A stretch of DNA of 64,000 nt from the NCBI GenBank assembly GCA_016839705.1, contig JAEOTR010000044.1, positions 1 through 64,000 on the forward strand, read 5' to 3'. Within the stretch, counting starts at the first letter, position 1. Each line of letters starts with the position of its first letter. This document shows, one piece after another, positions 1 through 64,000 of the stretch. The position numbers and the translations under genes were made by a program. The notes under the pieces were generated by a model. That model saw nothing but the letters and a program-made list of their open reading frames with translations, did not search any database and was not told the origin of the DNA. Origin of the DNA: Promethearchaeota archaeon (GTDB lineage: Archaea > Asgardarchaeota > Lokiarchaeia > Sigyniarchaeales > SOKP01).

Positions 1-250
1 ACCGTTCTAGCATACCGGATGTTTTATCTAATGCAAATGATATAGCTGAACTTGTTGTACCTGCTGCTGTTGTATATATTATCATACCGGGAAAACCATA
101 TTAGAATTGCTCTCGTCCAAGAAAAATGTAAAACATCAACGTAAACATAACAGCAAAGCCAAGAGAGAAAACCAAATATTGCCAGTGCCGTGTCTTATCT
201 TTAATATTTTTAATCGCTATTTGGATTGCCTTATTTTCTAAAAAGTTCAT
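1..250 (-). pseudogene. ABC-2 type permease, N-terminal part (runs off window), with an in-frame TAA at codon 50
   Basis: ATG at 250 directly after the ABC ATPase stop; translates MNFLENKAIQIAIKNIKDKTRHWQYLVFSLGFAVMFTLMFYIFLGREQF*YGFPGMIIYTTAAG...DKTSGMLER; stop at 101-103. Confidence 0.7.
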
Positions 251-251
251 T

Positions 252-1223
252 TTAATCTCGCAACCTCCTTCCTGTTAAATTTAGAAATACATCTTCTAAG
301 GAATTTTGCCTAAACTTCATGTTTTCAACCTCATCAATATTTTCAATAAGCCCTTGTTGTAAAAGCCTTACAATGTTTTTCAAGCCACCTTGAAAAGAAA
401 TTAGTAGCATTTTTCTTTCTTTTCTGCTAGTTTCACTCCAGTTTACAACAAACGGAATGTTTTGAATATTATTTTTCACTACTTTAAGGTCTTCTTGTTT
501 ATTGAAGGAGACTTCTAATACATTATCACTCCCATATTTATCTTTCAATTCCGTAGGTGTTCCTACTGCAATAATCTTACCTTGGTCTATAATTGCAACA
601 CGATCACTTAAAGAATCAGCCTCTATCATATCATGAGTCATAAGAATAATAGTGATATCCTTACTTTTCAAATCTCGAATAAAATCCCATACAAGTCGTC
701 TCGCTTGAGGATCAAGACCTGCAGTTGGTTCATCAAGAAATAAAATCTCCGGTTCAAATATTAAAGACATCGCGAAATTTAAACGTCGTTTCATACCACC
801 TGAGAAATGTTTGGACCAATCTTTTCTTCCCGCTATACCAAAATCTTCCAACAATTTTTTAGCTTTCTTTTTCGCTTCTAAACGAGGTATTCCATGCATA
901 GCTGCTATAAATTCAACATTTTCTTCAGCCCTTAACACTTCATAAATCGTTATAACCTGTGGACACACCCCAATTTTCTTAACAATTTCATTTTTCCCAG
1001 TTAAAATACTGTGACCATTGACTGTAGCATCTCCCGCGGTGGGAGTTAAAACAGTGGTTAACATTCGTGCTAATGTAGTTTTTCCAGCACCATTAGGTCC
1101 AAGAATGCTAAATAATTCACCTTTTCTAATCTTTAATGATACACCATCTACCGCTTTAAGTTCTTTAAAATGTTTTTTAAGATCTTTAGTTTCGATCACT
1201 ATTGAATCTTTACTCGCACTCAT
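252..1223 (-). CDS. ABC transporter ATP-binding protein (DrrA/NodI-like)
   Basis: Walker A GPNGAGKT, signature FSGGMKRR, Walker B ILFLDEPT, C-terminal SLEDVFL. Confidence 0.95.
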   Translation of the reverse strand: MSASKDSIVIETKDLKKHFKELKAVDGVSLKIRKGELFSILGPNGAGKTTLARMLTTVLTPTAGDATVNGHSILTGKNEIVKKIGVCPQVITIYEVLRAEENVEFIAAMHGIPRLEAKKKAKKLLEDFGIAGRKDWSKHFSGGMKRRLNFAMSLIFEPEILFLDEPTAGLDPQARRLVWDFIRDLKSKDITIILMTHDMIEADSLSDRVAIIDQGKIIAVGTPTELKDKYGSDNVLEVSFNKQEDLKVVKNNIQNIPFVVNWSETSRKERKMLLISFQGGLKNIVRLLQQGLIENIDEVENMKFRQNSLEDVFLNLTGRRLRD

Positions 1224-1506
1224 AATATCAACATCATATTATAATGTTGTTTTTCCTTTTTACTATTACTAACTTATTGACATGAAAAAATATTATAAAA
1301 AATTGGGAGTCCAAATTTTAACAGATTTATCGAATTAAAAAAGTTTCCCACGATTAAGAGTTTGAACTGTTACAAATATTAAATAACTGAGAACGTTTAA
1401 ATAAACAAATCTTCTAATAAGAATAATTTAATTAGATAAGTTTTTGAACTAATAAACATTACTTTAATTTATTTATTTTGTCATTGAAAAATAAGGAAAA
1501 CCACCA

Positions 1507-3141
1507 ATGATCTCGGATGAGCATTTATTCGGTAATATCGGAATTGAATCGATTGGTTTTCATGCACCTAGACATTTTGTAAAGTTAAAAGAACTTGCAT
1601 TAGAGAGGAAAGTAGATCCTGAAAAATATTCTAAAGGACTGCTATCCAAAGAAATGCGAATTGCTGATGTCGACGAGGATATTATTTCTCTTGGACTGAA
1701 GGCAGGATATAACGCACTGCAACGGGGTAGCATTTCTCCTAAGAGTGTAGACGCATTATTTGTAGGTACTGAGACGGAAGTATATGCTGCGAAGAGTATC
1801 TCGAATATCTTCGCTGAAATGTTGAACATTTCGCCCAATTCGCTTACTCAGGATACGTATAACGCCTGTGCCGGCGGGACGCTAGCAATTTTAAACGCAA
1901 TCGCAATGATTGATAATGGGCTTATAAACAAAGCTCTTGTAATAAGCGCAGACATCTCTCAATACCACATAGGTTCCCCTGGAGAACCTACACAAGGCTC
2001 AGGGGCAATTGCACTTGTTATATCAAGAAATCCTCGGATTGCCACCTTTTCTAAACGATTTGGTAGAATTTCCGGGAATGTAAACGATTTCTTTAGGCCA
2101 TCATACGATAAAAATGCTAGAGCCTTTGGGCAATATTCTCAAGATACATATATTGACTTTCAATTAAAAGCGTATGACGATTTAATTAGTAATATTGGGG
2201 ATTTCAGCGCAGATTTTTACACATTTCACGCACCATTTTCCAAGCTCCCCCTGAAGATAATGCAACAAATTATACTTAAACGCTGGATAAAACATATAAC
2301 TGATTTACCCAAATTTGAAAAAAATCATTTTAGGTCATCAATTTTGAAAAAGATTGATTCTTTCTTACACGATGTTATTGTACTCCCTGAATATCTTTAT
2401 TTGAAACTAAATGAAAAAGGATTTACATCATCAACACTGGAGAGGCTTTCTAGTTGGGTGAATACAAATGTAAAAGCGAGAGTTCTTCCACAATTACGAG
2501 TTCCTATGCATTTTGGTAATATGTACAATGCCGCGTTGTGGGCGCAGGTGTTGTACTTGTGTGAAAATCATGTGCATGTTAATGATACAATTTATTTTGG
2601 TTCTTACGGCTCAGGAGCTACATGTATTTCTGGGCTCTTAAAAATTCAAGAAGGATTTAAAAAAGTACTTCAATATGGGCCAAGTATTAATGATTTCATT
2701 CATTTAAAGAGAAAGAAAAGTGTTCTTGAATATGAATTAGGAAAAAATGGTGATGCTAAACCGATGATTTTATTAGGACGTATTGCTGAACACGAACAAA
2801 ATAATCACAGAGGTTTTACACTTCATTTTTGCGATGAAGGATGCATCATTCCAAACATTCAGGGATTAAATCGCTGTCCTAAAGGGCACTCTGGATTCTA
2901 TGAAAGATTCTTTCCTCTTTTTGCTAAATTAGAATCTGAACCAGTCGCTCAAAATAACCAAGAAGATCTTAGATACCTTAGTAAAGGGTTAGTAAGAGTA
3001 GCAGGAAATGTAAGTAAAGGTAATTCTTTAGAGTATGAAATTAGGAGAGTCGAGACCGAAAATGAGCAAGATATGAACGCGAAAGGATTACTCAATTGGT
3101 CACCAATATACATAACTATTCCAGAACATCATATTTATTAG
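1507..3141 (+). CDS. HMG-CoA synthase with internal insertion and C-terminal Zn-ribbon/OB (DUF35-like) extension
   Basis: Catalytic motifs GTETE, NACAGG, FHAPF, GNMYNA, SYGSG; extra Cys/His-containing C-terminal region. Confidence 0.9.
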   Translation: MISDEHLFGNIGIESIGFHAPRHFVKLKELALERKVDPEKYSKGLLSKEMRIADVDEDIISLGLKAGYNALQRGSISPKSVDALFVGTETEVYAAKSISNIFAEMLNISPNSLTQDTYNACAGGTLAILNAIAMIDNGLINKALVISADISQYHIGSPGEPTQGSGAIALVISRNPRIATFSKRFGRISGNVNDFFRPSYDKNARAFGQYSQDTYIDFQLKAYDDLISNIGDFSADFYTFHAPFSKLPLKIMQQIILKRWIKHITDLPKFEKNHFRSSILKKIDSFLHDVIVLPEYLYLKLNEKGFTSSTLERLSSWVNTNVKARVLPQLRVPMHFGNMYNAALWAQVLYLCENHVHVNDTIYFGSYGSGATCISGLLKIQEGFKKVLQYGPSINDFIHLKRKKSVLEYELGKNGDAKPMILLGRIAEHEQNNHRGFTLHFCDEGCIIPNIQGLNRCPKGHSGFYERFFPLFAKLESEPVAQNNQEDLRYLSKGLVRVAGNVSKGNSLEYEIRRVETENEQDMNAKGLLNWSPIYITIPEHHIY

Positions 3142-3203
3142 TTTTATTCTATTCTTTTACTTTTCTCACTGAAATATAGAAAAGTTTTTTAATTTTTAGA
3201 AGT

Positions 3204-4496
3204 GTGAATTATATTATGAAAGGATTTCATTCGAATATTTCTGGATTTTATAAGTTATCAATGGAAGAACGTCAAAAATTATTATCTTCATTAACTAATT
3301 TAGATCAGAATGATATGAAGATATTAAAGGAATTAGGTTATTTTTCCGCGACTCAAATTGATACTTTAATAGAAAATGTTGTAGGAAGTTATCAATTACC
3401 ATTTGGTCTTGCGTTAAACTTTAAAATAAATAATAAGGATTATATAATTCCCATGGTTATAGAAGAACCTTCTGTTGTTGCTGCTGCTTCGAATGCAGCA
3501 AGAATGGCTCGAAAACATGGTGGATTTCATTCAGAAGAAGTAAAATCAATAATGATCTCTCAAATACAAATAACACAGTTAAAAGATATTGAAGAATCGA
3601 AAAAAGTTCTACAAAAAAATAAGGAAAAATTGCTAAAAATAGCAAATGAGCAGGATCCAATGCTAAATGAGTTAGGTGGCGGTGCTCGTGATATCGAAAT
3701 AAGAGAGATCAATACCAATAAAGGAAAAATGATTATCCTCCATTTATTAGTAGATGTTTTGGATGCGATGGGTGCAAATGTGGTAAACACTATGGCTGAG
3801 GCTATTAGTCCAATAATTGAAGATATAAGTAGGGGTAGAGTTTATTTACGGATTGTTTCCAATTTAGCTACTCATAGACTAGCTAAAAGTAGTGCCACAT
3901 TTGACAAAGAAATGTTGGGTGGAGATGAAGTTGTTGAGGGTATTCTAAATGCTTATGAATTTGCTGCAGCAGATCCTTATAGAGCAACAACTCATAATAA
4001 GGGTATTATGAATGGGATCGTTGCCCTAACTTTAGCAACGGGAAATGATACACGAGCCATTGAAGCCGGTTCTCACGCTTATGCTTCCTTAAGTGGACAA
4101 TATTCTCCTTTAACTAAATTTAAGGTAGATTCTGATGGGAATCTAGTTGGAGAAATTGAACTACCACTTGCATTGGGGATAATTGGTGGGATGACAAAAA
4201 TACATCCCATGGCACGAATAGCTTTAAAGATCTTAAATGTGAAAAGTGCAGGTGAACTTTCACAAGTGGGTGCTGCCCTAGGCTTAGCTCAAAATGTCGC
4301 AGCATTGAGAGCTTTAGCTTCAGAAGGTATTCAAAAAGGGCATATGGCACTTCATTCTCGAAATATTGCTAAAGTCGCAGGAGTACCAGATGCACTACTT
4401 GAGAAGGTTGCTCAAGTAATGATTAAAGAGAAAAAAATTAGAGTTGATTATGCAAAACAAATACTCCAAAGAATAAATGATGGTGAAAACCTTTAA
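3204..4496 (+). CDS. mvaA: HMG-CoA reductase, class II
   Basis: IENVVG, EEPSVVAA, DAMGAN, HNKGIMNG, GIQKGHMALH motifs. Confidence 0.95.
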   Translation: MNYIMKGFHSNISGFYKLSMEERQKLLSSLTNLDQNDMKILKELGYFSATQIDTLIENVVGSYQLPFGLALNFKINNKDYIIPMVIEEPSVVAAASNAARMARKHGGFHSEEVKSIMISQIQITQLKDIEESKKVLQKNKEKLLKIANEQDPMLNELGGGARDIEIREINTNKGKMIILHLLVDVLDAMGANVVNTMAEAISPIIEDISRGRVYLRIVSNLATHRLAKSSATFDKEMLGGDEVVEGILNAYEFAAADPYRATTHNKGIMNGIVALTLATGNDTRAIEAGSHAYASLSGQYSPLTKFKVDSDGNLVGEIELPLALGIIGGMTKIHPMARIALKILNVKSAGELSQVGAALGLAQNVAALRALASEGIQKGHMALHSRNIAKVAGVPDALLEKVAQVMIKEKKIRVDYAKQILQRINDGENL

Positions 4497-4577
4497 TTTT
4501 ATAAAAAGTGTTTCTGTAACTCCTCTAAGAAAAATCAGTATAGTTATTAAAGTAATCAATATAAACAATAAGTTGAG

Positions 4578-5888
4578 ATGAATATTATGGGATTTAGAGA
4601 ATATATTAATCAAATTGACAAGGAAGGATTACTCAGAAAGGTAGATCTTGAAGTTTCTAAAAAATTAGAAATTGCAGGAATTTTAAAGGAAACTGAACCC
4701 ACACCAGTAATGTTTACCAATGTAAAGGAATCTGATTTCCGTGTTGTAGGCAATGTTTTCTGTACAAAGGGTGTTATTGCCTCATATTTTGGTGTAACTC
4801 CTGCAGAACTTATCCCTATGCTTTCAAAAGCGATTGATGAGCGTTCTGAGCCAGAAATTGTATCTAATGCACCATGTCAAGAAATAATAGAACCAAATGT
4901 GGATCTAGAAAAGATTCCTATTTTATTTCATTGTGATAAAGATGGTGGGAATTATATCAGTTCTGCGGTTGTTGTCACAAGAGATCCAGATTATGGACAA
5001 AATTTAGATTTCCATCGAGCTATGCAATATTCCAAGGATAAATTTGCCACACGAATAGTCAAGGGTCGTCATTTCGATAAATTTTTAGAAAAAAATAGAG
5101 AGGTAGAGGTGGCCTTTTGCATAGGAAATACCCCTAACATTCTGATTGCAGGAGCTACTTCTGTAGACATTGGTGTTGATGAATTAACCATTGCCAATGC
5201 TCTTGAGCCAATTAAAGTTGTAAAAGCTAAATCCGTTGATCTTATAATCCCTGCAGAAGCAGAGTTTATACTAGAAGGAAAAGTATATTTTGAAGAGAGA
5301 CATTCAGAAGGTCCTTTTGTTGATCTTACAGAGACATATGACACCATTAGGGAAGAACCAATTTTTGAAGTGAAAAAAATCACTCATAGAAAGGACGCAA
5401 TATGGCAAGCCTTATTACCAGGAGCGTTAGAACATAAAATATTAATGGGAATGCCTCGAGAACCCACAATTTTCACTAAAGTAAATGCAACAGGAGTAAA
5501 GTGTTTGGATGTAAATATTAGTCCAGGAGGATCATCTTGGTTGCACGCGATAGTTCAAATTGATAAAAAAACAGAGGAAGATGGGAAAAAAGCAATAGGC
5601 GGGACCTTTGCTGGCCATACAAGCTGTAAGCATGTTTTCATTGTTGATAAAGATATTGATATCTATGATCCTTTATCTGTAGAGTGGGCGATGGCAACTC
5701 GATTTCAAGGTGATACTAGGATGATTGTTAAAGATAAAGAACCCGGTAGTAGTTTAGATCCAAGCGCAGAACCGGGCACGAAGATGACCACTAAAATTGG
5801 TTTTGATTTAACTAAGCCATTGGTTGTAAAAGGTAAAAGTTTTGATATAGCAGAATTCCCGAAAGTAGATCTAAACAAATATTTTTAA
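4578..5888 (+). CDS. UbiD-family prFMN decarboxylase, probable anhydromevalonate-phosphate decarboxylase
   Basis: EGPFVD, VEWAMATRFQ, SSLDPS motifs; next to aconitase-X pair in MVA cluster. Confidence 0.88.
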   Translation: MNIMGFREYINQIDKEGLLRKVDLEVSKKLEIAGILKETEPTPVMFTNVKESDFRVVGNVFCTKGVIASYFGVTPAELIPMLSKAIDERSEPEIVSNAPCQEIIEPNVDLEKIPILFHCDKDGGNYISSAVVVTRDPDYGQNLDFHRAMQYSKDKFATRIVKGRHFDKFLEKNREVEVAFCIGNTPNILIAGATSVDIGVDELTIANALEPIKVVKAKSVDLIIPAEAEFILEGKVYFEERHSEGPFVDLTETYDTIREEPIFEVKKITHRKDAIWQALLPGALEHKILMGMPREPTIFTKVNATGVKCLDVNISPGGSSWLHAIVQIDKKTEEDGKKAIGGTFAGHTSCKHVFIVDKDIDIYDPLSVEWAMATRFQGDTRMIVKDKEPGSSLDPSAEPGTKMTTKIGFDLTKPLVVKGKSFDIAEFPKVDLNKYF

Positions 5889-5905
5889 TAATAGTGTGAA
5901 CCGAA

Positions 5906-7099
5906 ATGAAATTAACATCAGAAGAGCAAGAAATGTTGGAAGGAAAGTATGGAAAAGCAGCTAAGAAATCTATGGAAATATTAACTACATTAGGTGAAAT
6001 CTTTCATTCAGATTACATGGTTGATGTTTATGGTGTTCAGATAGCAGGAGTTTCATATGCGAATCTTGGGGAAGCGGGATTAGAGTTTTTAAGCGAAATG
6101 GCAGACGATGGAAAAGTAAGAGTTTTAACCACATTAAATCCTGCGGGGATGGATCGTGAAAATTGGAAGGTATTAGGAATTGATGAGGAATTTGCTAAAA
6201 ATCAGAATCGTGCCATTGATGCATTTGCAAAGATGGGAATAATAACTACATGTTCTTGCACTCCCTATCTAATTGGAAATGCTCCACATTTTGGTCAACA
6301 TATAGCATGGGCAGAAAGTAGTGCTGTTTGCTATGCTAACTCAGTTATAGGGGCTCGTACGAATCGTGAAGGTGGTCCAAGTGCATTAGCTTCTGCTCTA
6401 ACTGGAAAAACACCAAACTATGGATATCATTTGGATCAAAATCGTCATGGTGAAGTTTTGATTAATATTACCACTCAAGTTAAAGGGACAGATGAATTTG
6501 GTGTATTAGGAAAAATAATTGGGGATAAATTAGGCGAGTTAGGAAAGAAAATTCCCTATATTACAGGAATTGATTCTGCCACCATGGAAGAGCTAAAATC
6601 ATTTTGTGCTTCAGTTGCTACTTATGGTGGAGTAGCATTATTTCATATGGAAGGAATAACTCCTGAGTATAATAATTATCCTAAACCTACTGAAATAAGC
6701 TTTGACATCGATAGGAAGGATCTCGAAAAAACCCGATCTGAACTTATTGATGAAGATATTGAAATTGATTTTGTGAGTATTGGTTGCCCTCATGCTTCAA
6801 TTCATGAAATCGCGAAGATTGCTAGCTTATTGGATGGAAAAAAAGTAAATAAAGAATTCTGGATTACTACTGCTCGACCTACAAAAAAAATTGCAGACGA
6901 GGCAGGTTATTCTAAAATAATTGAAGATGCTGGTGCAAAATTCGCAGCAGATACTTGCTGTGTGGTAGCTCCAATTAAAGGACGTTTCAAAGGAATTATG
7001 GTAGATTCCGCAAAAGCATGTTATTATGGTAGAGCTAAGAATCAATTTAAAGTTAAAATTGGAACTATTGAAGAATGCATCGAGGAGGCGACATTATGA
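5906..7099 (+). CDS. Aconitase X catalytic subunit (phosphomevalonate dehydratase large subunit)
   Basis: CSCTPY, WAESSAV, ARTNREGG, IGCPH, DTC motifs; context. Confidence 0.92.
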   Translation: MKLTSEEQEMLEGKYGKAAKKSMEILTTLGEIFHSDYMVDVYGVQIAGVSYANLGEAGLEFLSEMADDGKVRVLTTLNPAGMDRENWKVLGIDEEFAKNQNRAIDAFAKMGIITTCSCTPYLIGNAPHFGQHIAWAESSAVCYANSVIGARTNREGGPSALASALTGKTPNYGYHLDQNRHGEVLINITTQVKGTDEFGVLGKIIGDKLGELGKKIPYITGIDSATMEELKSFCASVATYGGVALFHMEGITPEYNNYPKPTEISFDIDRKDLEKTRSELIDEDIEIDFVSIGCPHASIHEIAKIASLLDGKKVNKEFWITTARPTKKIADEAGYSKIIEDAGAKFAADTCCVVAPIKGRFKGIMVDSAKACYYGRAKNQFKVKIGTIEECIEEATL

Positions 7100-7488
7100 A
7101 GTTAGAGGGAAGAAAAATTTATAAGGGAATAGCTGAAGGGGAAGCGATAGTGACTAAAGATGGTATATCATTTTACGGGGGTGTTGATCCCGATACGGGT
7201 AAAGTGGTTGAGGTTGGACACGAACTCGAGGGACAATCGATAACTGGAAAGGTTCTAGTCTTCCCAACTGGTAAAGGTTCGACCGTTGGTTCTTATACAA
7301 TGTATAGAATGAAGAAAAACAATACTGCTCCCGTGGCAATTGTTAATAAACAAATTGATACAATCATAGCAGTTGGGTGTATAATTAGTGAAATTCCATG
7401 TGTTGACAAAATTGACATTGATAACATAAACACAGGACAAATTCTCGTCGTCAATGGTTCAGAAGGAACAATTGAAATAATAGAATAA
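7096..7488 (+). CDS. Aconitase X swivel subunit (phosphomevalonate dehydratase small subunit, DUF126)
   Basis: ISFYGGVDPDTG and GKGSTVGS motifs; ATG at 7096 overlaps upstream TGA (ATGA), GGAGG upstream. Confidence 0.92.
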   Translation: MKLEGRKIYKGIAEGEAIVTKDGISFYGGVDPDTGKVVEVGHELEGQSITGKVLVFPTGKGSTVGSYTMYRMKKNNTAPVAIVNKQIDTIIAVGCIISEIPCVDKIDIDNINTGQILVVNGSEGTIEIIE

Positions 7489-7504
7489 TTACATTTTGAT
7501 TTTA

Positions 7505-8515
7505 ATGAAATCTTCTGCAATTGCTCATTCAAATATAGCATTGATAAAATATTGGGGTCATTGGAACGAAGTATCCCCAGAACTAAATATACCCTTAAAT
7601 GATAGCGTAAGTATGACGAAGTATGGGTTTTCGGAAAATACTCATTTACAGACCCATACAACAATAGAATTTTCAGAAGAATTTAAGGAAAATGAGGTAA
7701 TACTAAATAATAATCTTTTAAAAGGAAGAGACATTGAAAGGATTTTAAAAATCATTAATCCATTAAGAAAAGTAAAACAGATTGATCATAAATTCAAAAT
7801 GGTAAGTTTTAATGACTTTCCTACCCAAGCAGGTTTAGCGTCTTCCGCAGCTGGTTTTGCTGCACTTACGATTGCCGCAGCCAAAGCATTAAATTTGGAT
7901 CTAACCCAAAAAGAATTATCAACATTTGCTAGATTAGGTTCTGGTTCTGCAGCACGCTCAATTCATGGTGGATTTGTATATTGGCGTCAGGGTTTCTCCC
8001 ATGAGACTTCTTATGCCGAACAGATATGCGGTCCAGATCACTTTGACATAAATGCAGTTATTGCTATAATAGATGAAGGAAGAAAGGATGTTACCTCTGA
8101 CATTGGTCATGAATTGGCAAAAACAAGTATATTTAATACCAAACGAGTTAAAAAATCGCATGAACAAGCTGATGAAATCAAAATGGCAATATTAGATGAT
8201 GATTTCAAGAAATTTGGAATGATTGCAGAAAAAAATTGCTTATATATGCATGCTGTAATGATGACATCTGAACCTGCTTTATTCTATTGGAATCCACCTA
8301 CTTTAAGCGTAATAAAGAAAGTGTTACATACACGAAAATCTGAAAATCTAGATTGCTTCTTTACCATCGATGCAGGACCAAATGTACACTGTTTTTGCAG
8401 ACCAGAAAATATTGAATATATTCAAAATATGTTAGAATCCATTGAGGGTATTGAAAAAACTATTCTTGTAAAACCTGCTAAGGATTCTTATACAACAAAT
8501 GAGCATTTATTTTAA
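7505..8515 (+). CDS. mvaD: MVD-family GHMP decarboxylase (mevalonate 5-phosphate or 5-diphosphate decarboxylase)
   Basis: NIALIKYWG, PTQAGLASSAAG, RLGSGSAARS, TIDAGPNVH. Confidence 0.9.
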   Translation: MKSSAIAHSNIALIKYWGHWNEVSPELNIPLNDSVSMTKYGFSENTHLQTHTTIEFSEEFKENEVILNNNLLKGRDIERILKIINPLRKVKQIDHKFKMVSFNDFPTQAGLASSAAGFAALTIAAAKALNLDLTQKELSTFARLGSGSAARSIHGGFVYWRQGFSHETSYAEQICGPDHFDINAVIAIIDEGRKDVTSDIGHELAKTSIFNTKRVKKSHEQADEIKMAILDDDFKKFGMIAEKNCLYMHAVMMTSEPALFYWNPPTLSVIKKVLHTRKSENLDCFFTIDAGPNVHCFCRPENIEYIQNMLESIEGIEKTILVKPAKDSYTTNEHLF

Positions 8516-8657
8516 TTCTACTCATAAATTTTATCTTTCTTTTCCAATTTTTTAAATAAAGTTAAGAATTATTTAACTAAGTTATTGAATAAGATGTTTT
8601 TATGGATTTGAACATTTTCAAATAATAATATATTATATGTGTATATTGGTGAAATAT

Positions 8658-9624
8658 TTGGGTACTGGAAGAGGATATGGAAAGACCATACTTTTTGGCG
8701 AAATTTATTTCCTAATTCAGGAATAAACGTTAACATTTTGTTGTTTATGGTCTTCCAGCAATCGCATCAGCACTAGCATCTTTCACAACCGCAACTGTTA
8801 AAGTATCGGAAGGACATGGATGGACCGTTGATGATCAACGACCAGCAACTATTGGTTACAAAAAAAAGAAATACGACGAGGCAATGCAATCAGTTCAAAA
8901 TGTAATTAATTACCTAAATATAGATTTAAAAAAGCAGAAACTTGAAATAACTTTTTCAGGCAACTTATTTGCTGCAAGCGGGGTTGGGGCATCTGCTGCT
9001 CAATGCACTTCTTTAGCTCGTGCACTTAATGACGAATTTCATCTTAAATTAGATGATGAAAAAATAAATGAAGCGGCTTATGAGGGAGAAAAAGCATACC
9101 ATGGAACACCCTCAGGTATCGATAATACTGCCTCCACGTATGGAGGTTTAATTTGGTTTATAAAAAATTTGGATGGGGGGAAAAATACCATGGATCTTTT
9201 GCAATCACCAAAAAAAATGCCATTAGTTATAGCAAATTCAGGAATAACTGCTTCAACTACAGAGGTAGTTGCTGACGTCCGCCGTTTAAAAGAGGAAAAT
9301 CCAGAAAAATTTAAAGGGATTTTTATTAAATATAAAAGTTTAGCAGAGAAAGCAAAAGATGCTTTACTTAAGGGAGATATCACAACCATTGGTAAATTAA
9401 TGAATCAAAACCACACTTTACTTCAAAATATCACAGTTTCTGGGGAAATTAATGATAAATTGGTGGATATATCTATAAAGAACGGAGCAATCGGTGCTAA
9501 AATGACAGGAACAGGAAGAGGAGGATTAACTATAGCTTTAACCGAAAATGAGGAAATTCAAGAAAAAATTGCTAATGCTATAGAAAATGAAGGATATGAT
9601 GTATGGAAAAGTATGATAGGATGA
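8658..9624 (+). CDS. mvk: Mevalonate kinase, two exons (8658-8702 + 8734-9624), 311 aa after splicing
   Basis: TTG start 5 nt after GGTGA; exon 1 MGTGRGYGKTILFGE joins exon 2 HFVVYGLPAIAS; later SGVGASAA, HGTPSGIDN, GAKMTGTGRGG. Confidence 0.92.
8703..8733 (+). other. 31-nt archaeal bulge-helix-bulge (BHB) intron in mvk
   Basis: Central 4-bp helix GGCG(8697-8700)/CGTT(8728-8731), 3-nt bulges AAA(8701-8703) and AAC(8732-8734), intron stem TTTATT/AATAAA plus TCCT/AGGA; cutting after the 2nd nt of each bulge gives GAA|CAT in frame. Confidence 0.85.
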
Positions 9625-9637
9625 GTGCGACATAATT

Positions 9638-10450
9638 TTGAGAAATAAAAATGATATTATTCTGTTAAAATTAGGTGGAAGTTTATTAACAGATAAAAAT
9701 AAACCCTTTTCTCTTAGAGAAGATGTTATTAAAATTTCAATTCAACAATTAATTAGTGCTAATGAAAAGGTAATTTTAATTCATGGAGGTGGCTCCTTTG
9801 GTCATCCTTTGGCAAAAAAATACAGTATTTTAGAAGGTTTAGATGCATCTATTCAAAACCAAATTCTTGGCTTAACCAAAACCCATCAAGCAATGACTAA
9901 ATTAAATTCTCATTTAGTAAAACTGTTTTTAGAGCAAAATTATCCAACTTTATCAATTCAACCTTCCAGTATCTTCATGAAGGATTCAGAAAAGATCATA
10001 ACCACATCTATTGATATAATTGAAACTAGCTTAGATCTCAATATTATGCCAATTTTATATGGTGATATTATTCTAGATAAGCAAGGTTCTTTCTCAATTC
10101 TCTCAGGAGATCAGCTAATTTTAGAGTTATGTAAGTATTTAACACGTTATCATATTTCAAAAGTTATTTTTACAATGGAAACTGACGGAATATATGTGAA
10201 TGATGATCAAAGTAGTGAAAATTGTATATTAGCTACTGAATGTTATTCTAATGATCTGGAACGTCTAAAATTAGCAAACTTAGGACAAAAAATAGATGTT
10301 ACCGGAGGTATTCAAGGTAAATTTAATGTTATTAAACAAATATGTGATTATAATATACCCGTACAATTAATAAATGGATTAAAGGATGATTATATTTACA
10401 AATCATTAAAAAATCAAAAAATAGAGTGTACAAATATTTTAATTAGGTGA
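9638..10450 (+). CDS. ipk: Isopentenyl phosphate kinase
   Basis: KLGGSLLTDK, HGGGSFGH, SGD, DVTGGI. Confidence 0.93.
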   Translation: MRNKNDIILLKLGGSLLTDKNKPFSLREDVIKISIQQLISANEKVILIHGGGSFGHPLAKKYSILEGLDASIQNQILGLTKTHQAMTKLNSHLVKLFLEQNYPTLSIQPSSIFMKDSEKIITTSIDIIETSLDLNIMPILYGDIILDKQGSFSILSGDQLILELCKYLTRYHISKVIFTMETDGIYVNDDQSSENCILATECYSNDLERLKLANLGQKIDVTGGIQGKFNVIKQICDYNIPVQLINGLKDDYIYKSLKNQKIECTNILIR

Positions 10451-10462
10451 TAATTTGGATTT

Positions 10463-11587
10463 ATGACAACTAGTAATCGTAAGGATAAGAAAATACCTGC
10501 TAAAAATCAATCTAAAAAAATAATGGAAAGAAAGATCGAACATCTCAAAATTCCTTTAGAGCATGACGTACAACATTCTCAAAATTATTTTAAAGATATT
10601 AAGCTAATCCATCATCCAATCCCAGATTTTGATTTCGAGGATATTGATCTCTCCATTCAATTTTTTAATAAAAAGGTGTCCGCGCCAATATGTATTTCCG
10701 CAATTACAGGAGGTCATCCAGTTTCACAAGAACTTAATGAGATTTTAGCTAAAGCTGCTGAAGAAGAAGAAATAATTATGAGTGTAGGGAGTCAGCGTGC
10801 TGGTATTGAAGATCGTACTTTGTTAGATTCCTTTAAGATCACACGTGAAGTGGCACCTCACACTCCAATTATAGGAAATATTGGAATAGGTCAGGTAAGT
10901 GATCCTAATTTTGAAATTAAGGATTTTAATGAATGTATCGAAATGATAAAGGCTGACGTCATGGCAATTCATTTAAACATTTTACATGAATTGGTTCAAG
11001 ATAAAGGAGATATATCCTATAAGCTTTTCAGGGATAATTTCAAGAAAATTCGTGAAAAACATAAAATCCCAATAATAGCAAAAGAAGTTGGAACTGGTTT
11101 TAACCCAGATTTAGCTTTACTACTTGATAAGCTTGGTTTTGATGGATTTGATATTGGGGGAACAGGGGGAACTAGCTTTGCTGCTATAGAATCTAAGCGT
11201 AATAACTTCGACAATCAAAAATACTCCCGAGATCCTGCTGATGTGTTTAAAGAATGGGGGATCCCTACTCCTGTCAGTATTGTATATGTCAGAAATGTAT
11301 CTCAGAAATTAATAATTGCCACTGGTGGTTTAAGAACAGGAATTGATATAGCAAAATCGATTGTTTTAGGCGCTGATGTCGGAGGGTTTGCTTATAAATT
11401 TCTCCAATCTGCATGGCAAGATAGAAAGCAAAAATCAATTTTTAATACAGTTAAAGAAATAAGAACATTAAAAAATGAATTACAGACCTGTCTATGGTTA
11501 ATGAATCAGGAAAGCATTACTAACTTAAAAGGTAAAAGAGATAAGTGTGTTGTTCTAGGGGACCTATATAGATGGCTAAACCAATAA
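10463..11587 (+). CDS. fni: Type 2 (FMN) isopentenyl-diphosphate delta-isomerase
   Basis: RKIEH, AITGG, GSQR, KEVGTG, GGTSFAAIE, WGIPT. Confidence 0.95.
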   Translation: MTTSNRKDKKIPAKNQSKKIMERKIEHLKIPLEHDVQHSQNYFKDIKLIHHPIPDFDFEDIDLSIQFFNKKVSAPICISAITGGHPVSQELNEILAKAAEEEEIIMSVGSQRAGIEDRTLLDSFKITREVAPHTPIIGNIGIGQVSDPNFEIKDFNECIEMIKADVMAIHLNILHELVQDKGDISYKLFRDNFKKIREKHKIPIIAKEVGTGFNPDLALLLDKLGFDGFDIGGTGGTSFAAIESKRNNFDNQKYSRDPADVFKEWGIPTPVSIVYVRNVSQKLIIATGGLRTGIDIAKSIVLGADVGGFAYKFLQSAWQDRKQKSIFNTVKEIRTLKNELQTCLWLMNQESITNLKGKRDKCVVLGDLYRWLNQ

Positions 11588-11597
11588 ATCCGTGTTT

Positions 11598-11821
11598 TTA
11601 ATAGTTCTTATCATAAACTTTATTTACTAACTGGCAACCTCGATTATAATTATCTGAGAAAATACATCTTTTCTTAATATCGTTCTTTTTATTCGAATAT
11701 TTCATGCATCCCCAACACTGCCCTTTAGCTAAACTAATTTTTTTTTACAGTTATTTTCTCTTACCTCTTCACAAATCTTCAGGGCAAAATCTTCAGGAAT
11801 TGGGTTTTTATTTTCTTTCAA
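11598..11821 (-). pseudogene. Small Cys-rich protein (~74 aa) broken by a 1-nt frameshift in an A9 run
   Basis: TTG at 11821 after GAGG: MKENKNPIPEDFALKICEEVRENNCKKK, then shifted frame ISLAKGQCWGCMKYSNKKNDIKKRCIFSDNYNRGCQLVNKVYDKNY*; A9 at 11738-11746. Confidence 0.6.
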
Positions 11822-11924
11822 ATCTTCCTCACTTTGCTAGCTTTTTCAATAAAAAAGCAATAGATTATATAAATAAGTATCATAGTCCAATTCTTATTTA
11901 TTTAACAAGAAATTTATTATCTTA

Positions 11925-12314
11925 TTATTGTTCTGGATTATCCTCTAATGCGTCTTCAATTTTCTCTACAAACTGTGAAAAGGCTCCCGTTTGACCCTGA
12001 TAATTTTCTAATTCCTTAGAATGGAGCTTTAAGAATTTTTTTGATATTTTTACCAATTCTCGATTTACTTGTTTTTGATTGAATTGTTTTGATGAGTTAG
12101 CAACAAATAATAGATCACTTTTTTTTATTATTGTGAATCTCATATTGTTTAATTCAAAATTAGAGAGACCTCCATCGGCTAATTGTTCGGAGAAACTATT
12201 CAATGCACTCATCATTGCTCCAAATAATTGAGGTGCTACAGATTCTTTAAATGGTCTATGAAAAACAACTATTCCTGATTTATGCAGAATCCAAACATCT
12301 TGGAGTACTTTCAA
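11925..12314 (-). CDS. Stand-alone longin/roadblock-like protein
   Basis: VWILHKSGIVVFHR...LFGAMMSALNSF pattern typical of Asgard longin-like proteins; resembles C-termini of 48236 and 49551 ORFs. Confidence 0.7.
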   Translation of the reverse strand: MKVLQDVWILHKSGIVVFHRPFKESVAPQLFGAMMSALNSFSEQLADGGLSNFELNNMRFTIIKKSDLLFVANSSKQFNQKQVNRELVKISKKFLKLHSKELENYQGQTGAFSQFVEKIEDALEDNPEQ

Positions 12315-12364
12315 TGTAAATCCCTTTATTATATGTTCTATTATTAAAAATTAGTATTCCTTAA

Positions 12365-12910
12365 TTATTCTCCCCATCTCTTTATATTAATTGCAATTCC
12401 CGCTTGATCGAGTATTCTTCCAATTGTATGGTTAACGATATCATCTACGTTCGTGGGTTTATGGTAAAATGAGGGTACTGGCGGAAATATTACAACACCA
12501 AGTCTGGTTAGCTTTAACATATTTTCAAGATGAATCGCATTGAGCGGAGTTTCTCTAACAACAAGAATAAGTTTTCTTCTTTCTTTAATCATAACATCTG
12601 CAACTCTGCTAATTAAATTATCAGAATAACCATTAGCTATTGCTGCTAAAGTTTTCATTGAACAAGGAATCACAACCATTTTATCAACCATATGCGATCC
12701 ACTTGCTGGGGCAGCAGTTAAATCATTAACTTCATAATTCTTAGTTGCTAATTTACGAACACCTTCGATTGCATAATCCGTTTCAGTATTTATTATAATT
12801 TCAGCTTTTTCAGAGATTATTAATTCTGTATCAATTTCTTGCTTTTTTAATTCTTCAAGAAGCTTAATTCCTAAGATAGCACCACTTGCACCTGTTATAG
12901 CAACTAGCAT
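12365..12910 (-). CDS. ubiX: Flavin prenyltransferase
   Basis: VAITGASG, PASGS, PCSMKTL, RETPL, FYHKP. Confidence 0.95.
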   Translation of the reverse strand: MLVAITGASGAILGIKLLEELKKQEIDTELIISEKAEIIINTETDYAIEGVRKLATKNYEVNDLTAAPASGSHMVDKMVVIPCSMKTLAAIANGYSDNLISRVADVMIKERRKLILVVRETPLNAIHLENMLKLTRLGVVIFPPVPSFYHKPTNVDDIVNHTIGRILDQAGIAINIKRWGE

Positions 12911-13051
12911 TTGTATTACACACTCAATATAAAATCGATATTTTCGTATGATTAATGAAGGATGGGTATTTTAATATGAGAAATGATTATGATTTAAAAT
13001 ATTTATTTTTATTAGAGTTTCAGTTTCTACTATATAATCTTTATAACTCAC

Positions 13052-14128
13052 TTAGAAAGCTCGGTTTAAAACGAAATCTAGCAAATTAACATAAAATTCT
13101 GTTTCAGATTCATTAATGTTGGGTTTTAACTCATCAAGTGTTGTTTTTGCTTCCTGATAATATTTAGTAGCGATTTTTTTACAAGAGTTAATAGAGTCAG
13201 CTTTAAGAAATAACTCTTTTACTTCGTTAACATCGTCCTCACTCATTTCTGACTTTTCATTTAGTTCTAAAATTCGATTTTTGTTCTTTTCACTTGACAT
13301 ATTTAAAGCTTCAATTAATAAACAAGTATGTTTACCTTCTCTTATATCACCATCAGTTGGTTTACCTGTAATTTTTTCGTCTCCAAAGGTACCTAAAATA
13401 TCGTCGATTATCTGGAAAATTATACCAAGATTTATCCCATAAATTGAAAGTAGTTTATCAAATCTATCACCAACATTAGAATAGTTTGCTCCGATTAAAA
13501 TCGATTTTTCAATTAAAGCACCTGTTTTTAGAGAAATCATTTCAATATAATCATCCATCGAAATTTTTTTCTGGTTTACCATGTCCGTTTCGATTAAAAC
13601 TCCATTAATAACATCGGTAAATGCTAGTTCATATAGTTTTATAGCGTTTAGATTTAATTCATTCTCAAAATCGTTGAAAAAATAAGGTTCCAATCCTGAA
13701 ATGAAGGCAGAATCTCCTCCTATTATCCCTACTGAATTACCAAAATCAGAAGCAACCATTTTCTTTAACTTATACTTTTCATGATATTGTCGAAATCGAA
13801 AATGAAAAGCGGGTTTTCCTCTTCTGAAGTCATCTTTATCAATGATGTCATCATGAATTAATGAGGCATTATGGAGGAATTCTGTTCCTATACTTGGAAC
13901 TATAATTCTATCATCTCTCTTATCAGTAAAAGCATTATAGGTGGCAATACACAGTATTGGTCGAATTCTTTTTCCACCTGCAAGAAAATAATCTTTCAAT
14001 TCTAAGTAATAATCTCTCAGAAACGGATTTTTTATTTTTTTTAATTTTACATCATAAATAGTTGCGATAGCGTTGTTTATTTTTTGTTTATAATCAGCGA
14101 CATATTCCCTAAATTTCAATGAGATCAC
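13052..14128 (-). CDS. Polyprenyl (GGPP) synthase
   Basis: GGKRIRP, FARM HDDIIDKDDFRRG, KTG, SARM FQIIDD. Confidence 0.93.
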   Translation of the reverse strand: MISLKFREYVADYKQKINNAIATIYDVKLKKIKNPFLRDYYLELKDYFLAGGKRIRPILCIATYNAFTDKRDDRIIVPSIGTEFLHNASLIHDDIIDKDDFRRGKPAFHFRFRQYHEKYKLKKMVASDFGNSVGIIGGDSAFISGLEPYFFNDFENELNLNAIKLYELAFTDVINGVLIETDMVNQKKISMDDYIEMISLKTGALIEKSILIGANYSNVGDRFDKLLSIYGINLGIIFQIIDDILGTFGDEKITGKPTDGDIREGKHTCLLIEALNMSSEKNKNRILELNEKSEMSEDDVNEVKELFLKADSINSCKKIATKYYQEAKTTLDELKPNINESETEFYVNLLDFVLNRAF

Positions 14129-14315
14129 TACTCTCTTAATTCTTTTTCCAACTTGTTTCTAAATTATAAAACATAAATTTTACTAGAATAAAAGTGATTT
14201 CAAATTATCAATATTCTTAATTACTAGGAAGTATCATACTTTATATTAATAAAAGCAGTTTCGATTAATTGATTTAAAAAGATTGATAAATTAAAGAATA
14301 GGAGACCAAAATTAA

Positions 14316-16004
14316 TTGAAAAATTTAAAAAAACTAAAATCGATTAAAAGGAATAAAGGACTGATAATAAGTGTTGTCATAATACTTATTGGGGTGATAC
14401 CATTACTTATTCTAACATTTGTCCCCGAATTGAAACACTCATATACAATTGAACCATTAGTACTAGAATCCGAGGATAATGTATATATTAGTGCTTTTAA
14501 ATATACACCGAAAGGGGAAAAAAGTCATGCGGGGGTTGTAGTGGGCCATAGTTTTTTTGGAAATAAACTCAACATGCAACCGTTAAGTATAGAGCTTGTC
14601 AAACGTGGTTTTACAGTTATAAACATTGATTTTCGAGGACATGGAGCTTCTACTGGAGTTTTCTATCGTAGTGATTTAGTTAAAGATTTTAAAGCTGTTG
14701 TTGATTACTTTGAACAAAATTTGCCATATATATCTGAAATTGGACTCGTTGGACATTCATTGGGGGCAGAAATAGCATTAAAATTTTCAAACCTCTATCC
14801 TGAAAAAATTAATGCAACTGTAGCAATTGGGGCAATAATTGATAATATCACCTCAATATCTAATCTTTTAATCGCATCTGGATTATATGATACGGGTTTA
14901 ACTGAAGATAAAATCCTTGAACTCTTAAGATTATATACTGAACAAGAAAATGTGGATGTTGGCCAATTATATTATGGAGATTTTAATGGAGGAAATAACA
15001 TAAAAGGATTTGTTAGTCCATTTTCAGGACATTTAACTGAAATGATGGATTCAGCTATTATTTTCCAGACGGTCCAATGGTTTGAACAGGCTTTTCATGG
15101 AGAATTGGGGAGTGGGGTCTTTATAACCGCAACAATTCTACAGGTTTTTTCATATGTCGCTTTATTTGGAATAATTTTGCTAAACGCGATTTTAGTATTA
15201 TATATTAGGGATTATCTATTCAAAGAAAAAATTTCATACCCTGAAAAAGAGTTATTACAAGAATTTAGAGAGGTATCTTATAAAAAACTTATATTATATT
15301 ATACGGTTCCTGTGGTATTAATTCAATTTATTTTCTTTTTATTTCTTTCAGATTTATCAATGGGTATAATACCTTTTTCTACGACAAGTATAACACTATC
15401 GCTTATAATTGGTGCTGCTATCGGAATTTACGTCATATACAATATTTTCCTCTTAAATTGGCAAGAGCAATTCTCTATTAAAGACTTCTTTCTAAAAATA
15501 AAATCAATGGTCTCTCACAATCCAGGTAGATCGACAATTTATGGATCTTTAGTAGGATTACTAGTAATATTATCAATAGCAGCAATCTGGCATTGGTCTG
15601 TTCAAAACACTTTACCCACACTCGAAGGACTTGGGAGAATGATATTAATAATTCTGTCTACTTTTCCCTTTTTCTTAATCAAAGAGTTTTATTATAGGAA
15701 TGTTCAAGGGCGGTTAAAAATTTTTAGTCGATATGATGAATATATTATAATGGTCGGAATTGGAATATTAATGGATAATTTACTCATCCTTTTCATAATA
15801 GCCATAGGAAGGATCAATCTAGCTTACATACCCGCATACGCACTCTATCTTTTAGGTTGGGTTATTTTTTCTATAATACAACACTGTTCAGTCACATATG
15901 TGTATATGAATTCAGGACGAAATATTCTAGGGTCAGCAATATTTACAAGTATAATTTACTCCTGGATGATTGTTGTTTTCTTCCCATCCTATGGATTTTT
16001 GTAA
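14316..16004 (+). CDS. Alpha/beta hydrolase fused to a multi-pass membrane domain
   Basis: N-terminal TM, DFRGHG, nucleophile GHSLG, many hydrophobic helices in C-terminal half. Confidence 0.8.
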   Translation: MKNLKKLKSIKRNKGLIISVVIILIGVIPLLILTFVPELKHSYTIEPLVLESEDNVYISAFKYTPKGEKSHAGVVVGHSFFGNKLNMQPLSIELVKRGFTVINIDFRGHGASTGVFYRSDLVKDFKAVVDYFEQNLPYISEIGLVGHSLGAEIALKFSNLYPEKINATVAIGAIIDNITSISNLLIASGLYDTGLTEDKILELLRLYTEQENVDVGQLYYGDFNGGNNIKGFVSPFSGHLTEMMDSAIIFQTVQWFEQAFHGELGSGVFITATILQVFSYVALFGIILLNAILVLYIRDYLFKEKISYPEKELLQEFREVSYKKLILYYTVPVVLIQFIFFLFLSDLSMGIIPFSTTSITLSLIIGAAIGIYVIYNIFLLNWQEQFSIKDFFLKIKSMVSHNPGRSTIYGSLVGLLVILSIAAIWHWSVQNTLPTLEGLGRMILIILSTFPFFLIKEFYYRNVQGRLKIFSRYDEYIIMVGIGILMDNLLILFIIAIGRINLAYIPAYALYLLGWVIFSIIQHCSVTYVYMNSGRNILGSAIFTSIIYSWMIVVFFPSYGFL

Positions 16005-16037
16005 AAAAGAATATAGTATTGTTTTTCCTACATTATG

Positions 16038-16418
16038 CTAATTTGTAGATTTTAGATATATTAATATATCATCAAAATCTGCTAAATCAAATGGTTTTTT
16101 TAAAAATCCATCTGCTTTTGTTTCAAGCGTTTTAACGGCAACTTCCGCTTCTGACACTCCCGAAAAGTAGTATACAAGAATGTCGTTATACCTTTTATTT
16201 GATTTGATGAAGTTACAAAACTCGTATCCACTTAATTGTGGCATATGAACATCGAGAAGAATTAGTCTCGGTTTATTCTCTTTTAATTCTTCAAATGCGT
16301 TTAATGTATTCCTAACAGATTTACATGTATAACCTTTAAATTGTAGAACCTTTTCTAATAACTCAGTTATGTATTTGCTATCATCAATAATTAAAATATC
16401 ATATTCAGATTGAACCAA
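16038..16418 (-). CDS. Single-domain response regulator (receiver)
   Basis: ILIIDD, LILLDVHMP, KPF. Confidence 0.9.
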   Translation of the reverse strand: MVQSEYDILIIDDSKYITELLEKVLQFKGYTCKSVRNTLNAFEELKENKPRLILLDVHMPQLSGYEFCNFIKSNKRYNDILVYYFSGVSEAEVAVKTLETKADGFLKKPFDLADFDDILIYLKSTN

Positions 16419-16570
16419 TTTGAGATCACCAGTATTTTATATGTTCTTAGATCATCTTGTCTTTATTTTATGTAAAATCTTATAGTTTCATAAGTATAGC
16501 CTTAGTATCATTATATAAATTTGAGTTTTTCGTTAAATTTACACAAGAAAATTTCAAATTACACAATAAT

Positions 16571-19351
16571 TTAATTAGTGCCAATTTTAAAAGTTGCTAT
16601 TACATGAGGTTCCAATAAAATATTTAAATTATTTTTACTAAAACTAATGATTTTCGCTTTAATTTCGTTTCTAGGATCTTCCTCGAGGAGATTTACAATT
16701 TTTACACTTTTTATAGAAATATCTCTGAAAAAAGTTAGTTTTGTTTCTTGGGAAATAGATGATATATTGTATACTCTGAGAATTAAACAATTTCCCACTT
16801 CAGCCTTTTTCAATGCACTTAAAATCACACTTTTATTATCTATTTCAAGAAAACTAAGCACAGGTGGAAGATATGGTTCTAAAGTTAAGGATTTTGAATT
16901 ATTAAAATAAGATATAATCCCGGATGGTCTTAACATCACTTTATCTGGAACTCTAATAGGACTTTGTGCCATATTAGGAAAAAATGCTTTGAGGGGATTA
17001 TTAAATTCTTTTCCTCTTTGATGTATCTCCGATTCTAACCAATTTGATTTTAAAGAGGTGGTGAGTGACAATTCAAAAAAGTATTCTCCAAGACACTGAG
17101 CACCTGGAGTACTATATCCTGGACCTGCATGGGACATTCTGTTCACAAAATCATCACGAGATAACCATTCAACACATCTCAGAAGAGTAATTGCAAAGAT
17201 TATTTTATTATCATCATTAATAATCGCTTCATATTCGGGTATTCCTTTATTAAGTACAGCGAAAGTTCTCGAACCGTCGTTAATAGATATGAAGTCTTTT
17301 TGATGATTAGTTGGTAATGGTTTTTGGACCCAACCCTCTGCATTAGGTAGTTTCACACTCCTTGGAACAACATAAAAATGACCATCAGCATAAACTTTAT
17401 CTGATTTTATTTTTGTGGGAAATAAAACACGAATTCGATGATCTTTACTATTGTTGTTTAACTCAATCTTGAAATCAATTCTTTTTATACTTTTATATAA
17501 GGAAATAAATAACGTTATCTTATTATCAACGAGCCAATCTTCTCTATTATATCGGTCTTCGGTAAGTGAGTTGGGAAGCTTTAAGTTTAATCTTAGTTTA
17601 AAGGTTTTCTGAGTTGGACCATCTACATATATAGATCGTTCAAAAACGGCAGCATCTTCAGATTTGAAAACTAAATCTGTTTGATTCTCTCTTGGGCCTG
17701 AAAAATCATACTCATCACCCCAATCTCCCATATCTTCAAATTCACAAATATTTTCAAATGTTATCCCTGCCTCCTTGTCAATGACATTAATTAAACCATT
17801 TTCGTTAATTTCAACTTTATAAAAATCATTTTCTAAGAAGTTTCTGGTAATTTTAAAGTTCTTGTCCTCAGTTTCAAATTCAATGGTGGGTTTTTCCGGG
17901 ATAAGGAAATACGTTTTATAACCACATGCGGGTACTTCTGCATTAAACGTAAAATAATGGCTCACACCCTGTTTTCGTTGAAATCTGGAATCCTCTTTAG
18001 TTAAATAATATTGATATTCAATATTTTTACCATCATAATCAATAATTTTTATTTCATGAGGAAAATCTTCACCCTTAGTTTTACGTGAAATTGTATTAAA
18101 TCCCACTATATCTTTTCGTTTCCAAGGAAGGGGATTATATATTAGTAAGATTTCAGCTTCCTTATTTTCATTAGTAATATTGATACGATTTATTAAATGA
18201 ATAAATGAGTTTTTATATACTTCATTGGCAATTTGCTCTGACCAATCAAATCTTACAATCATCTCGTCGTGAACTTGGTCAATGCTACAACCACAAATAC
18301 TATCATGTGGTGCATTTTTCTGCAACCATTTTATACCTGTTAAAATGTAATCTTTTGGATATATAAAACTTCCATATTTATCGAGTACCCAAGTCATTGC
18401 AGATATTGGTTCAGTATATTTCTCATATAAATACTCAATTGCTGTATTTCTTTGTTTTATCCACATTCGCGCCGAAAGTACACCAGATAAGAGATGTGAG
18501 TATTTCCCTCCCCTTAATTCACCTTGATATTCATTTAAATCTATCTTTGATTCAATCACTTTATTTACATAATACTCAAAATCTGCTTGTTCTAGAAGAG
18601 TTTCAGGATGTAATTTATTCCATTGATGGACTATCTTTGGAATTTCTGGACTTGCTTCTTCATGATCAATTCCGTTATTTAACAAAACAATAGGTGTTGC
18701 TATGTATTTTTCAAATTTTGAGATGATGTTTCTAATTTTTCGTAATGCTGGTTTGAATTCACCTTCTATTGATTTAGTGTTCAAATATGCTAAGTTATGG
18801 TAAGTTAAAATTAAATGTATCCCCAATACGGTTGCTGCTCTACCTGGTGAATTCCATAAAAATTCCATTTTTAGCTTATTTTCTTCAAATTCGCTACCAA
18901 ATCCTCTCATAAACAAAATTGACGGGATTTCAAAACCACTTATGATCTGGGGTAGTTGTGCAACATGTCCAAATGGATCAGGTATATATCCTGCCTTCAT
19001 TACTCTCCCAAATTTTCTACTAATTTGATGGCCGATCATAAGATTCCTAATTAAGGACTCACCACTCACCAGAAATTCATCAGGTAGTATATACATTGGA
19101 CCAATAGAGAGTCTTCCCTGTGTAACATATTTTTTTATCTCATCTTCTTTTTCAGGGCGTACTTCTAAATAATCCTCTAAGGGAATAGTTTGGCCATCTA
19201 ACGTGAAATTAAGGTAATTGGGGTCATTTTTAAGAATATTTAATAATTTATCCATCAAGATTACAAGCCTAGCTCGGAATTCTTGAAAAGGAAGGTACCA
19301 TTCTCTATCCCAATGAGTTTCTGGAACGATTATTATGTGATTTGCTTTCAT
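16571..19351 (-). CDS. GH38 alpha-mannosidase (MngB-like)
   Basis: THWDREW, PDPFGH, HDSICG. Confidence 0.92.
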   Translation of the reverse strand: MKANHIIIVPETHWDREWYLPFQEFRARLVILMDKLLNILKNDPNYLNFTLDGQTIPLEDYLEVRPEKEDEIKKYVTQGRLSIGPMYILPDEFLVSGESLIRNLMIGHQISRKFGRVMKAGYIPDPFGHVAQLPQIISGFEIPSILFMRGFGSEFEENKLKMEFLWNSPGRAATVLGIHLILTYHNLAYLNTKSIEGEFKPALRKIRNIISKFEKYIATPIVLLNNGIDHEEASPEIPKIVHQWNKLHPETLLEQADFEYYVNKVIESKIDLNEYQGELRGGKYSHLLSGVLSARMWIKQRNTAIEYLYEKYTEPISAMTWVLDKYGSFIYPKDYILTGIKWLQKNAPHDSICGCSIDQVHDEMIVRFDWSEQIANEVYKNSFIHLINRINITNENKEAEILLIYNPLPWKRKDIVGFNTISRKTKGEDFPHEIKIIDYDGKNIEYQYYLTKEDSRFQRKQGVSHYFTFNAEVPACGYKTYFLIPEKPTIEFETEDKNFKITRNFLENDFYKVEINENGLINVIDKEAGITFENICEFEDMGDWGDEYDFSGPRENQTDLVFKSEDAAVFERSIYVDGPTQKTFKLRLNLKLPNSLTEDRYNREDWLVDNKITLFISLYKSIKRIDFKIELNNNSKDHRIRVLFPTKIKSDKVYADGHFYVVPRSVKLPNAEGWVQKPLPTNHQKDFISINDGSRTFAVLNKGIPEYEAIINDDNKIIFAITLLRCVEWLSRDDFVNRMSHAGPGYSTPGAQCLGEYFFELSLTTSLKSNWLESEIHQRGKEFNNPLKAFFPNMAQSPIRVPDKVMLRPSGIISYFNNSKSLTLEPYLPPVLSFLEIDNKSVILSALKKAEVGNCLILRVYNISSISQETKLTFFRDISIKSVKIVNLLEEDPRNEIKAKIISFSKNNLNILLEPHVIATFKIGTN

Positions 19352-19491
19352 ATTGAATATAACCTATAATAACTTAGTATTTTCTTCTTAATATTTATTA
19401 AAGATTTAAATATAATTTATTTTTTACACTAAAACTTGAAATAATTGTCTAAAAGATATAGTATTAAAACCAAAGAGAGGGTATTTTAAAA

Positions 19492-21012
19492 TCATTTTAA
19501 TATGGATTTGCCTACAACGCTTGGGTGTGGTTTGATCCCTAATAAGTTCAAAAGAGTTGGAACCATATCTGTTGTTTTACAATATGTTAATTCCATTTGT
19601 GGAATTTCAGAGGAACCACCGATAATGAATGGAACTACCATTGATTCTCTAAGTCCATTATCATGAGAATATGGCGTTCTTCCAACTGTTTTTCCATGTT
19701 CATAATTGAAGTAATGAGTTCCTAAGGTTGAGATTATAATATCACACGATCTAGGATTTTTGAAATAACGGGGGATTTGATCTATAATCATTGGAAAATT
19801 AATGTGATTTGTAGCTTCTAACCATTCTTCAATTGTATGGAATTTATTATCAAGAGCTTTAGCTGATTTTTCATTTTGATAATATCCATAAAAATCATTT
19901 CCATCAAAAATATATCTTGATTTTTGTTCCTTACCAAAACCTTGATATTCTATCAGTCCACTCATTCTTTTTTCTGAATCTTTCTCTTGATACTCAATAT
20001 GGATTATTCCTTTTTCAGGTTTATTATTATCTTCTCTATAATACATATACTTAACTCCTGGAATTTCCCACAGTGTCTCGATAAGATTCAATTTTTCTTT
20101 TCCAATACCACTCGTTTCAAATTTTTGTAGCTGTTGAAGGGAAGGATGATGGTGCCATGTCTCTCCCGGAAAATTAAAAAAGCCAACTGAACCAAAAACA
20201 CAATCGAAATCTCCAATCCCTTTTTCAGGAATATAAGGTTTCAACCCTTTTTGTTGAAAAAAAGGTTCCAGATCAAAATGTTCTTTTCCTTTATAATTAC
20301 CATGGTCCGTAATTATACCGATTGCTGTAGAATCGTAATATCCTGTCTTTTTCAATGTATTCAATAAAGCTCCTAGATATCTATCACAATCAATTATGAG
20401 ATTGATATATTCAGAATCATTAAATCCGTTTTTATGCATAATATCATCCGTTTGGAAAACATAACCTATACTTATTATAGGAACTTCGTTATTTGGAAAA
20501 TACTTCCGAGGATGTTCAAAAGCATCTTCGATATTTTTGAAGATACCCTCTACATCAAAAACATTTTTTCCAACATCAAATACGGCCCCACGAAATAAGA
20601 AGCAACTAGAGCTTAAGGTATTTCCTTGCGGTGCTTGTTCAAAAATGGTTTTGACGTTTTTACCAACATCTTTATTTATTTTTAATAACTGCGATCTATC
20701 CCCATAATTACGAATAAAAGGCCTTTTTTTACTCGTTGATGGAGGATCCATTCTATCTAACCAATGATACATTGGAACCGCGTTTCCTTCTTTCGGATAA
20801 TATCCGGAATAGGAACCAGTAACTATATTGCCATAACAAGGAAAAGTAATAGCGGGATAAGAAGTAATACAATTTAAGCACTTTACACCATTTTCTGTAA
20901 TTTGTGCAATATTTGGAAGCTTTCCCTCATTCATCAAACCAAATAAAAGTTCAGCACGAATATCATCAAAGATTATTAGGATAGCTTGGTTAACTTTAGC
21001 ACTACGACTCAT
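19492..21012 (-). CDS. Alkaline phosphatase superfamily / nucleotide pyrophosphatase-phosphodiesterase
   Basis: IIFDDIR, YPAITFP (Thr nucleophile), DDIMH, TDHG, DMVPT. Confidence 0.85.
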   Translation of the reverse strand: MSRSAKVNQAILIIFDDIRAELLFGLMNEGKLPNIAQITENGVKCLNCITSYPAITFPCYGNIVTGSYSGYYPKEGNAVPMYHWLDRMDPPSTSKKRPFIRNYGDRSQLLKINKDVGKNVKTIFEQAPQGNTLSSSCFLFRGAVFDVGKNVFDVEGIFKNIEDAFEHPRKYFPNNEVPIISIGYVFQTDDIMHKNGFNDSEYINLIIDCDRYLGALLNTLKKTGYYDSTAIGIITDHGNYKGKEHFDLEPFFQQKGLKPYIPEKGIGDFDCVFGSVGFFNFPGETWHHHPSLQQLQKFETSGIGKEKLNLIETLWEIPGVKYMYYREDNNKPEKGIIHIEYQEKDSEKRMSGLIEYQGFGKEQKSRYIFDGNDFYGYYQNEKSAKALDNKFHTIEEWLEATNHINFPMIIDQIPRYFKNPRSCDIIISTLGTHYFNYEHGKTVGRTPYSHDNGLRESMVVPFIIGGSSEIPQMELTYCKTTDMVPTLLNLLGIKPHPSVVGKSILK

Positions 21013-21131
21013 ATTTATCTAATAATTGATAGTAATTTATATAAATTTTAAATAAAATATTGTTGTATAGAATTAGAATTTTTAATTTTTAAAAATTGAG
21101 AAAAAATCATATCAACCTCAATTAACTAATA

Positions 21132-22211
21132 ATGGAGACAAATCACACAATATTTTTCAAAGATTCATCGGATATGAGTGAGTTACAATCTAATTCTATA
21201 GATTTAATGATAACATCTCCACCTTACCCCATGATAGAGATGTGGGATACATTGTTTTCCTCTTTAAATGATGATATAAAACAGGCACTTGAAAAAGGGG
21301 ATGGGAAAAAAGCATTTAATTTAATGCATGAAGAATTAGATAAAGTATGGAGTGAAGTTGCACGTGTTTTAAAGATTGGGGGAATAGCGTGCATTAATAT
21401 TGGTGATGCTACAAGAAAGATTGGAAAGAGTTTTCAATTATATCCAAATCATGTTAAATTAACTACTTCTTTCCAGAACAATGGATTCATAGAATTGCCA
21501 TCTATTTTATGGAGAAAACCGACAAATAGCCCAAATAAATTCTTAGGGTCTGGTATGTTGCCTCCTAATGCATACATAACTCTCGAACATGAATATATTT
21601 TGATTTTTAGGAAAGGAGATATAAAAAAAATGTTCCCACCAAAATCAGAAAATAGATATAATAGTGCCTTTTTTTGGGAAGAGCGAAATAAATGGTTTAC
21701 AGACGTCTGGGAGGATATAAAAGGAGTTTCGCAGAATTTGATTAATAATACCAATGATAAGAATAATACAAGGGAACGATCAGCAGCTTTCCCTTTAGAA
21801 TTACCATATCGCTTAATTAATATGTTTTCAGTATATGAAGATAAAATCTTAGATCCATTTTGGGGAACAGGAACCACAACCTTAGCTGCAATGATCTCTA
21901 CTAGAAATTCAATTGGATTTGAGCTTAATTCTGGATTTATGAAAGTATTTAGAGGAAATTTAAATAATCTAAAAGAGTTGAATATAGCAATAATTAAGAG
22001 TAGATTGAATCGACATCTGAATTTCATTAAAAAATATAAGATGAAAGATAAAGATGTTAAATACAATGCTATTTATTACAATTTTCCTGTTATCACTCAA
22101 CAAGAAAGAGATATATTATTTTACATCATAAAAGAGTATCGAGAAGGAATTAACCATTTTACGCTTGATCATAAGCAATTTGAATTTGAATCAGAAAATA
22201 AAATTAGCTAA
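21132..22211 (+). CDS. Beta-class DNA amino-methyltransferase (N4-C/N6-A), orphan
   Basis: TSPPY precedes LDPFWGTGTT. Confidence 0.9.
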   Translation: METNHTIFFKDSSDMSELQSNSIDLMITSPPYPMIEMWDTLFSSLNDDIKQALEKGDGKKAFNLMHEELDKVWSEVARVLKIGGIACINIGDATRKIGKSFQLYPNHVKLTTSFQNNGFIELPSILWRKPTNSPNKFLGSGMLPPNAYITLEHEYILIFRKGDIKKMFPPKSENRYNSAFFWEERNKWFTDVWEDIKGVSQNLINNTNDKNNTRERSAAFPLELPYRLINMFSVYEDKILDPFWGTGTTTLAAMISTRNSIGFELNSGFMKVFRGNLNNLKELNIAIIKSRLNRHLNFIKKYKMKDKDVKYNAIYYNFPVITQQERDILFYIIKEYREGINHFTLDHKQFEFESENKIS

Positions 22212-22240
22212 TCAATACTAATAGAGTGATTCTAATAATA

Positions 22241-22957
22241 CTATTTTTTTTTTTTAACTTTTTTCTTCATCAAGAGGTTATTCAGTTCCTCGATTTTTTG
22301 ATCTTTTATTTTGTTTTGTATCCCCAATACATCAAGTTTTCTTATTAATTTTTCATTTTCATTTTTTAGTATTTCTAATTCATTATTTTTAGAATCGATG
22401 ATTTTTGTTTGTTCATCTATTTGGGCTTGTAGAGAATATGCCATCCTTCGTTCTATAGCCTCTTCCTTTTTTTTTAATTTAGTATCAAATTCAGAAACAT
22501 CTATCGATTCTTTTTTTAATTGGTCTATTAACAACTTGTATTTATTTACTTTATCCTGTAACTCATTCACAAGGACTTCTAATGGGGGTTTAGATCTTAA
22601 ATTTTCGATTCTAATAACTGATGAATCAGGATTGTTTGCTCTTTCATTTTCTAACTGTTGTTGCAATTGAGTTTTTTCCTTTCTTAAAAAACCCATTCTG
22701 TCTTTTAAATCTCTAATTTCCTCATCTTTTTCCCTAAGTTTGAGAGTCATTTTAGACTCAGCTGCTTGTCCCTTTTTCCCTTTTTTTTTATCATCTGGAA
22801 CAATTTGCTCTAATTGTATGACCTGAGCTTCAAGTTGTTCAAGTTTGTAGAGATATTCGATGATTTCATTGTCTTTTTTATCCAATTCTGTTTCTAAACT
22901 TTCAATTCGTTTTCTTAATGTATCTATTTCAATATTCATGTCATTATTTGTATCCAA
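22241..22957 (-). CDS. Coiled-coil protein of unknown function
   Basis: Heptad-rich E/K/L/I composition throughout, poly-Lys tail. Confidence 0.75.
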   Translation of the reverse strand: MDTNNDMNIEIDTLRKRIESLETELDKKDNEIIEYLYKLEQLEAQVIQLEQIVPDDKKKGKKGQAAESKMTLKLREKDEEIRDLKDRMGFLRKEKTQLQQQLENERANNPDSSVIRIENLRSKPPLEVLVNELQDKVNKYKLLIDQLKKESIDVSEFDTKLKKKEEAIERRMAYSLQAQIDEQTKIIDSKNNELEILKNENEKLIRKLDVLGIQNKIKDQKIEELNNLLMKKKVKKKK

Positions 22958-23111
22958 TATTATCCCTTTTATATTAAGATTTATAGAATCATGAAGTTCT
23001 GATTTAATAAAATAATACTATTACTTCTATTAAAATTTAGTTGAGATAATTCATAAATAATAATTTAAGGAATTGGATGAGATAAAAAATCTGTCCCCTA
23101 AAGTATTTGCT

Positions 23112-25175
23112 TTAAGCAACAGATTCTAAGAACCTGTAAGCGATATATAAAAACAATTCATTTACATTTTCTCCTGTTTTAGCAGAGGTGAGAATATAAT
23201 GAAAGCCAAGGAGATTGGCAATCCTTTTTATTTCTTCTTCACTGATACATATTTTATCCTCTAAATCAGACTTATTTGCAACAATTATAACATTCAATTC
23301 CTCCCCTATATACCTAGATATTTCATCATACCACTTTTGTATAGATTTAAGACTACCAGGTCTGGTCCGATCTACAACAATAAAAGCAGCATTAGATCCT
23401 CCATAAAATCTTTTTCGAAAAGGGGTCATTTGTGTTATTTGTCCTCCAATATCCCAAATCGCAAAATTTATCTTTGTATTTTTTGCTAAATCAATGGTTT
23501 TTTTTGAGATCTTTACTCCAACGGTACTATGATATGTGTCTTTGAAGAGGTTCTCTACAAATCTAAATATTAAGGAAGTTTTTCCTACTTCATAATCTCC
23601 TATTAATATTAATTTTAAAGAGTAATCTCCTGTAGGAATCTTTCCATCTTTAGTTTTAGAGAGGATTTTTATTATATCTGGGATTTGAAGAGATACATTT
23701 TCATTACCTGCAAGCAGCATTTCAATTTTACCGGCTATATGTTCAGAATATACTCTTAATTCAGTATCAGTGCTTGAAAGATCCGAAATAGTTAGCAATA
23801 TTGATTTTAAACCCATTGAACAATATGCAAACTTTTTATTGCCAATTGTAGTAATATTAAAAAAACTGGTTTGTTCTACGAATTCTTTTTTAATTCTATC
23901 TATATAACTATCAACAGATGCAGCTATCGCTCCTACCACGTTTTCATCTTCCGTATCTCCTTTTTTCTCTGAAGTGATAATTAATCCCTCTCGGTCACAG
24001 ATTGTAATTGCTATAACACCTTCAATTTCATTCATAAAATTCTTTAGTATCATTTTTAAACGAGTTTCTAAGAATGAGAGATTTTTACTTGAAGATTCCT
24101 GAGTAACACCCCTTATTTTAGCAGTGGATTGAAGATCAAGTGATTCGATTTCTCTTATACCTTCTTTTAACTTTAATTGCATTTTATAGAACGGTTCTAC
24201 ATTATCTCCAAGCTTTAAAGAAAGATTAATAATTTCATCAAATAGAGTTTCTAAATGTTCATAGTTCTCGTCCTTCATATTCTTTTCTAATTCTTCAATC
24301 AATCTTTTTTTTTCAAAAAACATATTGATCATGGGTGAAATATCATTCTTCATTTCTAGAATTTCTGATATCATTAGAACCAATTTCTCTCGGTTTTGAG
24401 GGTCTGTAGCAATAATCGAATAGGAATTTAAACCTAAAACTTCTTTGATTTTTGATATATCAACTGTATTCTCTAAATCTTGTTTATTTCCTATTCCTGC
24501 AGTATAAGCATAAGGAACCTCTTCTTCAATTTTGCTCAAGAAGGATTTAGAGTTCTCTATATTTTTTTGAGTAGAATCCGTGATTAAAAGAATAACATCA
24601 CTTCCTCTAATAAAATTATTCCACAAAAAGCCTATTTTTTCATCACCAACAAAATTACGTAGAAGAAAGTATATTCTTCCGACTTTTAGAGTACCCTCCT
24701 CGCCCGATATGATCGGTTGACTTTCTATTGAGATCTCTTTTGACCTTAGAAGATTGAAAATCGTGTTTTTACCTACTCCGGAATATCCTATTAACGTTAT
24801 TATTGGGGGCATTCTATTCTGAACTAAGTAAATTAAATGATCGATTTTCTCAAGATGTTTTTCATCAGCGAAATCAAAAGAATTGGGCTTAATAAGATTA
24901 AAAAACTCTCTTTTAAAACGCCTTATCTCCTTTTCAATCTTATTAAGAGAATCCTGTATTGTGTTTATGAATAAAAAAAGGTAATTACTTTCAAATATAT
25001 ACGATACTCTAAATTTATAATAATCTTTATACTTAAAATCCTTTATTTCCCTTGAAATCGTATCTTCTATCATTGGATTTATCAAATTCTGGAAGGGTTC
25101 CTCTTCTAAAGACAACCCGAATTGCTTTGTGTAAATTAGGGTCCTGTTTTGGTAAATAGATATTTTACGTAAAAT
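23112..25175 (-). CDS. Multidomain protein: longin - degenerate small GTPase - helical linker - roadblock - Rab-like GTPase; probable ATT start
   Basis: GYSGVGKNT/NFVG/NKQD (first G domain); EGVIAITICDREGLII (roadblock); GDYEVGKTS, WDIGGQ, NKSD, TSAK (second). Frame extends 20 codons upstream of track start (ILRKISIYQNRTLIYTKQFG) to ATT after GGTG. Confidence 0.85.
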   Translation of the reverse strand: MLRKISIYQNRTLIYTKQFGLSLEEEPFQNLINPMIEDTISREIKDFKYKDYYKFRVSYIFESNYLFLFINTIQDSLNKIEKEIRRFKREFFNLIKPNSFDFADEKHLEKIDHLIYLVQNRMPPIITLIGYSGVGKNTIFNLLRSKEISIESQPIISGEEGTLKVGRIYFLLRNFVGDEKIGFLWNNFIRGSDVILLITDSTQKNIENSKSFLSKIEEEVPYAYTAGIGNKQDLENTVDISKIKEVLGLNSYSIIATDPQNREKLVLMISEILEMKNDISPMINMFFEKKRLIEELEKNMKDENYEHLETLFDEIINLSLKLGDNVEPFYKMQLKLKEGIREIESLDLQSTAKIRGVTQESSSKNLSFLETRLKMILKNFMNEIEGVIAITICDREGLIITSEKKGDTEDENVVGAIAASVDSYIDRIKKEFVEQTSFFNITTIGNKKFAYCSMGLKSILLTISDLSSTDTELRVYSEHIAGKIEMLLAGNENVSLQIPDIIKILSKTKDGKIPTGDYSLKLILIGDYEVGKTSLIFRFVENLFKDTYHSTVGVKISKKTIDLAKNTKINFAIWDIGGQITQMTPFRKRFYGGSNAAFIVVDRTRPGSLKSIQKWYDEISRYIGEELNVIIVANKSDLEDKICISEEEIKRIANLLGFHYILTSAKTGENVNELFLYIAYRFLESVA

Positions 25176-25410
25176 AATTAAACACCAAAGAATCTCGATA
25201 TTAAAATGTTATAATAAATATTGTTCTTATATTAATCATATTGGATTTCTTTATTTATTTTTTCCGTAAGATACAGTTGAAACTTTCAATAAAAAAGAAT
25301 TTTTTATTAACTAGAAGGTGATCCTCTAAATATATATACATGTAATATCTATGTTTTTATTAAATTTAATTTATTAAAATTTAGCTTTTTAGAAAAGAGT
25401 TTAGTTTAGA

Positions 25411-28400
25411 ATGAAATTTTATAGAAAAACTTTAAAACGTAAACTGAAGTTATCTAGTATCCTATTATTTCTTCTAATTGTTCCAATTATCCTGAATGCA
25501 TCGCTATTTAATATATTTCATTTTAAAGAATTTAATGAAGAAGAAAACAGTTTTGATATCAAAGAAACCCCAAGATTAAATGCACCACCTAATGCAGATC
25601 ATTTTACTTCTTACAAAACAATTACAATAGATCATAATAAAGTTGCAGGATCAAGCACCTATCCTAATTTTCCTGTTTTTATTTCAATTACTGATCCTGA
25701 TTTAAAAACTGATGTTCAACCAGATGGGGATGATATTGCATTCTCTGTAGAAAATACTTGGGTAGATCATGAAATAGAGTTATTTGATCAAGCATTTAAT
25801 CCCACACATGCTCGATTGATGGCCTGGGTGCGAATTCCTAGTTTATCGGGTATTACTGATACAGTAATCAGAATGTATTATGGGAACTCTACCACAAGTT
25901 CGAGGCAAAACCCCGATGGAGTGTGGGAAAATAACTATAGAGGTGTCTGGCATTTAAATGAACAAATTGGTGGGTCAGATGCCATAATTGATTCAACCGC
26001 ATATTCAAATGACGGAACAGATATTAACAGTCCTAATCTAGGGCAGAATGGTCAGATTTATAACTCCATTGGTTTCACTGATGCTTCTGGTCAGAGAATC
26101 CAAGCTTCTGATGATTCAAGTTTAGATATATCCAACCAATTAACTGTGGAAGCATGGATAAATCCAACCGTTGTTTTTGAATGGTCAACTATCGTAAGTA
26201 AAATGGATGGAGCGTGGGGTAGTGGAGATGTATCCAATTTTGATATCTATGTTGCAATCAGCGATCTTGGAAATTTTTATATCGGACTGTCTAATCCTTC
26301 AGATATATGGGATGAATGGTATTCACCTGTCTCGGTTTCCACCGGTACATGGCAACATTTTGTCTTTACTTATCAAAGTTCGACATCAATGGGAAGAATT
26401 TTTGTAAACGGCGCTTTCATGAGTGAACACGATTTTGGTATCGGGACATTAGGTACAAATGGAAATCCCCTTTATATTGGCTTTAATAGAGGGTGGACAG
26501 GAGAAGTTTTTGATGGTTTAATTGATGAAGTTCGAATTTCCAGTATACCTCGTTCATCTGGATGGATAAATACAGAATACGTCAACCAAAATGATCCGGA
26601 TACATTTTATACAGTTGGAGCGGAACAAGTTGTATCTTCTGATCCTCCCAATGCTCATTACTTTACTTATTATAAAACAATCACTATTGATCAAACTCAG
26701 GTTGTTGGCTCAGGAAGTCATGTTAATTTTCCAGTTTTAATATCTTTTGTTGATAATGATTTGAAATATCACGCTCAACCTGATGGTGATGATATTGCTT
26801 TTTCTATCAGTGGAGATTGGTTGAATCATGAAATTGAGCTATTTGATCAATCTTATAGCAGCACACAAGCTCAACTAGTAGCCTGGGTACAGATTCCTTA
26901 TCTCTCTACTAGTAAAAATACAACATTTACAATGTATTATGGTAATTCAACTATGACCTCTCAAGAAAACCCTAGTGGTGTATGGAATTCTAATTATGTT
27001 GGTGTATGGCATTTAAATGAAAATCCTGGAGGAACTGTTTATGATAGTACTTCTTATAATAATGATGGTACTACTCTCGGATCAATGGATACTTCCGATT
27101 TAGTGTTATGTAAAGTTGGTAAAGGATATGAATTAGATGGTGTTAATGATATAATTAGTGTTTCTGATAGTACAAGTTTAGATACGGTAAATGATGAAGG
27201 GACATTATCTTTATGGTTAAATTGGGTTGATCCTTCAGCAGGAAGATATCAAAGAGTTATGACTACAAGCAATCGTTTTGAATTAAATCCCACTCCCCCT
27301 CCTACATACCTCCAAACTGATGGTTTTGAATGGGCGGTACAACCCGATGGTGATCATTTTTTCTACCCTTATGGGGGAAATAGTATCAATTATAACCTCG
27401 CCACGAATCCTTTTACAAATAATTATTGGCATTATGTAGTGGTAACACTTAAGTTTTCTACTAAAACCGTTAAAATTTACTTAGATGGGACTTCTTTGAG
27501 TTTTTCAATAGAAAATGTACCCTCACAGTGGTTAGTACTAGCTAATCTTGAAGATTGGCTGTGGGGTGGAGATACTGTTACCACCGGAAGTCAATTTGAA
27601 GGTAAATTTGATGAGATCCGTGTTTCCAACGTTGAACGTTCTGCTAATTGGATAACAACAGAATATAATAACCAATTTGACCCGAGTTTATTTTATACGG
27701 TGGGGAGTGAACAGCTTGTGTCTGAACAACCTTCTGATGTGGAAAATTTCAACTACTACAAAATAATTACTATTGACCATACAAAAGTGAATGGAACAGG
27801 TAGTCATCTAAATTTTCCTCTTCTTATCTCTATCCTCGATTCAGACTTGAAATACGACGTTCAAAATGATGGTGATGATATTGCCTTTTCAATGGATGGT
27901 AAATGGCTTGATCATCAAATAGAGCAATTTAATCAAAGTTATAGTGGTACTCATGCTCGATTAATCACATGGGTTCGTGTACCATTTTTATCAACTGCAT
28001 TTGAATCCCAAATTAGGATGTATTATGGCAATTCAACTATCAATTCACGGCAAAATCCCATGGGAGTATGGCTTTCTGATTATGCTGGAGTATGGCATTT
28101 AAATGAGGATCCATCCGGTGTTCCCCTCCAGATTAAAGATAGCGCTCTTCCTGCCAGTGATGGTGCAACTTACGGCAGTATGACTTCTTCAGATCAAGTT
28201 CCCGGAATTATTGGGGGTGCATTAGATTTCGATGGAGTTAATGATTATGTAGATTTTGGGAATCCTGGGGAAATGCAAATTACAGGTGAGATTACTGTCC
28301 AAGCTTGGCTTAAAGTCGATTATATTGGAAATGATTATTTAATAGTAAAATCGGGAGAACCTGGTTTTAGAGGGTGGGATATCAGTTTTGACGATGATCC

Positions 28401-31400
28401 CGGTATTGCTCCTGATGGATGGATTATGTTCCGTTATTCTCCAGACGGATCTAATACTGTTATTACTGGTTATGAACGAGTAAAAATAAATCAATGGTAC
28501 CACGTAGTAGGTGTTTTTAAACCAAATGAATATTCAAAATTATTCTTAAATGGGACCCAGGTCGCTATAAGAACGGCAGGAGTTTCACCTTCAATGAATG
28601 ATCCTTCCTTACCTCTTCGTATTGCCAGGCGATCGGATGCATCAACATCATATGTGAATGGAATTGTAGATGAAGTTCGTGTATCTACGATTGCACGTTC
28701 TAATGATTGGATTGTTTCTGAGTATTCAAATCAATATGATCCTTCTACTTTTTATTCTGTCGGTCCAGAACAATCCATAAAAATACTACCTTTTGTAGAT
28801 GCTCAAATTAACGCTATTGACTTATATAATAACTTATTGCCTAATGTAACTATTTCGGTATATCAGTTTACTCAATTAATGGATCGTAGCATTACTGATA
28901 TTAATGGTTCTGTTTTATTTTCTAATCTTATTGAAGGAGAATACAACTTTACGGCATCAATATATTCAGATATCGCAAATGTGACCGAAATAGTAAATGT
29001 TACATTGGGAGCAATTTCTCTTAATCAATCATTTCAAACGGTTGATTTAATTTGTAATGTAACCTCCCACTTCTTCGAACTACTAGATACCGATGCGAGT
29101 CCTTTAGAGTCAGGATGGATTATGGTTGGAAATGATACGCATATACTCAAGCAATGTATTATAGATCCAACTGGACACACAACGTTTTGGTGGGTAGATG
29201 CTCCTCCATCCGAATATAACTATACTGTCTACTATAGCAACGCGTTTTATAATCCTTCAACTCTTACGCTTGCTTCAGGAGATATAACAACGGAAAATGA
29301 TACTATATATATTCAAATCGGATTAACCACTGTAGATTTTCTAGTGCAAACCATTACTCAACCAATTACTCCTGTAAGTGGTGCTAAGCTTATATTGACT
29401 GTCGGTGATCCATTAGGTGCAAGTATTGCTAATTTAACCACCGATATAAATGGACAAACGACATTAAGATGGTTGAATTCATCAGGGATCGGTGGAGACT
29501 ATTGTGTTCAGATTGAATTCTTCGGAGTGAATAGATTATTTAACGATACAATAGGTCCTGCTTCGGTATATAATTACAGTTTTACAGTGAACAATAGAGA
29601 TTCTATTGAGTTTAGAATGTCAATTGATCTTAACAAATTTCAAACAGAATTAATTTCCTTAAATCCTTCTGATTATATTGAAATTGAATGGGGAACAGTT
29701 TTGAAATTAAGAACATTGTTTAATGTGAGTAAAGTAGAAGCGGGTTATGAATCATTATTAGGACCAGAATATGCCGATATAATGACATTTGAAATGTTAT
29801 ATGGAGGTATTTCTTTATTCTCAGGTGTATTTGAAAAAGAAGTTGGAAATGAAGGAAGACATTACGTGAGTATAGATACTCATGATATGGATAGTGATAC
29901 GAGTTATATTATTATTATTTCAGCTCAAAAGTCTGGATATTCTATTCCCTCAAGCCTAATCCTTCAATTAGATGTTTTAGAAATTGATGTAGAATTAAAT
30001 CAATCCGATAACGATAATTCCGCAACATCAGTATATTGGTCAGATATCGCTGATATGACGTTAAAATCTTACGGTGTAAATTCTGAGACTCTTACCATAG
30101 AAAATGCCCTTTTCCAAGATGTTGATCATAATTTTAGTTTCCTTATTTCTGATGTTACCAATAATTGGAACCTCTCTACCATCATCTTTAACATCTATGG
30201 TATTTCATGGAATACGGATATAATTAATATAAATGTCACCATTGAGGATCCTTATAGTGTCTCTCATGTATATAACTCTTCCAATCATTTAGGATGGGAT
30301 TATAACCGAAGTTTATGGACGGGAATTACATTAGATTTAAATAAAGCTAGTCAAACCAATGATAATAATTTTGAATTTAAAATAAGTGGTACTTTTGACG
30401 GAACTGTCGATGTTGTTGTAGATGCATATTGCATAAGAGATTCACTTAGCGTTCGATATTCAAAGTTTAACGTAAGTGATTCTATTTCACTTGAGAGCAA
30501 ATCAGAAGGGTGGGCAATAAAAGATATCATCTTTGAAGTATCTAATTGTTATTATACCTCTAATTGGAGTACTGTAGACCTATCAAGTCTTACAAACTTA
30601 AATTTTACTACAAACGAAGGATTCTCCTATTCTTTAGACACAGGATATTCTAACGGAACGGGTGTTTTAACTATTGATGATAGATTTATATATCCAATAT
30701 TAAATCAATTCTTATTTACTATTGATAGCGAGTTTGATATACTCTTCAATGCAATCATTAAAGTTGGATATGTTCAAGGATTTTATTTGAATCAAATTTT
30801 TGAAACATTTAACTTCACCTCAGCGAAACAAGGAATAGCAAATGGAGGGATTTTCCAATTGAGTGCCAACGAGAATAGTTGGACTGAACAAGAAGCGGAT
30901 CTTTGGATTACAGGAATCAAAACTGGATTAACATATGTCTATCCTTCAGATGTAGGTATGAGTATTACTATCGGAGGTCAATCCTATAGTATATATGATT
31001 ATTCATTAGGAGTTGGAAAGATTTCAATAACAGGATTAACAAAAAATCAACTCTACCAAGCAGACATAGATTATTCAAGCGCGGCAAATTTTAGTCTTTT
31101 ACTTTCAATAGAAAACACTAGAGATATATCATATGAAATAGTAAGTTCATTATCATATGTAATAGTGGAAGAACCTTCTATATTCGGAACGGTTCAGTAT
31201 AATCAACAGTTGCAATACTATCTAAAAATCCTTGATACTTTTCTACTTGATGCTGATGAATATACTGTAAGATTCTCTATAACGAAAGAACACTATATAA
31301 CGACAACAAAAGACCTTAACCTACTCGTTTTAAATCGTCCAACGTTGTTGAATGGTTCTACAGAATTTTTCAGAAAAATTGAATTTATTTATGTTAAAGA

Positions 31401-33432
31401 TGCAATCAACTTTACTTTACATTATACAGATGCGATAACAGGAGCTGGAATTTCCAATTTAAAAACTCAATATTACATTTGGGAAAGTTATGATCAAGCA
31501 GGGAATGTAAATGAAACGGGGCAAGGGGATATATTCTCTACTATAGATAATACTTATATAGTAAATTTCAACACAGAAAATAGAAGTGTTGGAGAATATC
31601 TACTTATTGTCATTCTAGATAAAGAGAATTATGATTACAAGAATGCGATGATTCTTCTATCTATTATAAAAAGAGATTTCAATTATATATTAAGTGAAAA
31701 TATTCAAGATAAACAAATTAACGTCGTTCAAGGTAAGAGTATTCCAATAGAATTAACATTATTAGATCCTACCAAAGGAGATATTTTTGTGCTTAATGCG
31801 ACCATAGAGCTAATAATTAGTGGTAATACTTATAAATTCGATTATGATGCAAATGGAACATACATCTTTAATTTTCCAACAAATAATATAGATGCATTTT
31901 TCTCTTCAAAGACTCTTAGAGGGATCATAAAAATATCTAAACAAGATTATAACTCGATAGAAGTATCAATTACGATCGTTGTTGAGATGGAAGAAATTTT
32001 TCCGGGAATTCCGACATTTTATTTCTTACTGATTACATCTATTTTAGTTGCTCTAATAGGTAGTATTGTAGGCTATAGAGTTTATCAGAATGCAAAAATA
32101 CCTTCTTTTGTAAAGAAAGTTAGAGCAATGAAAAAATCCATTAAAGGAGATAAAAGCGTAGCTGATTCCCTTATTTATCGCGATAAAGAAGTGTTTATAG
32201 GGGAAATATTAAAAAATGATTGGGATCGACTTGGTTTATCAATAGAAGAAATCTTTGGGATAGCTCTCGAAAAAGAAAAGAAGAAAAGAATTTCAAAAAA
32301 TCGACTTTCCAAAATAACAAGAGAACATGATAATAAACCTCTTGGATTAATATTGATGAAATGGGATGAGAGAATCGGTACTGAAATTATAGTCAGATAT
32401 CCAGCAGAGATCAAAATTTCGGAAAAAACTCTAATGCAAATATATAGCACTCATGAATATAGTGGGGAAAGAGGAGTAATCACATTAACAGCCGAAGCAG
32501 CTAATATTATATCATACTACAGTGGCCCCGAAGAAGGGTATTATCTACTCTTAATTTTGAACTTAGATGATGATCCTGATGTTTATGAAGGAGGTTTAGT
32601 AGAGACATTAAGAATTCTTTTAGAAAATATCACCGATGAATCTTATATGAATTTAATACCCTCCCTTTTCCAGAGAATATCTTTATATCCATCACTCACT
32701 TATGAGGAAATTCTTGCTGTTACATACCAAAATAAAATTAAGCGTTCGATTATAAACCTCTTGAAAGATGATGGTGTTGTGCTTAAATCTGAGCTAATAA
32801 TCTGGCTTAAAGACAAATTTGTCTATGGTTTTTTTGATTTAGAAACAATTTTAAGTGAATTGATTAAACTCGATATTCTGAAGGTAAGTTCCATTAAAGA
32901 TGTACCATCTGAGCTTATCTTCCTTACTAATGATATTTTTCTGGTTAGAGTTCCGCCTCTCAAATTACTTGATAAACCTGCTAGTTATGGCTTACCAACT
33001 CAATTTACCAAAGAATATCCTAAAGATGTTAGAAATTTCTTTGAAACGTATCAACCAACAGAAGAAGATAACATAAAAATAGCTGAAGTCTTATCTAATC
33101 CACAAGTTTATGAAACTCTAAGACTACTAAGAGATGCTATTGTTACAAGAGAAGACCTTGAGAAACTTAGGAAAAAAGGAGTAGACGATATTTACAGTGT
33201 TTTAAAAATTCTCTGGGATAATAAGATAATAAAAGTCTATCATGATGAAAAAAATGTTGAATACTACGCCCTTATCACAGATCTTTATACTGATTTCATT
33301 TTTCCAAAATACTTAATGAAAACTATTAAATCTGCATATGACACAAAATCAAAAGTTAAAAAATCCCTAGTTGAGTATCTTAATATCCTAGAAGAATCTT
33401 ACTTCAAATTGAAGTCTTCCAAGAAAGAATAA
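25411..33432 (+). CDS. Giant type-I membrane protein A: 3x DUF2341+LamG modules, beta-rich stalk, TM, cytoplasmic longin/DENN-like domain
   Basis: N-terminal hydrophobic helix; three YKTITID...DGDDIAF...WV.IP...MYYGN...GVWH...DEVR..WI.TEY.NQ modules; TM 32011-32076; cytoplasmic KPLGLILMKWDERIGTEI. Confidence 0.85.
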   Translation: MKFYRKTLKRKLKLSSILLFLLIVPIILNASLFNIFHFKEFNEEENSFDIKETPRLNAPPNADHFTSYKTITIDHNKVAGSSTYPNFPVFISITDPDLKTDVQPDGDDIAFSVENTWVDHEIELFDQAFNPTHARLMAWVRIPSLSGITDTVIRMYYGNSTTSSRQNPDGVWENNYRGVWHLNEQIGGSDAIIDSTAYSNDGTDINSPNLGQNGQIYNSIGFTDASGQRIQASDDSSLDISNQLTVEAWINPTVVFEWSTIVSKMDGAWGSGDVSNFDIYVAISDLGNFYIGLSNPSDIWDEWYSPVSVSTGTWQHFVFTYQSSTSMGRIFVNGAFMSEHDFGIGTLGTNGNPLYIGFNRGWTGEVFDGLIDEVRISSIPRSSGWINTEYVNQNDPDTFYTVGAEQVVSSDPPNAHYFTYYKTITIDQTQVVGSGSHVNFPVLISFVDNDLKYHAQPDGDDIAFSISGDWLNHEIELFDQSYSSTQAQLVAWVQIPYLSTSKNTTFTMYYGNSTMTSQENPSGVWNSNYVGVWHLNENPGGTVYDSTSYNNDGTTLGSMDTSDLVLCKVGKGYELDGVNDIISVSDSTSLDTVNDEGTLSLWLNWVDPSAGRYQRVMTTSNRFELNPTPPPTYLQTDGFEWAVQPDGDHFFYPYGGNSINYNLATNPFTNNYWHYVVVTLKFSTKTVKIYLDGTSLSFSIENVPSQWLVLANLEDWLWGGDTVTTGSQFEGKFDEIRVSNVERSANWITTEYNNQFDPSLFYTVGSEQLVSEQPSDVENFNYYKIITIDHTKVNGTGSHLNFPLLISILDSDLKYDVQNDGDDIAFSMDGKWLDHQIEQFNQSYSGTHARLITWVRVPFLSTAFESQIRMYYGNSTINSRQNPMGVWLSDYAGVWHLNEDPSGVPLQIKDSALPASDGATYGSMTSSDQVPGIIGGALDFDGVNDYVDFGNPGEMQITGEITVQAWLKVDYIGNDYLIVKSGEPGFRGWDISFDDDPGIAPDGWIMFRYSPDGSNTVITGYERVKINQWYHVVGVFKPNEYSKLFLNGTQVAIRTAGVSPSMNDPSLPLRIARRSDASTSYVNGIVDEVRVSTIARSNDWIVSEYSNQYDPSTFYSVGPEQSIKILPFVDAQINAIDLYNNLLPNVTISVYQFTQLMDRSITDINGSVLFSNLIEGEYNFTASIYSDIANVTEIVNVTLGAISLNQSFQTVDLICNVTSHFFELLDTDASPLESGWIMVGNDTHILKQCIIDPTGHTTFWWVDAPPSEYNYTVYYSNAFYNPSTLTLASGDITTENDTIYIQIGLTTVDFLVQTITQPITPVSGAKLILTVGDPLGASIANLTTDINGQTTLRWLNSSGIGGDYCVQIEFFGVNRLFNDTIGPASVYNYSFTVNNRDSIEFRMSIDLNKFQTELISLNPSDYIEIEWGTVLKLRTLFNVSKVEAGYESLLGPEYADIMTFEMLYGGISLFSGVFEKEVGNEGRHYVSIDTHDMDSDTSYIIIISAQKSGYSIPSSLILQLDVLEIDVELNQSDNDNSATSVYWSDIADMTLKSYGVNSETLTIENALFQDVDHNFSFLISDVTNNWNLSTIIFNIYGISWNTDIININVTIEDPYSVSHVYNSSNHLGWDYNRSLWTGITLDLNKASQTNDNNFEFKISGTFDGTVDVVVDAYCIRDSLSVRYSKFNVSDSISLESKSEGWAIKDIIFEVSNCYYTSNWSTVDLSSLTNLNFTTNEGFSYSLDTGYSNGTGVLTIDDRFIYPILNQFLFTIDSEFDILFNAIIKVGYVQGFYLNQIFETFNFTSAKQGIANGGIFQLSANENSWTEQEADLWITGIKTGLTYVYPSDVGMSITIGGQSYSIYDYSLGVGKISITGLTKNQLYQADIDYSSAANFSLLLSIENTRDISYEIVSSLSYVIVEEPSIFGTVQYNQQLQYYLKILDTFLLDADEYTVRFSITKEHYITTTKDLNLLVLNRPTLLNGSTEFFRKIEFIYVKDAINFTLHYTDAITGAGISNLKTQYYIWESYDQAGNVNETGQGDIFSTIDNTYIVNFNTENRSVGEYLLIVILDKENYDYKNAMILLSIIKRDFNYILSENIQDKQINVVQGKSIPIELTLLDPTKGDIFVLNATIELIISGNTYKFDYDANGTYIFNFPTNNIDAFFSSKTLRGIIKISKQDYNSIEVSITIVVEMEEIFPGIPTFYFLLITSILVALIGSIVGYRVYQNAKIPSFVKKVRAMKKSIKGDKSVADSLIYRDKEVFIGEILKNDWDRLGLSIEEIFGIALEKEKKKRISKNRLSKITREHDNKPLGLILMKWDERIGTEIIVRYPAEIKISEKTLMQIYSTHEYSGERGVITLTAEAANIISYYSGPEEGYYLLLILNLDDDPDVYEGGLVETLRILLENITDESYMNLIPSLFQRISLYPSLTYEEILAVTYQNKIKRSIINLLKDDGVVLKSELIIWLKDKFVYGFFDLETILSELIKLDILKVSSIKDVPSELIFLTNDIFLVRVPPLKLLDKPASYGLPTQFTKEYPKDVRNFFETYQPTEEDNIKIAEVLSNPQVYETLRLLRDAIVTREDLEKLRKKGVDDIYSVLKILWDNKIIKVYHDEKNVEYYALITDLYTDFIFPKYLMKTIKSAYDTKSKVKKSLVEYLNILEESYFKLKSSKKE
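26731..26956 (+). repeat. Near-identical DUF2341-coding segment, copy 1 (copy 2 at 34859-35084)
   Basis: Long nucleotide identities, e.g. gatggtgatgatattgctttttctatcagtggagattggttg and tagtagcctgggtacagattccttatctctctac. Confidence 0.85.
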
Positions 33433-33574
33433 ATGACAATTTTTTTTATGTTTTTTTACATTTAGCAATACTAGAATTTCAAACTTTAAATATAAATATA
33501 CGAATTTACTATTATTTTGTAAATACAATTTTATGTTTTGTATAATCTTATTTTATACATGAATTTGATCAAAA

Positions 33575-36500
33575 ATGAAGTCTAGGTATTATATTTCAAA
33601 AATTACTACAAAAAAAATTACGGCACTTATCTTTTTATTGTTCACATTAATAATCCCGATAATAATTAACTCACAGTTATTTTCAATTTCTCATGAGGGT
33701 GAGAAAGAAGATACAGATTTAACACCGAAATTAAATGCCCCTATTGATGCTCATCATTTTACTCAATTTAAAACTATAACCATTGATCATACTCAAGTTT
33801 CAGGAACAAGTGGGCTTATGAACTTTCCTTTTCTCATCTCGCTTTATGATGAGGATTTACGTGTCGATGTGCAATCTGATGGGGATGATATTGCTTTTTC
33901 TTCAAATAACCTTTGGTTAGACCATGAAATTGAGGTGTTTGAACAAACCTATAATGGAACACATGCTAAATTGGTTGTTTGGGTCAGGATTCCTGCCTTA
34001 TCAGTATCTAGTGATACAAATATTAGAATGTATTATGGTAATGCCACAATGAGTTCACGAGAAAATCCACAGGGAGTATGGGATAGCAATTATTATGCTG
34101 TATATCATATGAATCAAGACCCAAGCTCATCTTCTATTCTGGATAGTACTTCTAATAGTTATGATTTAACACCGGGTGCAGGTTTTACTTCTGGAGATCT
34201 TGTAGAGGGAACGATTGGCAAAGCTATACAATTCGGTGGAGTAAATACAGAATATTTAGAACTAACCTCTGGTTTTTCTAATCCAACAAGCGCGCTATCT
34301 CTTGAAATGTGGTTTAGGCCTCAATTATATGATACATATCAACGTTATTTCACAGCAAGATGGAGTTATCCCGATCTTCGGTTACAGACTTCCAATTTCA
34401 TTACCACTCGAATTCGGAATAATCTTGGAAATGTAAGTTCTACTGAAGGTCTCTTCAATGGTTGGACAGATCAATTTTATCATTTTGTTATGACCTGGCA
34501 AGGTGGAACAGTTGGGCATCAAAAGCATTATATTAACGGAACACTAAATAGAGATGATTATGATGCCGAAGCTTTAGGGACTTCCTCTTCTTGGACAGGC
34601 TTTAATCTCGGTTCAGATACAGACCACACTGATCCCATCGGTGGGATGATTGATGAATTTAGAATAACTTCCAATGTTCGTTCTTTAGATTGGTTTGAAA
34701 CGGAATTTAATAACCAATACAATCCGAATGCTTTTTATACTATTGGAGCGGAGCAAGAAGTCGTTTGGGATCCTCCGAATTCCCAATATTTCGCATATTA
34801 TAAACTTATTACAATCGATCATAATGAAGTAAGTGGTATTGGTGTCCATTATAATTTTCCAGTTTTAGTTTCTTTTATTGATAATGATTTGAAATATCAT
34901 GCTCAACCCGATGGTGATGATATTGCTTTTTCTATCAGTGGAGATTGGTTGGATCATGAAATTGAGCTATTTGATCAATCTTATAGTAGCACACAAGCTC
35001 AATTAGTAGCCTGGGTACAGATTCCTTATCTCTCTACAAGTGAAAATACAACAATCACAATGTATTATGGTAATTCAACTATGAGTTCACAACAAAATCC
35101 AACCGGAGTCTGGGGCAGTAATTATATAGCTGTATGGCATATGAATCAAGATCCGTCATCCTCTAACATTTTAGATAGTACTTCAAATAATTATGATTTA
35201 ACAACGAGTGGATTTTCTAGTGATACACGCTTTAATGATGGAAAGGTGGGAACAGCAATTTCCGTTGATGGAATTAACGATAGATTTGGAATAGCTAGTA
35301 TTAACGGCCCGGTAAATGACTTAACATTTCAATCATGGTTTACACCTGATAATACTATAGCCTCGGGAAGCCCACAGATGGATCTTTTTGGGGGCAATAG
35401 TCTTTCGAGTAATCATCCTACAATGAGATTTACTACCAGTGGAACAGTTAATGTTTTTTTAGAGGTAACTTCAGATTCTAGTGAAGGTTCTTATGGTGTT
35501 AAAAATTCATGGGCTGCTGGTTCATGGTTTCATTTTACTTATGGAAGGTCTATGAGTTTGTCAAGAGCATATCATTACATAGATGGAATACAAGATGTGC
35601 TTGATACTGGTTCTGATAATGGTTATCCACACTTACCTTGGGATCAATTTTCAATATTAGCCAGTATCGATGGGTCAAGAATTTGGGGTCCAGGAGCAAT
35701 CTCAGAGTTTAGAATTCTAAAAACTGCTCTTTCGGGTGATTGGATATTAACAGAATACAATAATCAATATGATCCAAACTCTTTCTATACTATCGGGAGT
35801 GAGCAGCTTGTGTCTGAACAACCTTCGGATGTGGGAAATTTCGCCTATTACAAAATAATTACGATTGATCACACTCAAGTCAATGGAATGGGTAGTCATG
35901 TAAATTTTCCATTTTTGGTTTCACTTCTTGATACAGATTTACGTTTTGATGTACAAACTGATGGTGATGATATTGCTTTTTCTACGGAAGGTCAATGGTT
36001 AGATCATCAAATAGAATTATTTGATCAACCCTACAATGATACTCATGCTCAATTAATTGCATGGGTCCGTATCCCTTTTCTATCTACAGTAGAGGATACG
36101 GAAATTACTATGCACTATGGAAATTCCACTATGAATTCACGCCAAAATCCTACAGGTGTTTGGCCAGATTACAAAGCGGTTTGGCATTTTAATGAACCTA
36201 CTGGAACGGGAGATTATATAAAAGATTCAACTGAAAATGATTATGATGGAACTCCATTCGGTACACAATTTTTAGATTCAGGACAAATCGATGGATCAAG
36301 ATCTTTCTCAGGTGCTGGTGATGATAGGGTTGTTATAAATCAGGGATCTGAGTTTTTCAACGGAGATAATTCGTTTACCTTTTCTTTTTGGATATATCCA
36401 AACTACCAATCAGATGCAGAATGGGAATCAATGACAGATCGTTATGTGTTTTCTAAAACATCATCCGTTAGGATGGCACGTCTTTGGCGTCAGAGCTTTC

Positions 36501-39500
36501 TTGGCCCCGGGGAAGGAAGATTTCAAGCAGATATTCAATTTGCGACATATGGTACTACCTATAGTAATGTGGCAGTTTATCGGCAAGAGTGGACTTATGT
36601 TACATATTCCTATGATGGAAATTACCTAAGGGCATATAGAAACGACCAATTAGTAATTTCAACGAATATTGGAGGATTTCCTTTAATTACAGATTCAAGT
36701 ACATTCTATTTCGGTAGGTTTAATAGCTTTAAAGGATATTTAGACGAATTTCATGTATTGAATACTTACCGATCTGATGGATGGGTTGCCACGGAGTATT
36801 ATAACCAATTTAATCCTACTACATTTTTCGATATCAGTGAAGAACATTATTCTAAACCAATTGTAGAAGTTGATGTTCTAATTAATGCTGTTGATTTATA
36901 TGTTAATTTATTGCCCAATGTAACAATTTCTATGTATCAATATACAGATTTAATTGAAACAGATATTACGAGTATTGATGGGACAGTTAGTTTTACTGAT
37001 ATCACTGCAGGAGAGTATAATTTTACAGCATCAATCTATTCAGAAATCGCAAATGTAACTGAAATAGTAAACATCACATTAAACGCAATCCAACTTAATC
37101 AATCCTTTCAGACGATTGATTTAATCTGCAATGTAACTAGCCATTTCTTCGAAGTAGTAGATATCGATGGTAGTCCTCTAGAGTCAGGATGGATTATGGT
37201 TGGAAATGATACACAAATTTTCAAACAATGTAACATAGATCCAACGGGACATACAACGTTTTGGTGGGTAGATACACCGCCTTCCCAATATAACTATACC
37301 GTTTATTATAGTAATGCTTTTTATAATCCCTCGATTCTCATGCTTGCTTCAGGGGATATTACAACGGAAAATGATTCAATTAATATTCAAGTAGAATTAA
37401 CAACTGTAGATATTTTAGTGCAAACCATTGACGCACCAATTACCCCTGTTAGTGGAGCCAAGATCAAATTAACCGTTGATGATCCACTAGGTGCAAGCAT
37501 TGTTAATTTAACCACTGATATAAATGGACAAGCGACCATAAGATGGTTAAATTCATCAGGGATAGGCGGAGATTACTGCGTTCAAATTGAATTTTTTGGA
37601 GTGAATAGGTTGTTTAATCAAACTGCTGGAGGACCTGCTGCTGTGTATAATTTCACTTTTACGGTGATTAATAAACAATCTCGTGAGTTTAGAATGGCGA
37701 TTGATCTGAACAAATTTCAAACTGAAATAATCTCGTTAAATCCTACTGATTATATTGAAATTGAATGGGGTTCAATAATAAAGCTTAGGACATTATTCAA
37801 CGTTAGTAAAGTGGAAAGTGGTTATGAGTCTCTTTTAGGATCAACTTATGCAGATTTAATGACATATAATATGTTATTGGCTGGTGAAATAGTTCAGTCA
37901 GGAACGTTTTTAGAGGAAGATGGAAATGTAGGTAGATATTCTGTAAATATAGACACAAAGCAAATGGATAGTGATGAGAATTATCTCTTAATTATCTCAG
38001 CTTATAAATCTGGATTCACGATTCCTTCAGATCTAATACTACAATTAAATATCCTGAAAAATAACTTAGAGTTGAGTCAATCCAACAAAGATGATTCCGC
38101 GTTAACAAGCTATTGGTTAGAGAGTGTTAACATGACATTAAAATCTTATGGTGTAAATTCTGAGACTCTTACGATAGAAAATGCCCTTTTTCAAAGTGTT
38201 GATCATGAATTTAACTTCCTAGTTTCTGATGTTAAAAATAATTGGAACCTTTCTAAAATCGTCTTTAATATTTATGATATCTCATGGAATACAAATATTA
38301 CTAATATTAATATTACAATTGAAGATCCTTATGGATCTTTTGCTTATACTTTTGATAACAATTCTGGTGGTTGGGATTACACTCAAGGTACATGGACAGG
38401 AATTACTTTAGATTTAAATAAAGCAAGTCAAACTAATGATAATAATTTTGAATTTAGAATAAGTGGTACTTTTGACGGAACTGTAGATATTGTTGTGGAT
38501 GCATATTGTATAAGAGATTCACTTAATGTAAAATATTCAAAATTCAATGTTAGTAGTGAAATCCCTATTTTATCAGAAACAGAAGGATGGGCAATAAAAA
38601 ATATCACATTCGAGCTATCTGATTGTTATTATACCTCTAATTGGAGTACTGTAGATCTAAATCTCATAAACTTAAATTTTACCACAAACGAGGGTTTCAT
38701 ATATTCACTAGATGCGGGATATCCTAATGGATCTGGCATTTTAAATATTGATGATAGATTCATTTATCCAATATCAAATCAATTCTTATTTACTATTGAT
38801 ACGGAGTTTGATGTAATCTTCAATACAATCATTACAATTGAATATGTTCAAGAATTTTATGTAAACCAGATTTTTGAAACATTTAATCTCAGTAAAACAA
38901 GTCAAGGAATTGCAAATGGAGGGATTTTCAAATTGAGTGCCAATGAGAATAGTTGGAATGAACAAGAATCGAACCTTTGGATTACAGGAATCAAAAGTGG
39001 ATCAACGTATTTCTATCCTTCAGATATATCAATGACTATTACCATCGGAGGGCAAACCTATAATATTTTAGATTATTCTCAAGGAACTGGAAGATTCTCT
39101 TTAGTGGGATTTACGAAAAATCAAATCCACCAAGCAACTATTGATACCTCTACCCCAGTAGATTTTAGCCTATCGTTATCAATTGAATATCAAAGAGAAT
39201 TGTCATATGAAATTATAAATTCATTATCATATATTATTATAGAAAAACCTTCCATAACCGGGACAGTTCAATATGATGCTCAGTTAGAATATTACCTAAA
39301 AACCATTGATACTTCACCACTTGATGCTGATGAATATACTGTAAGATTCTCTATAATGAAAGAAAATTATATTTCAACTACAAAAGATTTAGAATTATAC
39401 GTGCTTAATCGTCCAACACTACTTAATGGCTCTTCAGAATTTTTCAGAAAAATTGAAAACATTTATGTTAAAGATGCTGTAAATTTTACCTTGGAATATA

Positions 39501-41512
39501 CTGATGTGTTAAGTGGGAACAAAATAACAAATTTAAGAGCTCAATATTATATTTGGGAAAGTTATGATCAAAACGGTAATGTAATTGATAGTGATCAAGG
39601 AGATATCATTTCTACATTAGACAACACTTACATCTTGGATTTTAACACAGAAACAAGGTCAGTTGGAGAATATTTATTAGTAATCACAATTGATAAAGAT
39701 AATTATGACTGGAAGAATGGTATGATTCTTCTTACTGTTAATAAGCGAATACTAAACTACTCTTTAGGACTTAATTTTAAAGATTTTAAATCTAGTGTTG
39801 TTAAAGGGAAACCTGTTACAATAAACGTTTCCTTGACTGATCCTACACAGGGGGGAATCTCGTTAGTTAATGCAACTGTTAAATTGACAATTAGTGGTAA
39901 TACTTATGAGTTTGAACCGTATTCAGTGAATGAAACCGGAGTTTATACATTTGAACTACCAACAGATAATATTAATACTTTCTTCAGTTCTAAAACTCTA
40001 ACCGGAATTATAAATATCACAAGAGAGGATTATATTTCTGAAGAATTTACAATTATTATTGTGGTTGAAATGGAGCAGATCTTTTTTGGGATACCTACGT
40101 TTTATTTCATTTTGGGCTTATCTGTCATAATTGCCTTAGTTGGTAGTATTGTGGGATATAGAATTTATCAGAACGCAATAATTCCTACGTTTGTAAAAAG
40201 AGTAAGAGAAATGAAAAAGGCAATACAAAAGAGTAAAATCATATCAGAATCAATTTTATATCCTAACAAAAATGCTTTCGTTGCAGAAAGAGTAAATCAC
40301 AAGTGGGAAAAACTTGGCTTATCATTAGGGGAAATTATCGATACTGGGGGATATCGAATCAAAAAAATATCAAAAAAAGAAAAAAGAATAGCTGAAACGG
40401 TAAAAGAACACGAATTAAAACCTATAGGATTAGTAATAATGAAATGGGATGAAAGAATCGGAACAGAAATATTAGCTAAATATCCTGAAGAAACTTTTAT
40501 TTCAGAAAAGACTTTAATGCAGATATATAGCACACATGAGTATAGTGGAGATAAAGGTATAATAGTCCTTTCTGCTGGTACTTTGAATATTATTTCCTAT
40601 TATTCTGGACCAGAGATAAGTTATTATCTTCTTTTGATCTTAGATTTAGACGATGATCCAGACCTTTATGAAGGAGGAATGGCAGATACATTAAGAATTC
40701 TTATGGAAAACATTGAAGATGATTCCTATAAACAGCTAATGCCTTCTCTTTTCCGACGTTTATCCCTCATTCCATCTCTTAGTGACGAAGAACTACTTAC
40801 TCATAGTTATCAAGATGAAATAAAACGTATGCTCATAGATAATTTAAGAGATATTGGTTTGGTAACAAAATCAGAACTAACTGTGTGGCTTAGAGATAAG
40901 TTCCTTGAAGTATTCATCGATTTAGATGCGACGCTTTCTGAAATGTTAAAGAAAGAATTCATAAAACAAGTATCTGTGAAGGGTTTACCATCAGAATTAA
41001 TAGTTTTAATAAATGATATATTTATGCTTAGAATACCCCCAGTAGACTTATATGAAGATCCCGTGAATCGAGGTTTACCATTACAATTCAGGAAGGAATA
41101 TTTAGCAGAAGTTAAACAATTTTTCCAAAGTTATCATCCAACGAATGCAGATAATTTACAGATTATGAAGATTTTCAATAATCCTGATGTGTATCACATT
41201 CTAAGATTATTGAGAACTACAATTGTGACAAGACAAGAACTTGAAAAATTACGAAAGAAAGGCGTGGGAGACATCTATGCGGCGTTAAAACTGTTGTTTG
41301 ATGCTAGAATGATAAAAATTTTCCAAGATGAAAATAATAATGAGTATTATGCCCTTCTCTCTGATTTTTATATAGATTTAATTTTTCCAAAGTATCTCTT
41401 AGGGATAATTAAAGCAATTTATGAACAGAAATCTATAGCAAATAGAGCATTGATTGAATATCTCCAAATTCTTGAAGATACGTACTATAACTTAAAATCA
41501 AAGAAAAAATAA
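33575..41512 (+). CDS. Giant type-I membrane protein B, tandem paralog of A
   Basis: Same architecture; TM 40094-40159; KPIGLVIMKWDERIGTEI; stalk and cytoplasmic parts clearly similar to A. Confidence 0.85.
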   Translation: MKSRYYISKITTKKITALIFLLFTLIIPIIINSQLFSISHEGEKEDTDLTPKLNAPIDAHHFTQFKTITIDHTQVSGTSGLMNFPFLISLYDEDLRVDVQSDGDDIAFSSNNLWLDHEIEVFEQTYNGTHAKLVVWVRIPALSVSSDTNIRMYYGNATMSSRENPQGVWDSNYYAVYHMNQDPSSSSILDSTSNSYDLTPGAGFTSGDLVEGTIGKAIQFGGVNTEYLELTSGFSNPTSALSLEMWFRPQLYDTYQRYFTARWSYPDLRLQTSNFITTRIRNNLGNVSSTEGLFNGWTDQFYHFVMTWQGGTVGHQKHYINGTLNRDDYDAEALGTSSSWTGFNLGSDTDHTDPIGGMIDEFRITSNVRSLDWFETEFNNQYNPNAFYTIGAEQEVVWDPPNSQYFAYYKLITIDHNEVSGIGVHYNFPVLVSFIDNDLKYHAQPDGDDIAFSISGDWLDHEIELFDQSYSSTQAQLVAWVQIPYLSTSENTTITMYYGNSTMSSQQNPTGVWGSNYIAVWHMNQDPSSSNILDSTSNNYDLTTSGFSSDTRFNDGKVGTAISVDGINDRFGIASINGPVNDLTFQSWFTPDNTIASGSPQMDLFGGNSLSSNHPTMRFTTSGTVNVFLEVTSDSSEGSYGVKNSWAAGSWFHFTYGRSMSLSRAYHYIDGIQDVLDTGSDNGYPHLPWDQFSILASIDGSRIWGPGAISEFRILKTALSGDWILTEYNNQYDPNSFYTIGSEQLVSEQPSDVGNFAYYKIITIDHTQVNGMGSHVNFPFLVSLLDTDLRFDVQTDGDDIAFSTEGQWLDHQIELFDQPYNDTHAQLIAWVRIPFLSTVEDTEITMHYGNSTMNSRQNPTGVWPDYKAVWHFNEPTGTGDYIKDSTENDYDGTPFGTQFLDSGQIDGSRSFSGAGDDRVVINQGSEFFNGDNSFTFSFWIYPNYQSDAEWESMTDRYVFSKTSSVRMARLWRQSFLGPGEGRFQADIQFATYGTTYSNVAVYRQEWTYVTYSYDGNYLRAYRNDQLVISTNIGGFPLITDSSTFYFGRFNSFKGYLDEFHVLNTYRSDGWVATEYYNQFNPTTFFDISEEHYSKPIVEVDVLINAVDLYVNLLPNVTISMYQYTDLIETDITSIDGTVSFTDITAGEYNFTASIYSEIANVTEIVNITLNAIQLNQSFQTIDLICNVTSHFFEVVDIDGSPLESGWIMVGNDTQIFKQCNIDPTGHTTFWWVDTPPSQYNYTVYYSNAFYNPSILMLASGDITTENDSINIQVELTTVDILVQTIDAPITPVSGAKIKLTVDDPLGASIVNLTTDINGQATIRWLNSSGIGGDYCVQIEFFGVNRLFNQTAGGPAAVYNFTFTVINKQSREFRMAIDLNKFQTEIISLNPTDYIEIEWGSIIKLRTLFNVSKVESGYESLLGSTYADLMTYNMLLAGEIVQSGTFLEEDGNVGRYSVNIDTKQMDSDENYLLIISAYKSGFTIPSDLILQLNILKNNLELSQSNKDDSALTSYWLESVNMTLKSYGVNSETLTIENALFQSVDHEFNFLVSDVKNNWNLSKIVFNIYDISWNTNITNINITIEDPYGSFAYTFDNNSGGWDYTQGTWTGITLDLNKASQTNDNNFEFRISGTFDGTVDIVVDAYCIRDSLNVKYSKFNVSSEIPILSETEGWAIKNITFELSDCYYTSNWSTVDLNLINLNFTTNEGFIYSLDAGYPNGSGILNIDDRFIYPISNQFLFTIDTEFDVIFNTIITIEYVQEFYVNQIFETFNLSKTSQGIANGGIFKLSANENSWNEQESNLWITGIKSGSTYFYPSDISMTITIGGQTYNILDYSQGTGRFSLVGFTKNQIHQATIDTSTPVDFSLSLSIEYQRELSYEIINSLSYIIIEKPSITGTVQYDAQLEYYLKTIDTSPLDADEYTVRFSIMKENYISTTKDLELYVLNRPTLLNGSSEFFRKIENIYVKDAVNFTLEYTDVLSGNKITNLRAQYYIWESYDQNGNVIDSDQGDIISTLDNTYILDFNTETRSVGEYLLVITIDKDNYDWKNGMILLTVNKRILNYSLGLNFKDFKSSVVKGKPVTINVSLTDPTQGGISLVNATVKLTISGNTYEFEPYSVNETGVYTFELPTDNINTFFSSKTLTGIINITREDYISEEFTIIIVVEMEQIFFGIPTFYFILGLSVIIALVGSIVGYRIYQNAIIPTFVKRVREMKKAIQKSKIISESILYPNKNAFVAERVNHKWEKLGLSLGEIIDTGGYRIKKISKKEKRIAETVKEHELKPIGLVIMKWDERIGTEILAKYPEETFISEKTLMQIYSTHEYSGDKGIIVLSAGTLNIISYYSGPEISYYLLLILDLDDDPDLYEGGMADTLRILMENIEDDSYKQLMPSLFRRLSLIPSLSDEELLTHSYQDEIKRMLIDNLRDIGLVTKSELTVWLRDKFLEVFIDLDATLSEMLKKEFIKQVSVKGLPSELIVLINDIFMLRIPPVDLYEDPVNRGLPLQFRKEYLAEVKQFFQSYHPTNADNLQIMKIFNNPDVYHILRLLRTTIVTRQELEKLRKKGVGDIYAALKLLFDARMIKIFQDENNNEYYALLSDFYIDLIFPKYLLGIIKAIYEQKSIANRALIEYLQILEDTYYNLKSKKK
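34859..35084 (+). repeat. Near-identical DUF2341-coding segment, copy 2
   Basis: Matches 26731-26956 with only scattered substitutions. Confidence 0.85.
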
Positions 41513-41551
41513 AATAGATCTCAATTTTTTTCCTTTTTTTATATTATTTTT

Positions 41552-41627
41552 AATCCATACCTGAGCAAGGGTTTCATCAAATAACTTTCTACGAGAGGCT
41601 TTTTTATTTGAGTCATTACTATGGATT
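41552..41627 (-). promoter_or_regulatory. Eukaryote-like SECIS element in 3' UTR
   Basis: Minus strand: helix I AAUCCAUA/UAUGGAUU; core AUGAC...UGAA; helix II UCAAAUAA/UUAUUUGA; apical AAAA run; starts 4 nt after the TAA of the UGA-containing ORF. Confidence 0.8.
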
Positions 41628-41631
41628 TTTT

Positions 41632-42552
41632 TTAGTCACAATCTTCTGCTTGTTGTTTATTAATTTTGATAAATGCTTCCTCTTGAAGATTTCGTTGTTT
41701 TGATTTGATAGTTCGATTTACTTGACTTAAATGTTTCATGGCATTATTTTTTCCGTTTTTAATATTTTCAATCAATTCTTCTTTACTAAATCCTCCAGAA
41801 ATGACAATTGCTGTTTGAAATGATTGGTTAGGTTCCAATGTCTTAAATTCTATTTGTAAAGCAGATAAAACTTCTCCTGGGTCTTTATATAATGTATTAG
41901 AAAGGTTTAAATTATTCTGATTGATTATGAAATCTCTTGTTAAACATGTCTGGTAATTAGTTGATTTAGAGATAGGAGAAAATCCACCGTGCAAGCCAGT
42001 GTTATCATATTGATAAATTATATCATTTTCTTCGTCATATCCAGATAGATCATTATCAAAACCATCAAGTCCATTTATATCAAAATCAAAGACAAAATAC
42101 ATCGAAAAATCTTTCATTGCAAAATCTGAAATATTTTTCATAGTAAAGAAAGTACTAATATAGGGTACTTGTGGGGGATTAAATATGTCTTTGTAAACAC
42201 GAACAAACTCCTTCTTTTGTAATGGAACAGATTTTATGATATTTTCCCGTACTAATTTCTTAAGATACTCCGTTATATTGAAATCCAAGGTAATTCTGCT
42301 TATTGCAGTCCCCTTACGAGTATTTACCATATTATATATTGGCGTGGGTTCGATGTTTTTTAATATTACCGGGATTGTCCCGATTCCTTTTCCTTCTAGT
42401 TTAAAACTGAACCATGGACCAGTTAATTCTTGTTCACTAAGATAAATGAGATATTTTCCCTTATATGTAAGTTCTTTTATTGAAAATCCCATGACATATC
42501 CAGCAGCGTTTCAAGTTGTGAGCACATCGTGCCAATCTACCTTAATTACTAT
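41632..42552 (-). CDS. Candidate selenoprotein of unknown family (~306 aa, Sec at codon 14)
   Basis: Frame continues upstream of track Met through a single TGA (42511-42513): (M)VIKVDWHDVLTT-U-NAAGYVMGFSIKEL; AAGGAGGT SD 9 nt before ATA at 42552; SECIS downstream; exact start uncertain. Confidence 0.75.
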
Positions 42553-42719
42553 CTTATTTTAACCTCCTTCAATTAACTATAATTCTCCAATTTTTTAATG
42601 ATTAGTATATCACTACTTTAAGAGAAGGGGAATTTATAAAAAATACTGTATAAATATCAAGAGTAAAATTTAAGTAAATTTTTGAGTATATTCAAGAACA
42701 AATGGAAAATTTATATATA

Positions 42720-43706
42720 TTAGTATAATGCCTCAATAACTCTATAAGCTACATAAAAAAATGCGTCGTTTACATTTTCTCCCGTTTTCGCGCTTGTTAA
42801 AATGTAATGAAAACCATAACTCTTGGCAACTTCCTTTATGTCATCTTTACTTATCACTATTTGATCTCCTAAGTCTGATTTATTTCCCACTATAATAATA
42901 GGGATATTTTTGGGAATAGATGCTTTTAAATCTTTATACCATTTTTCAACACTATCAAGATTTTCTTGACGAGTTCTATCAATCACAATAAAAGCAGCAT
43001 TAGCACCATTATAAAATCTTGCTCTATAGGGTGCCATCTGAAAACTCTGACCTCCAATGTCCCAAATTATGAAGTTCATTTTATTATGATCAGTTAAGTT
43101 AATCGTTTTTTTTGAGATCTGTACACCTATAGTAGAAATATAATCTTCTTTAAAGGTGTTTTCCACAAATCTTCTAATTAGAGATGTCTTACCTACTAAG
43201 AAGTCACCTGTTAATATTACTTTATTTGAATATTCCCCGGCTAATTTAGGAAGCGCTCCCGCTCTTGTCTTCGCTAAAGCTTTTATAATTTCAGGAATTT
43301 CAGTAGATACTTCCTCATTTCCATCTAAAATTAATTCTATTTTGCCAGCTATATGTTCTGAATATACTTTTAATTCGATATCACTTGTTAATTGATCTGT
43401 TACTGTTGTCAAAATTGATTGAGGACCTTGTGAACAAAACGCAAACTTATTTTCTTCTGTTGAGGTTATATTAAAGAAATTACCCTGAGATCCAAATTCA
43501 CTTTTAATTCTCTCAATATAATTATCAAGAATAGCTGAGATCGCACCAAGCACGGAATCCGATTCTTCTTCCTCACCTTCTTTGAACTCAGAAGCGATAA
43601 TAAAACCATCCCTATCACAGATCGCAACACCCAATATACCCTCTACTTCTTCAAAGTAGTTTTTCAAGATCTCTTTTAAGAGTTTACTACTTGGAAGTTT
43701 TTCCAT
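42720..43706 (-). CDS. Roadblock + Rab-like small GTPase fusion
   Basis: EGILGVAICDRDGFII; GDFLVGKTS, YISTIG, WDIGGQ, NKSD, TSAKTG; paralogous to C-terminal half of 23112-25175. Confidence 0.9.
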   Translation of the reverse strand: MEKLPSSKLLKEILKNYFEEVEGILGVAICDRDGFIIASEFKEGEEEESDSVLGAISAILDNYIERIKSEFGSQGNFFNITSTEENKFAFCSQGPQSILTTVTDQLTSDIELKVYSEHIAGKIELILDGNEEVSTEIPEIIKALAKTRAGALPKLAGEYSNKVILTGDFLVGKTSLIRRFVENTFKEDYISTIGVQISKKTINLTDHNKMNFIIWDIGGQSFQMAPYRARFYNGANAAFIVIDRTRQENLDSVEKWYKDLKASIPKNIPIIIVGNKSDLGDQIVISKDDIKEVAKSYGFHYILTSAKTGENVNDAFFYVAYRVIEALY

Positions 43707-43830
43707 CGATACTCAACCTTATAGTTAGAAGTATTAAGAATATAATATCATTAGATAATATAAATATAGGTATTTAGATATTACTATAATCATATTTCTG
43801 AGGACATCACCATACCATATTATTTTTTAT

Positions 43831-44031
43831 TTGATTTTTAAAGATCTATTATTTATGATAAGAGATTCCTCCACTGAAGATAACACAAGAGATATCACCA
43901 ATTTTGAAGAAAATATTACAAATATCTTAGACCGGGCTGTAAAACTCTTTAGAAGAACAGATCTCCCTGAACTTGCAGATAAATGGGACAAAATACTAAA
44001 TACATATCGTTCTAAAAAGAAAAATACTTGA
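43831..44031 (+). CDS. Small hypothetical protein or gene remnant
   Basis: 66-codon ORF with plausible helical composition in an otherwise empty gap. Confidence 0.4.
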   Translation: MIFKDLLFMIRDSSTEDNTRDITNFEENITNILDRAVKLFRRTDLPELADKWDKILNTYRSKKKNT

Positions 44032-44095
44032 TTTGGATTGATATTTTTTTCAATATTTGAGATGTTTTCACAATAGTCATAAAACTAAATTTGGT

Positions 44096-44668
44096 TTATA
44101 GAATCCCTTTAGTCGAAGGAATATCATTTGAAACTATCGTTTTTGCTTGTTTGATAGCCCTGGCCAGAGCTTTAAACGTTGCTTCGACTTTATGGTGCTG
44201 ATCTTCTCCATAAAGGATATGAAGATGAAGGTTCATTTTTGCATTTTCTGCAAAAGAAGTAAAAAAATGTTTGATATCTTCAATAGCAACGTCTTCTATC
44301 TCACATTCATTTAAGTTTAAGTTGAGAATCAAAGCTTGTCGACCGCTAAAATCTAATACACATCTCGCAAGGGTTTCATCCATTGGAATTAAGGCAGATC
44401 CATATCGATTTATGCCTTTTTTATCACCTAGAGCTTTTTGAAAGCTTTCTCCGAGTGCTATTCCAATATCCTCGACAATGTGATGAGTAAGATCTCCTTG
44501 TGCTGTTACCTCAAGATCACAATTAGAGTGTTTTGCTAACAATCTTAACATGTGATCTAAAAATTTTACACTAGTATCAATTTTATTTTCCCCAGAGCCA
44601 TCCAGGTTTAGCTCAATTGATATTTCGGTTTCACTTGTTTTTCTTATAACATTAACGGTTCTTACCAT
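44096..44668 (-). CDS. hisB: Imidazoleglycerol-phosphate dehydratase
   Basis: RKTSET, FLDHML, HHIVED, PMDE, HHKVE, PSTKG. Confidence 0.97.
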   Translation of the reverse strand: MVRTVNVIRKTSETEISIELNLDGSGENKIDTSVKFLDHMLRLLAKHSNCDLEVTAQGDLTHHIVEDIGIALGESFQKALGDKKGINRYGSALIPMDETLARCVLDFSGRQALILNLNLNECEIEDVAIEDIKHFFTSFAENAKMNLHLHILYGEDQHHKVEATFKALARAIKQAKTIVSNDIPSTKGIL

Positions 44669-44735
44669 ATTGTTATCACCGAAGAATAATATTAATGCAA
44701 AGATTATATTTTTTGGGAAATTTCAATTAAGTATT

Positions 44736-46142
44736 ATGCTTAAAATTTCATTTATTGGTGCGGGATCTTTAGTTTTTGGAAGAAATCTTCTTACCGATAT
44801 TGTAATGTTCCCCTCAATTCGTAAAGATACCATAATTTGCCTTGAAGATATAGATCCAAAGCGCTTAGATTTGATGTTTAACTATATGCAAAAATATAAA
44901 GAGGATTATCCCAAAAACACAGAAGGGATTACTTTTGAAAAAACAACAAATCAGAAAAAGGCTGTGGAAGATGCAAAATATATTATTAATGCGGTTCATG
45001 TCGGGGGTTTAGAAGCTTATAAATTAGATATAGAAATCCCTTTCAAGTATGGTGTGAGTCAATGTATCGGAGATTCTCTAGGTCCAGGAGGAATTTTCCG
45101 TTTTTTGAGAAGTATATCATTTTTTCAATCCCTATTAAAAGATATTCAAGATGTAGGATATAATGAAGGAAACGAGGGTATCCAACCCCTTATCCTTAAC
45201 TACACTAATCCTATGGCAATGAACACCTGGTATTGTAATAATTTAGTTTCAAATTCTACAGTGGGATTATGTCACGGTGTTCAAGGTACTGCTGAATGGT
45301 TGGGATATATGATCAGTTCCATGAGATCGAGCAAGCTTACAATTGAAAATTTCAGTTATTTGTGCGCAGGAATCAATCACATGGCTTGGTTTCTCGAAGT
45401 TCGATATAAGGATTCCACAAATTCTAACTCTCTATGGACGGATGCCTATCCTATCATTCGTGAATTTATAAGAAACAACCCTAAAGCCGTCGTAAGGGAA
45501 AAACTCCGGAATAACATGATGGAGGCAACAGGATTTTACATGACAGAGTCATCAGGTCATCTATCTGAATATCTCCCTTATTATCGTAAGAGAGAAGATC
45601 TTTTAGAGAAGTATAAAGGTGGCAATAAGGGTCATCCGAGTTTAAAACATTCAGAAGATTATAATATGCAAGTTCAATATCAAGGACAATTGGAAGAATG
45701 GTTCCTGAAACAAATGAAATATGAAAAATTAAGATCCAAAGAGAAACCATCTGGAGAATATGCTTCTAAAATAATTAATGCAATGGAAACTGGAATCCCA
45801 TTTCGTTTTAATGGAAATATTCAAAATACAGAGGGAAGTTTAATAACCAATTTGCCTAAAGAATGTTGTGTGGAAATTCCGATCTTTGCTGATGCGCATG
45901 GGCTACACCCTCAAGGAGGAATTGAATTACCGACAATATGTCAAGCACTTTGCATGTCAAATATAATGGTACAAAAAGCGGCAGTAGAGGGAGCACTTGA
46001 ATTAAATAAAGAGAGAATTTTTCATGCTGTGATGCTAGATCCCAATACAGCAAGTGTTAGTTCTCCTACGGAAATTCGAGAGATGGTAGATGAAATGTTC
46101 GAAAAGGAAGCAAAATGGATACCTAATTTTAACGGTTCATGA
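44736..46142 (+). CDS. GH4 alpha-galactosidase/glucosidase (MelA-like)
   Basis: KISFIGAGS, GDSLGPGG, NYTNPM, GLCHGV, GINHMAW, TESSGHLSEY. Confidence 0.92.
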   Translation: MLKISFIGAGSLVFGRNLLTDIVMFPSIRKDTIICLEDIDPKRLDLMFNYMQKYKEDYPKNTEGITFEKTTNQKKAVEDAKYIINAVHVGGLEAYKLDIEIPFKYGVSQCIGDSLGPGGIFRFLRSISFFQSLLKDIQDVGYNEGNEGIQPLILNYTNPMAMNTWYCNNLVSNSTVGLCHGVQGTAEWLGYMISSMRSSKLTIENFSYLCAGINHMAWFLEVRYKDSTNSNSLWTDAYPIIREFIRNNPKAVVREKLRNNMMEATGFYMTESSGHLSEYLPYYRKREDLLEKYKGGNKGHPSLKHSEDYNMQVQYQGQLEEWFLKQMKYEKLRSKEKPSGEYASKIINAMETGIPFRFNGNIQNTEGSLITNLPKECCVEIPIFADAHGLHPQGGIELPTICQALCMSNIMVQKAAVEGALELNKERIFHAVMLDPNTASVSSPTEIREMVDEMFEKEAKWIPNFNGS

Positions 46143-48048
46143 ATTTTAAAATATGTTGCTTTTGTGAACCTGGAATCGCGTAGATTCTAAATACAAGATC
46201 ATCTATCTCTTTTTGTATATTTTCCAATTTTTTACTATCTTTTTCATTAGACCACAATAAGATTTTAGTTCTTTCAATTATTTTTAATGCAATTTCTTTT
46301 TCTTTTTCATTATTGGGAACTTTAATAGGGAGATCTTTAATTTTTTCAATTAGGATTCTTGGAAACAACTTTTTATAAGAACCGAATAACTTTAGAAAAA
46401 AATAAGATAAAAGTAAAGAATTTAATATTCCAAGAAAATATATATTGTTAAATTCCATAATAGGAGATTGACAAACTTTTAAATTATAGAACGATTGAGA
46501 GGTGAAAGATAAATCTTTATCATATGTGGCACAGATTAAGTTATTCTGGCTTAATTGTCTAATTATAATCCGATCCTTATAGATTTCTGAATTCTTATAG
46601 TTAATTCCTTTTTTTTTTACTTCAATATATTTATAATTACGGATTTGATAACGCTGTATTGAATCTATAAATAATTCAAAACACCTCTTTTTATTTTGAG
46701 GAATTAAATCAAAGATAATTTTTTCAATATTTCCTTCTTCTAGATAAGTTTTACAGTCAGGACAAACAAATTCCTTTTTAGGTATTGGAAAATATTTTTT
46801 ACACTCTTTACAATAGATTATCTCTCCTTTTTTTGTTAATTCAACCCCCCTACTCAATAAAAACTTAAAACCATCTTTTACCATTAGTTCTCGCAATTTA
46901 GGAAAATTCTCGGTTAAATAAATAATGATTGAAATATCATCTTCATCAAGGTGAATTAAAAACTTATAACCCCAGCTTTTCAAAGACTTTTGAAGGATCT
47001 CTTTTTGTGGTTGATTTTCAATTTTAACTTTAATCCAATTATTCTCTCTCTCTTCGATGTTTGGTTCTTTTTTCAAAATTAGAATCATGTTAGAAACAAC
47101 AGGATCTTCGAATTTGGGACCAGAATGATAAATTTCTTTTATATTTGTAGTATCAAAGATGTATTTCCTAATTTTTGAACGGTTTGAGAGTGCCAGTAAG
47201 GAATCTGGAACAATATAACCCAGTACTCCTCTTTTTTTTAATAATTTTATACCAAGTTCAATAAAAATTTGAAAATAATCATATTGACCTTTTCCCGTTT
47301 TAAAATTCATGTTCTTGATAACTTGGCGCTGTACTCTAGGTATATCTCTTATAAATAAATATGGGGGATTTCCAACAATAAAATCAAATTGCTCAGGTTT
47401 ATCAATTATCATAGCATCAAGATTTTTTATATTAAAAAGCGGTAAATGATAATCCTCTTCCTCCTCTTTAATTAATTTAACAATTTCAAAGAGACAATGA
47501 TGAATATTAATTTGACACAAAATGCAAGCCACAGGATTTATATCTATACCATAAATCGTCTCATTTATACTCTTGATAATAGTTTTTGCTTCTAATAGTA
47601 ATAACTCCTGAATTTCTCTGTGGTTGTATATTTTAAGATATCTTAAAATTAAAATTCTAATTGCGAAAATTACAAAATTACCAACACCACAACTCAGATC
47701 TATTATTTTTTTGTTTTCAATTTCATTAGAGGATCCATACCCAGCTGCTTCCAAGATATAACTAACAATAGAATTAGGAGTATAATACTGTCCCAAGCCT
47801 TTTCTTTCTTCACGTTTTAAAAAATCTTCGTAAATTGCTCCCAAGAATTCATAATTTGAATTTAACACTTCACCATTCTCATTCTGTACATCTATCTCTT
47901 TAATAAGATTAAATAAGAAATTCTCTCTTTCTAATTGTTCTGGATCTACTTGATAATACTCAAACAGCTTTTTTAGTAAATCTTCTTTTTCTAGATAGTC
48001 ACTGAAATCTTTCATATCTGAGAAGAATTCGACATCAATACTTAACAA
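46129..48048 (-). CDS. Gamma-class N6-adenine DNA methyltransferase (TaqI/Eco57I-M-like) with Zn-ribbon insert, no nuclease domain seen
   Basis: GQYYTP, DLSCGVGNF, GNPPY, YFLGILNS; CKEC...CPDC insert. Confidence 0.88.
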   Translation of the reverse strand: MLSIDVEFFSDMKDFSDYLEKEDLLKKLFEYYQVDPEQLERENFLFNLIKEIDVQNENGEVLNSNYEFLGAIYEDFLKREERKGLGQYYTPNSIVSYILEAAGYGSSNEIENKKIIDLSCGVGNFVIFAIRILILRYLKIYNHREIQELLLLEAKTIIKSINETIYGIDINPVACILCQINIHHCLFEIVKLIKEEEEDYHLPLFNIKNLDAMIIDKPEQFDFIVGNPPYLFIRDIPRVQRQVIKNMNFKTGKGQYDYFQIFIELGIKLLKKRGVLGYIVPDSLLALSNRSKIRKYIFDTTNIKEIYHSGPKFEDPVVSNMILILKKEPNIEERENNWIKVKIENQPQKEILQKSLKSWGYKFLIHLDEDDISIIIYLTENFPKLRELMVKDGFKFLLSRGVELTKKGEIIYCKECKKYFPIPKKEFVCPDCKTYLEEGNIEKIIFDLIPQNKKRCFELFIDSIQRYQIRNYKYIEVKKKGINYKNSEIYKDRIIIRQLSQNNLICATYDKDLSFTSQSFYNLKVCQSPIMEFNNIYFLGILNSLLLSYFFLKLFGSYKKLFPRILIEKIKDLPIKVPNNEKEKEIALKIIERTKILLWSNEKDSKKLENIQKEIDDLVFRIYAIPGSQKQHILKFMNR

Positions 48049-48235
48049 TAGGGTTATATTCTATTTTTTCTTTTTTATTTGCTATTTAATAGGATATTAT
48101 AATTATGAATCTGTTTTAGTTATGAGAAATAATGAAAAATGAAAAGGGTTCCAATTTATTACACATTTATATAATAATGAACTATATATCTCTTATCTAA
48201 ATAATGAAATTCAATCCCTTAGCTAAGAAACTATT

Positions 48236-49339
48236 ATGATTTTAAGTTTAATCTCGATTATCATATCAACCATTATTTCTGTATTTGGCATTACTTTTGT
48301 TATTTTAAATTGGGAAAATTATGGGACAATTTTAAATACAGTTCTTAACATCTTTCTTTATTTGTTTTTAGGTATGATTTTCCTACCTTTATATGTTTTA
48401 TCAACCGATACGTTTTTAACCCCAAATATAGCCTTGATGCTATGGAGATTGTCAATCGTTTTTTGGATTATATCTATAGCTGTGTTAAGTATTATTCAAA
48501 TTTTCATAATTAAAGTCAGAAGAATAACTCCCCTACCCTCAATTTTCTACGCCCTAATAGGTGGCTTAATATTAAGTTTAACTTATCTTTCTAATTCTAT
48601 TGAAATTTTCCAGGTAAGCCCAAATAACTATTATTTCGTTTTTAACAATTTAGGTTTAATAACAATTCTTTTAGTATATAATCTAATGATATTTTCTTTT
48701 ATGTGGTATAACATAATAATTAATTTCTCAAAATTTCGCGATAAACAAATTGGAAAGAATTTAGGATTTCTCACGCTTAATTTCTCTTTCATCATAATAT
48801 TTTACTCTTTATATTTAATTTTTCAGAATATTCTATTTGAATATATCTATATATCAATATATCTAGTTGGGGCATTGATCGCAACTTATAATATATATAA
48901 GAAGCCTGCTTTGTTCATTGAACTTACTAATAAGATATATAACTTTATCATATTCCATAAGAGTGGGATTTTATTGTATTCGTATAATTTTGAAACTGGA
49001 AAAGAAACAGATGATTCTCTACTGAAGGGTTCAATACTAATTGGGATAAATCACATATTATCAAGTTTAGTAGATAAAAAAGAGCAATTAAACCTCATTA
49101 AGATGAAGGATAGAGATATACTCTTTGAATACGATACTTCAAATGGTTACGCGATTTTGCTAACGACAAATCATAAAAATACTTTTATTAAGAAAGCGGT
49201 GAGGAGTTTTATGGAAGAATTTTCTAAATTAAATTATGAAAAGTTTGAAAATATGAACGGTTTAATAGATGTTTCAGAATTCGGAAATGCGAAAAAACTA
49301 ATTCTTGAATTTTTTGCCCCTTATATAATAAATCATTAA
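48236..49339 (+). CDS. ~7TM membrane protein with C-terminal longin-like domain
   Basis: ~220 hydrophobic residues then ELTNKIYNFIIFHKSGILLYSYNF. Confidence 0.75.
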   Translation: MILSLISIIISTIISVFGITFVILNWENYGTILNTVLNIFLYLFLGMIFLPLYVLSTDTFLTPNIALMLWRLSIVFWIISIAVLSIIQIFIIKVRRITPLPSIFYALIGGLILSLTYLSNSIEIFQVSPNNYYFVFNNLGLITILLVYNLMIFSFMWYNIIINFSKFRDKQIGKNLGFLTLNFSFIIIFYSLYLIFQNILFEYIYISIYLVGALIATYNIYKKPALFIELTNKIYNFIIFHKSGILLYSYNFETGKETDDSLLKGSILIGINHILSSLVDKKEQLNLIKMKDRDILFEYDTSNGYAILLTTNHKNTFIKKAVRSFMEEFSKLNYEKFENMNGLIDVSEFGNAKKLILEFFAPYIINH

Positions 49340-49550
49340 ATTTCTCTAAGTAAGAAGCTTTGCAAATCTAGGGATTTTTCATATATTTAGCTTTATTTGA
49401 CATAAATGTATATTTCATAAGAAAAAATCTTAATTATTAACTTGTGTTCTATAATATTCATTAGAATGTTTGTTTGAAATTTCAAGCGAAAAGAAATCAA
49501 AAACGATTAAATAAATTAATAAAGAAAATTTCTGCTAATTAGACAAATAG

Positions 49551-50696
49551 ATGTACGCTGTATTCTTTATTTTATTAGAAATTGGGTATTTTTCCATTTT
49601 ATGTTTATGTGTGTTTACCTTAATTCAAATTATTCGATTTCAACAAAATTATGGAGTGAAATTTATAGCATTTTTAAACTTCTTAACGATCTTCAATGTC
49701 ATTCTCATCTATTCCTCTATCTATATCAGTTCAATTACCATATATTTCTCCGACACCATCAATATTATCATGTGGAAGATTTCAATAGTTTCTGGTTTTG
49801 TGAGTCTAATTTTAACATCTTTGATTTTCACCTTCTTAAAAGAATATAAAAAAATTCCAGATTTTCCCTTTTTAATTTTTATTGCACTTCTTGGATTTTT
49901 AATTGGAGCGTTATTTTATCCTGATTCAATTCAAATAGAGATAAGTATCTCAAATACTCCTCCCTTCTTCTTGTTAGATCCTTCTCACATTAATTATTCG
50001 TATAATATAATAACGGGGTTAATAATAAGTATATTCCAAGGTTCCATTGTGTTCTATTACTTCATTCTCTCCTATATGATTTATACAAAAGCTAGAAATA
50101 AAGATATTACTAAAGGACTTATCTATAATACCATTATTTTTACAGTTCCAATAATAATGTATATCTTATACCTCACCCTTAATCTTCCTATTTTTAGGGA
50201 ATTACATATCCTTAGTTTATGGATTACAATATCTGGCTTATGTGTACTTCTACTTAAGAAACCTGAAATGTTCTTGGAATTGACAAATAAAATTTATTAT
50301 ATTAATATCTATCATAAGTCTGGAATTTTACTTTATTCTTATCACTTCGATAAGTCTCAAGACGAAATAGATTCAGCGATTTGGGGAAATATTCTAATAG
50401 GCCTTAACCATATTTTATCTGAATTCGTAGATAAACATAATCAAATCGATGTTCTTCAAACGAGAAATACAGATATAATTGTAAATTATGACGAGTTTGG
50501 TTTTGCGGTTGTTTTAATTACGAACAAAAAAAATGCTATTTTGAATAATTTAATGAAGCAATTTACATTAAAATTTAGAAATAAATATAAAAATGAATTA
50601 CTTGAAATTCAAGATCTCAATAAATTAATAAATGTCTCCGAGTTTACTGAAACAAAAGAATTAATTGAAAAAGACTTTAGTCTCTACCTCTCGTAA
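49551..50696 (+). CDS. ~7TM membrane protein with C-terminal longin-like domain (tandem paralog)
   Basis: Same layout, ELTNKIYYINIYHKSGILLYSYHF, GNILIGLNHILS. Confidence 0.75.
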   Translation: MYAVFFILLEIGYFSILCLCVFTLIQIIRFQQNYGVKFIAFLNFLTIFNVILIYSSIYISSITIYFSDTINIIMWKISIVSGFVSLILTSLIFTFLKEYKKIPDFPFLIFIALLGFLIGALFYPDSIQIEISISNTPPFFLLDPSHINYSYNIITGLIISIFQGSIVFYYFILSYMIYTKARNKDITKGLIYNTIIFTVPIIMYILYLTLNLPIFRELHILSLWITISGLCVLLLKKPEMFLELTNKIYYINIYHKSGILLYSYHFDKSQDEIDSAIWGNILIGLNHILSEFVDKHNQIDVLQTRNTDIIVNYDEFGFAVVLITNKKNAILNNLMKQFTLKFRNKYKNELLEIQDLNKLINVSEFTETKELIEKDFSLYLS

Positions 50697-50841
50697 TATC
50701 TATTTTGAAGCGTATAATTTTAGTAATTTCTTCAAATAATTAAGCTACAAATTTAGACTATGAAAATTTTTAATATTATCAAAATAAATTACTCTTAAAC
50801 TAAAAAACTGAATTTATTTGTATTATTTTTGGTGTTTAAAA

Positions 50842-51435
50842 ATGTCATTAAAATTTTGCCCTAAATGTGGAAATAAATTAGAAACAGATGCATCTTTTTG
50901 TGATGCATGTGGAGCAGACTTAAAAATTAGAACAGAAATCCCTAGTGAAGTCTCTCCTGCATTAACACAAACCGCTCAAGAACCGAAATTGAAACCAAAA
51001 AGAGTAATATATGCTTACTCTTTAAAAAGAATAATCGCACAAATCCTTGACAGTATTTTTATCATTTTGATTGGATCTGCCTTTTCATGGCTCCTAATTA
51101 ACCCTTGGTTTCCTATAAATTTCTTTGATCCATTTAGAGCATGGTGGTTTACGTTTCCTTTTGATTGGTTTGCAGGATTTTTATACCATTGGTTAATGGA
51201 AGCGAATAATAATGGTCAAACATTAGGTAAAATGGTACTAAGTATTAGGACTGTTGATGAAAAAACTCTTGGGCAAGCGAATTCTAGGAATTTAGCAATA
51301 AATAATATTTTCAAAGGTTCACCTCTTCTATTATTAGATATACTTATTGGAATGGCAAAAAATTCTGGAGATCCTAAGAAAAGGCTTAGAATCATGCAAA
51401 ATGTCTCAGAAACAGTAGTGATCTTTGTTAAGTAA
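50842..51435 (+). CDS. Zinc-ribbon + RDD family membrane protein
   Basis: FCPKCG...FCDACG; KRIIAQILD; GQTLGK. Confidence 0.85.
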   Translation: MSLKFCPKCGNKLETDASFCDACGADLKIRTEIPSEVSPALTQTAQEPKLKPKRVIYAYSLKRIIAQILDSIFIILIGSAFSWLLINPWFPINFFDPFRAWWFTFPFDWFAGFLYHWLMEANNNGQTLGKMVLSIRTVDEKTLGQANSRNLAINNIFKGSPLLLLDILIGMAKNSGDPKKRLRIMQNVSETVVIFVK

Positions 51436-51514
51436 GACACTCCAATATTTATATTAACTTTTTTCCTAACTTTAATACTTATTCAGAAAATTGCTGGCTC
51501 CTTAATATTTATAA

Positions 51515-51754
51515 ATGTGTATTAATATGAATAAAAGTATGCCAAGAATGCAAATATGTCAAGATGGTGAATGGGCTCGTGATTGGGAAATCATTGTGAA
51601 AATATTTGATACGATCGATAATTTACAATCACAATTTGAGCAATTAGACGTTACCTATTTACGTGAAATACAACAAAAAATTCTAATTTTAAACCTTGAA
51701 AAATACGCGTTTTCCCTTCAAAATTATATTATTCAGAAATATTCGCAAGATTAA
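51515..51754 (+). CDS. Small hypothetical protein
   Basis: 79-aa ORF with helical composition filling the gap. Confidence 0.55.
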   Translation: MCINMNKSMPRMQICQDGEWARDWEIIVKIFDTIDNLQSQFEQLDVTYLREIQQKILILNLEKYAFSLQNYIIQKYSQD

Positions 51755-51865
51755 TTCATCTGATAATATTTGATGCTAAAATTTTGGGTAGATCGTAAAT
51801 TGTGGAAATCTATATTAAGCAACTTTGCAAATATATATAGAAAGATACAATCTTGTGACTAATTT

Positions 51866-53260
51866 ATGAATGAATCAAAAATACAATCAAAAACGAAATT
51901 TGAAGGATTTGGAAGAAGGCAAAAATGGAGTTTTGGAATGGGAAGTTTTTCTCAATGGTTTATCAATAGTGCGTTTAATATCTGGGTTTTTACATTTTAT
52001 TTTACCGCTGTAAGAATCCCTATTGGATGGTATATCCTTGCAGCAGTAATTTGGACACTTTGGAATGCTTTAAATGATCCATTGATAGGGTATCTTTCAG
52101 ATCGGACGCATACTCGATGGGGGCGTAGAAAACCCTTTATTATGCTGGGAACCATCCCAATTATTATATTAGAAATCATAATCTGGACACCTCCATTGAA
52201 CAATGACGTTATTAAATTCGTATATTTGCTTATAATGTTATTTTGTTATGATACATTCTACACGATGGTGTCTCTACCTTTTGATGCTCTGTTTCCAGAG
52301 CTCTATACAACCGTTGAAGACAGAGCAGAAGTAAACTCAATAAAACAAATTTTATCAGTTATTGGCTTACTCGCAGCAGCATTAGTTCCTGGTCTCTTAA
52401 TTGATGATATCGCCACTATAGACGGGTATTTGCTAAATGGTATCGTAACTTCAATAATTGTTGGGATATCTTTGGTAATATCGTTAAGATGGGGCGTGAT
52501 TGAACGTGAAGAGTTTAAATTCGATTATAAAAGTGAATTGAATTTCTTTAAAAGTTTGAAATATACATTGAAGAACAAAGCTTTTGTGCTCTATACAATT
52601 ATGTTTTTTCTATATGAATATGTATTACTTCTACTTGGTACTGTGGTTCAGATATTTGGCAGAAATGTGTTAAATAGCTCCCCATTTGAAACATCTCTAA
52701 TAATGGGCATAATGTACATAATAGGTGTACTCACGGTTCCTGTATGGAGATGGTTAGATTTAAAAATAGGGAGTAGAAAAGCATATGCCATATCGATTGT
52801 AGCCTATTTAATTGGATCATTTCCGTTGTTATTAATCGATTCATATATGTTTACTCTCGTTGCTGCAATATTTATGGGTTTTGGATTTGGAGGTATGTTA
52901 TATTTCATTTATTTAATCATTGCTGATGTTATTGATGAAGATGAGTTAAAAACTGGAATAAGGCGTGAGGGAGCATTTTTTGGAGTCACTAACTTCTTCA
53001 TGAGGTTAGCGATGATTCTATCAATTCTGACAGTTGGATTTGTCTTTACACAAGTAGATTGGGAGGTGTATACACCTACTGGCGCTATTGGAGAAATAGT
53101 CGCTCTTAGAATGCTCATGTATGTATTTCCCGCTATATCCTTACTCATAACCTTAATATGCCTTTATTTTTATCCATTTACAAAATCTAAGGTAGAAGAG
53201 ATTAAAGGAAAAATAATAGAATTACATAAAGAAAAGGGAGAGAAAGTCAAAACGGCTTAA
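51866..53260 (+). CDS. MFS transporter, GPH (glycoside-pentoside-hexuronide) family
   Basis: NDPLIGYLSDRTHTRWGRRKPF, ADVIDEDELKTGIRREG. Confidence 0.92.
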   Translation: MNESKIQSKTKFEGFGRRQKWSFGMGSFSQWFINSAFNIWVFTFYFTAVRIPIGWYILAAVIWTLWNALNDPLIGYLSDRTHTRWGRRKPFIMLGTIPIIILEIIIWTPPLNNDVIKFVYLLIMLFCYDTFYTMVSLPFDALFPELYTTVEDRAEVNSIKQILSVIGLLAAALVPGLLIDDIATIDGYLLNGIVTSIIVGISLVISLRWGVIEREEFKFDYKSELNFFKSLKYTLKNKAFVLYTIMFFLYEYVLLLLGTVVQIFGRNVLNSSPFETSLIMGIMYIIGVLTVPVWRWLDLKIGSRKAYAISIVAYLIGSFPLLLIDSYMFTLVAAIFMGFGFGGMLYFIYLIIADVIDEDELKTGIRREGAFFGVTNFFMRLAMILSILTVGFVFTQVDWEVYTPTGAIGEIVALRMLMYVFPAISLLITLICLYFYPFTKSKVEEIKGKIIELHKEKGEKVKTA

Positions 53261-53318
53261 TAACTATTTAATTCTACAATTTCAAATATCTTTTTTTTTA
53301 TATATATTTTTGTACGTT

Positions 53319-54596
53319 TTATATTTGGTTTAATGCTTGTTCCAAATCATTTATTAAATCTTTTGGATCCTCTAACCCAACAGAAAATCTAAAATGAGAA
53401 TTTGATATACCCATAGATTTCTTTTCCCATGAAGCAAGGTCAATCCCTGTCATCAAAGTTGTATATTCTAATAACGAAGTTGTATCACCCAAAGATACCC
53501 CTACTTTTATTAATTTCAAAAGCTCTATAAATTCATTACTTACTTCCCCAGATTCTAACTCAAAACCTATCATTCCCCCAAAATCTAGCATCTGTTTTTT
53601 TGCGATTTCATGATTAGGGTGTGATTTTAAACCAGGATAAACCACTTTTATTACCTTCGGATGTTGTTCTAAAAACTCAGCAATTTCCATTGCATTTGAA
53701 GAATGACGAGACATTCGTAAACCAAGTGTTCTAATTCCTCGCAATATTAACCACGCATTAAACGGACTCAAAACTTGACCTTGCGTTTCTAACCAAAAAT
53801 AGCGTATATTTTGAATTTCGGTTTTAGTGCCTATAATCACCCCACCTAAACAATCTCCATGACCATTAATATATTTTGTAAGGCTCTCAACTACGAGATC
53901 TGCTCCAAATTTCAGCGGTTTTTGAAGAGCTGGAGATGCAAATGTATTATCAACGATACATTTTCCACCAACCTCATGAATAATATCTGCACAGGCTTTA
54001 ATATCAACAATATCTATTTTAGGATTAGTAGGTGATTCAAGTAAGATTAATTTAGTATTCTCATCAACTACTTTTTTTACTTCTGCTAGATCACAGAGAT
54101 TTACTATTTTAAAATCAATTCCCATTTGAGGATAAATTTTTGTAATTAAACGGTAAACACCAGTATATTGGTTATTATGAATCACTATAGATGGTATATC
54201 ATTTGGATTAGATTGGGGTAATAATTTTTTAATCTTATTTGGTCGAATTCGTTCAACACGTTTTTGTAAAACGCTTGAGCACGCAAGATGAATTGCTCCC
54301 ATTCCCGATCCGACTGATATAGCTCTTTCGCCTCCATGAAGAGTAGCTAATTTATTGTCTAAAGCATAGAGAGTTGGGTTTTCAGTACGAGAATAAAAAT
54401 AGTGACTTTGAAGGAATTCACTTAATGAAGAGTAAGTATAAGATTTTGTAGCATAGAGAGGTATTCGAAGACTATGTGATGTCTCTAGATAAGGATCCTC
54501 ACCAGCACGCATTAATTGAGTATCAAACTTAAGAAGATCCCATCTATCTCGATTTTCCCTATTTGTTTCCTGAAAAGATTTTTTTTCTTCTGACAA
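53319..54596 (-). CDS. Trans-sulfuration PLP enzyme (methionine gamma-lyase / cystathionine gamma-synthase family)
   Basis: YSRTENPT, SGMGAI, ESPTNP, VDNTFASP, SLTKY, VSLGD, RFSVGLE. Confidence 0.92.
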   Translation of the reverse strand: MSEEKKSFQETNRENRDRWDLLKFDTQLMRAGEDPYLETSHSLRIPLYATKSYTYSSLSEFLQSHYFYSRTENPTLYALDNKLATLHGGERAISVGSGMGAIHLACSSVLQKRVERIRPNKIKKLLPQSNPNDIPSIVIHNNQYTGVYRLITKIYPQMGIDFKIVNLCDLAEVKKVVDENTKLILLESPTNPKIDIVDIKACADIIHEVGGKCIVDNTFASPALQKPLKFGADLVVESLTKYINGHGDCLGGVIIGTKTEIQNIRYFWLETQGQVLSPFNAWLILRGIRTLGLRMSRHSSNAMEIAEFLEQHPKVIKVVYPGLKSHPNHEIAKKQMLDFGGMIGFELESGEVSNEFIELLKLIKVGVSLGDTTSLLEYTTLMTGIDLASWEKKSMGISNSHFRFSVGLEDPKDLINDLEQALNQI

Positions 54597-54729
54597 TTAC
54601 CTCACATACTTATTTAAGTCGGATTAATTTCATAAGATATAATTTTACAATAATGAGTTTTAAGATAAACTTTTTTACAAATTTTCAATTATAAAACTGA
54701 AATTCATTCAATTTTGTTTTAAATCCAAA

Positions 54730-55383
54730 ATGTCCTTAGAAGAAACTATAAGGGAAACCATCTTTGAATGGGATGAGGATAAGTTAAAAGAAATCTGCCG
54801 TTCTAGTATCAAGAAAAAACAACAATCCGCAGCAGAATTATTGAAAATCATCGGAAAAGTAATGCAATTCATAGGTAAACAATTTGAGGATGAGGAGATC
54901 TTCCTACCTGATTTAGTAGGTTCTGCAAATGTCGTAAAAAACACAATAGACGAAGTATTAGATCCTTTAATAAAAGAATCTGGTGAAAGCAAGGAAACAT
55001 TGGGAAAGGTTGTCATAGGGACGGTTGAGGGTGATGTTCATAGTATAGGTAAAGATCTTGTTGGAAGTTTTCTTTTCGCTAATGGATTCGAAGTGTTTAA
55101 TTTGGGAGAAGAAGTCCCCGCATCGAAATTTGTTGATAAAGCAGAGGAATTGGGCGCACAAGTTATTGGTCTTTCCTCTTTATTAACAATGTCAATGGGA
55201 TTTCAACGTGAAGTCATAAAAGAGCTTAATAATCGGGGATTGAGAGATAAATATATAGTAATTATTGGTGGTTCTCCAACGTCAATGGAGTATGCAGAAG
55301 AAATTGGTGCCGATGGCTGGGCTGATGATGCAATAGAAGCAGTAGATCTAATAAAAAATTTACTTAGCAATAATAAAAAATAA
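54730..55383 (+). CDS. Corrinoid (B12-binding) methyl-acceptor protein
   Basis: GDVHSIGK (DxHxxG), SSLLT, GGSP. Confidence 0.92.
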   Translation: MSLEETIRETIFEWDEDKLKEICRSSIKKKQQSAAELLKIIGKVMQFIGKQFEDEEIFLPDLVGSANVVKNTIDEVLDPLIKESGESKETLGKVVIGTVEGDVHSIGKDLVGSFLFANGFEVFNLGEEVPASKFVDKAEELGAQVIGLSSLLTMSMGFQREVIKELNNRGLRDKYIVIIGGSPTSMEYAEEIGADGWADDAIEAVDLIKNLLSNNKK

Positions 55384-55395
55384 AAGTGGTAGATA

Positions 55396-56922
55396 ATGAA
55401 GTTAAAGAAGATAGAAATTCTCTCGACTGACGAAATACAATCTATTCATTCTGCATCAATGGAGCTTCTCTCCACTGTAGGAATTAATATTGATTCTCCC
55501 TCTGCTAGACAATTGTTTAAAGAGAATGGAGCGGAAATAAGTGATAAAAACTTATTTATTAAAATTCCAGAAACACTTATCAAGGAAAAATTAAGAGGGG
55601 TTCCAAATTCTTTTAAATTATATGGAGCTGATGGAAAATTCAATTTTGAAGTGAACACTTCAACTACTCAGTTTGCGACTATTGGAACCCCTGTGAAAAT
55701 TCATGATCCATCAAAAAAGAGTGGAGTTAGAAAGACTGTCCTCGCAGATACAATTCAGCAGATTAGGATTGTTGATTCCTTGAAAAACATAAACTGTTCT
55801 CATATAGATGTTTGGCCTAATGATGTTAATTATCTTTCTCTTCATGCTCACTGTATCTATCAATGGGTGCATAATACTCGAAAACCTTATGGACTTGGAT
55901 GCTTAGGAAGATTAGCAAGCCAAGATATGATGAATATGGCCTCTTTTATAGTAGGAAGTGAGGAGGAACTTATTAATAATGCAAGATTTGTAGGTTTCAT
56001 GAATCCCACCAGCCCGTTGCATCTACCTCAATTAATGACAAATGGGCTTGAAATTTTCGCAAAATATAAACAGCCCACAATAATTGCCCCAGAAGCTCTT
56101 GCTGGAGCAACTGCACCTGTGACCCTAGCTGGTCTCTTGACGCAAACCAATGCCGAAATCATAGGAGGAATCATACTGGCCCAGCTTTATAATTCTGGAG
56201 CACCTGTATTTTTTGGTACAGTTTCTACTGTTACGGATATGAAATCTGGAAATGCAGCATTGGGATCAATTGAGACAGGGCTAATAACTACTGCAGTTGC
56301 TCAATTAGCTCGATTTTATGACATCCCATCCAGAGGGCCTGGTGGTATAACTGATTCAAAAGTACTTGACATTCAATGTGGTTTTGAACGATTACAAACG
56401 TTATTGATTGCCGTTCAAGCCGGAATAAATTACATAACTTGTGCTGGTACTTATGAAGAAACTTTAGTTGAAGCATTAGAACTCCTTGTAATCGATGATG
56501 AGTTGGTAGATATAGCTAAACGTTTGCTTGAAGGGATTAATGTAAGTGAAGAGACAATTGCATTAGATGTTATAAAAAAAGTTGTTACCAATCCCAAAAA
56601 AGGCGTGAATTACTTAGGTGAAGCCCATACTCGTAAGTTTATGCGAGAAGAATTGTATTTTCCTGTCTTGATTGATAGAAATAGAAGATCAACATGGCGA
56701 AAAAAGGGATCTAAAGACATTATTACTCGAGCACATGATAAAGTAGAGAAAATTCTTCAATCATTTACTGCTCCTGAAGTGGATAAAGAAATTGAGAAAC
56801 AGCTTTTAAATTATATTAAAGATGTTGAGAAAAGAACATTAGATCATTATAAAAATGCTGAGGGGATATCCTCTGGAAGTGTATCTCTTCCCGGGGTAGA
56901 TGTTTCAATTGAAGATAAATAA
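55396..56922 (+). CDS. MttB-superfamily methyltransferase, non-pyrrolysine type
   Basis: SPL, GATAPVTLAG, TDSKVLDIQCGFE; no in-frame TAG. Confidence 0.9.
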   Translation: MKLKKIEILSTDEIQSIHSASMELLSTVGINIDSPSARQLFKENGAEISDKNLFIKIPETLIKEKLRGVPNSFKLYGADGKFNFEVNTSTTQFATIGTPVKIHDPSKKSGVRKTVLADTIQQIRIVDSLKNINCSHIDVWPNDVNYLSLHAHCIYQWVHNTRKPYGLGCLGRLASQDMMNMASFIVGSEEELINNARFVGFMNPTSPLHLPQLMTNGLEIFAKYKQPTIIAPEALAGATAPVTLAGLLTQTNAEIIGGIILAQLYNSGAPVFFGTVSTVTDMKSGNAALGSIETGLITTAVAQLARFYDIPSRGPGGITDSKVLDIQCGFERLQTLLIAVQAGINYITCAGTYEETLVEALELLVIDDELVDIAKRLLEGINVSEETIALDVIKKVVTNPKKGVNYLGEAHTRKFMREELYFPVLIDRNRRSTWRKKGSKDIITRAHDKVEKILQSFTAPEVDKEIEKQLLNYIKDVEKRTLDHYKNAEGISSGSVSLPGVDVSIEDK

Positions 56923-56925
56923 TAT

Positions 56926-57633
56926 TTATCTCAATTCAATAGTTTTTTTTTTGAATAACCTTGTAAAGTCTACTTTTAACATAAGATAAACCATTATTAT
57001 AACTAAATATATAGTGATAATGCTAAATATCCAATTTTCCCCCCCGATAAATTGACAGACATTAAATAGGTTATAAGCAAAGATAAGCATTAAACCTAAT
57101 TTTCCCAACCAAACAAAGAGAATGGTTTTTTTTGCATCATACTTAATTATCCCTAAAGGAACCGTTATCATATCATCGTTTAGGGGAGTAAATCCGAAAA
57201 GAAAGATAAGAAAGGGTGCTAGCCTTGGATGGTTGACTAAATACTGTTGATAATCCTTTAATTTTTGCATTCTATCATCTGAAATGATTTCAGCAGCACC
57301 TCTACCAATTAAGTAGCCTCCCATTTCACCAACTAAACACCCCAACGATGCAACTATACCTACTAAAAGTGGAATAATAAAGTTTATTTGAAGAAATGGT
57401 AAAGAAGAAAAACAAACCACAAAAGTATAAGGAGTAGGAACTGGAAGCAGATTACCTATAAAACAAACCCAAAAAGTAATAAGAAGTCCTGCTCCCAAGT
57501 TTTGGAAAGGTGTATACTTAGATATATTTTCAATAGCTTCCCGGTGAGATACATTGATGGCTAAATCAACAGAGAGGATGGTGACAATAATTATTAAAAT
57601 TAGGAAAATATAGTCGACTTTCTTTAACTTCAA
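56926..57633 (-). CDS. DedA/VTT (SNARE-associated) family membrane protein
   Basis: GEMGGYLIGRG, FTPLNDD, hydrophobic helices. Confidence 0.82.
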   Translation of the reverse strand: MKLKKVDYIFLILIIIVTILSVDLAINVSHREAIENISKYTPFQNLGAGLLITFWVCFIGNLLPVPTPYTFVVCFSSLPFLQINFIIPLLVGIVASLGCLVGEMGGYLIGRGAAEIISDDRMQKLKDYQQYLVNHPRLAPFLIFLFGFTPLNDDMITVPLGIIKYDAKKTILFVWLGKLGLMLIFAYNLFNVCQFIGGENWIFSIITIYLVIIMVYLMLKVDFTRLFKKKTIELR

Positions 57634-57708
57634 TTTTATAGCTAATTTTCAATTTAATTAAGTTAGATAAAAGATTGCAAATTTTATACTTATTTATTTG
57701 AATCTGTA

Positions 57709-57864
57709 CTAAACAGGAAAAGAGATTACGACAATAATTACACTTATAATGATACTAAGAAAAAATAGCAATATTATAAGGAGTGAAAGACCTGTTTTTC
57801 TTCTACTTCTTTTGCTAATTTTAGCTCGTGATTTTTGACGGATTCTATATTTTACTCGACTCAT
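57709..57864 (-). CDS. 51-aa basic, tail-anchored membrane microprotein (not in ORF track)
   Basis: MSRVKYRIRQKSRAKISKRSRRKTGLSLLIILLFFLSIIISVIIVVISFPV*; co-oriented between gelsolin-like and DedA genes. Confidence 0.7.
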   Translation of the reverse strand: MSRVKYRIRQKSRAKISKRSRRKTGLSLLIILLFFLSIIISVIIVVISFPV

Positions 57865-57899
57865 TATTCTCTATATCTAATAAATGTTAATAATAAATT

Positions 57900-58583
57900 C
57901 TAATTGTTTTGATCATCACGCTTTTTTAACAATTCGGTTAAAACAACATTACTGTATGAGAATAGCATTCTTGGGATATAATTTTCAGCTAAATAAGGTC
58001 CATCTTCGACATCTTCCTTTAACGGGAAGAGTTGCTTTTCTTTAATAACAGAATCTAAGTAAATTCTATCATATTCTTTATAACCATATATTTTATTCTT
58101 CACAATCACCATTTTTCTCTCATAACCTTCGGGTACCCCTGCCTTTTCTAAAAGTAATAGGATTTTTTCTCTCGATAAAGATTCAAATAATTCCAGATCT
58201 TCATCCGTACCCTCGTAAGTAGGACCTGTTTGTGCTTCGGAATAGTCTACCTCTTCCTCTAATCCAATCATTGTTTTAAATCCTTTGGTTTCATTTCCTT
58301 CATCTACAGATGATATTTTAAATGCAATACCATATCGATCTCTTATACTGGGTGCTATTTTTGCAGAAATAAATTTCATCCGTGTAGTCACATTATTACC
58401 CTGCCAAATCCATACTCTATATTGTTTTGGATCTACAAAAAGAAGGATAAATTCTGAATCCAATAATTCATATAAAGGGATATCTCCTTCTAATTCTAAT
58501 TCTTGGTATTCGCTTAATGCATCACTAAATTGAAACACTAGAATTTTTTCTTTTTCTTCCTGAGGTAAGGTTTCTTCTGACAT
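57900..58583 (-). CDS. Gelsolin-like domain protein with C-terminal extension
   Basis: LLDSEFILLFVD...VWIWQGNN...KFISAKIA...VDEGNE..GF pattern of a gelsolin repeat. Confidence 0.78.
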   Translation of the reverse strand: MSEETLPQEEKEKILVFQFSDALSEYQELELEGDIPLYELLDSEFILLFVDPKQYRVWIWQGNNVTTRMKFISAKIAPSIRDRYGIAFKISSVDEGNETKGFKTMIGLEEEVDYSEAQTGPTYEGTDEDLELFESLSREKILLLLEKAGVPEGYERKMVIVKNKIYGYKEYDRIYLDSVIKEKQLFPLKEDVEDGPYLAENYIPRMLFSYSNVVLTELLKKRDDQNN

Positions 58584-58665
58584 AATGCTGTTTTTTAAGT
58601 ATTCTATTTATAATACTATATAATTTTTTTCTTATATTATTATCTTTACCTTATCAGTAAATAAA

Positions 58666-58750
58666 TGCGGGAAGGGAGATTTGAACTCCCGAACTCCTTT
58701 GAGAATGGATTCTGAGTCCACCGCCTTAGACCAGACTTGGCAATTCCCGC
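58666..58750 (-). tRNA. tRNA-Leu(CAG), intronless, CCA not encoded
   Basis: GCGGGAA/TTCCCGC acceptor stem, GTGGA-CTCAGAA-TCCAT anticodon arm, long variable arm, GTTCAAATC T-loop. Confidence 0.95.
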
Positions 58751-58789
58751 AATTTTTTAATAAATCTGTGTGACCCATATTCCTCTAAT

Positions 58790-59638
58790 TTATTCGTCTT
58801 TCATTTCATTTAGTTTTTTATCTATTACTTCTCGCATATATTTGAATCCTGGAGTTAACTTTTCATCTAATTGTGGAATTAATTGTCTTAAAGGAAACTT
58901 TAAACCCTGACCCGCTCCCGTTTGGAATAAATTTTCCAATACATAGAAAATGTAGCTTGCGGGCATTCCAATTCCTAGTTCATGATCTTGAATTCCAGCA
59001 AATGAGCGATCCCCCGTGCCAGGGATGACAATTTGGGCTTTTCGGGTAATAAACGGCATTAATCCTCCCTTAGCGCAACTTTCTCCGAAACCTTCAAAGG
59101 TTGATTGTATTCTATATTTACGTTTGTGTTCATAACTTAATGCGTTTATAATGTACGTGAGTTTTGGTCCATCACAATAGATTAATATGGAATCTGGAAT
59201 AACGGGAGTTTCTATCAGTGGAGCGACAATTACGCCACGATATGCTAATTCTATAATATTTTTAAAGTTATTTGCATATGTATGTTCGGCTCTCCTTTTT
59301 TCAGCTTGAACGTCTTTCGACCATTTTTGACGCACTTGAGATTCTGTAAATTCTTCCATCGTGAGAGGAACCCATCCATGCGCAACGGATGACGGAGTGC
59401 AAAAGTTGTCCGCTGCTGTGATGCATAATTTCTGGCGAAATCTACGAGCATAAGTAAAAGCTTGGCAAATTGACATCTTTTCTCCATTATCTATAGGTCT
59501 TCTTACTCCTGGAGGGATATCGTTCTCAAGATCTTTTATATACTTTATCGACACTGGAAAAGAATTAAGATGTAGTTTCTGGAATATTTCTTCTCCTGCA
59601 TTTTGATAATCCTCCAAAGTCTTATTTTTACTACTCAT
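58790..59638 (-). CDS. DUF169 family protein
   Basis: ICQAF..ARR, NFC, ESC, PGTGDR pattern. Confidence 0.8.
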   Translation of the reverse strand: MSSKNKTLEDYQNAGEEIFQKLHLNSFPVSIKYIKDLENDIPPGVRRPIDNGEKMSICQAFTYARRFRQKLCITAADNFCTPSSVAHGWVPLTMEEFTESQVRQKWSKDVQAEKRRAEHTYANNFKNIIELAYRGVIVAPLIETPVIPDSILIYCDGPKLTYIINALSYEHKRKYRIQSTFEGFGESCAKGGLMPFITRKAQIVIPGTGDRSFAGIQDHELGIGMPASYIFYVLENLFQTGAGQGLKFPLRQLIPQLDEKLTPGFKYMREVIDKKLNEMKDE

Positions 59639-59690
59639 AATATATTTATCCTCTATTTTTTATTTTATTAATGTATTTTCTATTTGTTTC

Positions 59691-59710
59691 TGACAATATG
59701 GATATTGTCA
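59691..59710. promoter_or_regulatory. Perfect inverted repeat TGACAATAT-gg-ATATTGTCA, possible operator
   Basis: 9-bp arms with 2-nt spacer, ~50 bp upstream of the DUF169 start. Confidence 0.45.
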
Positions 59711-59777
59711 TTCTCTGGTGAACAAATTAAAATTCCAAGAAATAAGATTAAGTGATTAAGAAAAAATAGTAAAAAAT

Positions 59778-61931
59778 TTATCTTAACTCTAATTTTTCCT
59801 CACAATACGGACAATGCAGGGGTAATTCCTCATCGCAAGTTTCCAGTTCTTCGCTGCTTAGAATATTCTTCCAACAAACTAATTTCTCTCCTTTTTTAAC
59901 CATATCTCTGCCATGATGTTGAGGTATTATATCCTTAGTCTCACAATTACTGCATACTATTAATTTAGATTCACTTTCTAGCTGCTCTGTGGTAATCTCC
60001 TTATATAAAAATTTATATCTGAAGATTGTCATACTATTCAGCATGATAGCAAGACTTAATCCCATATCCCCCAAGCCGACCGCAACCCATAAGCTCATAA
60101 AACCGATTACTGTCAGAATTGCAAAAGCAACTTTAATGATTATAGAAGACCATATATTTTCTTTGACCTTCTTGTTTGTTTTCTTAGCAATATCAATGTA
60201 AGTAAGAATTTTCTTTAGATCATCATTAATTATAATAATATCAGCAGTTTCGAGTGTGATGTCCGTAGCAGAAGCACCTATCGCAATTCCCAAATCTGAA
60301 AGGGCTAAAGCAGGAGCATCATTTATCCCATCCCCAACCATCGCTACACCTTTATATTGTTCTTTAAGGTTTTGGATCTCTTGGAGCTTTTGGTCGGGTA
60401 AATGTTCTCCATATGCACGATCTATATCCAAGCAAGCCCCAATTGAATTACAAACTCTCTGATTATCGCCAGATATCAAAATTGTTTCAAATCCTCTTTT
60501 TTTTAATCCTTTTACTAGAATCGGAGCTGAAACTCTCAGTACATCTCTTATTGTAAGTATTCCTAATAAATGCTGTTCATTTCCCAATAGTACAGGGATT
60601 GTCCCTGAATTTTCAATTTCTATAATATCATCAATTGGAAGTTCATAGCTCAAATCCTCGAAGAATTTCTGACTTCCAATATAGAAAAACTCACCGTTAA
60701 TTTTTCCTTTAATACCTCTTCCTTTGATAACTTCAAATTCATCAACATTTTGAAAAGGAAGTCCCATTTTTTTAGCTTGATTAACAATAGTTTTACCAAT
60801 CGGATGCTCTGAAAGCGATTCTAAGCTAGCTGCAACACTAACTACATCTGATTTAGAAATCCCATTATAATGAAAAATGTCGAATATTTTGAGCTTTCCT
60901 TCGGTGAGTGTACCCGTCTTATCAAATGCAAACACTTCAATGTCTTGAATTTTTTCAATAAATTTATTTCCCTTAACCAAAATACCCTCCCTTGCTAATT
61001 TTGTTAAAGATGCAATGTTTGCTAAGGGGGTAGATAAGGTTAAAGCACAAGGGCAAGATACAACTAATAAAACCAAACCACGATAAAACCAATCATAGAA
61101 ATTTAAATTGAATAATACCGGTATGATCATTACAAAGATAGAGGATAAAAGGATGATTGGTGTGTAATATTTCGCAAATTTCTCAATGAACCTCTCATGC
61201 ACACTCTTATTTTGCAGGGCAATTTTAACACTTTCAGCGATCTGAGCTACTATTGTATTTTTACTTTCACGAATTACTTCAATATCTACAAAACTATCAG
61301 AATTTATGCTTGCAGCGAAAACTTCTTTACCTTCCTTTTTAAAAATAGGGATTGATTCCCCAGTAATTGCACTTTCATCAAAGTAAGAGCCTCCCTTAAC
61401 AATTATACCATCCAACGGGACTTTCATTCCTGGTTTTATCCCTATTATATTCCCTATTCTAATTTCTTTAGAGGGGACATTCTCATAACCTTTGTCAGTT
61501 TTCAGCAAAGCATCATCTGGTGCCAACTCGAGTAATTCTTTTATTGCATTCCTTGATTTATCTGCCGTTAGTTCTTCTAATCTTTCTGCTATTGCATATA
61601 GGAGTATGGCAGTTGCCCCTTCCTGCCCATGAAGGATAAAAAAGGATGCGACACCAGCGATTAACATTAATATATTTGCAGTGATTCTCTTATTCTTAAT
61701 ATCCTCAATAGCTTCTTTTACCACTCCTGAACTAGATAGAAAAATTGAAACAATCGCTAAGCTCTGATCTATTATTTTCAATTCAAAAAATACTTCAATC
61801 AAAATTGAAAATGCAAGTACTATTCCCGCAGGAATTAGGAACTGCCAGAAATGTTCTTCAAAAAAAGACTCTTCCTCAAACTCGTCATCTAAATCTTCAC
61901 AGACCGCACTCGAACACTCTATCCTAGTAAT
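59778..61931 (-). CDS. Heavy-metal P1B-type ATPase with Cys/His-rich C-terminal domain; probable ATT start
   Basis: TGES, SCPC, DKTGT, SEHP, GDGINDAP; frame extends 43 codons upstream of track start (ITRIECSSAVCEDLDDEFEEESFFEEHFWQFLIPAGIVLAFSI) to ATT 6 nt after AGGTGA. Confidence 0.9.
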   Translation of the reverse strand: MTRIECSSAVCEDLDDEFEEESFFEEHFWQFLIPAGIVLAFSILIEVFFELKIIDQSLAIVSIFLSSSGVVKEAIEDIKNKRITANILMLIAGVASFFILHGQEGATAILLYAIAERLEELTADKSRNAIKELLELAPDDALLKTDKGYENVPSKEIRIGNIIGIKPGMKVPLDGIIVKGGSYFDESAITGESIPIFKKEGKEVFAASINSDSFVDIEVIRESKNTIVAQIAESVKIALQNKSVHERFIEKFAKYYTPIILLSSIFVMIIPVLFNLNFYDWFYRGLVLLVVSCPCALTLSTPLANIASLTKLAREGILVKGNKFIEKIQDIEVFAFDKTGTLTEGKLKIFDIFHYNGISKSDVVSVAASLESLSEHPIGKTIVNQAKKMGLPFQNVDEFEVIKGRGIKGKINGEFFYIGSQKFFEDLSYELPIDDIIEIENSGTIPVLLGNEQHLLGILTIRDVLRVSAPILVKGLKKRGFETILISGDNQRVCNSIGACLDIDRAYGEHLPDQKLQEIQNLKEQYKGVAMVGDGINDAPALALSDLGIAIGASATDITLETADIIIINDDLKKILTYIDIAKKTNKKVKENIWSSIIIKVAFAILTVIGFMSLWVAVGLGDMGLSLAIMLNSMTIFRYKFLYKEITTEQLESESKLIVCSNCETKDIIPQHHGRDMVKKGEKLVCWKNILSSEELETCDEELPLHCPYCEEKLELR

Positions 61932-62107
61932 CGATTCTCACCTAATTATATGTTGTTTCTCCTTACATTAGAATTTAACATTTATACGCTATAAAAACAA
62001 AGATTTATGATTGATATCTATTAAGGAGATATCTAAAAATTTATTATTTTATATAGATTTTTTTAAAGATCTGCTAGGGAATGTCGAAGATTTAATTCTT
62101 CTTACTT

Positions 62108-63739
62108 TTATAATTCAACAATATTACCACAGTTTAAAATTAAGGATGGATCCAGGACTCTCTTAAGTAGACGCATTTCCTCGAGTTCTTTTTGATTATA
62201 CATTATTTTCAAGTATTCTCGTTTAATTTTACCAATTCCGTGTTCTCCAGAGATGCTCCCACCGTATTTTACTGCTTTTATTGCAAATTTTTCATAAATC
62301 TTTTCACCTAATCGTAATTCCTCCATATTTTGGGGGAGTATGTTTACATGTACATGATTATCTCCAATATGACCAAAAATAACATATTCTAAATTTGCAC
62401 TTTGTAAACCATTATGATAAAATTTCATCATTTTCCTGAAACTATTTTCAGGTACACTCATATCTGTTCCAAGCTTATGTAATTGTGGGAATTGCTGTTT
62501 ACGTTCAGCAATTATTGCATTGATTATTTCAGGTAAAATATGTCTAAAGTGTTTAAATCGAGTAAGATCTTGATTTTCATAACCTGACCAACCGTTTGAT
62601 AAATCAGAATTGCAATTTTCTGCAATACTTCTTAATTCATCAAAAATCTTATCCAGACTTTCTTCTGAGTAGGTGAAATCAAAAAATATAGCCGTTTTTG
62701 CTTCTATGGGGATTTTAGGTACTTTCATTGAGCTAGGATCTTTGCTTTGGACTTTTTTTAGAAGGTCTAATGCTTCCCCAGAAAAAAACTCTATGAATTC
62801 TGGAGATATAATCTCATTTTCTCTCAGTAGTTCAACAAAAGTAATTGAATCCTCTTCAGATTTAAAGAACAAAATATTTGAAACTAATGATCGCTTTTCA
62901 ATAATCCAAATGTCAATTTGTGTGATAATACCTAAAATTCCTTCACTACCAATGAACAGATCAATAAGATCCATATTTGGTTTAGAATAAATTCCTGCTG
63001 CATTTTTTACAGAGGTGTTGAATATATAATTGGGAATTTTAAATTGCAATTTTTGCCCATTCGATTTGTTTATAATAAATTTCCCTTCTTCTGAAGAAAA
63101 ACATTCTCCTCGTTGAATATCTAAAATTTCACCAGATGATAACATGACCCTTAATCCCTTAATCCATTCTCTAGTGGGACCATACTTTAGTGTATTGGCT
63201 CCTGAGGCATTTGTAGCTACGGTTCCACCTATTGTTGCAGACATTTCAGTTGGATCAACAGGATAAAAATAAGATTTTTTTGACGCCATGAATTTTTGTG
63301 TAGCATTTGAAGTAAGTTCAGGGATCTGGTCAAGTTCCTTCTTATTCAAAATATCATCTATTTCCTTTAAGGTGATTCCCGGTTCAGTCCGAATGAAATA
63401 CTTCCCCTTATCTTCATCAATGCCAAATCCGATAATATCCTTCATTTTCTCAGTTGATAAAACAGAATCCCCTGAAGGAACGCATGAACCAACAATCCCT
63501 GTTCGAGCGGCACTGATACATGTTCTAAGGTTATTCTTCCTCAAGAAACTCAGTATTGATGCAATTTCCGCCTCAGATCTAGGAAAAAATAACCAATCTG
63601 CCAGTCCATTTGATTTGCTCTCATCCATTAGATATATTGGAAAATCCGTTAAAATTCTTGATTTTCCGTGAACAGAGCGGATTTCATCAAAAGGAACCTC
63701 TTCCACTATTTTTTCTGAGTTAACAATATGACTGGGCAA
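62108..63739 (-). CDS. FAD-binding oxidoreductase (GlcD / D-lactate dehydrogenase family)
   Basis: PVDPT, GGTVATNASG, GSEGILG, GHIGDNHVH, GEHGIG. Confidence 0.9.
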   Translation of the reverse strand: MPSHIVNSEKIVEEVPFDEIRSVHGKSRILTDFPIYLMDESKSNGLADWLFFPRSEAEIASILSFLRKNNLRTCISAARTGIVGSCVPSGDSVLSTEKMKDIIGFGIDEDKGKYFIRTEPGITLKEIDDILNKKELDQIPELTSNATQKFMASKKSYFYPVDPTEMSATIGGTVATNASGANTLKYGPTREWIKGLRVMLSSGEILDIQRGECFSSEEGKFIINKSNGQKLQFKIPNYIFNTSVKNAAGIYSKPNMDLIDLFIGSEGILGIITQIDIWIIEKRSLVSNILFFKSEEDSITFVELLRENEIISPEFIEFFSGEALDLLKKVQSKDPSSMKVPKIPIEAKTAIFFDFTYSEESLDKIFDELRSIAENCNSDLSNGWSGYENQDLTRFKHFRHILPEIINAIIAERKQQFPQLHKLGTDMSVPENSFRKMMKFYHNGLQSANLEYVIFGHIGDNHVHVNILPQNMEELRLGEKIYEKFAIKAVKYGGSISGEHGIGKIKREYLKIMYNQKELEEMRLLKRVLDPSLILNCGNIVEL

Positions 63740-63857
63740 GATTTTAATTCTCTTTAGCTCTATTAATATCTAAAGATGCTATAGTAAAATAAATATCTAT
63801 TGAGAAAAAAGGTTTAAGGTTTTAATTGCATTCAAAGTAAAAAATTGTTTCAATACA

Positions 63858-64000
63858 TCATTTAATAACGTATACCAATTTTTCTCCTTCTTGTTCTTCA
63901 AGATTCAACTCTCTTCTAATAGCATTTCTAATCAAATATCCCCCAACATGAAGTATAGAATCTTTTAGAATGGAATCTTGATCCATAGAAGCATTACAAG
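63858..64000 (-). CDS. C-terminal end of a hypothetical protein running off the window
   Basis: Open frame ...CNASMDQDSILKDSILHVGGYLIRNAIRRELNLEEQEGEKLVYVIK*. Confidence 0.5.
   Translation of the reverse strand, partial: CNASMDQDSILKDSILHVGGYLIRNAIRRELNLEEQEGEKLVYVIK

What the first reader, a model, noticed from the sequence alone, without database searches (positions are those of the whole stretch)
8658..8760. A tRNA-endonuclease-type (BHB) intron interrupts the mevalonate kinase mRNA
Seen: the track ORF (8884) lacks the kinase N-terminus. That N-terminus lies upstream in another frame, separated by exactly 31 nt (8703-8733, ATTTATTTCCTAATTCAGGAATAAACGTTAA) inserted between E and H of the conserved GKxILFGEH motif. 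The junctions fold as bulge-helix-bulge: GGCG/CGUU 4-bp central helix (two G-U pairs), 3-nt bulges AAA and AAC, an intron hairpin UUUAUU-UCCU/AGGA-AUAAA, and an exon-exon stem AAGACCAUA(8682-8690)/UAUGGUCUU(8746-8754). Known: the archaeal splicing endonuclease EndA cuts after the 2nd nucleotide of each bulge. Doing so here gives GAA|CAU, restoring the frame and a 311-aa kinase. Unspliced RNA stops at TAA 8724-8726 after 22 codons. BHB introns in archaeal mRNAs are rare; crenarchaeal cbf5 is the classic case. Inference: an Asgard archaeon needs splicing to express a core lipid-synthesis enzyme, a possible post-transcriptional control point conceptually like HAC1/XBP1 non-spliceosomal splicing.
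Basis: partly seen in the sequence, partly recalled or inferred. Interest (0 to 1): 0.95.

Follow-up and report, generated by a model that had tools for sequence, protein, structure and literature searches.

The report
tRNA-type mini-intron splits Asgard mevalonate kinase
The only mevalonate kinase gene of this Asgard (Promethearchaeota) archaeon is broken inside a conserved motif by a 31-base insert shaped like a tRNA intron, and comparison with 71 related copies indicates the mRNA must be cut and rejoined before this membrane-lipid enzyme can be made, which the papers I could search confirm for the coding part of only one archaeal gene (cbf5).

Summary
Observation confirmed. Removing 8703-8733 joins a 15-codon exon (TTG 8658) to a 296-codon exon, giving a stop-free 311-aa mevalonate kinase, the genome's only full copy. 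Of 72 close homologues, 36 carry the insert at exactly GE|H (33 x 31 nt, 3 x 30 nt, all with an in-frame stop) and 36 lack it precisely. The hairpin and central helix show compensatory changes. Exon 2 is under equal purifying selection with or without the insert (dN/dS 0.12 vs 0.10). Synonymous sites in the pairing exon flanks are constrained only where the insert is present. Frameshifting, hopping, decay and assembly error do not fit. The motif is a relaxed BHB: the outer exon helix is 1 bp, the outer central pair is G-U or G.A, and a competing helix exists. The genome encodes a broad-specificity EndA alpha subunit and RtcB; beta was not found. Other genes of this genome carry similar inserts (two verified in relatives). 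Best reading: EndA/RtcB-spliced mRNA intron (0.93). No RNA data were available, so splicing is inferred. The HAC1-like control idea is unsupported. The scan reported this same intron earlier in other genomes.

The parts
8648..8652 (+). GGTGA ribosome-binding-site-like motif ahead of the TTG start
   Evidence: same motif and spacing before TTG in relatives with the same gene order
8658..8702 (+). mvk exon 1: TTG start, 15 codons, carries the Lys and Gly-Glu of the N-terminal GKxILFGEH motif
   Evidence: collinear with intron-less orthologues
8682..8690 (+). 5' arm of the distal 9-bp exon-exon stem (pairs with 8746-8754)
   Evidence: 92% of cells paired in 32 distinct loci; pair probability 0.91; synonymous codons constrained only in intron-bearing loci
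8696..8700 (+). U8696 (single closing pair with A8735) and the exon strand GGCG of the 4-bp central helix
   Evidence: Phe codon TTT in 36/36 and Gly codon GGC in 35/36 intron-bearing loci, against 13/36 and 5/36 intron-less
8701..8703 (+). 5' three-base bulge; predicted cut between 8702 and 8703
   Evidence: cut position equals the junction defined by intron-less orthologues; base 8703 varies freely (A/T/G) among relatives
8703..8733 (+). 31-nt intron: hairpin 8704-8713 / 8719-8727 with a 5-nt loop, intron strand of the central helix 8728-8731, stops at 8724-8726 and 8731-8733
8732..8734 (+). 3' three-base bulge; predicted cut between 8733 and 8734
   Evidence: first bulge A invariant in 33/33; last intron base varies T/A/G/C
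8734..9624 (+). mvk exon 2, 296 codons from His to stop
   Evidence: TIGR00549 mevalonate kinase 217 bits, cut-off 163, matching from profile position 11 on
8746..8754 (+). 3' arm of the distal exon-exon stem
   Evidence: Gly GGT 32/36 and Leu CTT 33/36 in intron-bearing loci, against 5/36 and 6/36

Best explanation
The 31 nt are a real intron in mevalonate kinase pre-mRNA, removed by the archaeal tRNA-splicing pathway. The transcript folds into a relaxed bulge-helix-bulge. EndA, of the broad-specificity type with the L1/CSL loop, cuts after the second base of each bulge, and RtcB joins GAA to CAU. The 9-bp exon-exon stem further out probably stands in for the weak inner exon helix and holds the two exon ends together for ligation. 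Without splicing, translation ends after 22 codons. The intron was most likely gained once, early in this Promethearchaeota lineage, and lost precisely several times. It is one of several such mini-introns in this genome. SHOWN: the insert, its exact boundaries, conservation, covariation, selection on the protein and on the pairing codons, EndA alpha and RtcB genes. INFERRED: the cleavage and ligation themselves, the role of the distal stem, and the single-gain history.
For: 36 of 72 close homologues have the insert at the same codon boundary and 36 lack it to the base. Structure counts on 32 distinct loci: 87% of cells paired, 7 pairs with changes on both sides (1/500 shuffles), 26 such cells (0/500); slid controls 36-43% paired. 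One locus has a compensatory C-G to U-A change in the central helix, which uses a synonymous exon base (L022). Exon-2 dN/dS is 0.117 with and 0.104 without the intron; G000 against relatives 0.08-0.11. Synonymous divergence at codons -7..+6 is 0.33 with the intron and 0.76 without, while far from the junction it is 0.62 and 0.64. Only full mvk copy in the genome, inside a mevalonate-pathway cluster. EndA alpha has the catalytic Tyr/His/Lys and a Lys aligned with K44 of the crenarchaeal specificity loop. RtcB is intact. A scan that knew nothing of mvk re-found it and at least six further inserts of 27-30 nt; five restore textbook motifs when removed, and the sixth matches intron-less orthologues.
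Against: No spliced RNA, circular intron or peptide was seen. The motif is imperfect: the inner exon helix is 1 bp and the outer central pair is G.A in 22 of 36 loci. RNAalifold on its own prefers a competing helix without covariation, and mean pair probabilities are 0.38 for the central helix and 0.36 for the competitor. The EndA beta paralogue, present in 22 of 25 congeners together with alpha, was not found in this 93%-complete assembly. Only 5 phylogenetically independent pairs are available on strong branches, so the codon contrasts agree in direction (about 4-5 of 5 for five of seven traits) but do not reach p < 0.05. Related sequences can beat the shuffle control without structure.
Confidence: 0.93

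Rival explanations
1. Translational recoding: the ribosome frameshifts or hops over the hairpin (as in T4 gene 60) and the RNA is never cut.
For: A hairpin and an in-frame stop follow the take-off point. In many relatives the exon-2 frame is open through the insert, so a +1 shift would give a kinase with a short insertion.
Against: In this genome the exon-2 frame has stops inside the insert, one directly before His and downstream of the exon-1-frame stop, so no single frameshift works. Three loci have 30-nt in-frame inserts with stops, which need no shift at all. The landing codon would be TAA, AAT, TAT, AAA or TAG, never a match to take-off GAA. Recoding does not explain two 3-nt bulges spaced by a 4-bp helix at both junctions.
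Confidence: 0.02
2. Broken gene or truncated enzyme: the insert inactivates mvk, or the ORF from ATG 8884 is the real protein.
For: The DNA frame is broken and an internal ATG gives 246 aa. A second GHMP kinase (25% identity, contig C92) exists.
Against: dN/dS about 0.1 in both exons of intron-bearing loci. No other lesion in any of the 36 loci. Exon 1 and codons 16-65 are conserved although they lie outside the 8884 ORF. The short ORF lacks the N-terminal motif found in solved mevalonate kinases.
Confidence: 0.015
3. The insert is removed, but not by EndA/RtcB on RNA: another nuclease, or excision at DNA level in part of the population.
For: The motif is relaxed, EndA beta was not found here, and intron-less relatives live in the same sediments (loose ends at 8732).
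Against: Both junctions fall on the EndA cut positions. The intron-less contigs have different synonymous codons, so they are other lineages. No DNA with intron-lineage codons and a joined junction was found in 167 loci or in the metagenome collection. The insert has no terminal repeats or coding capacity.
Confidence: 0.03
4. Assembly artefact.
For: The genome is a metagenome bin with 6.8% contamination.
Against: 35 other distinct loci carry homologous, diverged inserts; contigs from three studies span it without gaps.
Confidence: 0.005

Closest known systems
cbf5 (pseudouridine synthase) pre-mRNA intron of Desulfurococcales and Sulfolobales (Watanabe 2002; Yoshinari 2006; Yokobori 2009, PMC2738675)
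   Same: Short intron in a coding sequence, unconventional BHB, cuts after the second bulge base, placed in a conserved motif, patchy gain and loss among relatives, hetero-oligomeric EndA.
   Different: Other phylum (Asgard, Promethearchaeota) and other gene (a core isoprenoid enzyme). The intron lies between codons, not inside the catalytic Asp codon. It is one of several in the genome. cbf5 splicing was shown by experiment; this was not.
BHB intron in the 5' UTR of Haloferax volcanii HVO_1309 (Schwarz 2020, PMC7714728)
   Same: mRNA substrate of the splicing endonuclease, short (46 nt) intron.
   Different: That intron is untranslated and does not break a reading frame; this one makes the protein depend on splicing.
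Non-canonical tRNA introns of Asgard archaea (Valentin-Alvarado 2024, PMC11291895; bioRxiv 10.64898/2026.10.13.758758)
   Same: Same superphylum, same motif and presumed enzyme, repeated gains.
   Different: [quoted passage not shown]
HAC1/XBP1 non-spliceosomal splicing (own knowledge)
   Same: Short frame-breaking intron; ligation by a tRNA ligase (RtcB for XBP1).
   Different: Cut by the stress-activated Ire1 at two separate stem-loops, not by EndA at a BHB. No regulatory signal is shown here.

Membership tests
EndA-spliced (BHB) archaeal intron | 4-bp central helix joining exon and intron strands | tested here: met
   GGCG/CGUU here. Inner three pairs kept in 32/32 distinct loci with one compensatory change. 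The outer pair is G-U (14) or G.A (22), so it is relaxed in most relatives.
EndA-spliced (BHB) archaeal intron | Two 3-nt bulges on opposite strands, cut after the second base of each | tested here: met
   Predicted cuts equal the junction of 36 intron-less orthologues; first and last intron bases vary freely.
EndA-spliced (BHB) archaeal intron | Intron-side helix h' | tested here: met
   9 pairs, 6 with changes on both sides, 83% of cells paired.
Canonical hBHBh' motif | Exon-side helix h of at least 2 bp adjoining the bulge | tested here: not met
   One invariant U-A pair, then a U-rich internal loop, then a 9-bp stem. The motif is filed as relaxed (HBh'-like), not canonical.
EndA-spliced (BHB) archaeal intron | Host has an EndA able to cut relaxed motifs, and an RtcB ligase | tested here: inconclusive
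   Alpha subunit with catalytic triad and L1/CSL Lys and RtcB are present. Beta was not found in this 93%-complete bin but occurs with alpha in 22 of 25 congeners.
EndA-spliced (BHB) archaeal intron | Spliced product and excised (circular) intron exist; EndA cleaves the RNA | not testable with these tools
   No RNA holder listed; needs transcript data or an in vitro assay.
Mevalonate kinase (TIGR00549) | Score above the equivalog cut-off and intact N-terminal motif after joining | tested here: met
   Exon 2 alone 217 bits against 163; an intron-less orthologue 234; motif aligns with solved mevalonate kinases.
Programmed ribosomal frameshift | One shift reaches an open downstream frame in all homologues | tested here: not met
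   Stops in both frames in this genome; inserts of 30 and 31 nt.
Translational bypass (T4 gene 60 type) | Matched take-off and landing codons with a stop next to take-off | tested here: not met
   GAA against variable TAA/AAT/TAT/AAA/TAG; the stop is usually seven codons away.
Regulated non-spliceosomal splicing (HAC1/XBP1-like) | Splicing rate changes with a signal | not testable with these tools
   No expression data.

The most novel reading that the evidence does not exclude
The mvk intron is a regulated switch, not only a tolerated insert. The weak outer central pair (never G-C in 36 loci), the competing exon-exon helix and the conserved early stop keep splicing incomplete, so that mevalonate kinase output, and with it membrane-lipid synthesis, follows EndA activity or translation rate. 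It would be part of a genome-wide layer of mRNA splicing in the archaeal relatives of eukaryotes.
Probability: 0.12. Interest if true: 0.92.

Novelty: new variant of a known kind. Interest (0 to 1): 0.76.

Why it matters
In the papers I could search, EndA splicing inside an archaeal coding sequence is confirmed for cbf5 only. Yokobori 2009 says introns in other protein genes were predicted but not confirmed. A conserved, frame-breaking intron in the sole mevalonate kinase, plus several more in the same genome, means Promethearchaeota need tRNA-type splicing for core metabolism. It also means gene callers truncate or miss such proteins. It gives a testable system for how short introns arise, persist in conserved motifs and are lost in the lineage closest to eukaryotes: a 90-nt RNA and a two-subunit enzyme are enough for the assay.

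Tried and rejected
RNA evidence: no RNA holder listed, which says nothing about expression. Two scans of metagenome contigs for a joined junction with intron-lineage codons found nothing; a combined spliced/unspliced pattern was over the gap limit, so there is no positive control for these scans. Cut register shifted by one base (which would give GDH in some relatives) rejected: no central helix forms. In-frame ATG 8637 as start rejected in favour of TTG 8658, which has the conserved spacing to the GGTGA motif. Unconstrained consensus folding did not recover the BHB. Independent-pair tests of codon traits had only 5 pairs and cannot reach significance. The careful tree did not finish; the quick tree was used and the root is not inferred. 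The genome-wide scan gave 126 hits, most probably chance; no shuffled control was run and the first version timed out, so no count of introns is claimed. ARAGORN and a T-arm census recovered too few tRNAs to compare the genome's own tRNA BHBs. The joined protein has no reference, so family searches used exon 2 and an intron-less orthologue. Six literature searches found no report of mRNA BHB introns in Asgard archaea; the library lacks most subscription journals.

Full report
1. Observation. The sequence at 8658-8760 is as described. TTG 8658 opens 15 codons ending in ILFGE at 8702. The next 31 nt shift the frame and stop it at TAA 8724-8726 after 22 codons. CAT 8734 begins a 296-codon frame that is itself closed upstream by TAA 8731-8733. 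Removing 8703-8733 gives 311 residues without a stop; only three equivalent slides of the excision give GEH. The region folds better than all 200 shuffles (z = -3.26). Exon 2 scores above the TIGR00549 mevalonate kinase cut-off and starts at profile position 11, so the missing N-terminus is exon 1. The gene lies between a mevalonate-type decarboxylase and isopentenyl phosphate kinase in a mevalonate-pathway cluster and is the only full copy in the genome. Record titles of the nearest homologues are mostly Promethearchaeota.

2. Relatives. From two searches I obtained 92 distinct loci, 72 of them at least 65% identical. Thirty-six have an insert at the same codon boundary (33 of 31 nt, 3 of 30 nt) and 36 read GE-H without a base missing or added; none of the 20 more distant loci has one. 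All 36 inserts put a stop in the exon-1 frame. On a quick maximum-likelihood tree of the joined proteins the insert is scattered: at least 5 changes are forced by strong branches, and it is present in deep side branches. Because the inserts are homologous in length and sequence, one early gain with repeated precise loss is the simplest history. The root is not inferred, and exchange of the 5' segment between lineages is not excluded. Contigs from three independent studies span the insert without gaps.

3. Structure. On the 33 loci with 31 nt (alignment A1), the named structure has 87% of cells paired, 7 pairs with changes on both sides (1 of 500 shuffles) and 26 such cells (0 of 500); slid controls are 36-43% paired. 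The tool warns that relatedness alone can beat shuffles for the paired fraction, much less for the pair counts. The three inner pairs of the central helix are kept in every locus, with a C-G to U-A swap in L022. The two intron bases that fall in bulges next to the cuts vary freely. The motif is relaxed. The exon helix next to the 3' bulge is one invariant U-A pair. The outer central pair is G-U in 14 loci, G.A in 22 and never G-C. RNAalifold alone prefers a competing helix between the end of exon 1 and the start of exon 2, which shows no covariation; pair probabilities are 0.38 against 0.36 on average and 0.51 against 0.41 here. The distal 9-bp exon stem is the most stable element (0.91).

4. 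Selection. Exon-2 dN/dS is 0.117 in intron-bearing and 0.104 in intron-less loci, so the interrupted gene is not decaying. Synonymous divergence in codons -7 to +6 is 0.33 with the intron and 0.76 without, while away from the junction it is 0.62 and 0.64. The constrained codons are those that pair: Gly GGC 35/36 against 5/36, Thr ACY 36/36 against 8/36, Gly GGT 32/36 against 5/36, Leu CTT 33/36 against 6/36. The five independent contrasts agree in direction but are too few for significance.

5. Machinery. The genome encodes a 197-aa EndA whose best solved relatives are crenarchaeal-type alpha subunits. It has the catalytic Tyr, His and Lys, and its Lys55 aligns with Lys44 of the specificity loop. 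Kaneta 2018 (PMC5829648) ties this loop to cleavage of relaxed motifs and finds it in Asgard EndA. RtcB is intact. The second EndA paralogue occurs with the first in 22 of 25 congeners but was not found in this 93%-complete bin.

6. Not alone in the genome. A motif scan for frame-restoring BHB inserts re-found mvk and ranked several 27-30-nt inserts near the top. Their removal restores the RNase HII, thioredoxin, IscU, EF-2-paralogue and Rab-like GTPase motifs (motif identity from my own knowledge). I checked two candidates in relatives. An insert of about 30 nt sits at the same site of RNase HII in 22 of 23 congener loci (the other is masked). The insert in an unnamed gene on C56 is shared with one congener and absent precisely in 15. 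The scan had no shuffled control, so I give no total.

7. How it works. Most likely (0.93) EndA cuts after 8702 and 8733 and RtcB ligates GAA to CAU, with the distal exon stem clamping the ends; unspliced RNA yields a 22-residue peptide. Cleavage, ligation and the clamp role are inferred. Hopping fails for lack of matched codons. Decay and assembly error are contradicted by sections 2 and 4.

8. Known systems and novelty. It works like, and meets the testable features of, the cbf5 mRNA intron, except for the canonical exon helix. Schwarz 2020 (PMC7714728) lists cbf5 as the only earlier mRNA case and adds a 5' UTR intron. Asgard papers describe tRNA introns only. I rate it a new variant of a known kind. 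The scan's own notes report this mvk intron in other genomes and similar introns in many other genes. One note mentions RNA support for a different gene, which I could not check. I formed my reading before opening these notes and do not count them as evidence.

9. Regulation. The HAC1/XBP1 comparison is an analogy. Loss in half of the relatives and the spread over unrelated genes favour a constitutively removed intron that persists because only an exact deletion is viable inside a conserved motif. Three features keep a switch possible: the weak outer pair, the competing helix, and the first base of the stop at intron position 22, invariant in 33/33 even where its partner no longer pairs. I put this at 0.12.

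10. Verdict. Observation confirmed; interpretation supported; novelty: new variant of a known kind; interest 0.76. The missing step is a spliced read or an in vitro cut.

Noticed in passing
G000 C25:55280 (+), L115/L120: 30-nt BHB-type insert with in-frame stop in RNase HII just after the DEAG motif; an insert of about 30 nt is at the same site in 22 of 23 congener loci, so it looks fixed in the genus.
   Followed up: yes
G000 C56:61216 (-), L113/L144: 30-nt BHB-type insert in a conserved gene without Pfam match; shared with G001, precisely absent in 15 congeners. Three other congeners (L160, L161, L164) have different inserts of about 27-30 nt a few bases further on, perhaps independent gains.
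   Followed up: partly
G000 C49:124158 (+), C85:74326 (+), C82:11187 (+), C82:13897 (-): 27-30-nt BHB-type inserts whose removal restores thioredoxin, IscU, EF-2-paralogue and Rab-like GTPase motifs; found by my scan, not checked in relatives.
   Followed up: partly
L033, L035, L036, L039, L040, L044, L049, L050, L054 (mvk 5' end): Nine loci have ACG, directly after the upstream gene's stop, where others have ATG, GTG or TTG; L064 has CTG. This suggests non-canonical start codons for mvk, with and without the intron.
   Followed up: no
L034:2456-3388 against PDB: The best solved match, 2HFS (from memory, Leishmania major mevalonate kinase), has E = 2e-75, far better than the next entries (about 1e-28); this Asgard kinase may belong to the same clade as the trypanosomatid enzyme.
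   Followed up: no
window 4578-12910: The cluster has both the UbiD/aconitase-X/UbiX set and a diphosphomevalonate-decarboxylase-family gene (7496-8515). That gene lies in the DNA held upstream of mvk in 11 of 36 intron-bearing and 0 of 36 intron-less loci, so it probably arrived after the intron.
   Followed up: partly
G000 whole genome: EndA beta subunit not found although 22 of 25 congeners have both paralogues; few tRNAs are recovered and several look interrupted (C49:6190 +, C73:57694 -, C76:33607 -).
   Followed up: partly
window 57779 (-): A 41-nt hairpin passed the BHB scan filter; bulges and length are unlike the other inserts, probably chance.
   Followed up: no

Follow-up and report, generated by a model that had tools for sequence, protein, structure and literature searches.

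Giant surface proteins with longin and winged-helix tails encoded among small GTPase genes in an Asgard archaeon

NPRL2 and NPRL3 (yeast Npr2/Npr3) are longin subunits of GATOR1/SEACIT, the GAP for RagA/Gtr1, and have been described as a longin domain plus two or more winged helix-turn-helix domains (PMC3747258). Other longin heterodimers, C9orf72-SMCR8 (CSW) and FLCN-FNIP, are platforms for Arf, Rab or Rag GTPases. A GP motif stands before strand 2 in the GAP-type longins (FLCN, NPRL2, SMCR8 and C9orf72), C9orf72 has a WD motif, and Asgard longins of the C9orf72-SMCR8/FLCN-FNIP class have been noted before (PMC12290439). For Asgard archaea, the accessible portion of Liu et al. (10.1101/2020.10.19.343400) describes 'NPRL2-like longin domain' asCOG families, which include free proteins made of a longin and a small C-terminal domain as well as fusions to signalling and two-component domains. 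Published work is not known to go beyond naming such 'NPRL2-like longin' families.

We use LWW (longin domain, then two winged-helix domains) as a label for the architecture of the cytoplasmic tails in this locus. Unlike NPRL2 and NPRL3, the LWW module is here covalently joined to a giant surface protein. The organisms and the longin type are the same as for the asCOG families, but the accessible descriptions of those families include neither giant LamG surface proteins, nor the equivalence of split and fused forms, nor a cluster with Arf-like/roadblock-Rab GTPase and P4 genes.

Locus layout and the giant surface proteins

The window (the whole 64,000-nt stretch of Promethearchaeota archaeon DNA that was analysed) contains two tandem ORFs for giant surface proteins on the + strand, giant 1 (25411-33432, 2673 aa) and giant 2 (33575-41512, 2645 aa), which are 56% identical across their full length. 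The initial annotation had placed such a pair, with the domain architecture detailed below, between roadblock-Rab-like GTPase genes, and the ORFs bear this out. The left GTPase gene (P0003; 23112-25175, - strand; 667-687 aa) is a direct neighbour. The right one (P0005; 42720-43706, - strand) is not: P4 (41632-42492, - strand), encoding a 286-aa cytosolic protein, intervenes. P4 is a conserved member of the fused-type cluster, that is, of the gene group in which LWW is fused to a giant, and this membership had been overlooked. The divergent gap of 235 bp reported for the left side holds if P0003 starts at ATT 25175, the probable start, which is backed by conservation and an upstream GGTG; it widens to 295 bp if translation begins at TTG 25115, the earliest canonical start codon. 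All genes of the locus recur in many Asgard MAGs, and we therefore regard them as real.

Each giant has an N-terminal signal/anchor, three DUF2341 and three Laminin_G_3 stretches (Pfam), and one TM helix (residues 2196-2224 in giant 1; residues 2168-2197, 40076-40165, in giant 2). The ectodomain tip of giant 1 (25588-28770, + strand, as are all parts of the giants) consists of three DUF2341 + LamG (ConA-like) modules, with Pfam E values of 1.1e-54 for Laminin_G_3 and 3e-20 for DUF2341 and with internal repeats of period ~1060-1086 nt. It is followed by a sequon-rich, beta-rich stalk (28771-31995) with a weak CarboxypepD_reg match, the TM helix (31996-32082; hydropathy peak 2.35) and a basic juxtamembrane linker (32083-32334; pI 9.84). 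There are 40 N-glycosylation sequons outside (tip and stalk, residues 40-2195) versus 0-1 inside. The receptor-like topology proposed earlier is upheld; each giant is predicted to cross the membrane once and to be a glycosylated protein of the cell surface. In a tree, the first and second copies of the tandem giants fall into separate clades.

Fold of the cytoplasmic tail

The cytoplasmic domain, 365 aa long, opens with GLILMKWDERIGTE at residue 2312 of giant 1 and residue 2285 of giant 2 (40418-41509 in the latter). Its AlphaFold (AF2) model (pLDDT 95.5, pTM 0.89) has a longin topology followed by two helix-helix-strand-helix-helix-hairpin units. In tail 1 the longin domain (32335-32694, + strand) has the order beta-beta-alpha-beta-beta-beta-alpha-alpha (E4-11, E15-22, H30-43, E47-53, E56-62, E69-75, H81-97, H104-120) and carries a WD-x3-G...YP motif. 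NPRL2 chains are nominally its best structural match (Z 12.0-12.1, rmsd 2.6-2.8, 118-119 residues aligned (VIA)), in a tie with VAMP7, Ykt6 and uDENN whose Z values lie within 1. More than 40 longin chains match at Z 9-12, among them the Lokiarchaeota longin 8yqg at Z 10.6-10.7. With the full-length tail as query, Foldseek placed GATOR1 NPRL2/3 chains at the top (E 2e-4 to 9e-4, probability 0.82-0.99).

Residues 121-365 are modelled as two winged-helix domains plus terminal helices. Winged helix 1 (32701-32952, + strand) matches the cullin WHB 8caf_E (Z 8.3, rmsd 2.1, 75 residues aligned) and the APC2 WHB (Z 7.5, rmsd 1.5), with a profile match to the Mnd1 winged helix at E 0.012. For winged helix 2 (33061-33300, + strand), a profile search of the PDB returned PH1932 (E 1.5e-4) and HlyU (E 0.0095), and ArsR/SmtB family structures match at Z 8.0-8.5. 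Modelled alone (pLDDT 91), the C-terminal half matches cullin WHB and ArsR-type winged helices; apart from ESCRT-II (E 8e-3) the matches are generic winged helices, with no GATOR1 chain among the top 50, and in this search the half showed no specific likeness to the NPRL2 C-terminal domain.

We conclude that the cytoplasmic tail is, as modelled, a longin domain plus two winged helices, the architecture described for NPRL2/NPRL3. The likeness includes the length of about 360-400 aa and the occurrence of paired paralogues that would work beside a pair of roadblock-carrying GTPases. The tail differs in having no Pfam NPR2 or NPR3 match and hence no sequence-level membership; a genome-wide search with NPR2 (PF06218) gave no hit up to E 10. 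In addition, the longin has no conserved arginine and keeps only the G of the GP motif, no DEPDC5-like partner turned up, and the GTPases encoded nearby are not Rag but Arf-like and Rab-like, with the roadblock on the N-terminal side.

The tail had initially been read as a complete DENN-like module (uDENN + cDENN + dDENN) with GEF activity towards the Rab-like GTPases on either side. Of this reading the longin fold of the first 120 residues stands; uDENN domains, which share that fold, are among the tied matches (DENND1A, Z 11.0; DENND1B, Z 10.9), DENND10 and DENND1 are among the Foldseek matches, and DENN proteins occur in some Asgard lineages (Liu et al., 10.1101/2020.10.19.343400). The remainder is contradicted by the predicted fold. 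Where a DENN module has an alpha/beta cDENN core and a helical dDENN, the parts that make DENN proteins Rab GEFs, residues 121-365 form two winged helices, and DENN alignments span only about 110-180 columns. No DENN, uDENN or dDENN Pfam family matches the tail at E up to 10, no DENN family is among the 25 Pfam families most often matched by 57 LWW members, and PF02141 (DENN), searched against every ORF of the genome, has no hit up to E 10. We therefore rejected the DENN reading, which we hold to be extremely improbable. GEF activity is not indicated either; the closest architecture, that of NPRL2/3, belongs to a GAP complex.

Residues of the longin motif are well conserved among the 57 LWW members (W10, 91%; D11, 79%; G15, 93%; P23, 98%). 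As in C9orf72, the WD-x3-G lies on strand 1 and the strand 1-2 loop, with a W-to-G spacing equal to that of W33-D34/G38-P39. In contrast to C9orf72-SMCR8 and FLCN-FNIP, whose longins run into DENN modules, LWW longins run into winged helices, and the Pro of the GP motif follows G15 in just 7 of the 57 members (12%). Judged by residue conservation across these members, no conserved arginine finger was found in the LWW longin: the strand 4-5 loop has no conserved Arg, position R13 is Arg in 51% of members, and the only Arg residues conserved in at least 60%, R205 and R266, are both in the winged helices. Because a conserved arginine finger is lacking and the WD-x3-G matches the non-catalytic C9orf72 type, we favour, on motif grounds, a recruiting or platform role, possibly GEF-like, over that of an arginine-finger GAP.

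The match of winged helix 2 to ArsR/SmtB/TrmB-type HTH profiles (E 1.5e-4 to 0.01) might instead point to a membrane-tethered transcription regulator, with the ArsR-like winged helix acting on DNA, perhaps after proteolytic release, and the GTPases incidental. We consider this very unlikely. The tail is acidic (pI 5.1; winged helix 2, pI 4.8), the tandem winged helices that follow the longin in NPRL2/3 and those of ESCRT-II are protein-binding units, and the consistent associations of LWW are with GTPases and giant membrane proteins rather than with regulons.

The GTPases of the cluster

P0003 had been described as a roadblock-Rab gene. That unit is present, but the product also has N-terminal longin-like and Arf-family GTPase domains that had been missed; its order is longin-like N-terminus, Arf-like GTPase, coiled coil, roadblock and Rab-like GTPase. 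The longin-like domain that precedes the Arf-like G domain is ~105-130 aa long (24819-25175, - strand). A sequence profile of 14 homologues weakly matches AP-2 sigma in the PDB (E 0.0055, positions 1-99 against 1-97) and Pfam Clat_adaptor_s matches 4 of these 14 at the N-terminus, which faintly suggests a sigma-adaptin-like longin.

The Arf-family domain of P0003 (24336-24818, - strand) scores 44.9 bits against Pfam Arf (cut-off 22.3; E 1.1e-11) and matches Arf1 in the PDB at E 4e-9. Set against a motif table of 36 homologues, its own motifs are degenerate, with GKNT for GK[ST]T and RNFVGDE for WDxAGQE; the free homologues of this domain carry GKTT and WDFAGQE. Thr of the P-loop, Asp of Walker B and the catalytic Gln have thus been lost from the copy in the window. 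An N-terminal amphipathic helix is a defining Arf feature (10.1101/2024.02.28.582541); in P0003 the longin-like domain precedes the G domain, and the nucleotide-binding and hydrolysis motifs are not intact. Judged by these motifs, the Arf-like domain in the window is probably a fixed adaptor and the Rab-like domains the working switches.

The remainder of P0003 comprises a roadblock/LC7-like domain (23706-24059, - strand; weak Pfam MAPKK1_Int and Robl_LC7 matches) and a Rab-like GTPase domain (23115-23624, - strand; Pfam Ras E 7.5e-44) with the motifs GDYEVGKTS, WDIGGQ, NKSD and SAK. P0005 shares this roadblock + Ras/Rab-like unit at 58% identity. Its Rab-like domain (42723-43235, - strand) matches Pfam Ras at E 4.8e-39 and, in the PDB, Thorarchaeota Rab 7ezb at E 1.7e-31, then Rab1 and Rab8; its roadblock (about 43257-43679, - strand) scores 22.2 bits with Robl_LC7, below the cut-off of 23 (E 1.2e-4), and matches the Thorarchaeota roadblock 7f8m at E 0.0047 by sequence alone. 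Both flanking GTPases have canonical G1-G5 motifs (GxxxxGKT, DIGGQ, NKSD, SAK) and Rab proteins as best match. C-terminal prenylation cysteines are absent from both, which end in ...RVIEALY and ...FLESVA. A Rag/Gtr identity was rejected (Gtr1_RagA 26.8 bits versus Ras 134 bits; roadblock N-terminal to the G domain).

As in MglA/MglB and Rag-Ragulator, roadblock domains are paired with Ras-superfamily GTPases and probably dimerise via the roadblock sheet. Here, however, the roadblock is fused N-terminally to the Rab-like domain, and a transmembrane protein belongs to the system. Roadblock-Rab genes of the left type and of the right type group as sister clades, each of them conserved; that they are separate conserved lineages had escaped notice in the initial annotation. 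P4 has no match in Pfam or the PDB. Its 14 orthologues at the same position have a mean column identity of 86%, and its ESM Atlas clusters are Asgard-only.

LWW across Asgard archaea and a proposed mechanism

Of 301 genomes sampled across the phylum, 223 carry the LWW family, and its 308 representative clusters are mostly free proteins of ~365 aa. Of the 43 free LWW genes in relatives, 39 come immediately after an ORF that is at least 500 aa long and has a TM helix at its C-terminal end. Stalks homologous to that of giant 1 are present in split-type proteins, and the linker of the fused giants is, by eye, homologous to the C-terminal tail of split-type (C81) stalk proteins. Since in close relatives the free LWW gene comes immediately after that of a stalk/TM protein, and the tail of this protein matches the fused giants' linker, fused and split forms are equivalent. 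LWW is normally a free cytosolic protein encoded directly beside a giant single-pass protein; the fusion seen here therefore hard-wires an existing partnership. In distant Asgard families the neighbour of LWW is a giant single-pass protein or a longin-Arf-like GTPase, or it has both, and the order of the genes varies; the single-pass proteins next to it there are sequon-rich and 1468-2391 aa long, with the gene order reversed.

LWW genes accompany small GTPases, above all the longin-Arf-like GTPase. In this genome a GTPase or roadblock ORF lies no more than 2 kb away from 8 of the 11 LWW-related ORFs (17% for background ORFs), and in other Asgard families free LWW directly adjoins an Arf-like GTPase in 10 of 20 loci; these adjacency counts include paralogous loci, which are not independent of one another. 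The fused-type cluster recurs in about 20 loci. In its clade the longin-Arf-like GTPase is joined to a roadblock-Rab-like GTPase, giving the left gene, and a second roadblock-Rab-like lineage and P4 complete the cluster.

Among close relatives synteny extends to unrelated genes on the flanks (hisB, GH4, methylases), so part of the cluster's conservation is plain collinearity; and in a genome with about 90 small GTPase ORFs, some LWW-GTPase adjacency must arise by chance. Both facts would suit a purely inherited gene order without functional coupling. We think this unlikely, given that the adjacency is kept in distant Asgard families in other orders and orientations, that the enrichment is 8/11 versus 17%, and that the Arf-like, roadblock and Rab-like domains are fused exactly in the clade with LWW fused to the giant. 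The link between tail and small GTPases proposed in the initial annotation is conserved; it recurs as fusions and as adjacency, in several gene orders and in distant Asgard families.

Surface giants with longin tails and dedicated GTPases are, taken as a whole, the explanation that we find fairly probable, and the tail is most likely a membrane-anchored longin platform for the GTPases of the cluster. LWW tails could pair through their longin sheets, like NPRL2-NPRL3 or C9orf72-SMCR8, and the two tandem giants may heterodimerise. Once paired, the tails would be a platform fixed to the membrane, to which the left protein would bind by its longin-Arf-like part. Left and right proteins could pair via their roadblock domains, like Rag GTPases, holding two intact Rab-like switches beneath the surface protein. 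If the LamG tips make contact or bind a ligand, or if the giants cluster, this might then alter where or whether the GTPases are active; equally, the GTPases could control the placement of the giants.

This last option can be taken further: tail and GTPases may work inside-out, positioning the giants or adapting them as cargo so that they are sorted, clustered or anchored, for instance to protrusions, akin to the selection of cargo tails by eukaryotic Arf and sigma/mu-adaptin longins and with no relay of an ectodomain signal. We regard this as possible but doubtful. The Arf-like partner has a sigma-adaptin-like longin N-terminus, free LWW is encoded together with a wide variety of giant single-pass proteins, no enzymatic signalling domain is present in the tail, and Loki-type cells carry complex surface proteins on both their cell bodies and their protrusions (PMC9834061). 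Against it stand the weakness of the sigma-adaptin match (E 0.0055) and the lack of coat or large-adaptin genes in the cluster. Since the data do not give the direction of information flow, the inside-out model is a variant, not an opposite, of the longin-platform explanation.

More tentatively, such loci may encode a single-pass receptor or cargo protein on a prokaryotic cell surface, with a longin platform wiring it directly to a module of Arf-like/Rab-like GTPases, in fused and split versions across Asgard archaea. If this is true, it would be a surviving relative of the arrangement that gave rise to the eukaryotic longin-GTPase systems NPRL2/3-Rag, C9orf72/SMCR8-Arf and sigma-adaptin/Arf cargo selection, and small-GTPase control at the plasma membrane, beneath contact-sensing surface proteins, would predate endomembranes. 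The locus of this Loki-type archaeon offers a testable physical link from the cell surface to GTPase switches in a group that, among prokaryotes, is the nearest to eukaryotes.

A possible accessory gene lies downstream of the left GTPase gene and encodes a coiled-coil protein of 238 aa (22241-22957, - strand), for which Pfam gives only weak coiled-coil matches. A homologue adjoins the P0003-type gene in 8 related loci, which could be explained by general collinearity among close relatives.

A gene cluster with two giant surface proteins

Two tandem giants, giant 1 (25411-33432, plus strand, 2673 aa) and giant 2 (33575-41512, plus, 2645 aa), lie between a left GTPase gene (23112-25115, probably extending to 25175, minus) and a right GTPase gene (42720-43706, minus, 328 aa), with a 286-aa ORF that we call P4 (41632-42492, minus) between giant 2 and the latter. 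All proteins of the cluster are named 'hypothetical' in public records. ORF, Pfam and hydropathy data reproduced the layout described in the initial annotation, with DUF2341/LamG modules, a single TM helix and flanking roadblock-Rab-like genes, apart from three additions. Aligned end to end, the giants share 56% identity, and no tract of recent gene conversion was found between them, the best blocks being 83-88% identical. Each contains three DUF2341 and three Laminin_G_3 stretches, a hydrophobic N-terminal anchor and one more TM helix (residues 2196-2224 in giant 1 and 2168-2197 in giant 2). The distribution of N-glycosylation sequons (40 per ectodomain versus 0-1 in the cytoplasmic part), together with a basic juxtamembrane linker (84 aa, pI 9.8), fits a predicted topology with the N-terminus outside and the C-terminus inside.

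The left protein family begins with MLRQ[IV]YI, and the window reads I-L-R-K-I-S-I-Y, encoded from ATT-TTA-CGT-AAA at 25175, with GGTG 8-11 nt upstream of the ATT. An Ile codon occupies this position in 7/10 orthologues, and ATG is found in only one. The conserved N-terminus, the GGTG and the orthologous Ile codons make it likely that the gene starts at ATT 25175 and not at TTG 25115, the first canonical codon. This start yields a protein of 687 aa and matches the 235-bp divergent gap noted earlier.

P4, a cytosolic protein, surpasses its neighbors in conservation, with a mean column identity of 86% across 14 MAG loci. It occupies the same position in 13 other loci, invariably with the last giant on one side and the right roadblock-Rab gene on the other. 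Searches of P4 against Pfam and PDB returned no match, and its relatives in the ESM Atlas are unnamed Asgard clusters. DNA methylases stand on either side of the cluster: an N6/N4 methylase (21132-22211, plus) and a restriction-modification methylase of the Eco57I/MmeI type whose specificity domain is TaqI-like (46129-48048, minus). Both are present in related loci and are part of the common gene order. A 238-aa coiled-coil protein with a lysine-rich C-terminus (22241-22957, minus) adjoins the left GTPase gene in eight related loci.

Predicted fold of the cytoplasmic tail

Searched alone, the sequence of the 365-aa cytoplasmic tail matched no family in Pfam and no sequence in PDB; its sole match, Alphavirus E3 (E 0.1-0.26), was dismissed as chance. 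An exhaustive HMMER search recovered 308 representative clusters of the tail family, 99 of them below 1e-30. Most members occur as free proteins, about 360-380 aa long, with the domain starting at residue 2. An AlphaFold2 model built on a 57-member family alignment had a pLDDT of 95.5 and a pTM of 0.89. In this model, residues 1-120 follow the longin order, beta-beta-alpha-beta-beta-beta-alpha-alpha, and are succeeded by winged-helix-like units at about 123-206 and 243-322 and by two C-terminal helices.

In Foldseek, the top-ranking matches were GATOR1 chains, with E values of 2e-4 to 9e-4 and probabilities of up to 0.99. For the longin part, VIA-align placed NPRL2 chains on top (Z 12.0-12.1, rmsd 2.6-2.8 over 118-119 residues), followed by VAMP7 (Z 11.2-11.6) and the uDENN domains of DENND1A/B (11.0 and 10.9); Ykt6, synbindin, Lst4, FNIP2 and a Lokiarchaeota longin also lay within about one Z unit of the NPRL2 match. 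The longin fold of the model is thus certain, but its subtype is not, since all of these lie within such a narrow range. A repeat VIA alignment of the full tail model aligned the longin domain alone.

In the family profile, residues 248-317 matched winged helices of the ArsR/TrmB type (PH1932, E 1.5e-4) and residues 133-222 matched that of Mnd1 (E 0.012). Individual family members match HTH families in Pfam, never DENN families. We modeled the C-terminal 248 residues separately (pLDDT 91.2) to test for specific kinship with the NPRL2 C-terminal domains. Winged helix 1 resembled the WHB domains of cullin (Z 8.3, rmsd 2.1) and APC2 (Z 7.5, rmsd 1.5), winged helix 2 resembled ArsR/SmtB repressors (Z 8.0-8.5), and the best Foldseek match was ESCRT-II (E 8e-3). 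This search returned generic winged helices and ESCRT-II only.

The tail is therefore a longin domain plus two winged-helix domains, hereafter LWW, and not a DENN module. Levine et al. (PMC3747258) give the same architecture for NPRL2 and NPRL3. The tail is akin to them in architecture and fold, but not by sequence membership, as the Pfam NPR2 and DENN models had zero matches in the whole genome at E values up to 10. The initial annotation had proposed a DENN-like GEF module coupled to Rab-like GTPases. Its comparison with longin folds held, with uDENN of DENND1A/B among the near matches. The residues after the longin domain, however, are predicted to form two winged helices, and this, with the genome-wide lack of Pfam DENN matches, means that the DENN-GEF reading is superseded by a modeled longin and double winged-helix platform.

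Fused and split forms across Asgard genomes

The LWW family profile matched 223/301 genomes sampled from the phylum. A scan of GTDB genomes, based on an alignment of 11 close members, gave 253 relatives, nearly all from Asgard MAGs. Two arrangements predominate among 77 fetched loci. In the fused type, seen in the window, the left multi-domain GTPase gene is divergent from one or two LWW-tailed giants, and on their far side P4 and the right roadblock-Rab gene run convergent to them. In the split type, the LWW gene is free (368 aa) and comes after the gene for a 1300-2300-aa protein homologous to the stalk; the stop of the one and the start of the other often overlap. Where enough upstream DNA was available, 39 of 43 free LWW genes came directly after an ORF that is 500 aa or longer and has a TM helix close to its end.

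The window's genome carries both types. The split-type stalk proteins on its contig 81 stop about 85 residues past the TM helix; these tails can be seen to be homologous to the fused giants' juxtamembrane linker, and the free LWW gene starts exactly at the point where the fused tail starts. The LWW domain tree places the fused forms, apart from one early pair, in a single clade whose sister is the split forms. Copies 1 and 2 of the tandem pair each have a clade of their own, which indicates that the duplication is old and that both copies have been retained. Eight other Asgard families encode a free LWW protein beside single-pass, sequon-rich proteins of 1468-2391 aa; these giants do not match the window's stalk, and the LWW gene comes first in gene order.

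One genome of the same taxonomic family (G210, contig 9, 430352-464784) has five LWW matches at intervals of about 8.3 kb, every one of them within an open frame of 2655-2678 aa, and so five tandem longin-tailed giants. One split-type locus (L036, DATKTW010000037.1) is in a MAG labeled Candidatus Nanopelagicaceae bacterium; all others are Asgard, and this label is most likely a binning error.

Small GTPases and the direction of regulation

Asgard genomes are rich in eukaryote-like small GTPases and in longin and roadblock proteins, and their cells are mostly without internal membranes. To our knowledge, almost nothing has been established about the targets of these proteins. Here a giant surface glycoprotein with LamG tips has the longin module as its cytoplasmic tail, so that the module's partner is written in the gene, and free LWW homologues are encoded next to such surface proteins and a dedicated Arf-like GTPase.

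Of the 11 ORFs in the window's genome that match the LWW profile, 8 lie no more than 2 kb from a small-GTPase or roadblock ORF, versus 17% of other ORFs. Split-type loci have a convergent GTPase of ~345 aa after one LWW copy, and a free LWW gene directly adjoins a ~280-aa homologue of this GTPase in 10 of the 20 loci that come from distant families. The expectation of a conserved GTPase neighborhood is upheld by these counts, but fused-type synteny among close relatives is by itself weak evidence, because unrelated neighbors (hisB, a GH4 hydrolase, methyltransferases) are collinear as well. The case for coupling rests instead on the fusions, the equivalence of split and fused forms, the within-genome enrichment and the distant families; on this comparative evidence, functional coupling of the surface giants to small GTPases appears well supported.

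The G domain of the LWW-linked GTPase belongs to the Arf family (Pfam Arf, 44.9 bits; PDB Arf1, E 4e-9). It is preceded by an N-terminal domain of ~105-130 aa whose profile gives a weak match to the longin AP-2 sigma (E 0.0055, positions 1-99); Clat_adaptor_s was matched in 4 of 14 homologues of this longin-like domain. The genes flanking the giants share a roadblock plus Ras-family unit (58% identity), and the left one is a fusion of longin-like, Arf-like, coiled-coil, roadblock and Rab-like parts. Free Arf-like proteins retain GKTT and WDFAGQE. Fused Arf-like domains mostly read RDFxG[D/E]E, so that the catalytic Gln is gone, a loss common to 10 of 12 fused orthologues beside giants. The window's domain (24336-24818, minus) has GKNT and RNFVGDE, with the P-loop Thr and the Walker-B Asp gone as well; these two further substitutions are confined to the window copy, save that the Asp change also occurs in its closest relative. 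With all three residues lost, this domain is probably no working switch.

In both flanking genes the Rab-like domain retains every G motif, with a Thorarchaeota Rab (E 1.7e-31) and Rab1 as best PDB matches, and both proteins lack C-terminal cysteines. The left-type roadblock-Rab units make up one clade and the right-type units its sister; both clades are conserved across MAGs and stand apart from the genome's other roadblock-GTPase paralogues. Loci retain one of each type whether they have one giant or two, as would be expected of an obligate pair.

The region from strand 1 through the loop to strand 2 is marked by W10 (91% of 57 members), D11 (79%), G15 (93%) and P23 (98%), the string picked out in the initial annotation. 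C9orf72 has an essential W33-D34/G38-P39 with the same W-to-G spacing. In PMC12290439, a GP motif is given as the mark of GAP-type longins (FLCN, NPRL2, SMCR8, C9orf72) and of some Asgard longins. Just 7 of 57 LWW members have Pro after the Gly, and the family's longin domain contains no conserved Arg (R13 is kept in 51%). The alignment thus gives no indication of a GATOR1-type GAP with an arginine finger; its conserved arginines, R205 and R266, sit in the winged helices. We set aside a membrane-tethered transcription factor, given the gene context and the acidity of the tail (pI 5.1) and of winged helix 2 (pI 4.8), which argues against DNA binding. Whether the tail regulates as a GEF, a GAP or an adaptor, and whether information flows outside-in or inside-out, we can only infer.

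Liu et al. describe Asgard families with an 'NPRL2-like longin', among them fusions to two-component domains, and also a separate DENN/LAMTOR1-like/Rab operon, and structures of Asgard Rab, roadblock and longin proteins have been solved (Tran et al.). The texts searched gave no account of the giant-protein fusion, the split/fused equivalence or the cluster. Our findings offer a hypothesis for what complex surface proteins on Loki-type cells link to, and a small, defined set for binding and nucleotide assays: the tail, the longin-Arf-like/roadblock-Rab protein, the roadblock-Rab protein and P4. If true, the coupling would bear on how receptor or cargo recognition joined GTPase switches in eukaryogenesis.

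Two further loci of the same genome pair DUF2341/LamG single-pass proteins with roadblock-GTPase genes. On contig 7 (1790-13556), two such proteins of 1384 and 1604 aa with long coiled-coil tails are followed by a 399-aa GTPase-then-roadblock protein (Rag-like order) and by a 290-aa protein with an N-terminus matching the LWW longin domain. On contig 32 (62566-68838), a 1562-aa protein adjoins an opposite-strand gene for a 518-aa roadblock-GTPase.

Follow-up and report, generated by a model that had tools for sequence, protein, structure and literature searches.

A probable selenoprotein family of Asgard archaea with a predicted beta-supersandwich fold and a UGA codon upstream of its database start

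We find that an open reading frame listed in databases as a hypothetical protein of 286 residues very probably belongs to a longer gene, which starts 20 codons before the database start and has an internal UGA read as selenocysteine. The gene lies on the minus strand of a 64,000-nucleotide stretch of DNA from a Promethearchaeota archaeon (contig JAEOTR010000044.1, positions 1 to 64,000), called the window below. Judged from sequence comparison, and with no peptide, selenium-labelling or ribosome data, it is highly likely that the gene encodes a selenoprotein of a family shared among Asgard archaea. An earlier note on this DNA had proposed an undescribed selenoprotein, and every refutation test that was named beforehand and run favoured it.

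The full frame has 306 codons, of which the TGA at codon 14 is the sole internal stop. The earlier note had read one in-frame TGA seven codons before the annotated Met, a frame open up to an ATA with a strong Shine-Dalgarno sequence, and a C-terminus ending in EDCD, and each of these was found in the sequence (Table 1). The 306-residue sequence shows neither a signal peptide nor a membrane segment, and we therefore infer that the protein is cytoplasmic.

Table 1. Features of the selenoprotein gene, its 3′ element and its upstream neighbor, in window coordinates.
Feature	Position	Strand	Remarks
Full CDS	41632..42552	minus	306 aa, Sec at 14; ATA start to TAA stop; predicted product a stand-alone beta-supersandwich with C-terminal helices, based on the fold of Cys orthologue P0189
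Shine-Dalgarno AAGGAGGT	42562..42569	minus	9 nt upstream of ATA
Non-canonical start codon ATA, codon 1	42550..42552	minus	aligned with Met1 of P0189
In-frame TGA, selenocysteine codon 14	42511..42513	minus	aligned with second Cys of CxxC
Met21, database-called start	42490..42492	minus	internal residue; inside predicted strand 2
Cys305, candidate resolving cysteine	41638..41640	minus	invariant in 34 close orthologues
lokiSECIS-type element	41552..41627	minus	helix I, AUGA/GA core, 8-bp upper stem, A-rich 19-nt loop ending AG
AUGA/GA core	AUGA 41616-41613, GA 41575-41574	minus	within lokiSECIS-type element
Upper stem, 8 bp	41611-41604 paired with 41584-41577	minus	within lokiSECIS-type element
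Side hairpin with GC-containing loop, 3′ of core	41560..41570	minus	86/101 family elements versus 5.8 in shuffles
Roadblock + Rab-like GTPase, upstream neighbor	42720..43706	minus	Pfam Robl_LC7 + Ras; context, not a shown partner

Comparison of 79 loci supports the upstream start. A Shine-Dalgarno-like word precedes codon 1 in all 79, as against 18/79 for the called Met even with a lenient pattern. The 13-codon extension is free of stops, and its variation falls mostly on third positions, with entropies of 0.88, 0.42 and 1.57 at the three codon positions compared with a flat 1.27, 1.22 and 1.33 upstream. Codon 1 is ATA in 62 of the loci; the same position holds ATG in L155, GTG in L092-L095 and TTG in L096, and two genomes have an ATG start two codons upstream of it. 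DNA-level matches reach codon 1, beyond the Met21 start of the database proteins, and every Sec-form database entry that we examined is truncated. GTG at codon 10 was considered as a start and rejected, since 38/79 loci have Ile at that position. Three loci (L019, L165 and L174) have an out-of-frame ATG that opens a frame of 2-3 codons across the presumed start codon.

Could the UGA instead be a true stop that ends a 13-residue leader peptide, with reinitiation at Met21 and the 3′ hairpin acting as a terminator or stability element? All 120 database proteins listed for the window's branch begin at Met21, and GGAGGT is only rarely followed by an ATA start in the genome (1 of 57 scored sites), as such a reading would have it. 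However, Met21 is replaced by Phe in L092-L096, which form one sister genus, as well as in the Cys orthologue P0189; the stop at codon 14 is always TGA and never TAA or TAG; the extension aligns without gaps with the translated N-termini of Cys orthologues; and the presence of the hairpin tracks the Sec state. We consider a true stop very improbable.

The selenocysteine reading is carried mainly by codon 14. TGA was found there in 84/84 family-level orthologues inspected, with no other codon observed; these comprise 79 distinct loci with TGA in frame and 5 in which the frame is restored by intron removal. TGA also occurs in 14/14 Thorarchaeota and 2/2 Borrarchaeum loci, usually within CxxU, the Thorarchaeota CxxU members having ATG starts and their own SECIS and the Borrarchaeum members likewise combining CxxU with a SECIS. 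A profile search additionally recovered distant CxxC homologues, including DSAG12_02345 of Promethearchaeum syntrophicum and NEF87_004727 of Lokiarchaeum ossiferum, in which the second Cys of CxxC lies opposite Sec14 without gaps. Cys is found at the UGA position in P0128, P0131, P0173, P0189 and others, and P0189 shares the numbering of the window's protein (Met1, Cys11, Cys14, Gly18 and Phe21). Aligned by hhalign, the family profile and that of the distant homologues match with probability 100 and an E value of 1e-46, with Sec aligned to Cys and Cys305 to the terminal Cys. Because the profiles align with this probability and the Cys forms share the same upstream roadblock-Rab gene, the Cys forms can be counted as orthologues. 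Altogether, TGA or Cys occupies the codon-14 position in 37/37 rows of a cross-lineage alignment, so that conservation at this site, on which the proposal might have failed, holds. Over these 37 rows, which cover all lineages, residue 14 is the sole invariant Cys/Sec. Conservation elsewhere involves glycines, one Asn, one Leu and an acidic DFDxxG stretch, which P0155, an unrelated secreted-protein domain, has as well. The absence of a CxxU motif remarked on earlier is correct for the window's branch, which has lost the first Cys, but not for the family, whose motif is CxxC/CxxU.

Downstream of the gene, helix I begins 4 nt after the TAA and is followed by AUGA, an unpaired base, a perfect 8-bp stem, a 19-nt loop that starts with an A-run and ends in AG, and U-GA. 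The earlier note had described a 3′ UTR element with helix I, an AUGA/GA core, helix II and apical adenosines; all of these are in place, and only the small side hairpin between the core and helix I had been missed. According to Mariotti et al. (PMC4989117), the lokiSECIS consists of AUGA, a stem of nine positions, an A-rich loop with a final G, and then GA or AA. The window's element meets this description, with an A-rich loop start and a location near the stop, and departs from the 11-nt apical loop given there for the PrxL/VhuU/VhuD type. In orthologues the loop, which is nearer to type II, contains a mini-stem that varies; it is 11 nt long in one of them, L148.

A strict lokiSECIS pattern matched 10 sites in the 3.36-Mb genome, the window's element among them, and none in any of three shuffles. 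Six of the nine perfect matches listed lie behind genes with an in-frame TGA: selD, two vhuD, prxL, a small ORF with two TGA codons, and the window's gene. An Rfam search gave no match to a SECIS model, and the folding energy of the hairpin is ordinary (z -0.16 versus shuffles). Since folding energy alone is no better than in shuffles, the case for a SECIS rests on pattern and conservation. Within the family we observed compensatory changes in the upper stem (L042, L031, L018, L149-L151 and L163), and we note that counts of stem pairs are partly circular, the stems having been chosen by pairing. The element is present in nearly all TGA loci of the window's family, in 14/14 Thorarchaeota loci and in the two Borrarchaeum loci whose N-terminus is visible; it is absent in 12/13 Cys loci, the 13th being a poor match, and no SECIS was found for the Cys forms of P. 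syntrophicum and L. ossiferum. Loss of the hairpin among homologues would have counted against a selenoprotein; most TGA forms have retained it, and Cys forms lack it. In two small Loki families, five CxxU loci (L076 and L088-L091) show no canonical AUGA-GA core by pattern, which remains unexplained; three of the five retain a hairpin resembling the side hairpin. By eye, similar side hairpins also occur in the SECIS of selD (C5), vhuD (C15 and C81) and prxL (C13) of the window's genome, G000. The side hairpin is not mentioned in the sections of PMC4989117 and PMC11227280 that were consulted. In two Borrarchaeum loci (L141 and L143) the SECIS overlaps the last codons.

These features resemble those of known Asgard selenoprotein genes. 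The SelD, HdrA-VhuD, VhuU/FrhA and PrxL genes (PMC4989117; PMC11227280) have in common with ours a UGA in frame, an AUGA_GA core shortly after the stop and an A-rich loop ending in AG. In Thorarchaeota members of our family the SECIS shares part of its AUGA with the UGA stop and its loop starts with GUAAA, both of which have been described for frhA. The family differs from SelD, HdrA-VhuD, VhuU/FrhA and PrxL in having no sequence or fold relation to them, a loop of 19 rather than 11 nt in the window, and an AUA start in the window's branch.

The host genome appears equipped to read the codon. We found tRNA-Sec, SepSecS and two SelD genes with TGA, all over cut-off, bearing out the expectation that Sec machinery should be present. 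The best PSTK match (E 1e-42) and the best EFSec match (E 1e-69) are strong and below curated cut-offs, and both factors are probably present. Ribosomes recruited at the strong Shine-Dalgarno sequence would, on this sequence evidence, initiate at codon 1, here AUA, and reach the UGA at codon 14, which we infer is almost certainly recoded as Sec by the SECIS together with this machinery. The AUA start and Sec insertion may jointly keep output low.

The gene is widespread in Asgard archaea. An order-wide search found it in 140/154 genomes, nearly always as a single copy, and in the window's own family 123/134 genomes have a strong match, close to the 127/134 with SepSecS. Across the phylum, 233/400 genomes gave matches, about 200 of them strong; the weak matches that were visible are mostly a related domain within large proteins. 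SepSecS-negative families have no strong match, except for one family that consists of a single 66%-complete genome, and six SepSecS-positive families lack the gene. The Asgard lineages in this comparison are not independent samples. Like other Asgard selenoprotein genes, the family occurs in the three Sec-using clades that PMC11227280 names.

The fold was modeled on the Cys orthologue P0189, not on the window's protein, to which it is transferred by homology. AlphaFold2 gave P0189 an all-beta sandwich followed by helices (pLDDT 90.7), in which Cys11 belongs to strand 1 and Cys14 occupies the turn of the first beta-hairpin. The model matches a galactose mutarotase-like supersandwich over the whole domain, and we predict by homology that the window's protein has the same architecture, with residue 14 at the first hairpin turn of a single sandwich. 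Met21 would lie inside strand 2, and therefore the product called in databases would be missing strand 1 together with part of strand 2. The beta-supersandwich is shared with the N-terminal domains of GH94 phosphorylases, GH15 glucodextranase/glucoamylase and GH116 enzymes (Z 18-21, up to 20.7; rmsd 3.0-4.6 A over ~225-245 residues), and Foldseek gave E values of about 1e-7. The nearest predicted structures are unnamed Promethearchaeota/Thorarchaeota clusters, followed by domains of S8-peptidase and GH15 proteins. In contrast to the glycoside hydrolase domains, to which identity is ~10%, the selenoprotein family is stand-alone and carries a CxxC/CxxU hairpin, and the (alpha/alpha)6 catalytic barrel of GH94/GH15/GH116 is absent, the sandwich and following helices covering the 306 residues. 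A fold held in common with these enzymes is no evidence of function. The thioredoxin fold, alpha/beta with CxxC before a helix, does not fit either: the P0189 model is all-beta with terminal helices and has its CxxC at a beta-hairpin.

What the selenocysteine does can only be inferred. We propose that Sec14 is a redox-active nucleophile that would attack a disulfide or oxidized sulfur on a sandwich-bound partner (substrate unidentified), to be resolved by whichever Cys the lineage has retained: Cys11 of CxxU in Thorarchaeota and Borrarchaeum, or the C-terminal Cys in the window's branch. Such a selenol with a resolving Cys, argued from general knowledge of thiol oxidoreductases, seems to us a little better than an even bet, and the fact that the fold is not a known redox fold counts against it. 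Cys11 is kept in most Thorarchaeota, Borrarchaeum and several Loki branches and lost in the window's branch; the terminal Cys is kept in Promethearchaeales and absent in Thorarchaeota and Borrarchaeum. Each is thus dispensable across the family. Cys305 remains a candidate for the resolving residue, its distance to residue 14 being unmeasured and the end of the model having a pLDDT of only about 50. One Promethearchaeota branch (P0138, P0140, P0145, P0156 and P0200) has CxxCxxC and no C-terminal Cys.

The retention of three Cys/Sec residues in several branches (CxxC plus the terminal Cys, or CxxCxxC in P0138-type members) could also mean that Sec14 is a ligand for a metal, metalloid or Fe-S cluster, or a carrier of Se/S for Sec synthesis, without catalytic thiol exchange. 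Strong matches are confined to Sec-using lineages, and in Borrarchaeum the gene precedes a GcvH-like gene converging on SepSecS, both in keeping with such a role. Yet this SepSecS neighborhood is seen in one genus only, the six SepSecS-positive families noted above do without the gene, and most of the window's family has lost Cys11. A catalytic Sec/Cys with a resolving Cys fits better than a structural metal site because the nucleophile is invariant and its partners are interchangeable; a structural site is further argued against by one Thorarchaeota member with a lone Sec and no Cys. We regard a metal-binding or carrier role as unlikely. In the Borrarchaeum loci L141 and L143, the selenoprotein gene stands between a divergent radical SAM gene and the GcvH-like gene.

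The gene neighborhood bears on a further possibility, that the selenoprotein is a redox-switched adaptor or glycan-binding module without turnover, possibly serving the adjoining roadblock-Rab GTPase. This GTPase gene lies upstream in 59/63 loci of the two largest Promethearchaeales families and is 21 nt away in P. syntrophicum; additionally, the fold occurs as a non-catalytic accessory domain in GH94/GH15/GH116 and S8-peptidase proteins, and one member is fused to a vWA domain. No Rab neighbor was seen, however, beside Thorarchaeota, Borrarchaeum or two other Loki-family members, and there are no binding data, so that we find an adaptor role quite improbable. The "receptor/Rab locus" of the earlier note therefore holds in part: besides the Rab neighbor, a giant LamG gene adjoins the selenoprotein gene in 21/46 close loci, but neither was seen beside Thorarchaeota, Borrarchaeum or other Loki-family members. 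In the window, two tandem genes of ~2650 residues each, with three DUF2341 + LamG repeats apiece, occupy positions 25411-41512; the second, convergent with the selenoprotein gene, encodes a single membrane segment plus a cytoplasmic tail. Another roadblock-plus-Rab-like GTPase gene, with two GTPase domains, lies at 23112-25115. The vWA fusion, seen directly in one genome, is a CxxU member with the vWA domain at its C-terminus (L089:115-2298); a search for longer fusions came back empty, which is only weak evidence.

Five orthologues (L027, L032, L033, L036 and L037) carry 28-32 extra bases after the TGA, in no case a multiple of three, and the window's own copy has no such intron. Each insert has CUUG paired with CAAG as a 4-bp central helix, two 3-nt bulges and an inner hairpin, with an offset outer exon helix. 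The intron site lies one base after the Sec codon, which forms part of the central helix and bulge; an example is L037:2974-3001. The splicing endonuclease usually cuts after the second base of each bulge. Cuts at these positions restore Thr-Sec-Asn in 5/5 loci, and a cut one base earlier in L033 would give Tyr. The inserts in all five loci thus meet the criteria for a bulge-helix-bulge mRNA intron: a 4-bp helix, two 3-nt bulges and frame-restoring cuts. The introns are distributed patchily across one genus; because the gene tree requires four changes and a single intron-bearing clade is rejected (p-AU 6e-81), they appear to have been gained or lost repeatedly. A 151-nt metatranscriptome record matches L037 with 1 mismatch and lacks exactly its 28-nt insert, and the best intron-less locus compared with it is 92.7% identical. 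This is weak evidence of splicing, resting on a single record of depth 2.7 with a short 5′ side (<31 nt), and a strain without the intron is a plausible alternative source. The crenarchaeal cbf5 pre-mRNA intron (PMC2738675) has a similar 4-bp central helix and two 3-nt bulges within a CDS; the orthologues differ in the site one base after the Sec codon and in the patchiness on the gene tree.

The family appears to be real and unpublished, with a recoding system of a known kind and an unexpected fold. Seven Asgard selenoprotein families, found by homology to known families, are listed in PMC11227280, and ours is not among them; nor does the 119-family table of PMC13188914 contain a matching entry. 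Searches of Pfam and NCBIfam with the ORF and 65 family members gave no match, and neither did a PDB sequence search. In agreement with the earlier judgment that the protein resembles no known Asgard family, no profile match was obtained to SelD, HdrA, VhuD, VhuU, PrxL, AhpF-N or DsbA-like families. Literature on Asgard mRNA introns, AUA starts and Promethearchaeum proteomics yielded nothing on the gene, most subscription journals lying outside the search. The bacterial CxxU selenoproteins SelW-like, AhpD-like and GrdA (PMC13188914) likewise have Sec in place of the second Cys of CxxC and Cys homologues; they differ in fold, and their SECIS lies inside the CDS rather than in the 3′ UTR. The same genome contains a second unlisted selenoprotein candidate (L187:1791-2270; G000:C73, about 86790-87270). 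This small ORF contains two TGA codons in a row, has a strict lokiSECIS right behind its stop and lies downstream of genes for an SBF-family (ACR3-like) transporter and for a small CxC protein.

Tentatively, and at somewhat less than even likelihood, we picture a near-core, single-copy selenoprotein of the main Asgard lineages that use Sec, in which a non-catalytic domain of carbohydrate enzymes has turned into a selenol redox enzyme or switch. In this picture its synthesis would be held back at as many as three points: initiation at AUA, recoding of UGA through the SECIS and, in some species, splicing of the tRNA type next to the Sec codon. The function is testable now because the Cys form occurs in two cultured species, P. 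syntrophicum and L. ossiferum. With this family, Sec occurs on a fold that the selenoprotein table of PMC13188914 does not include, and the family offers a natural series of CxxC, CxxU and xxxU forms with matching absence or presence of the SECIS. Together with about 100 new SECIS elements that have a common side hairpin, this set bears on the origin of the eukaryotic SECIS and on the identity of its binder in archaea without SBP2.
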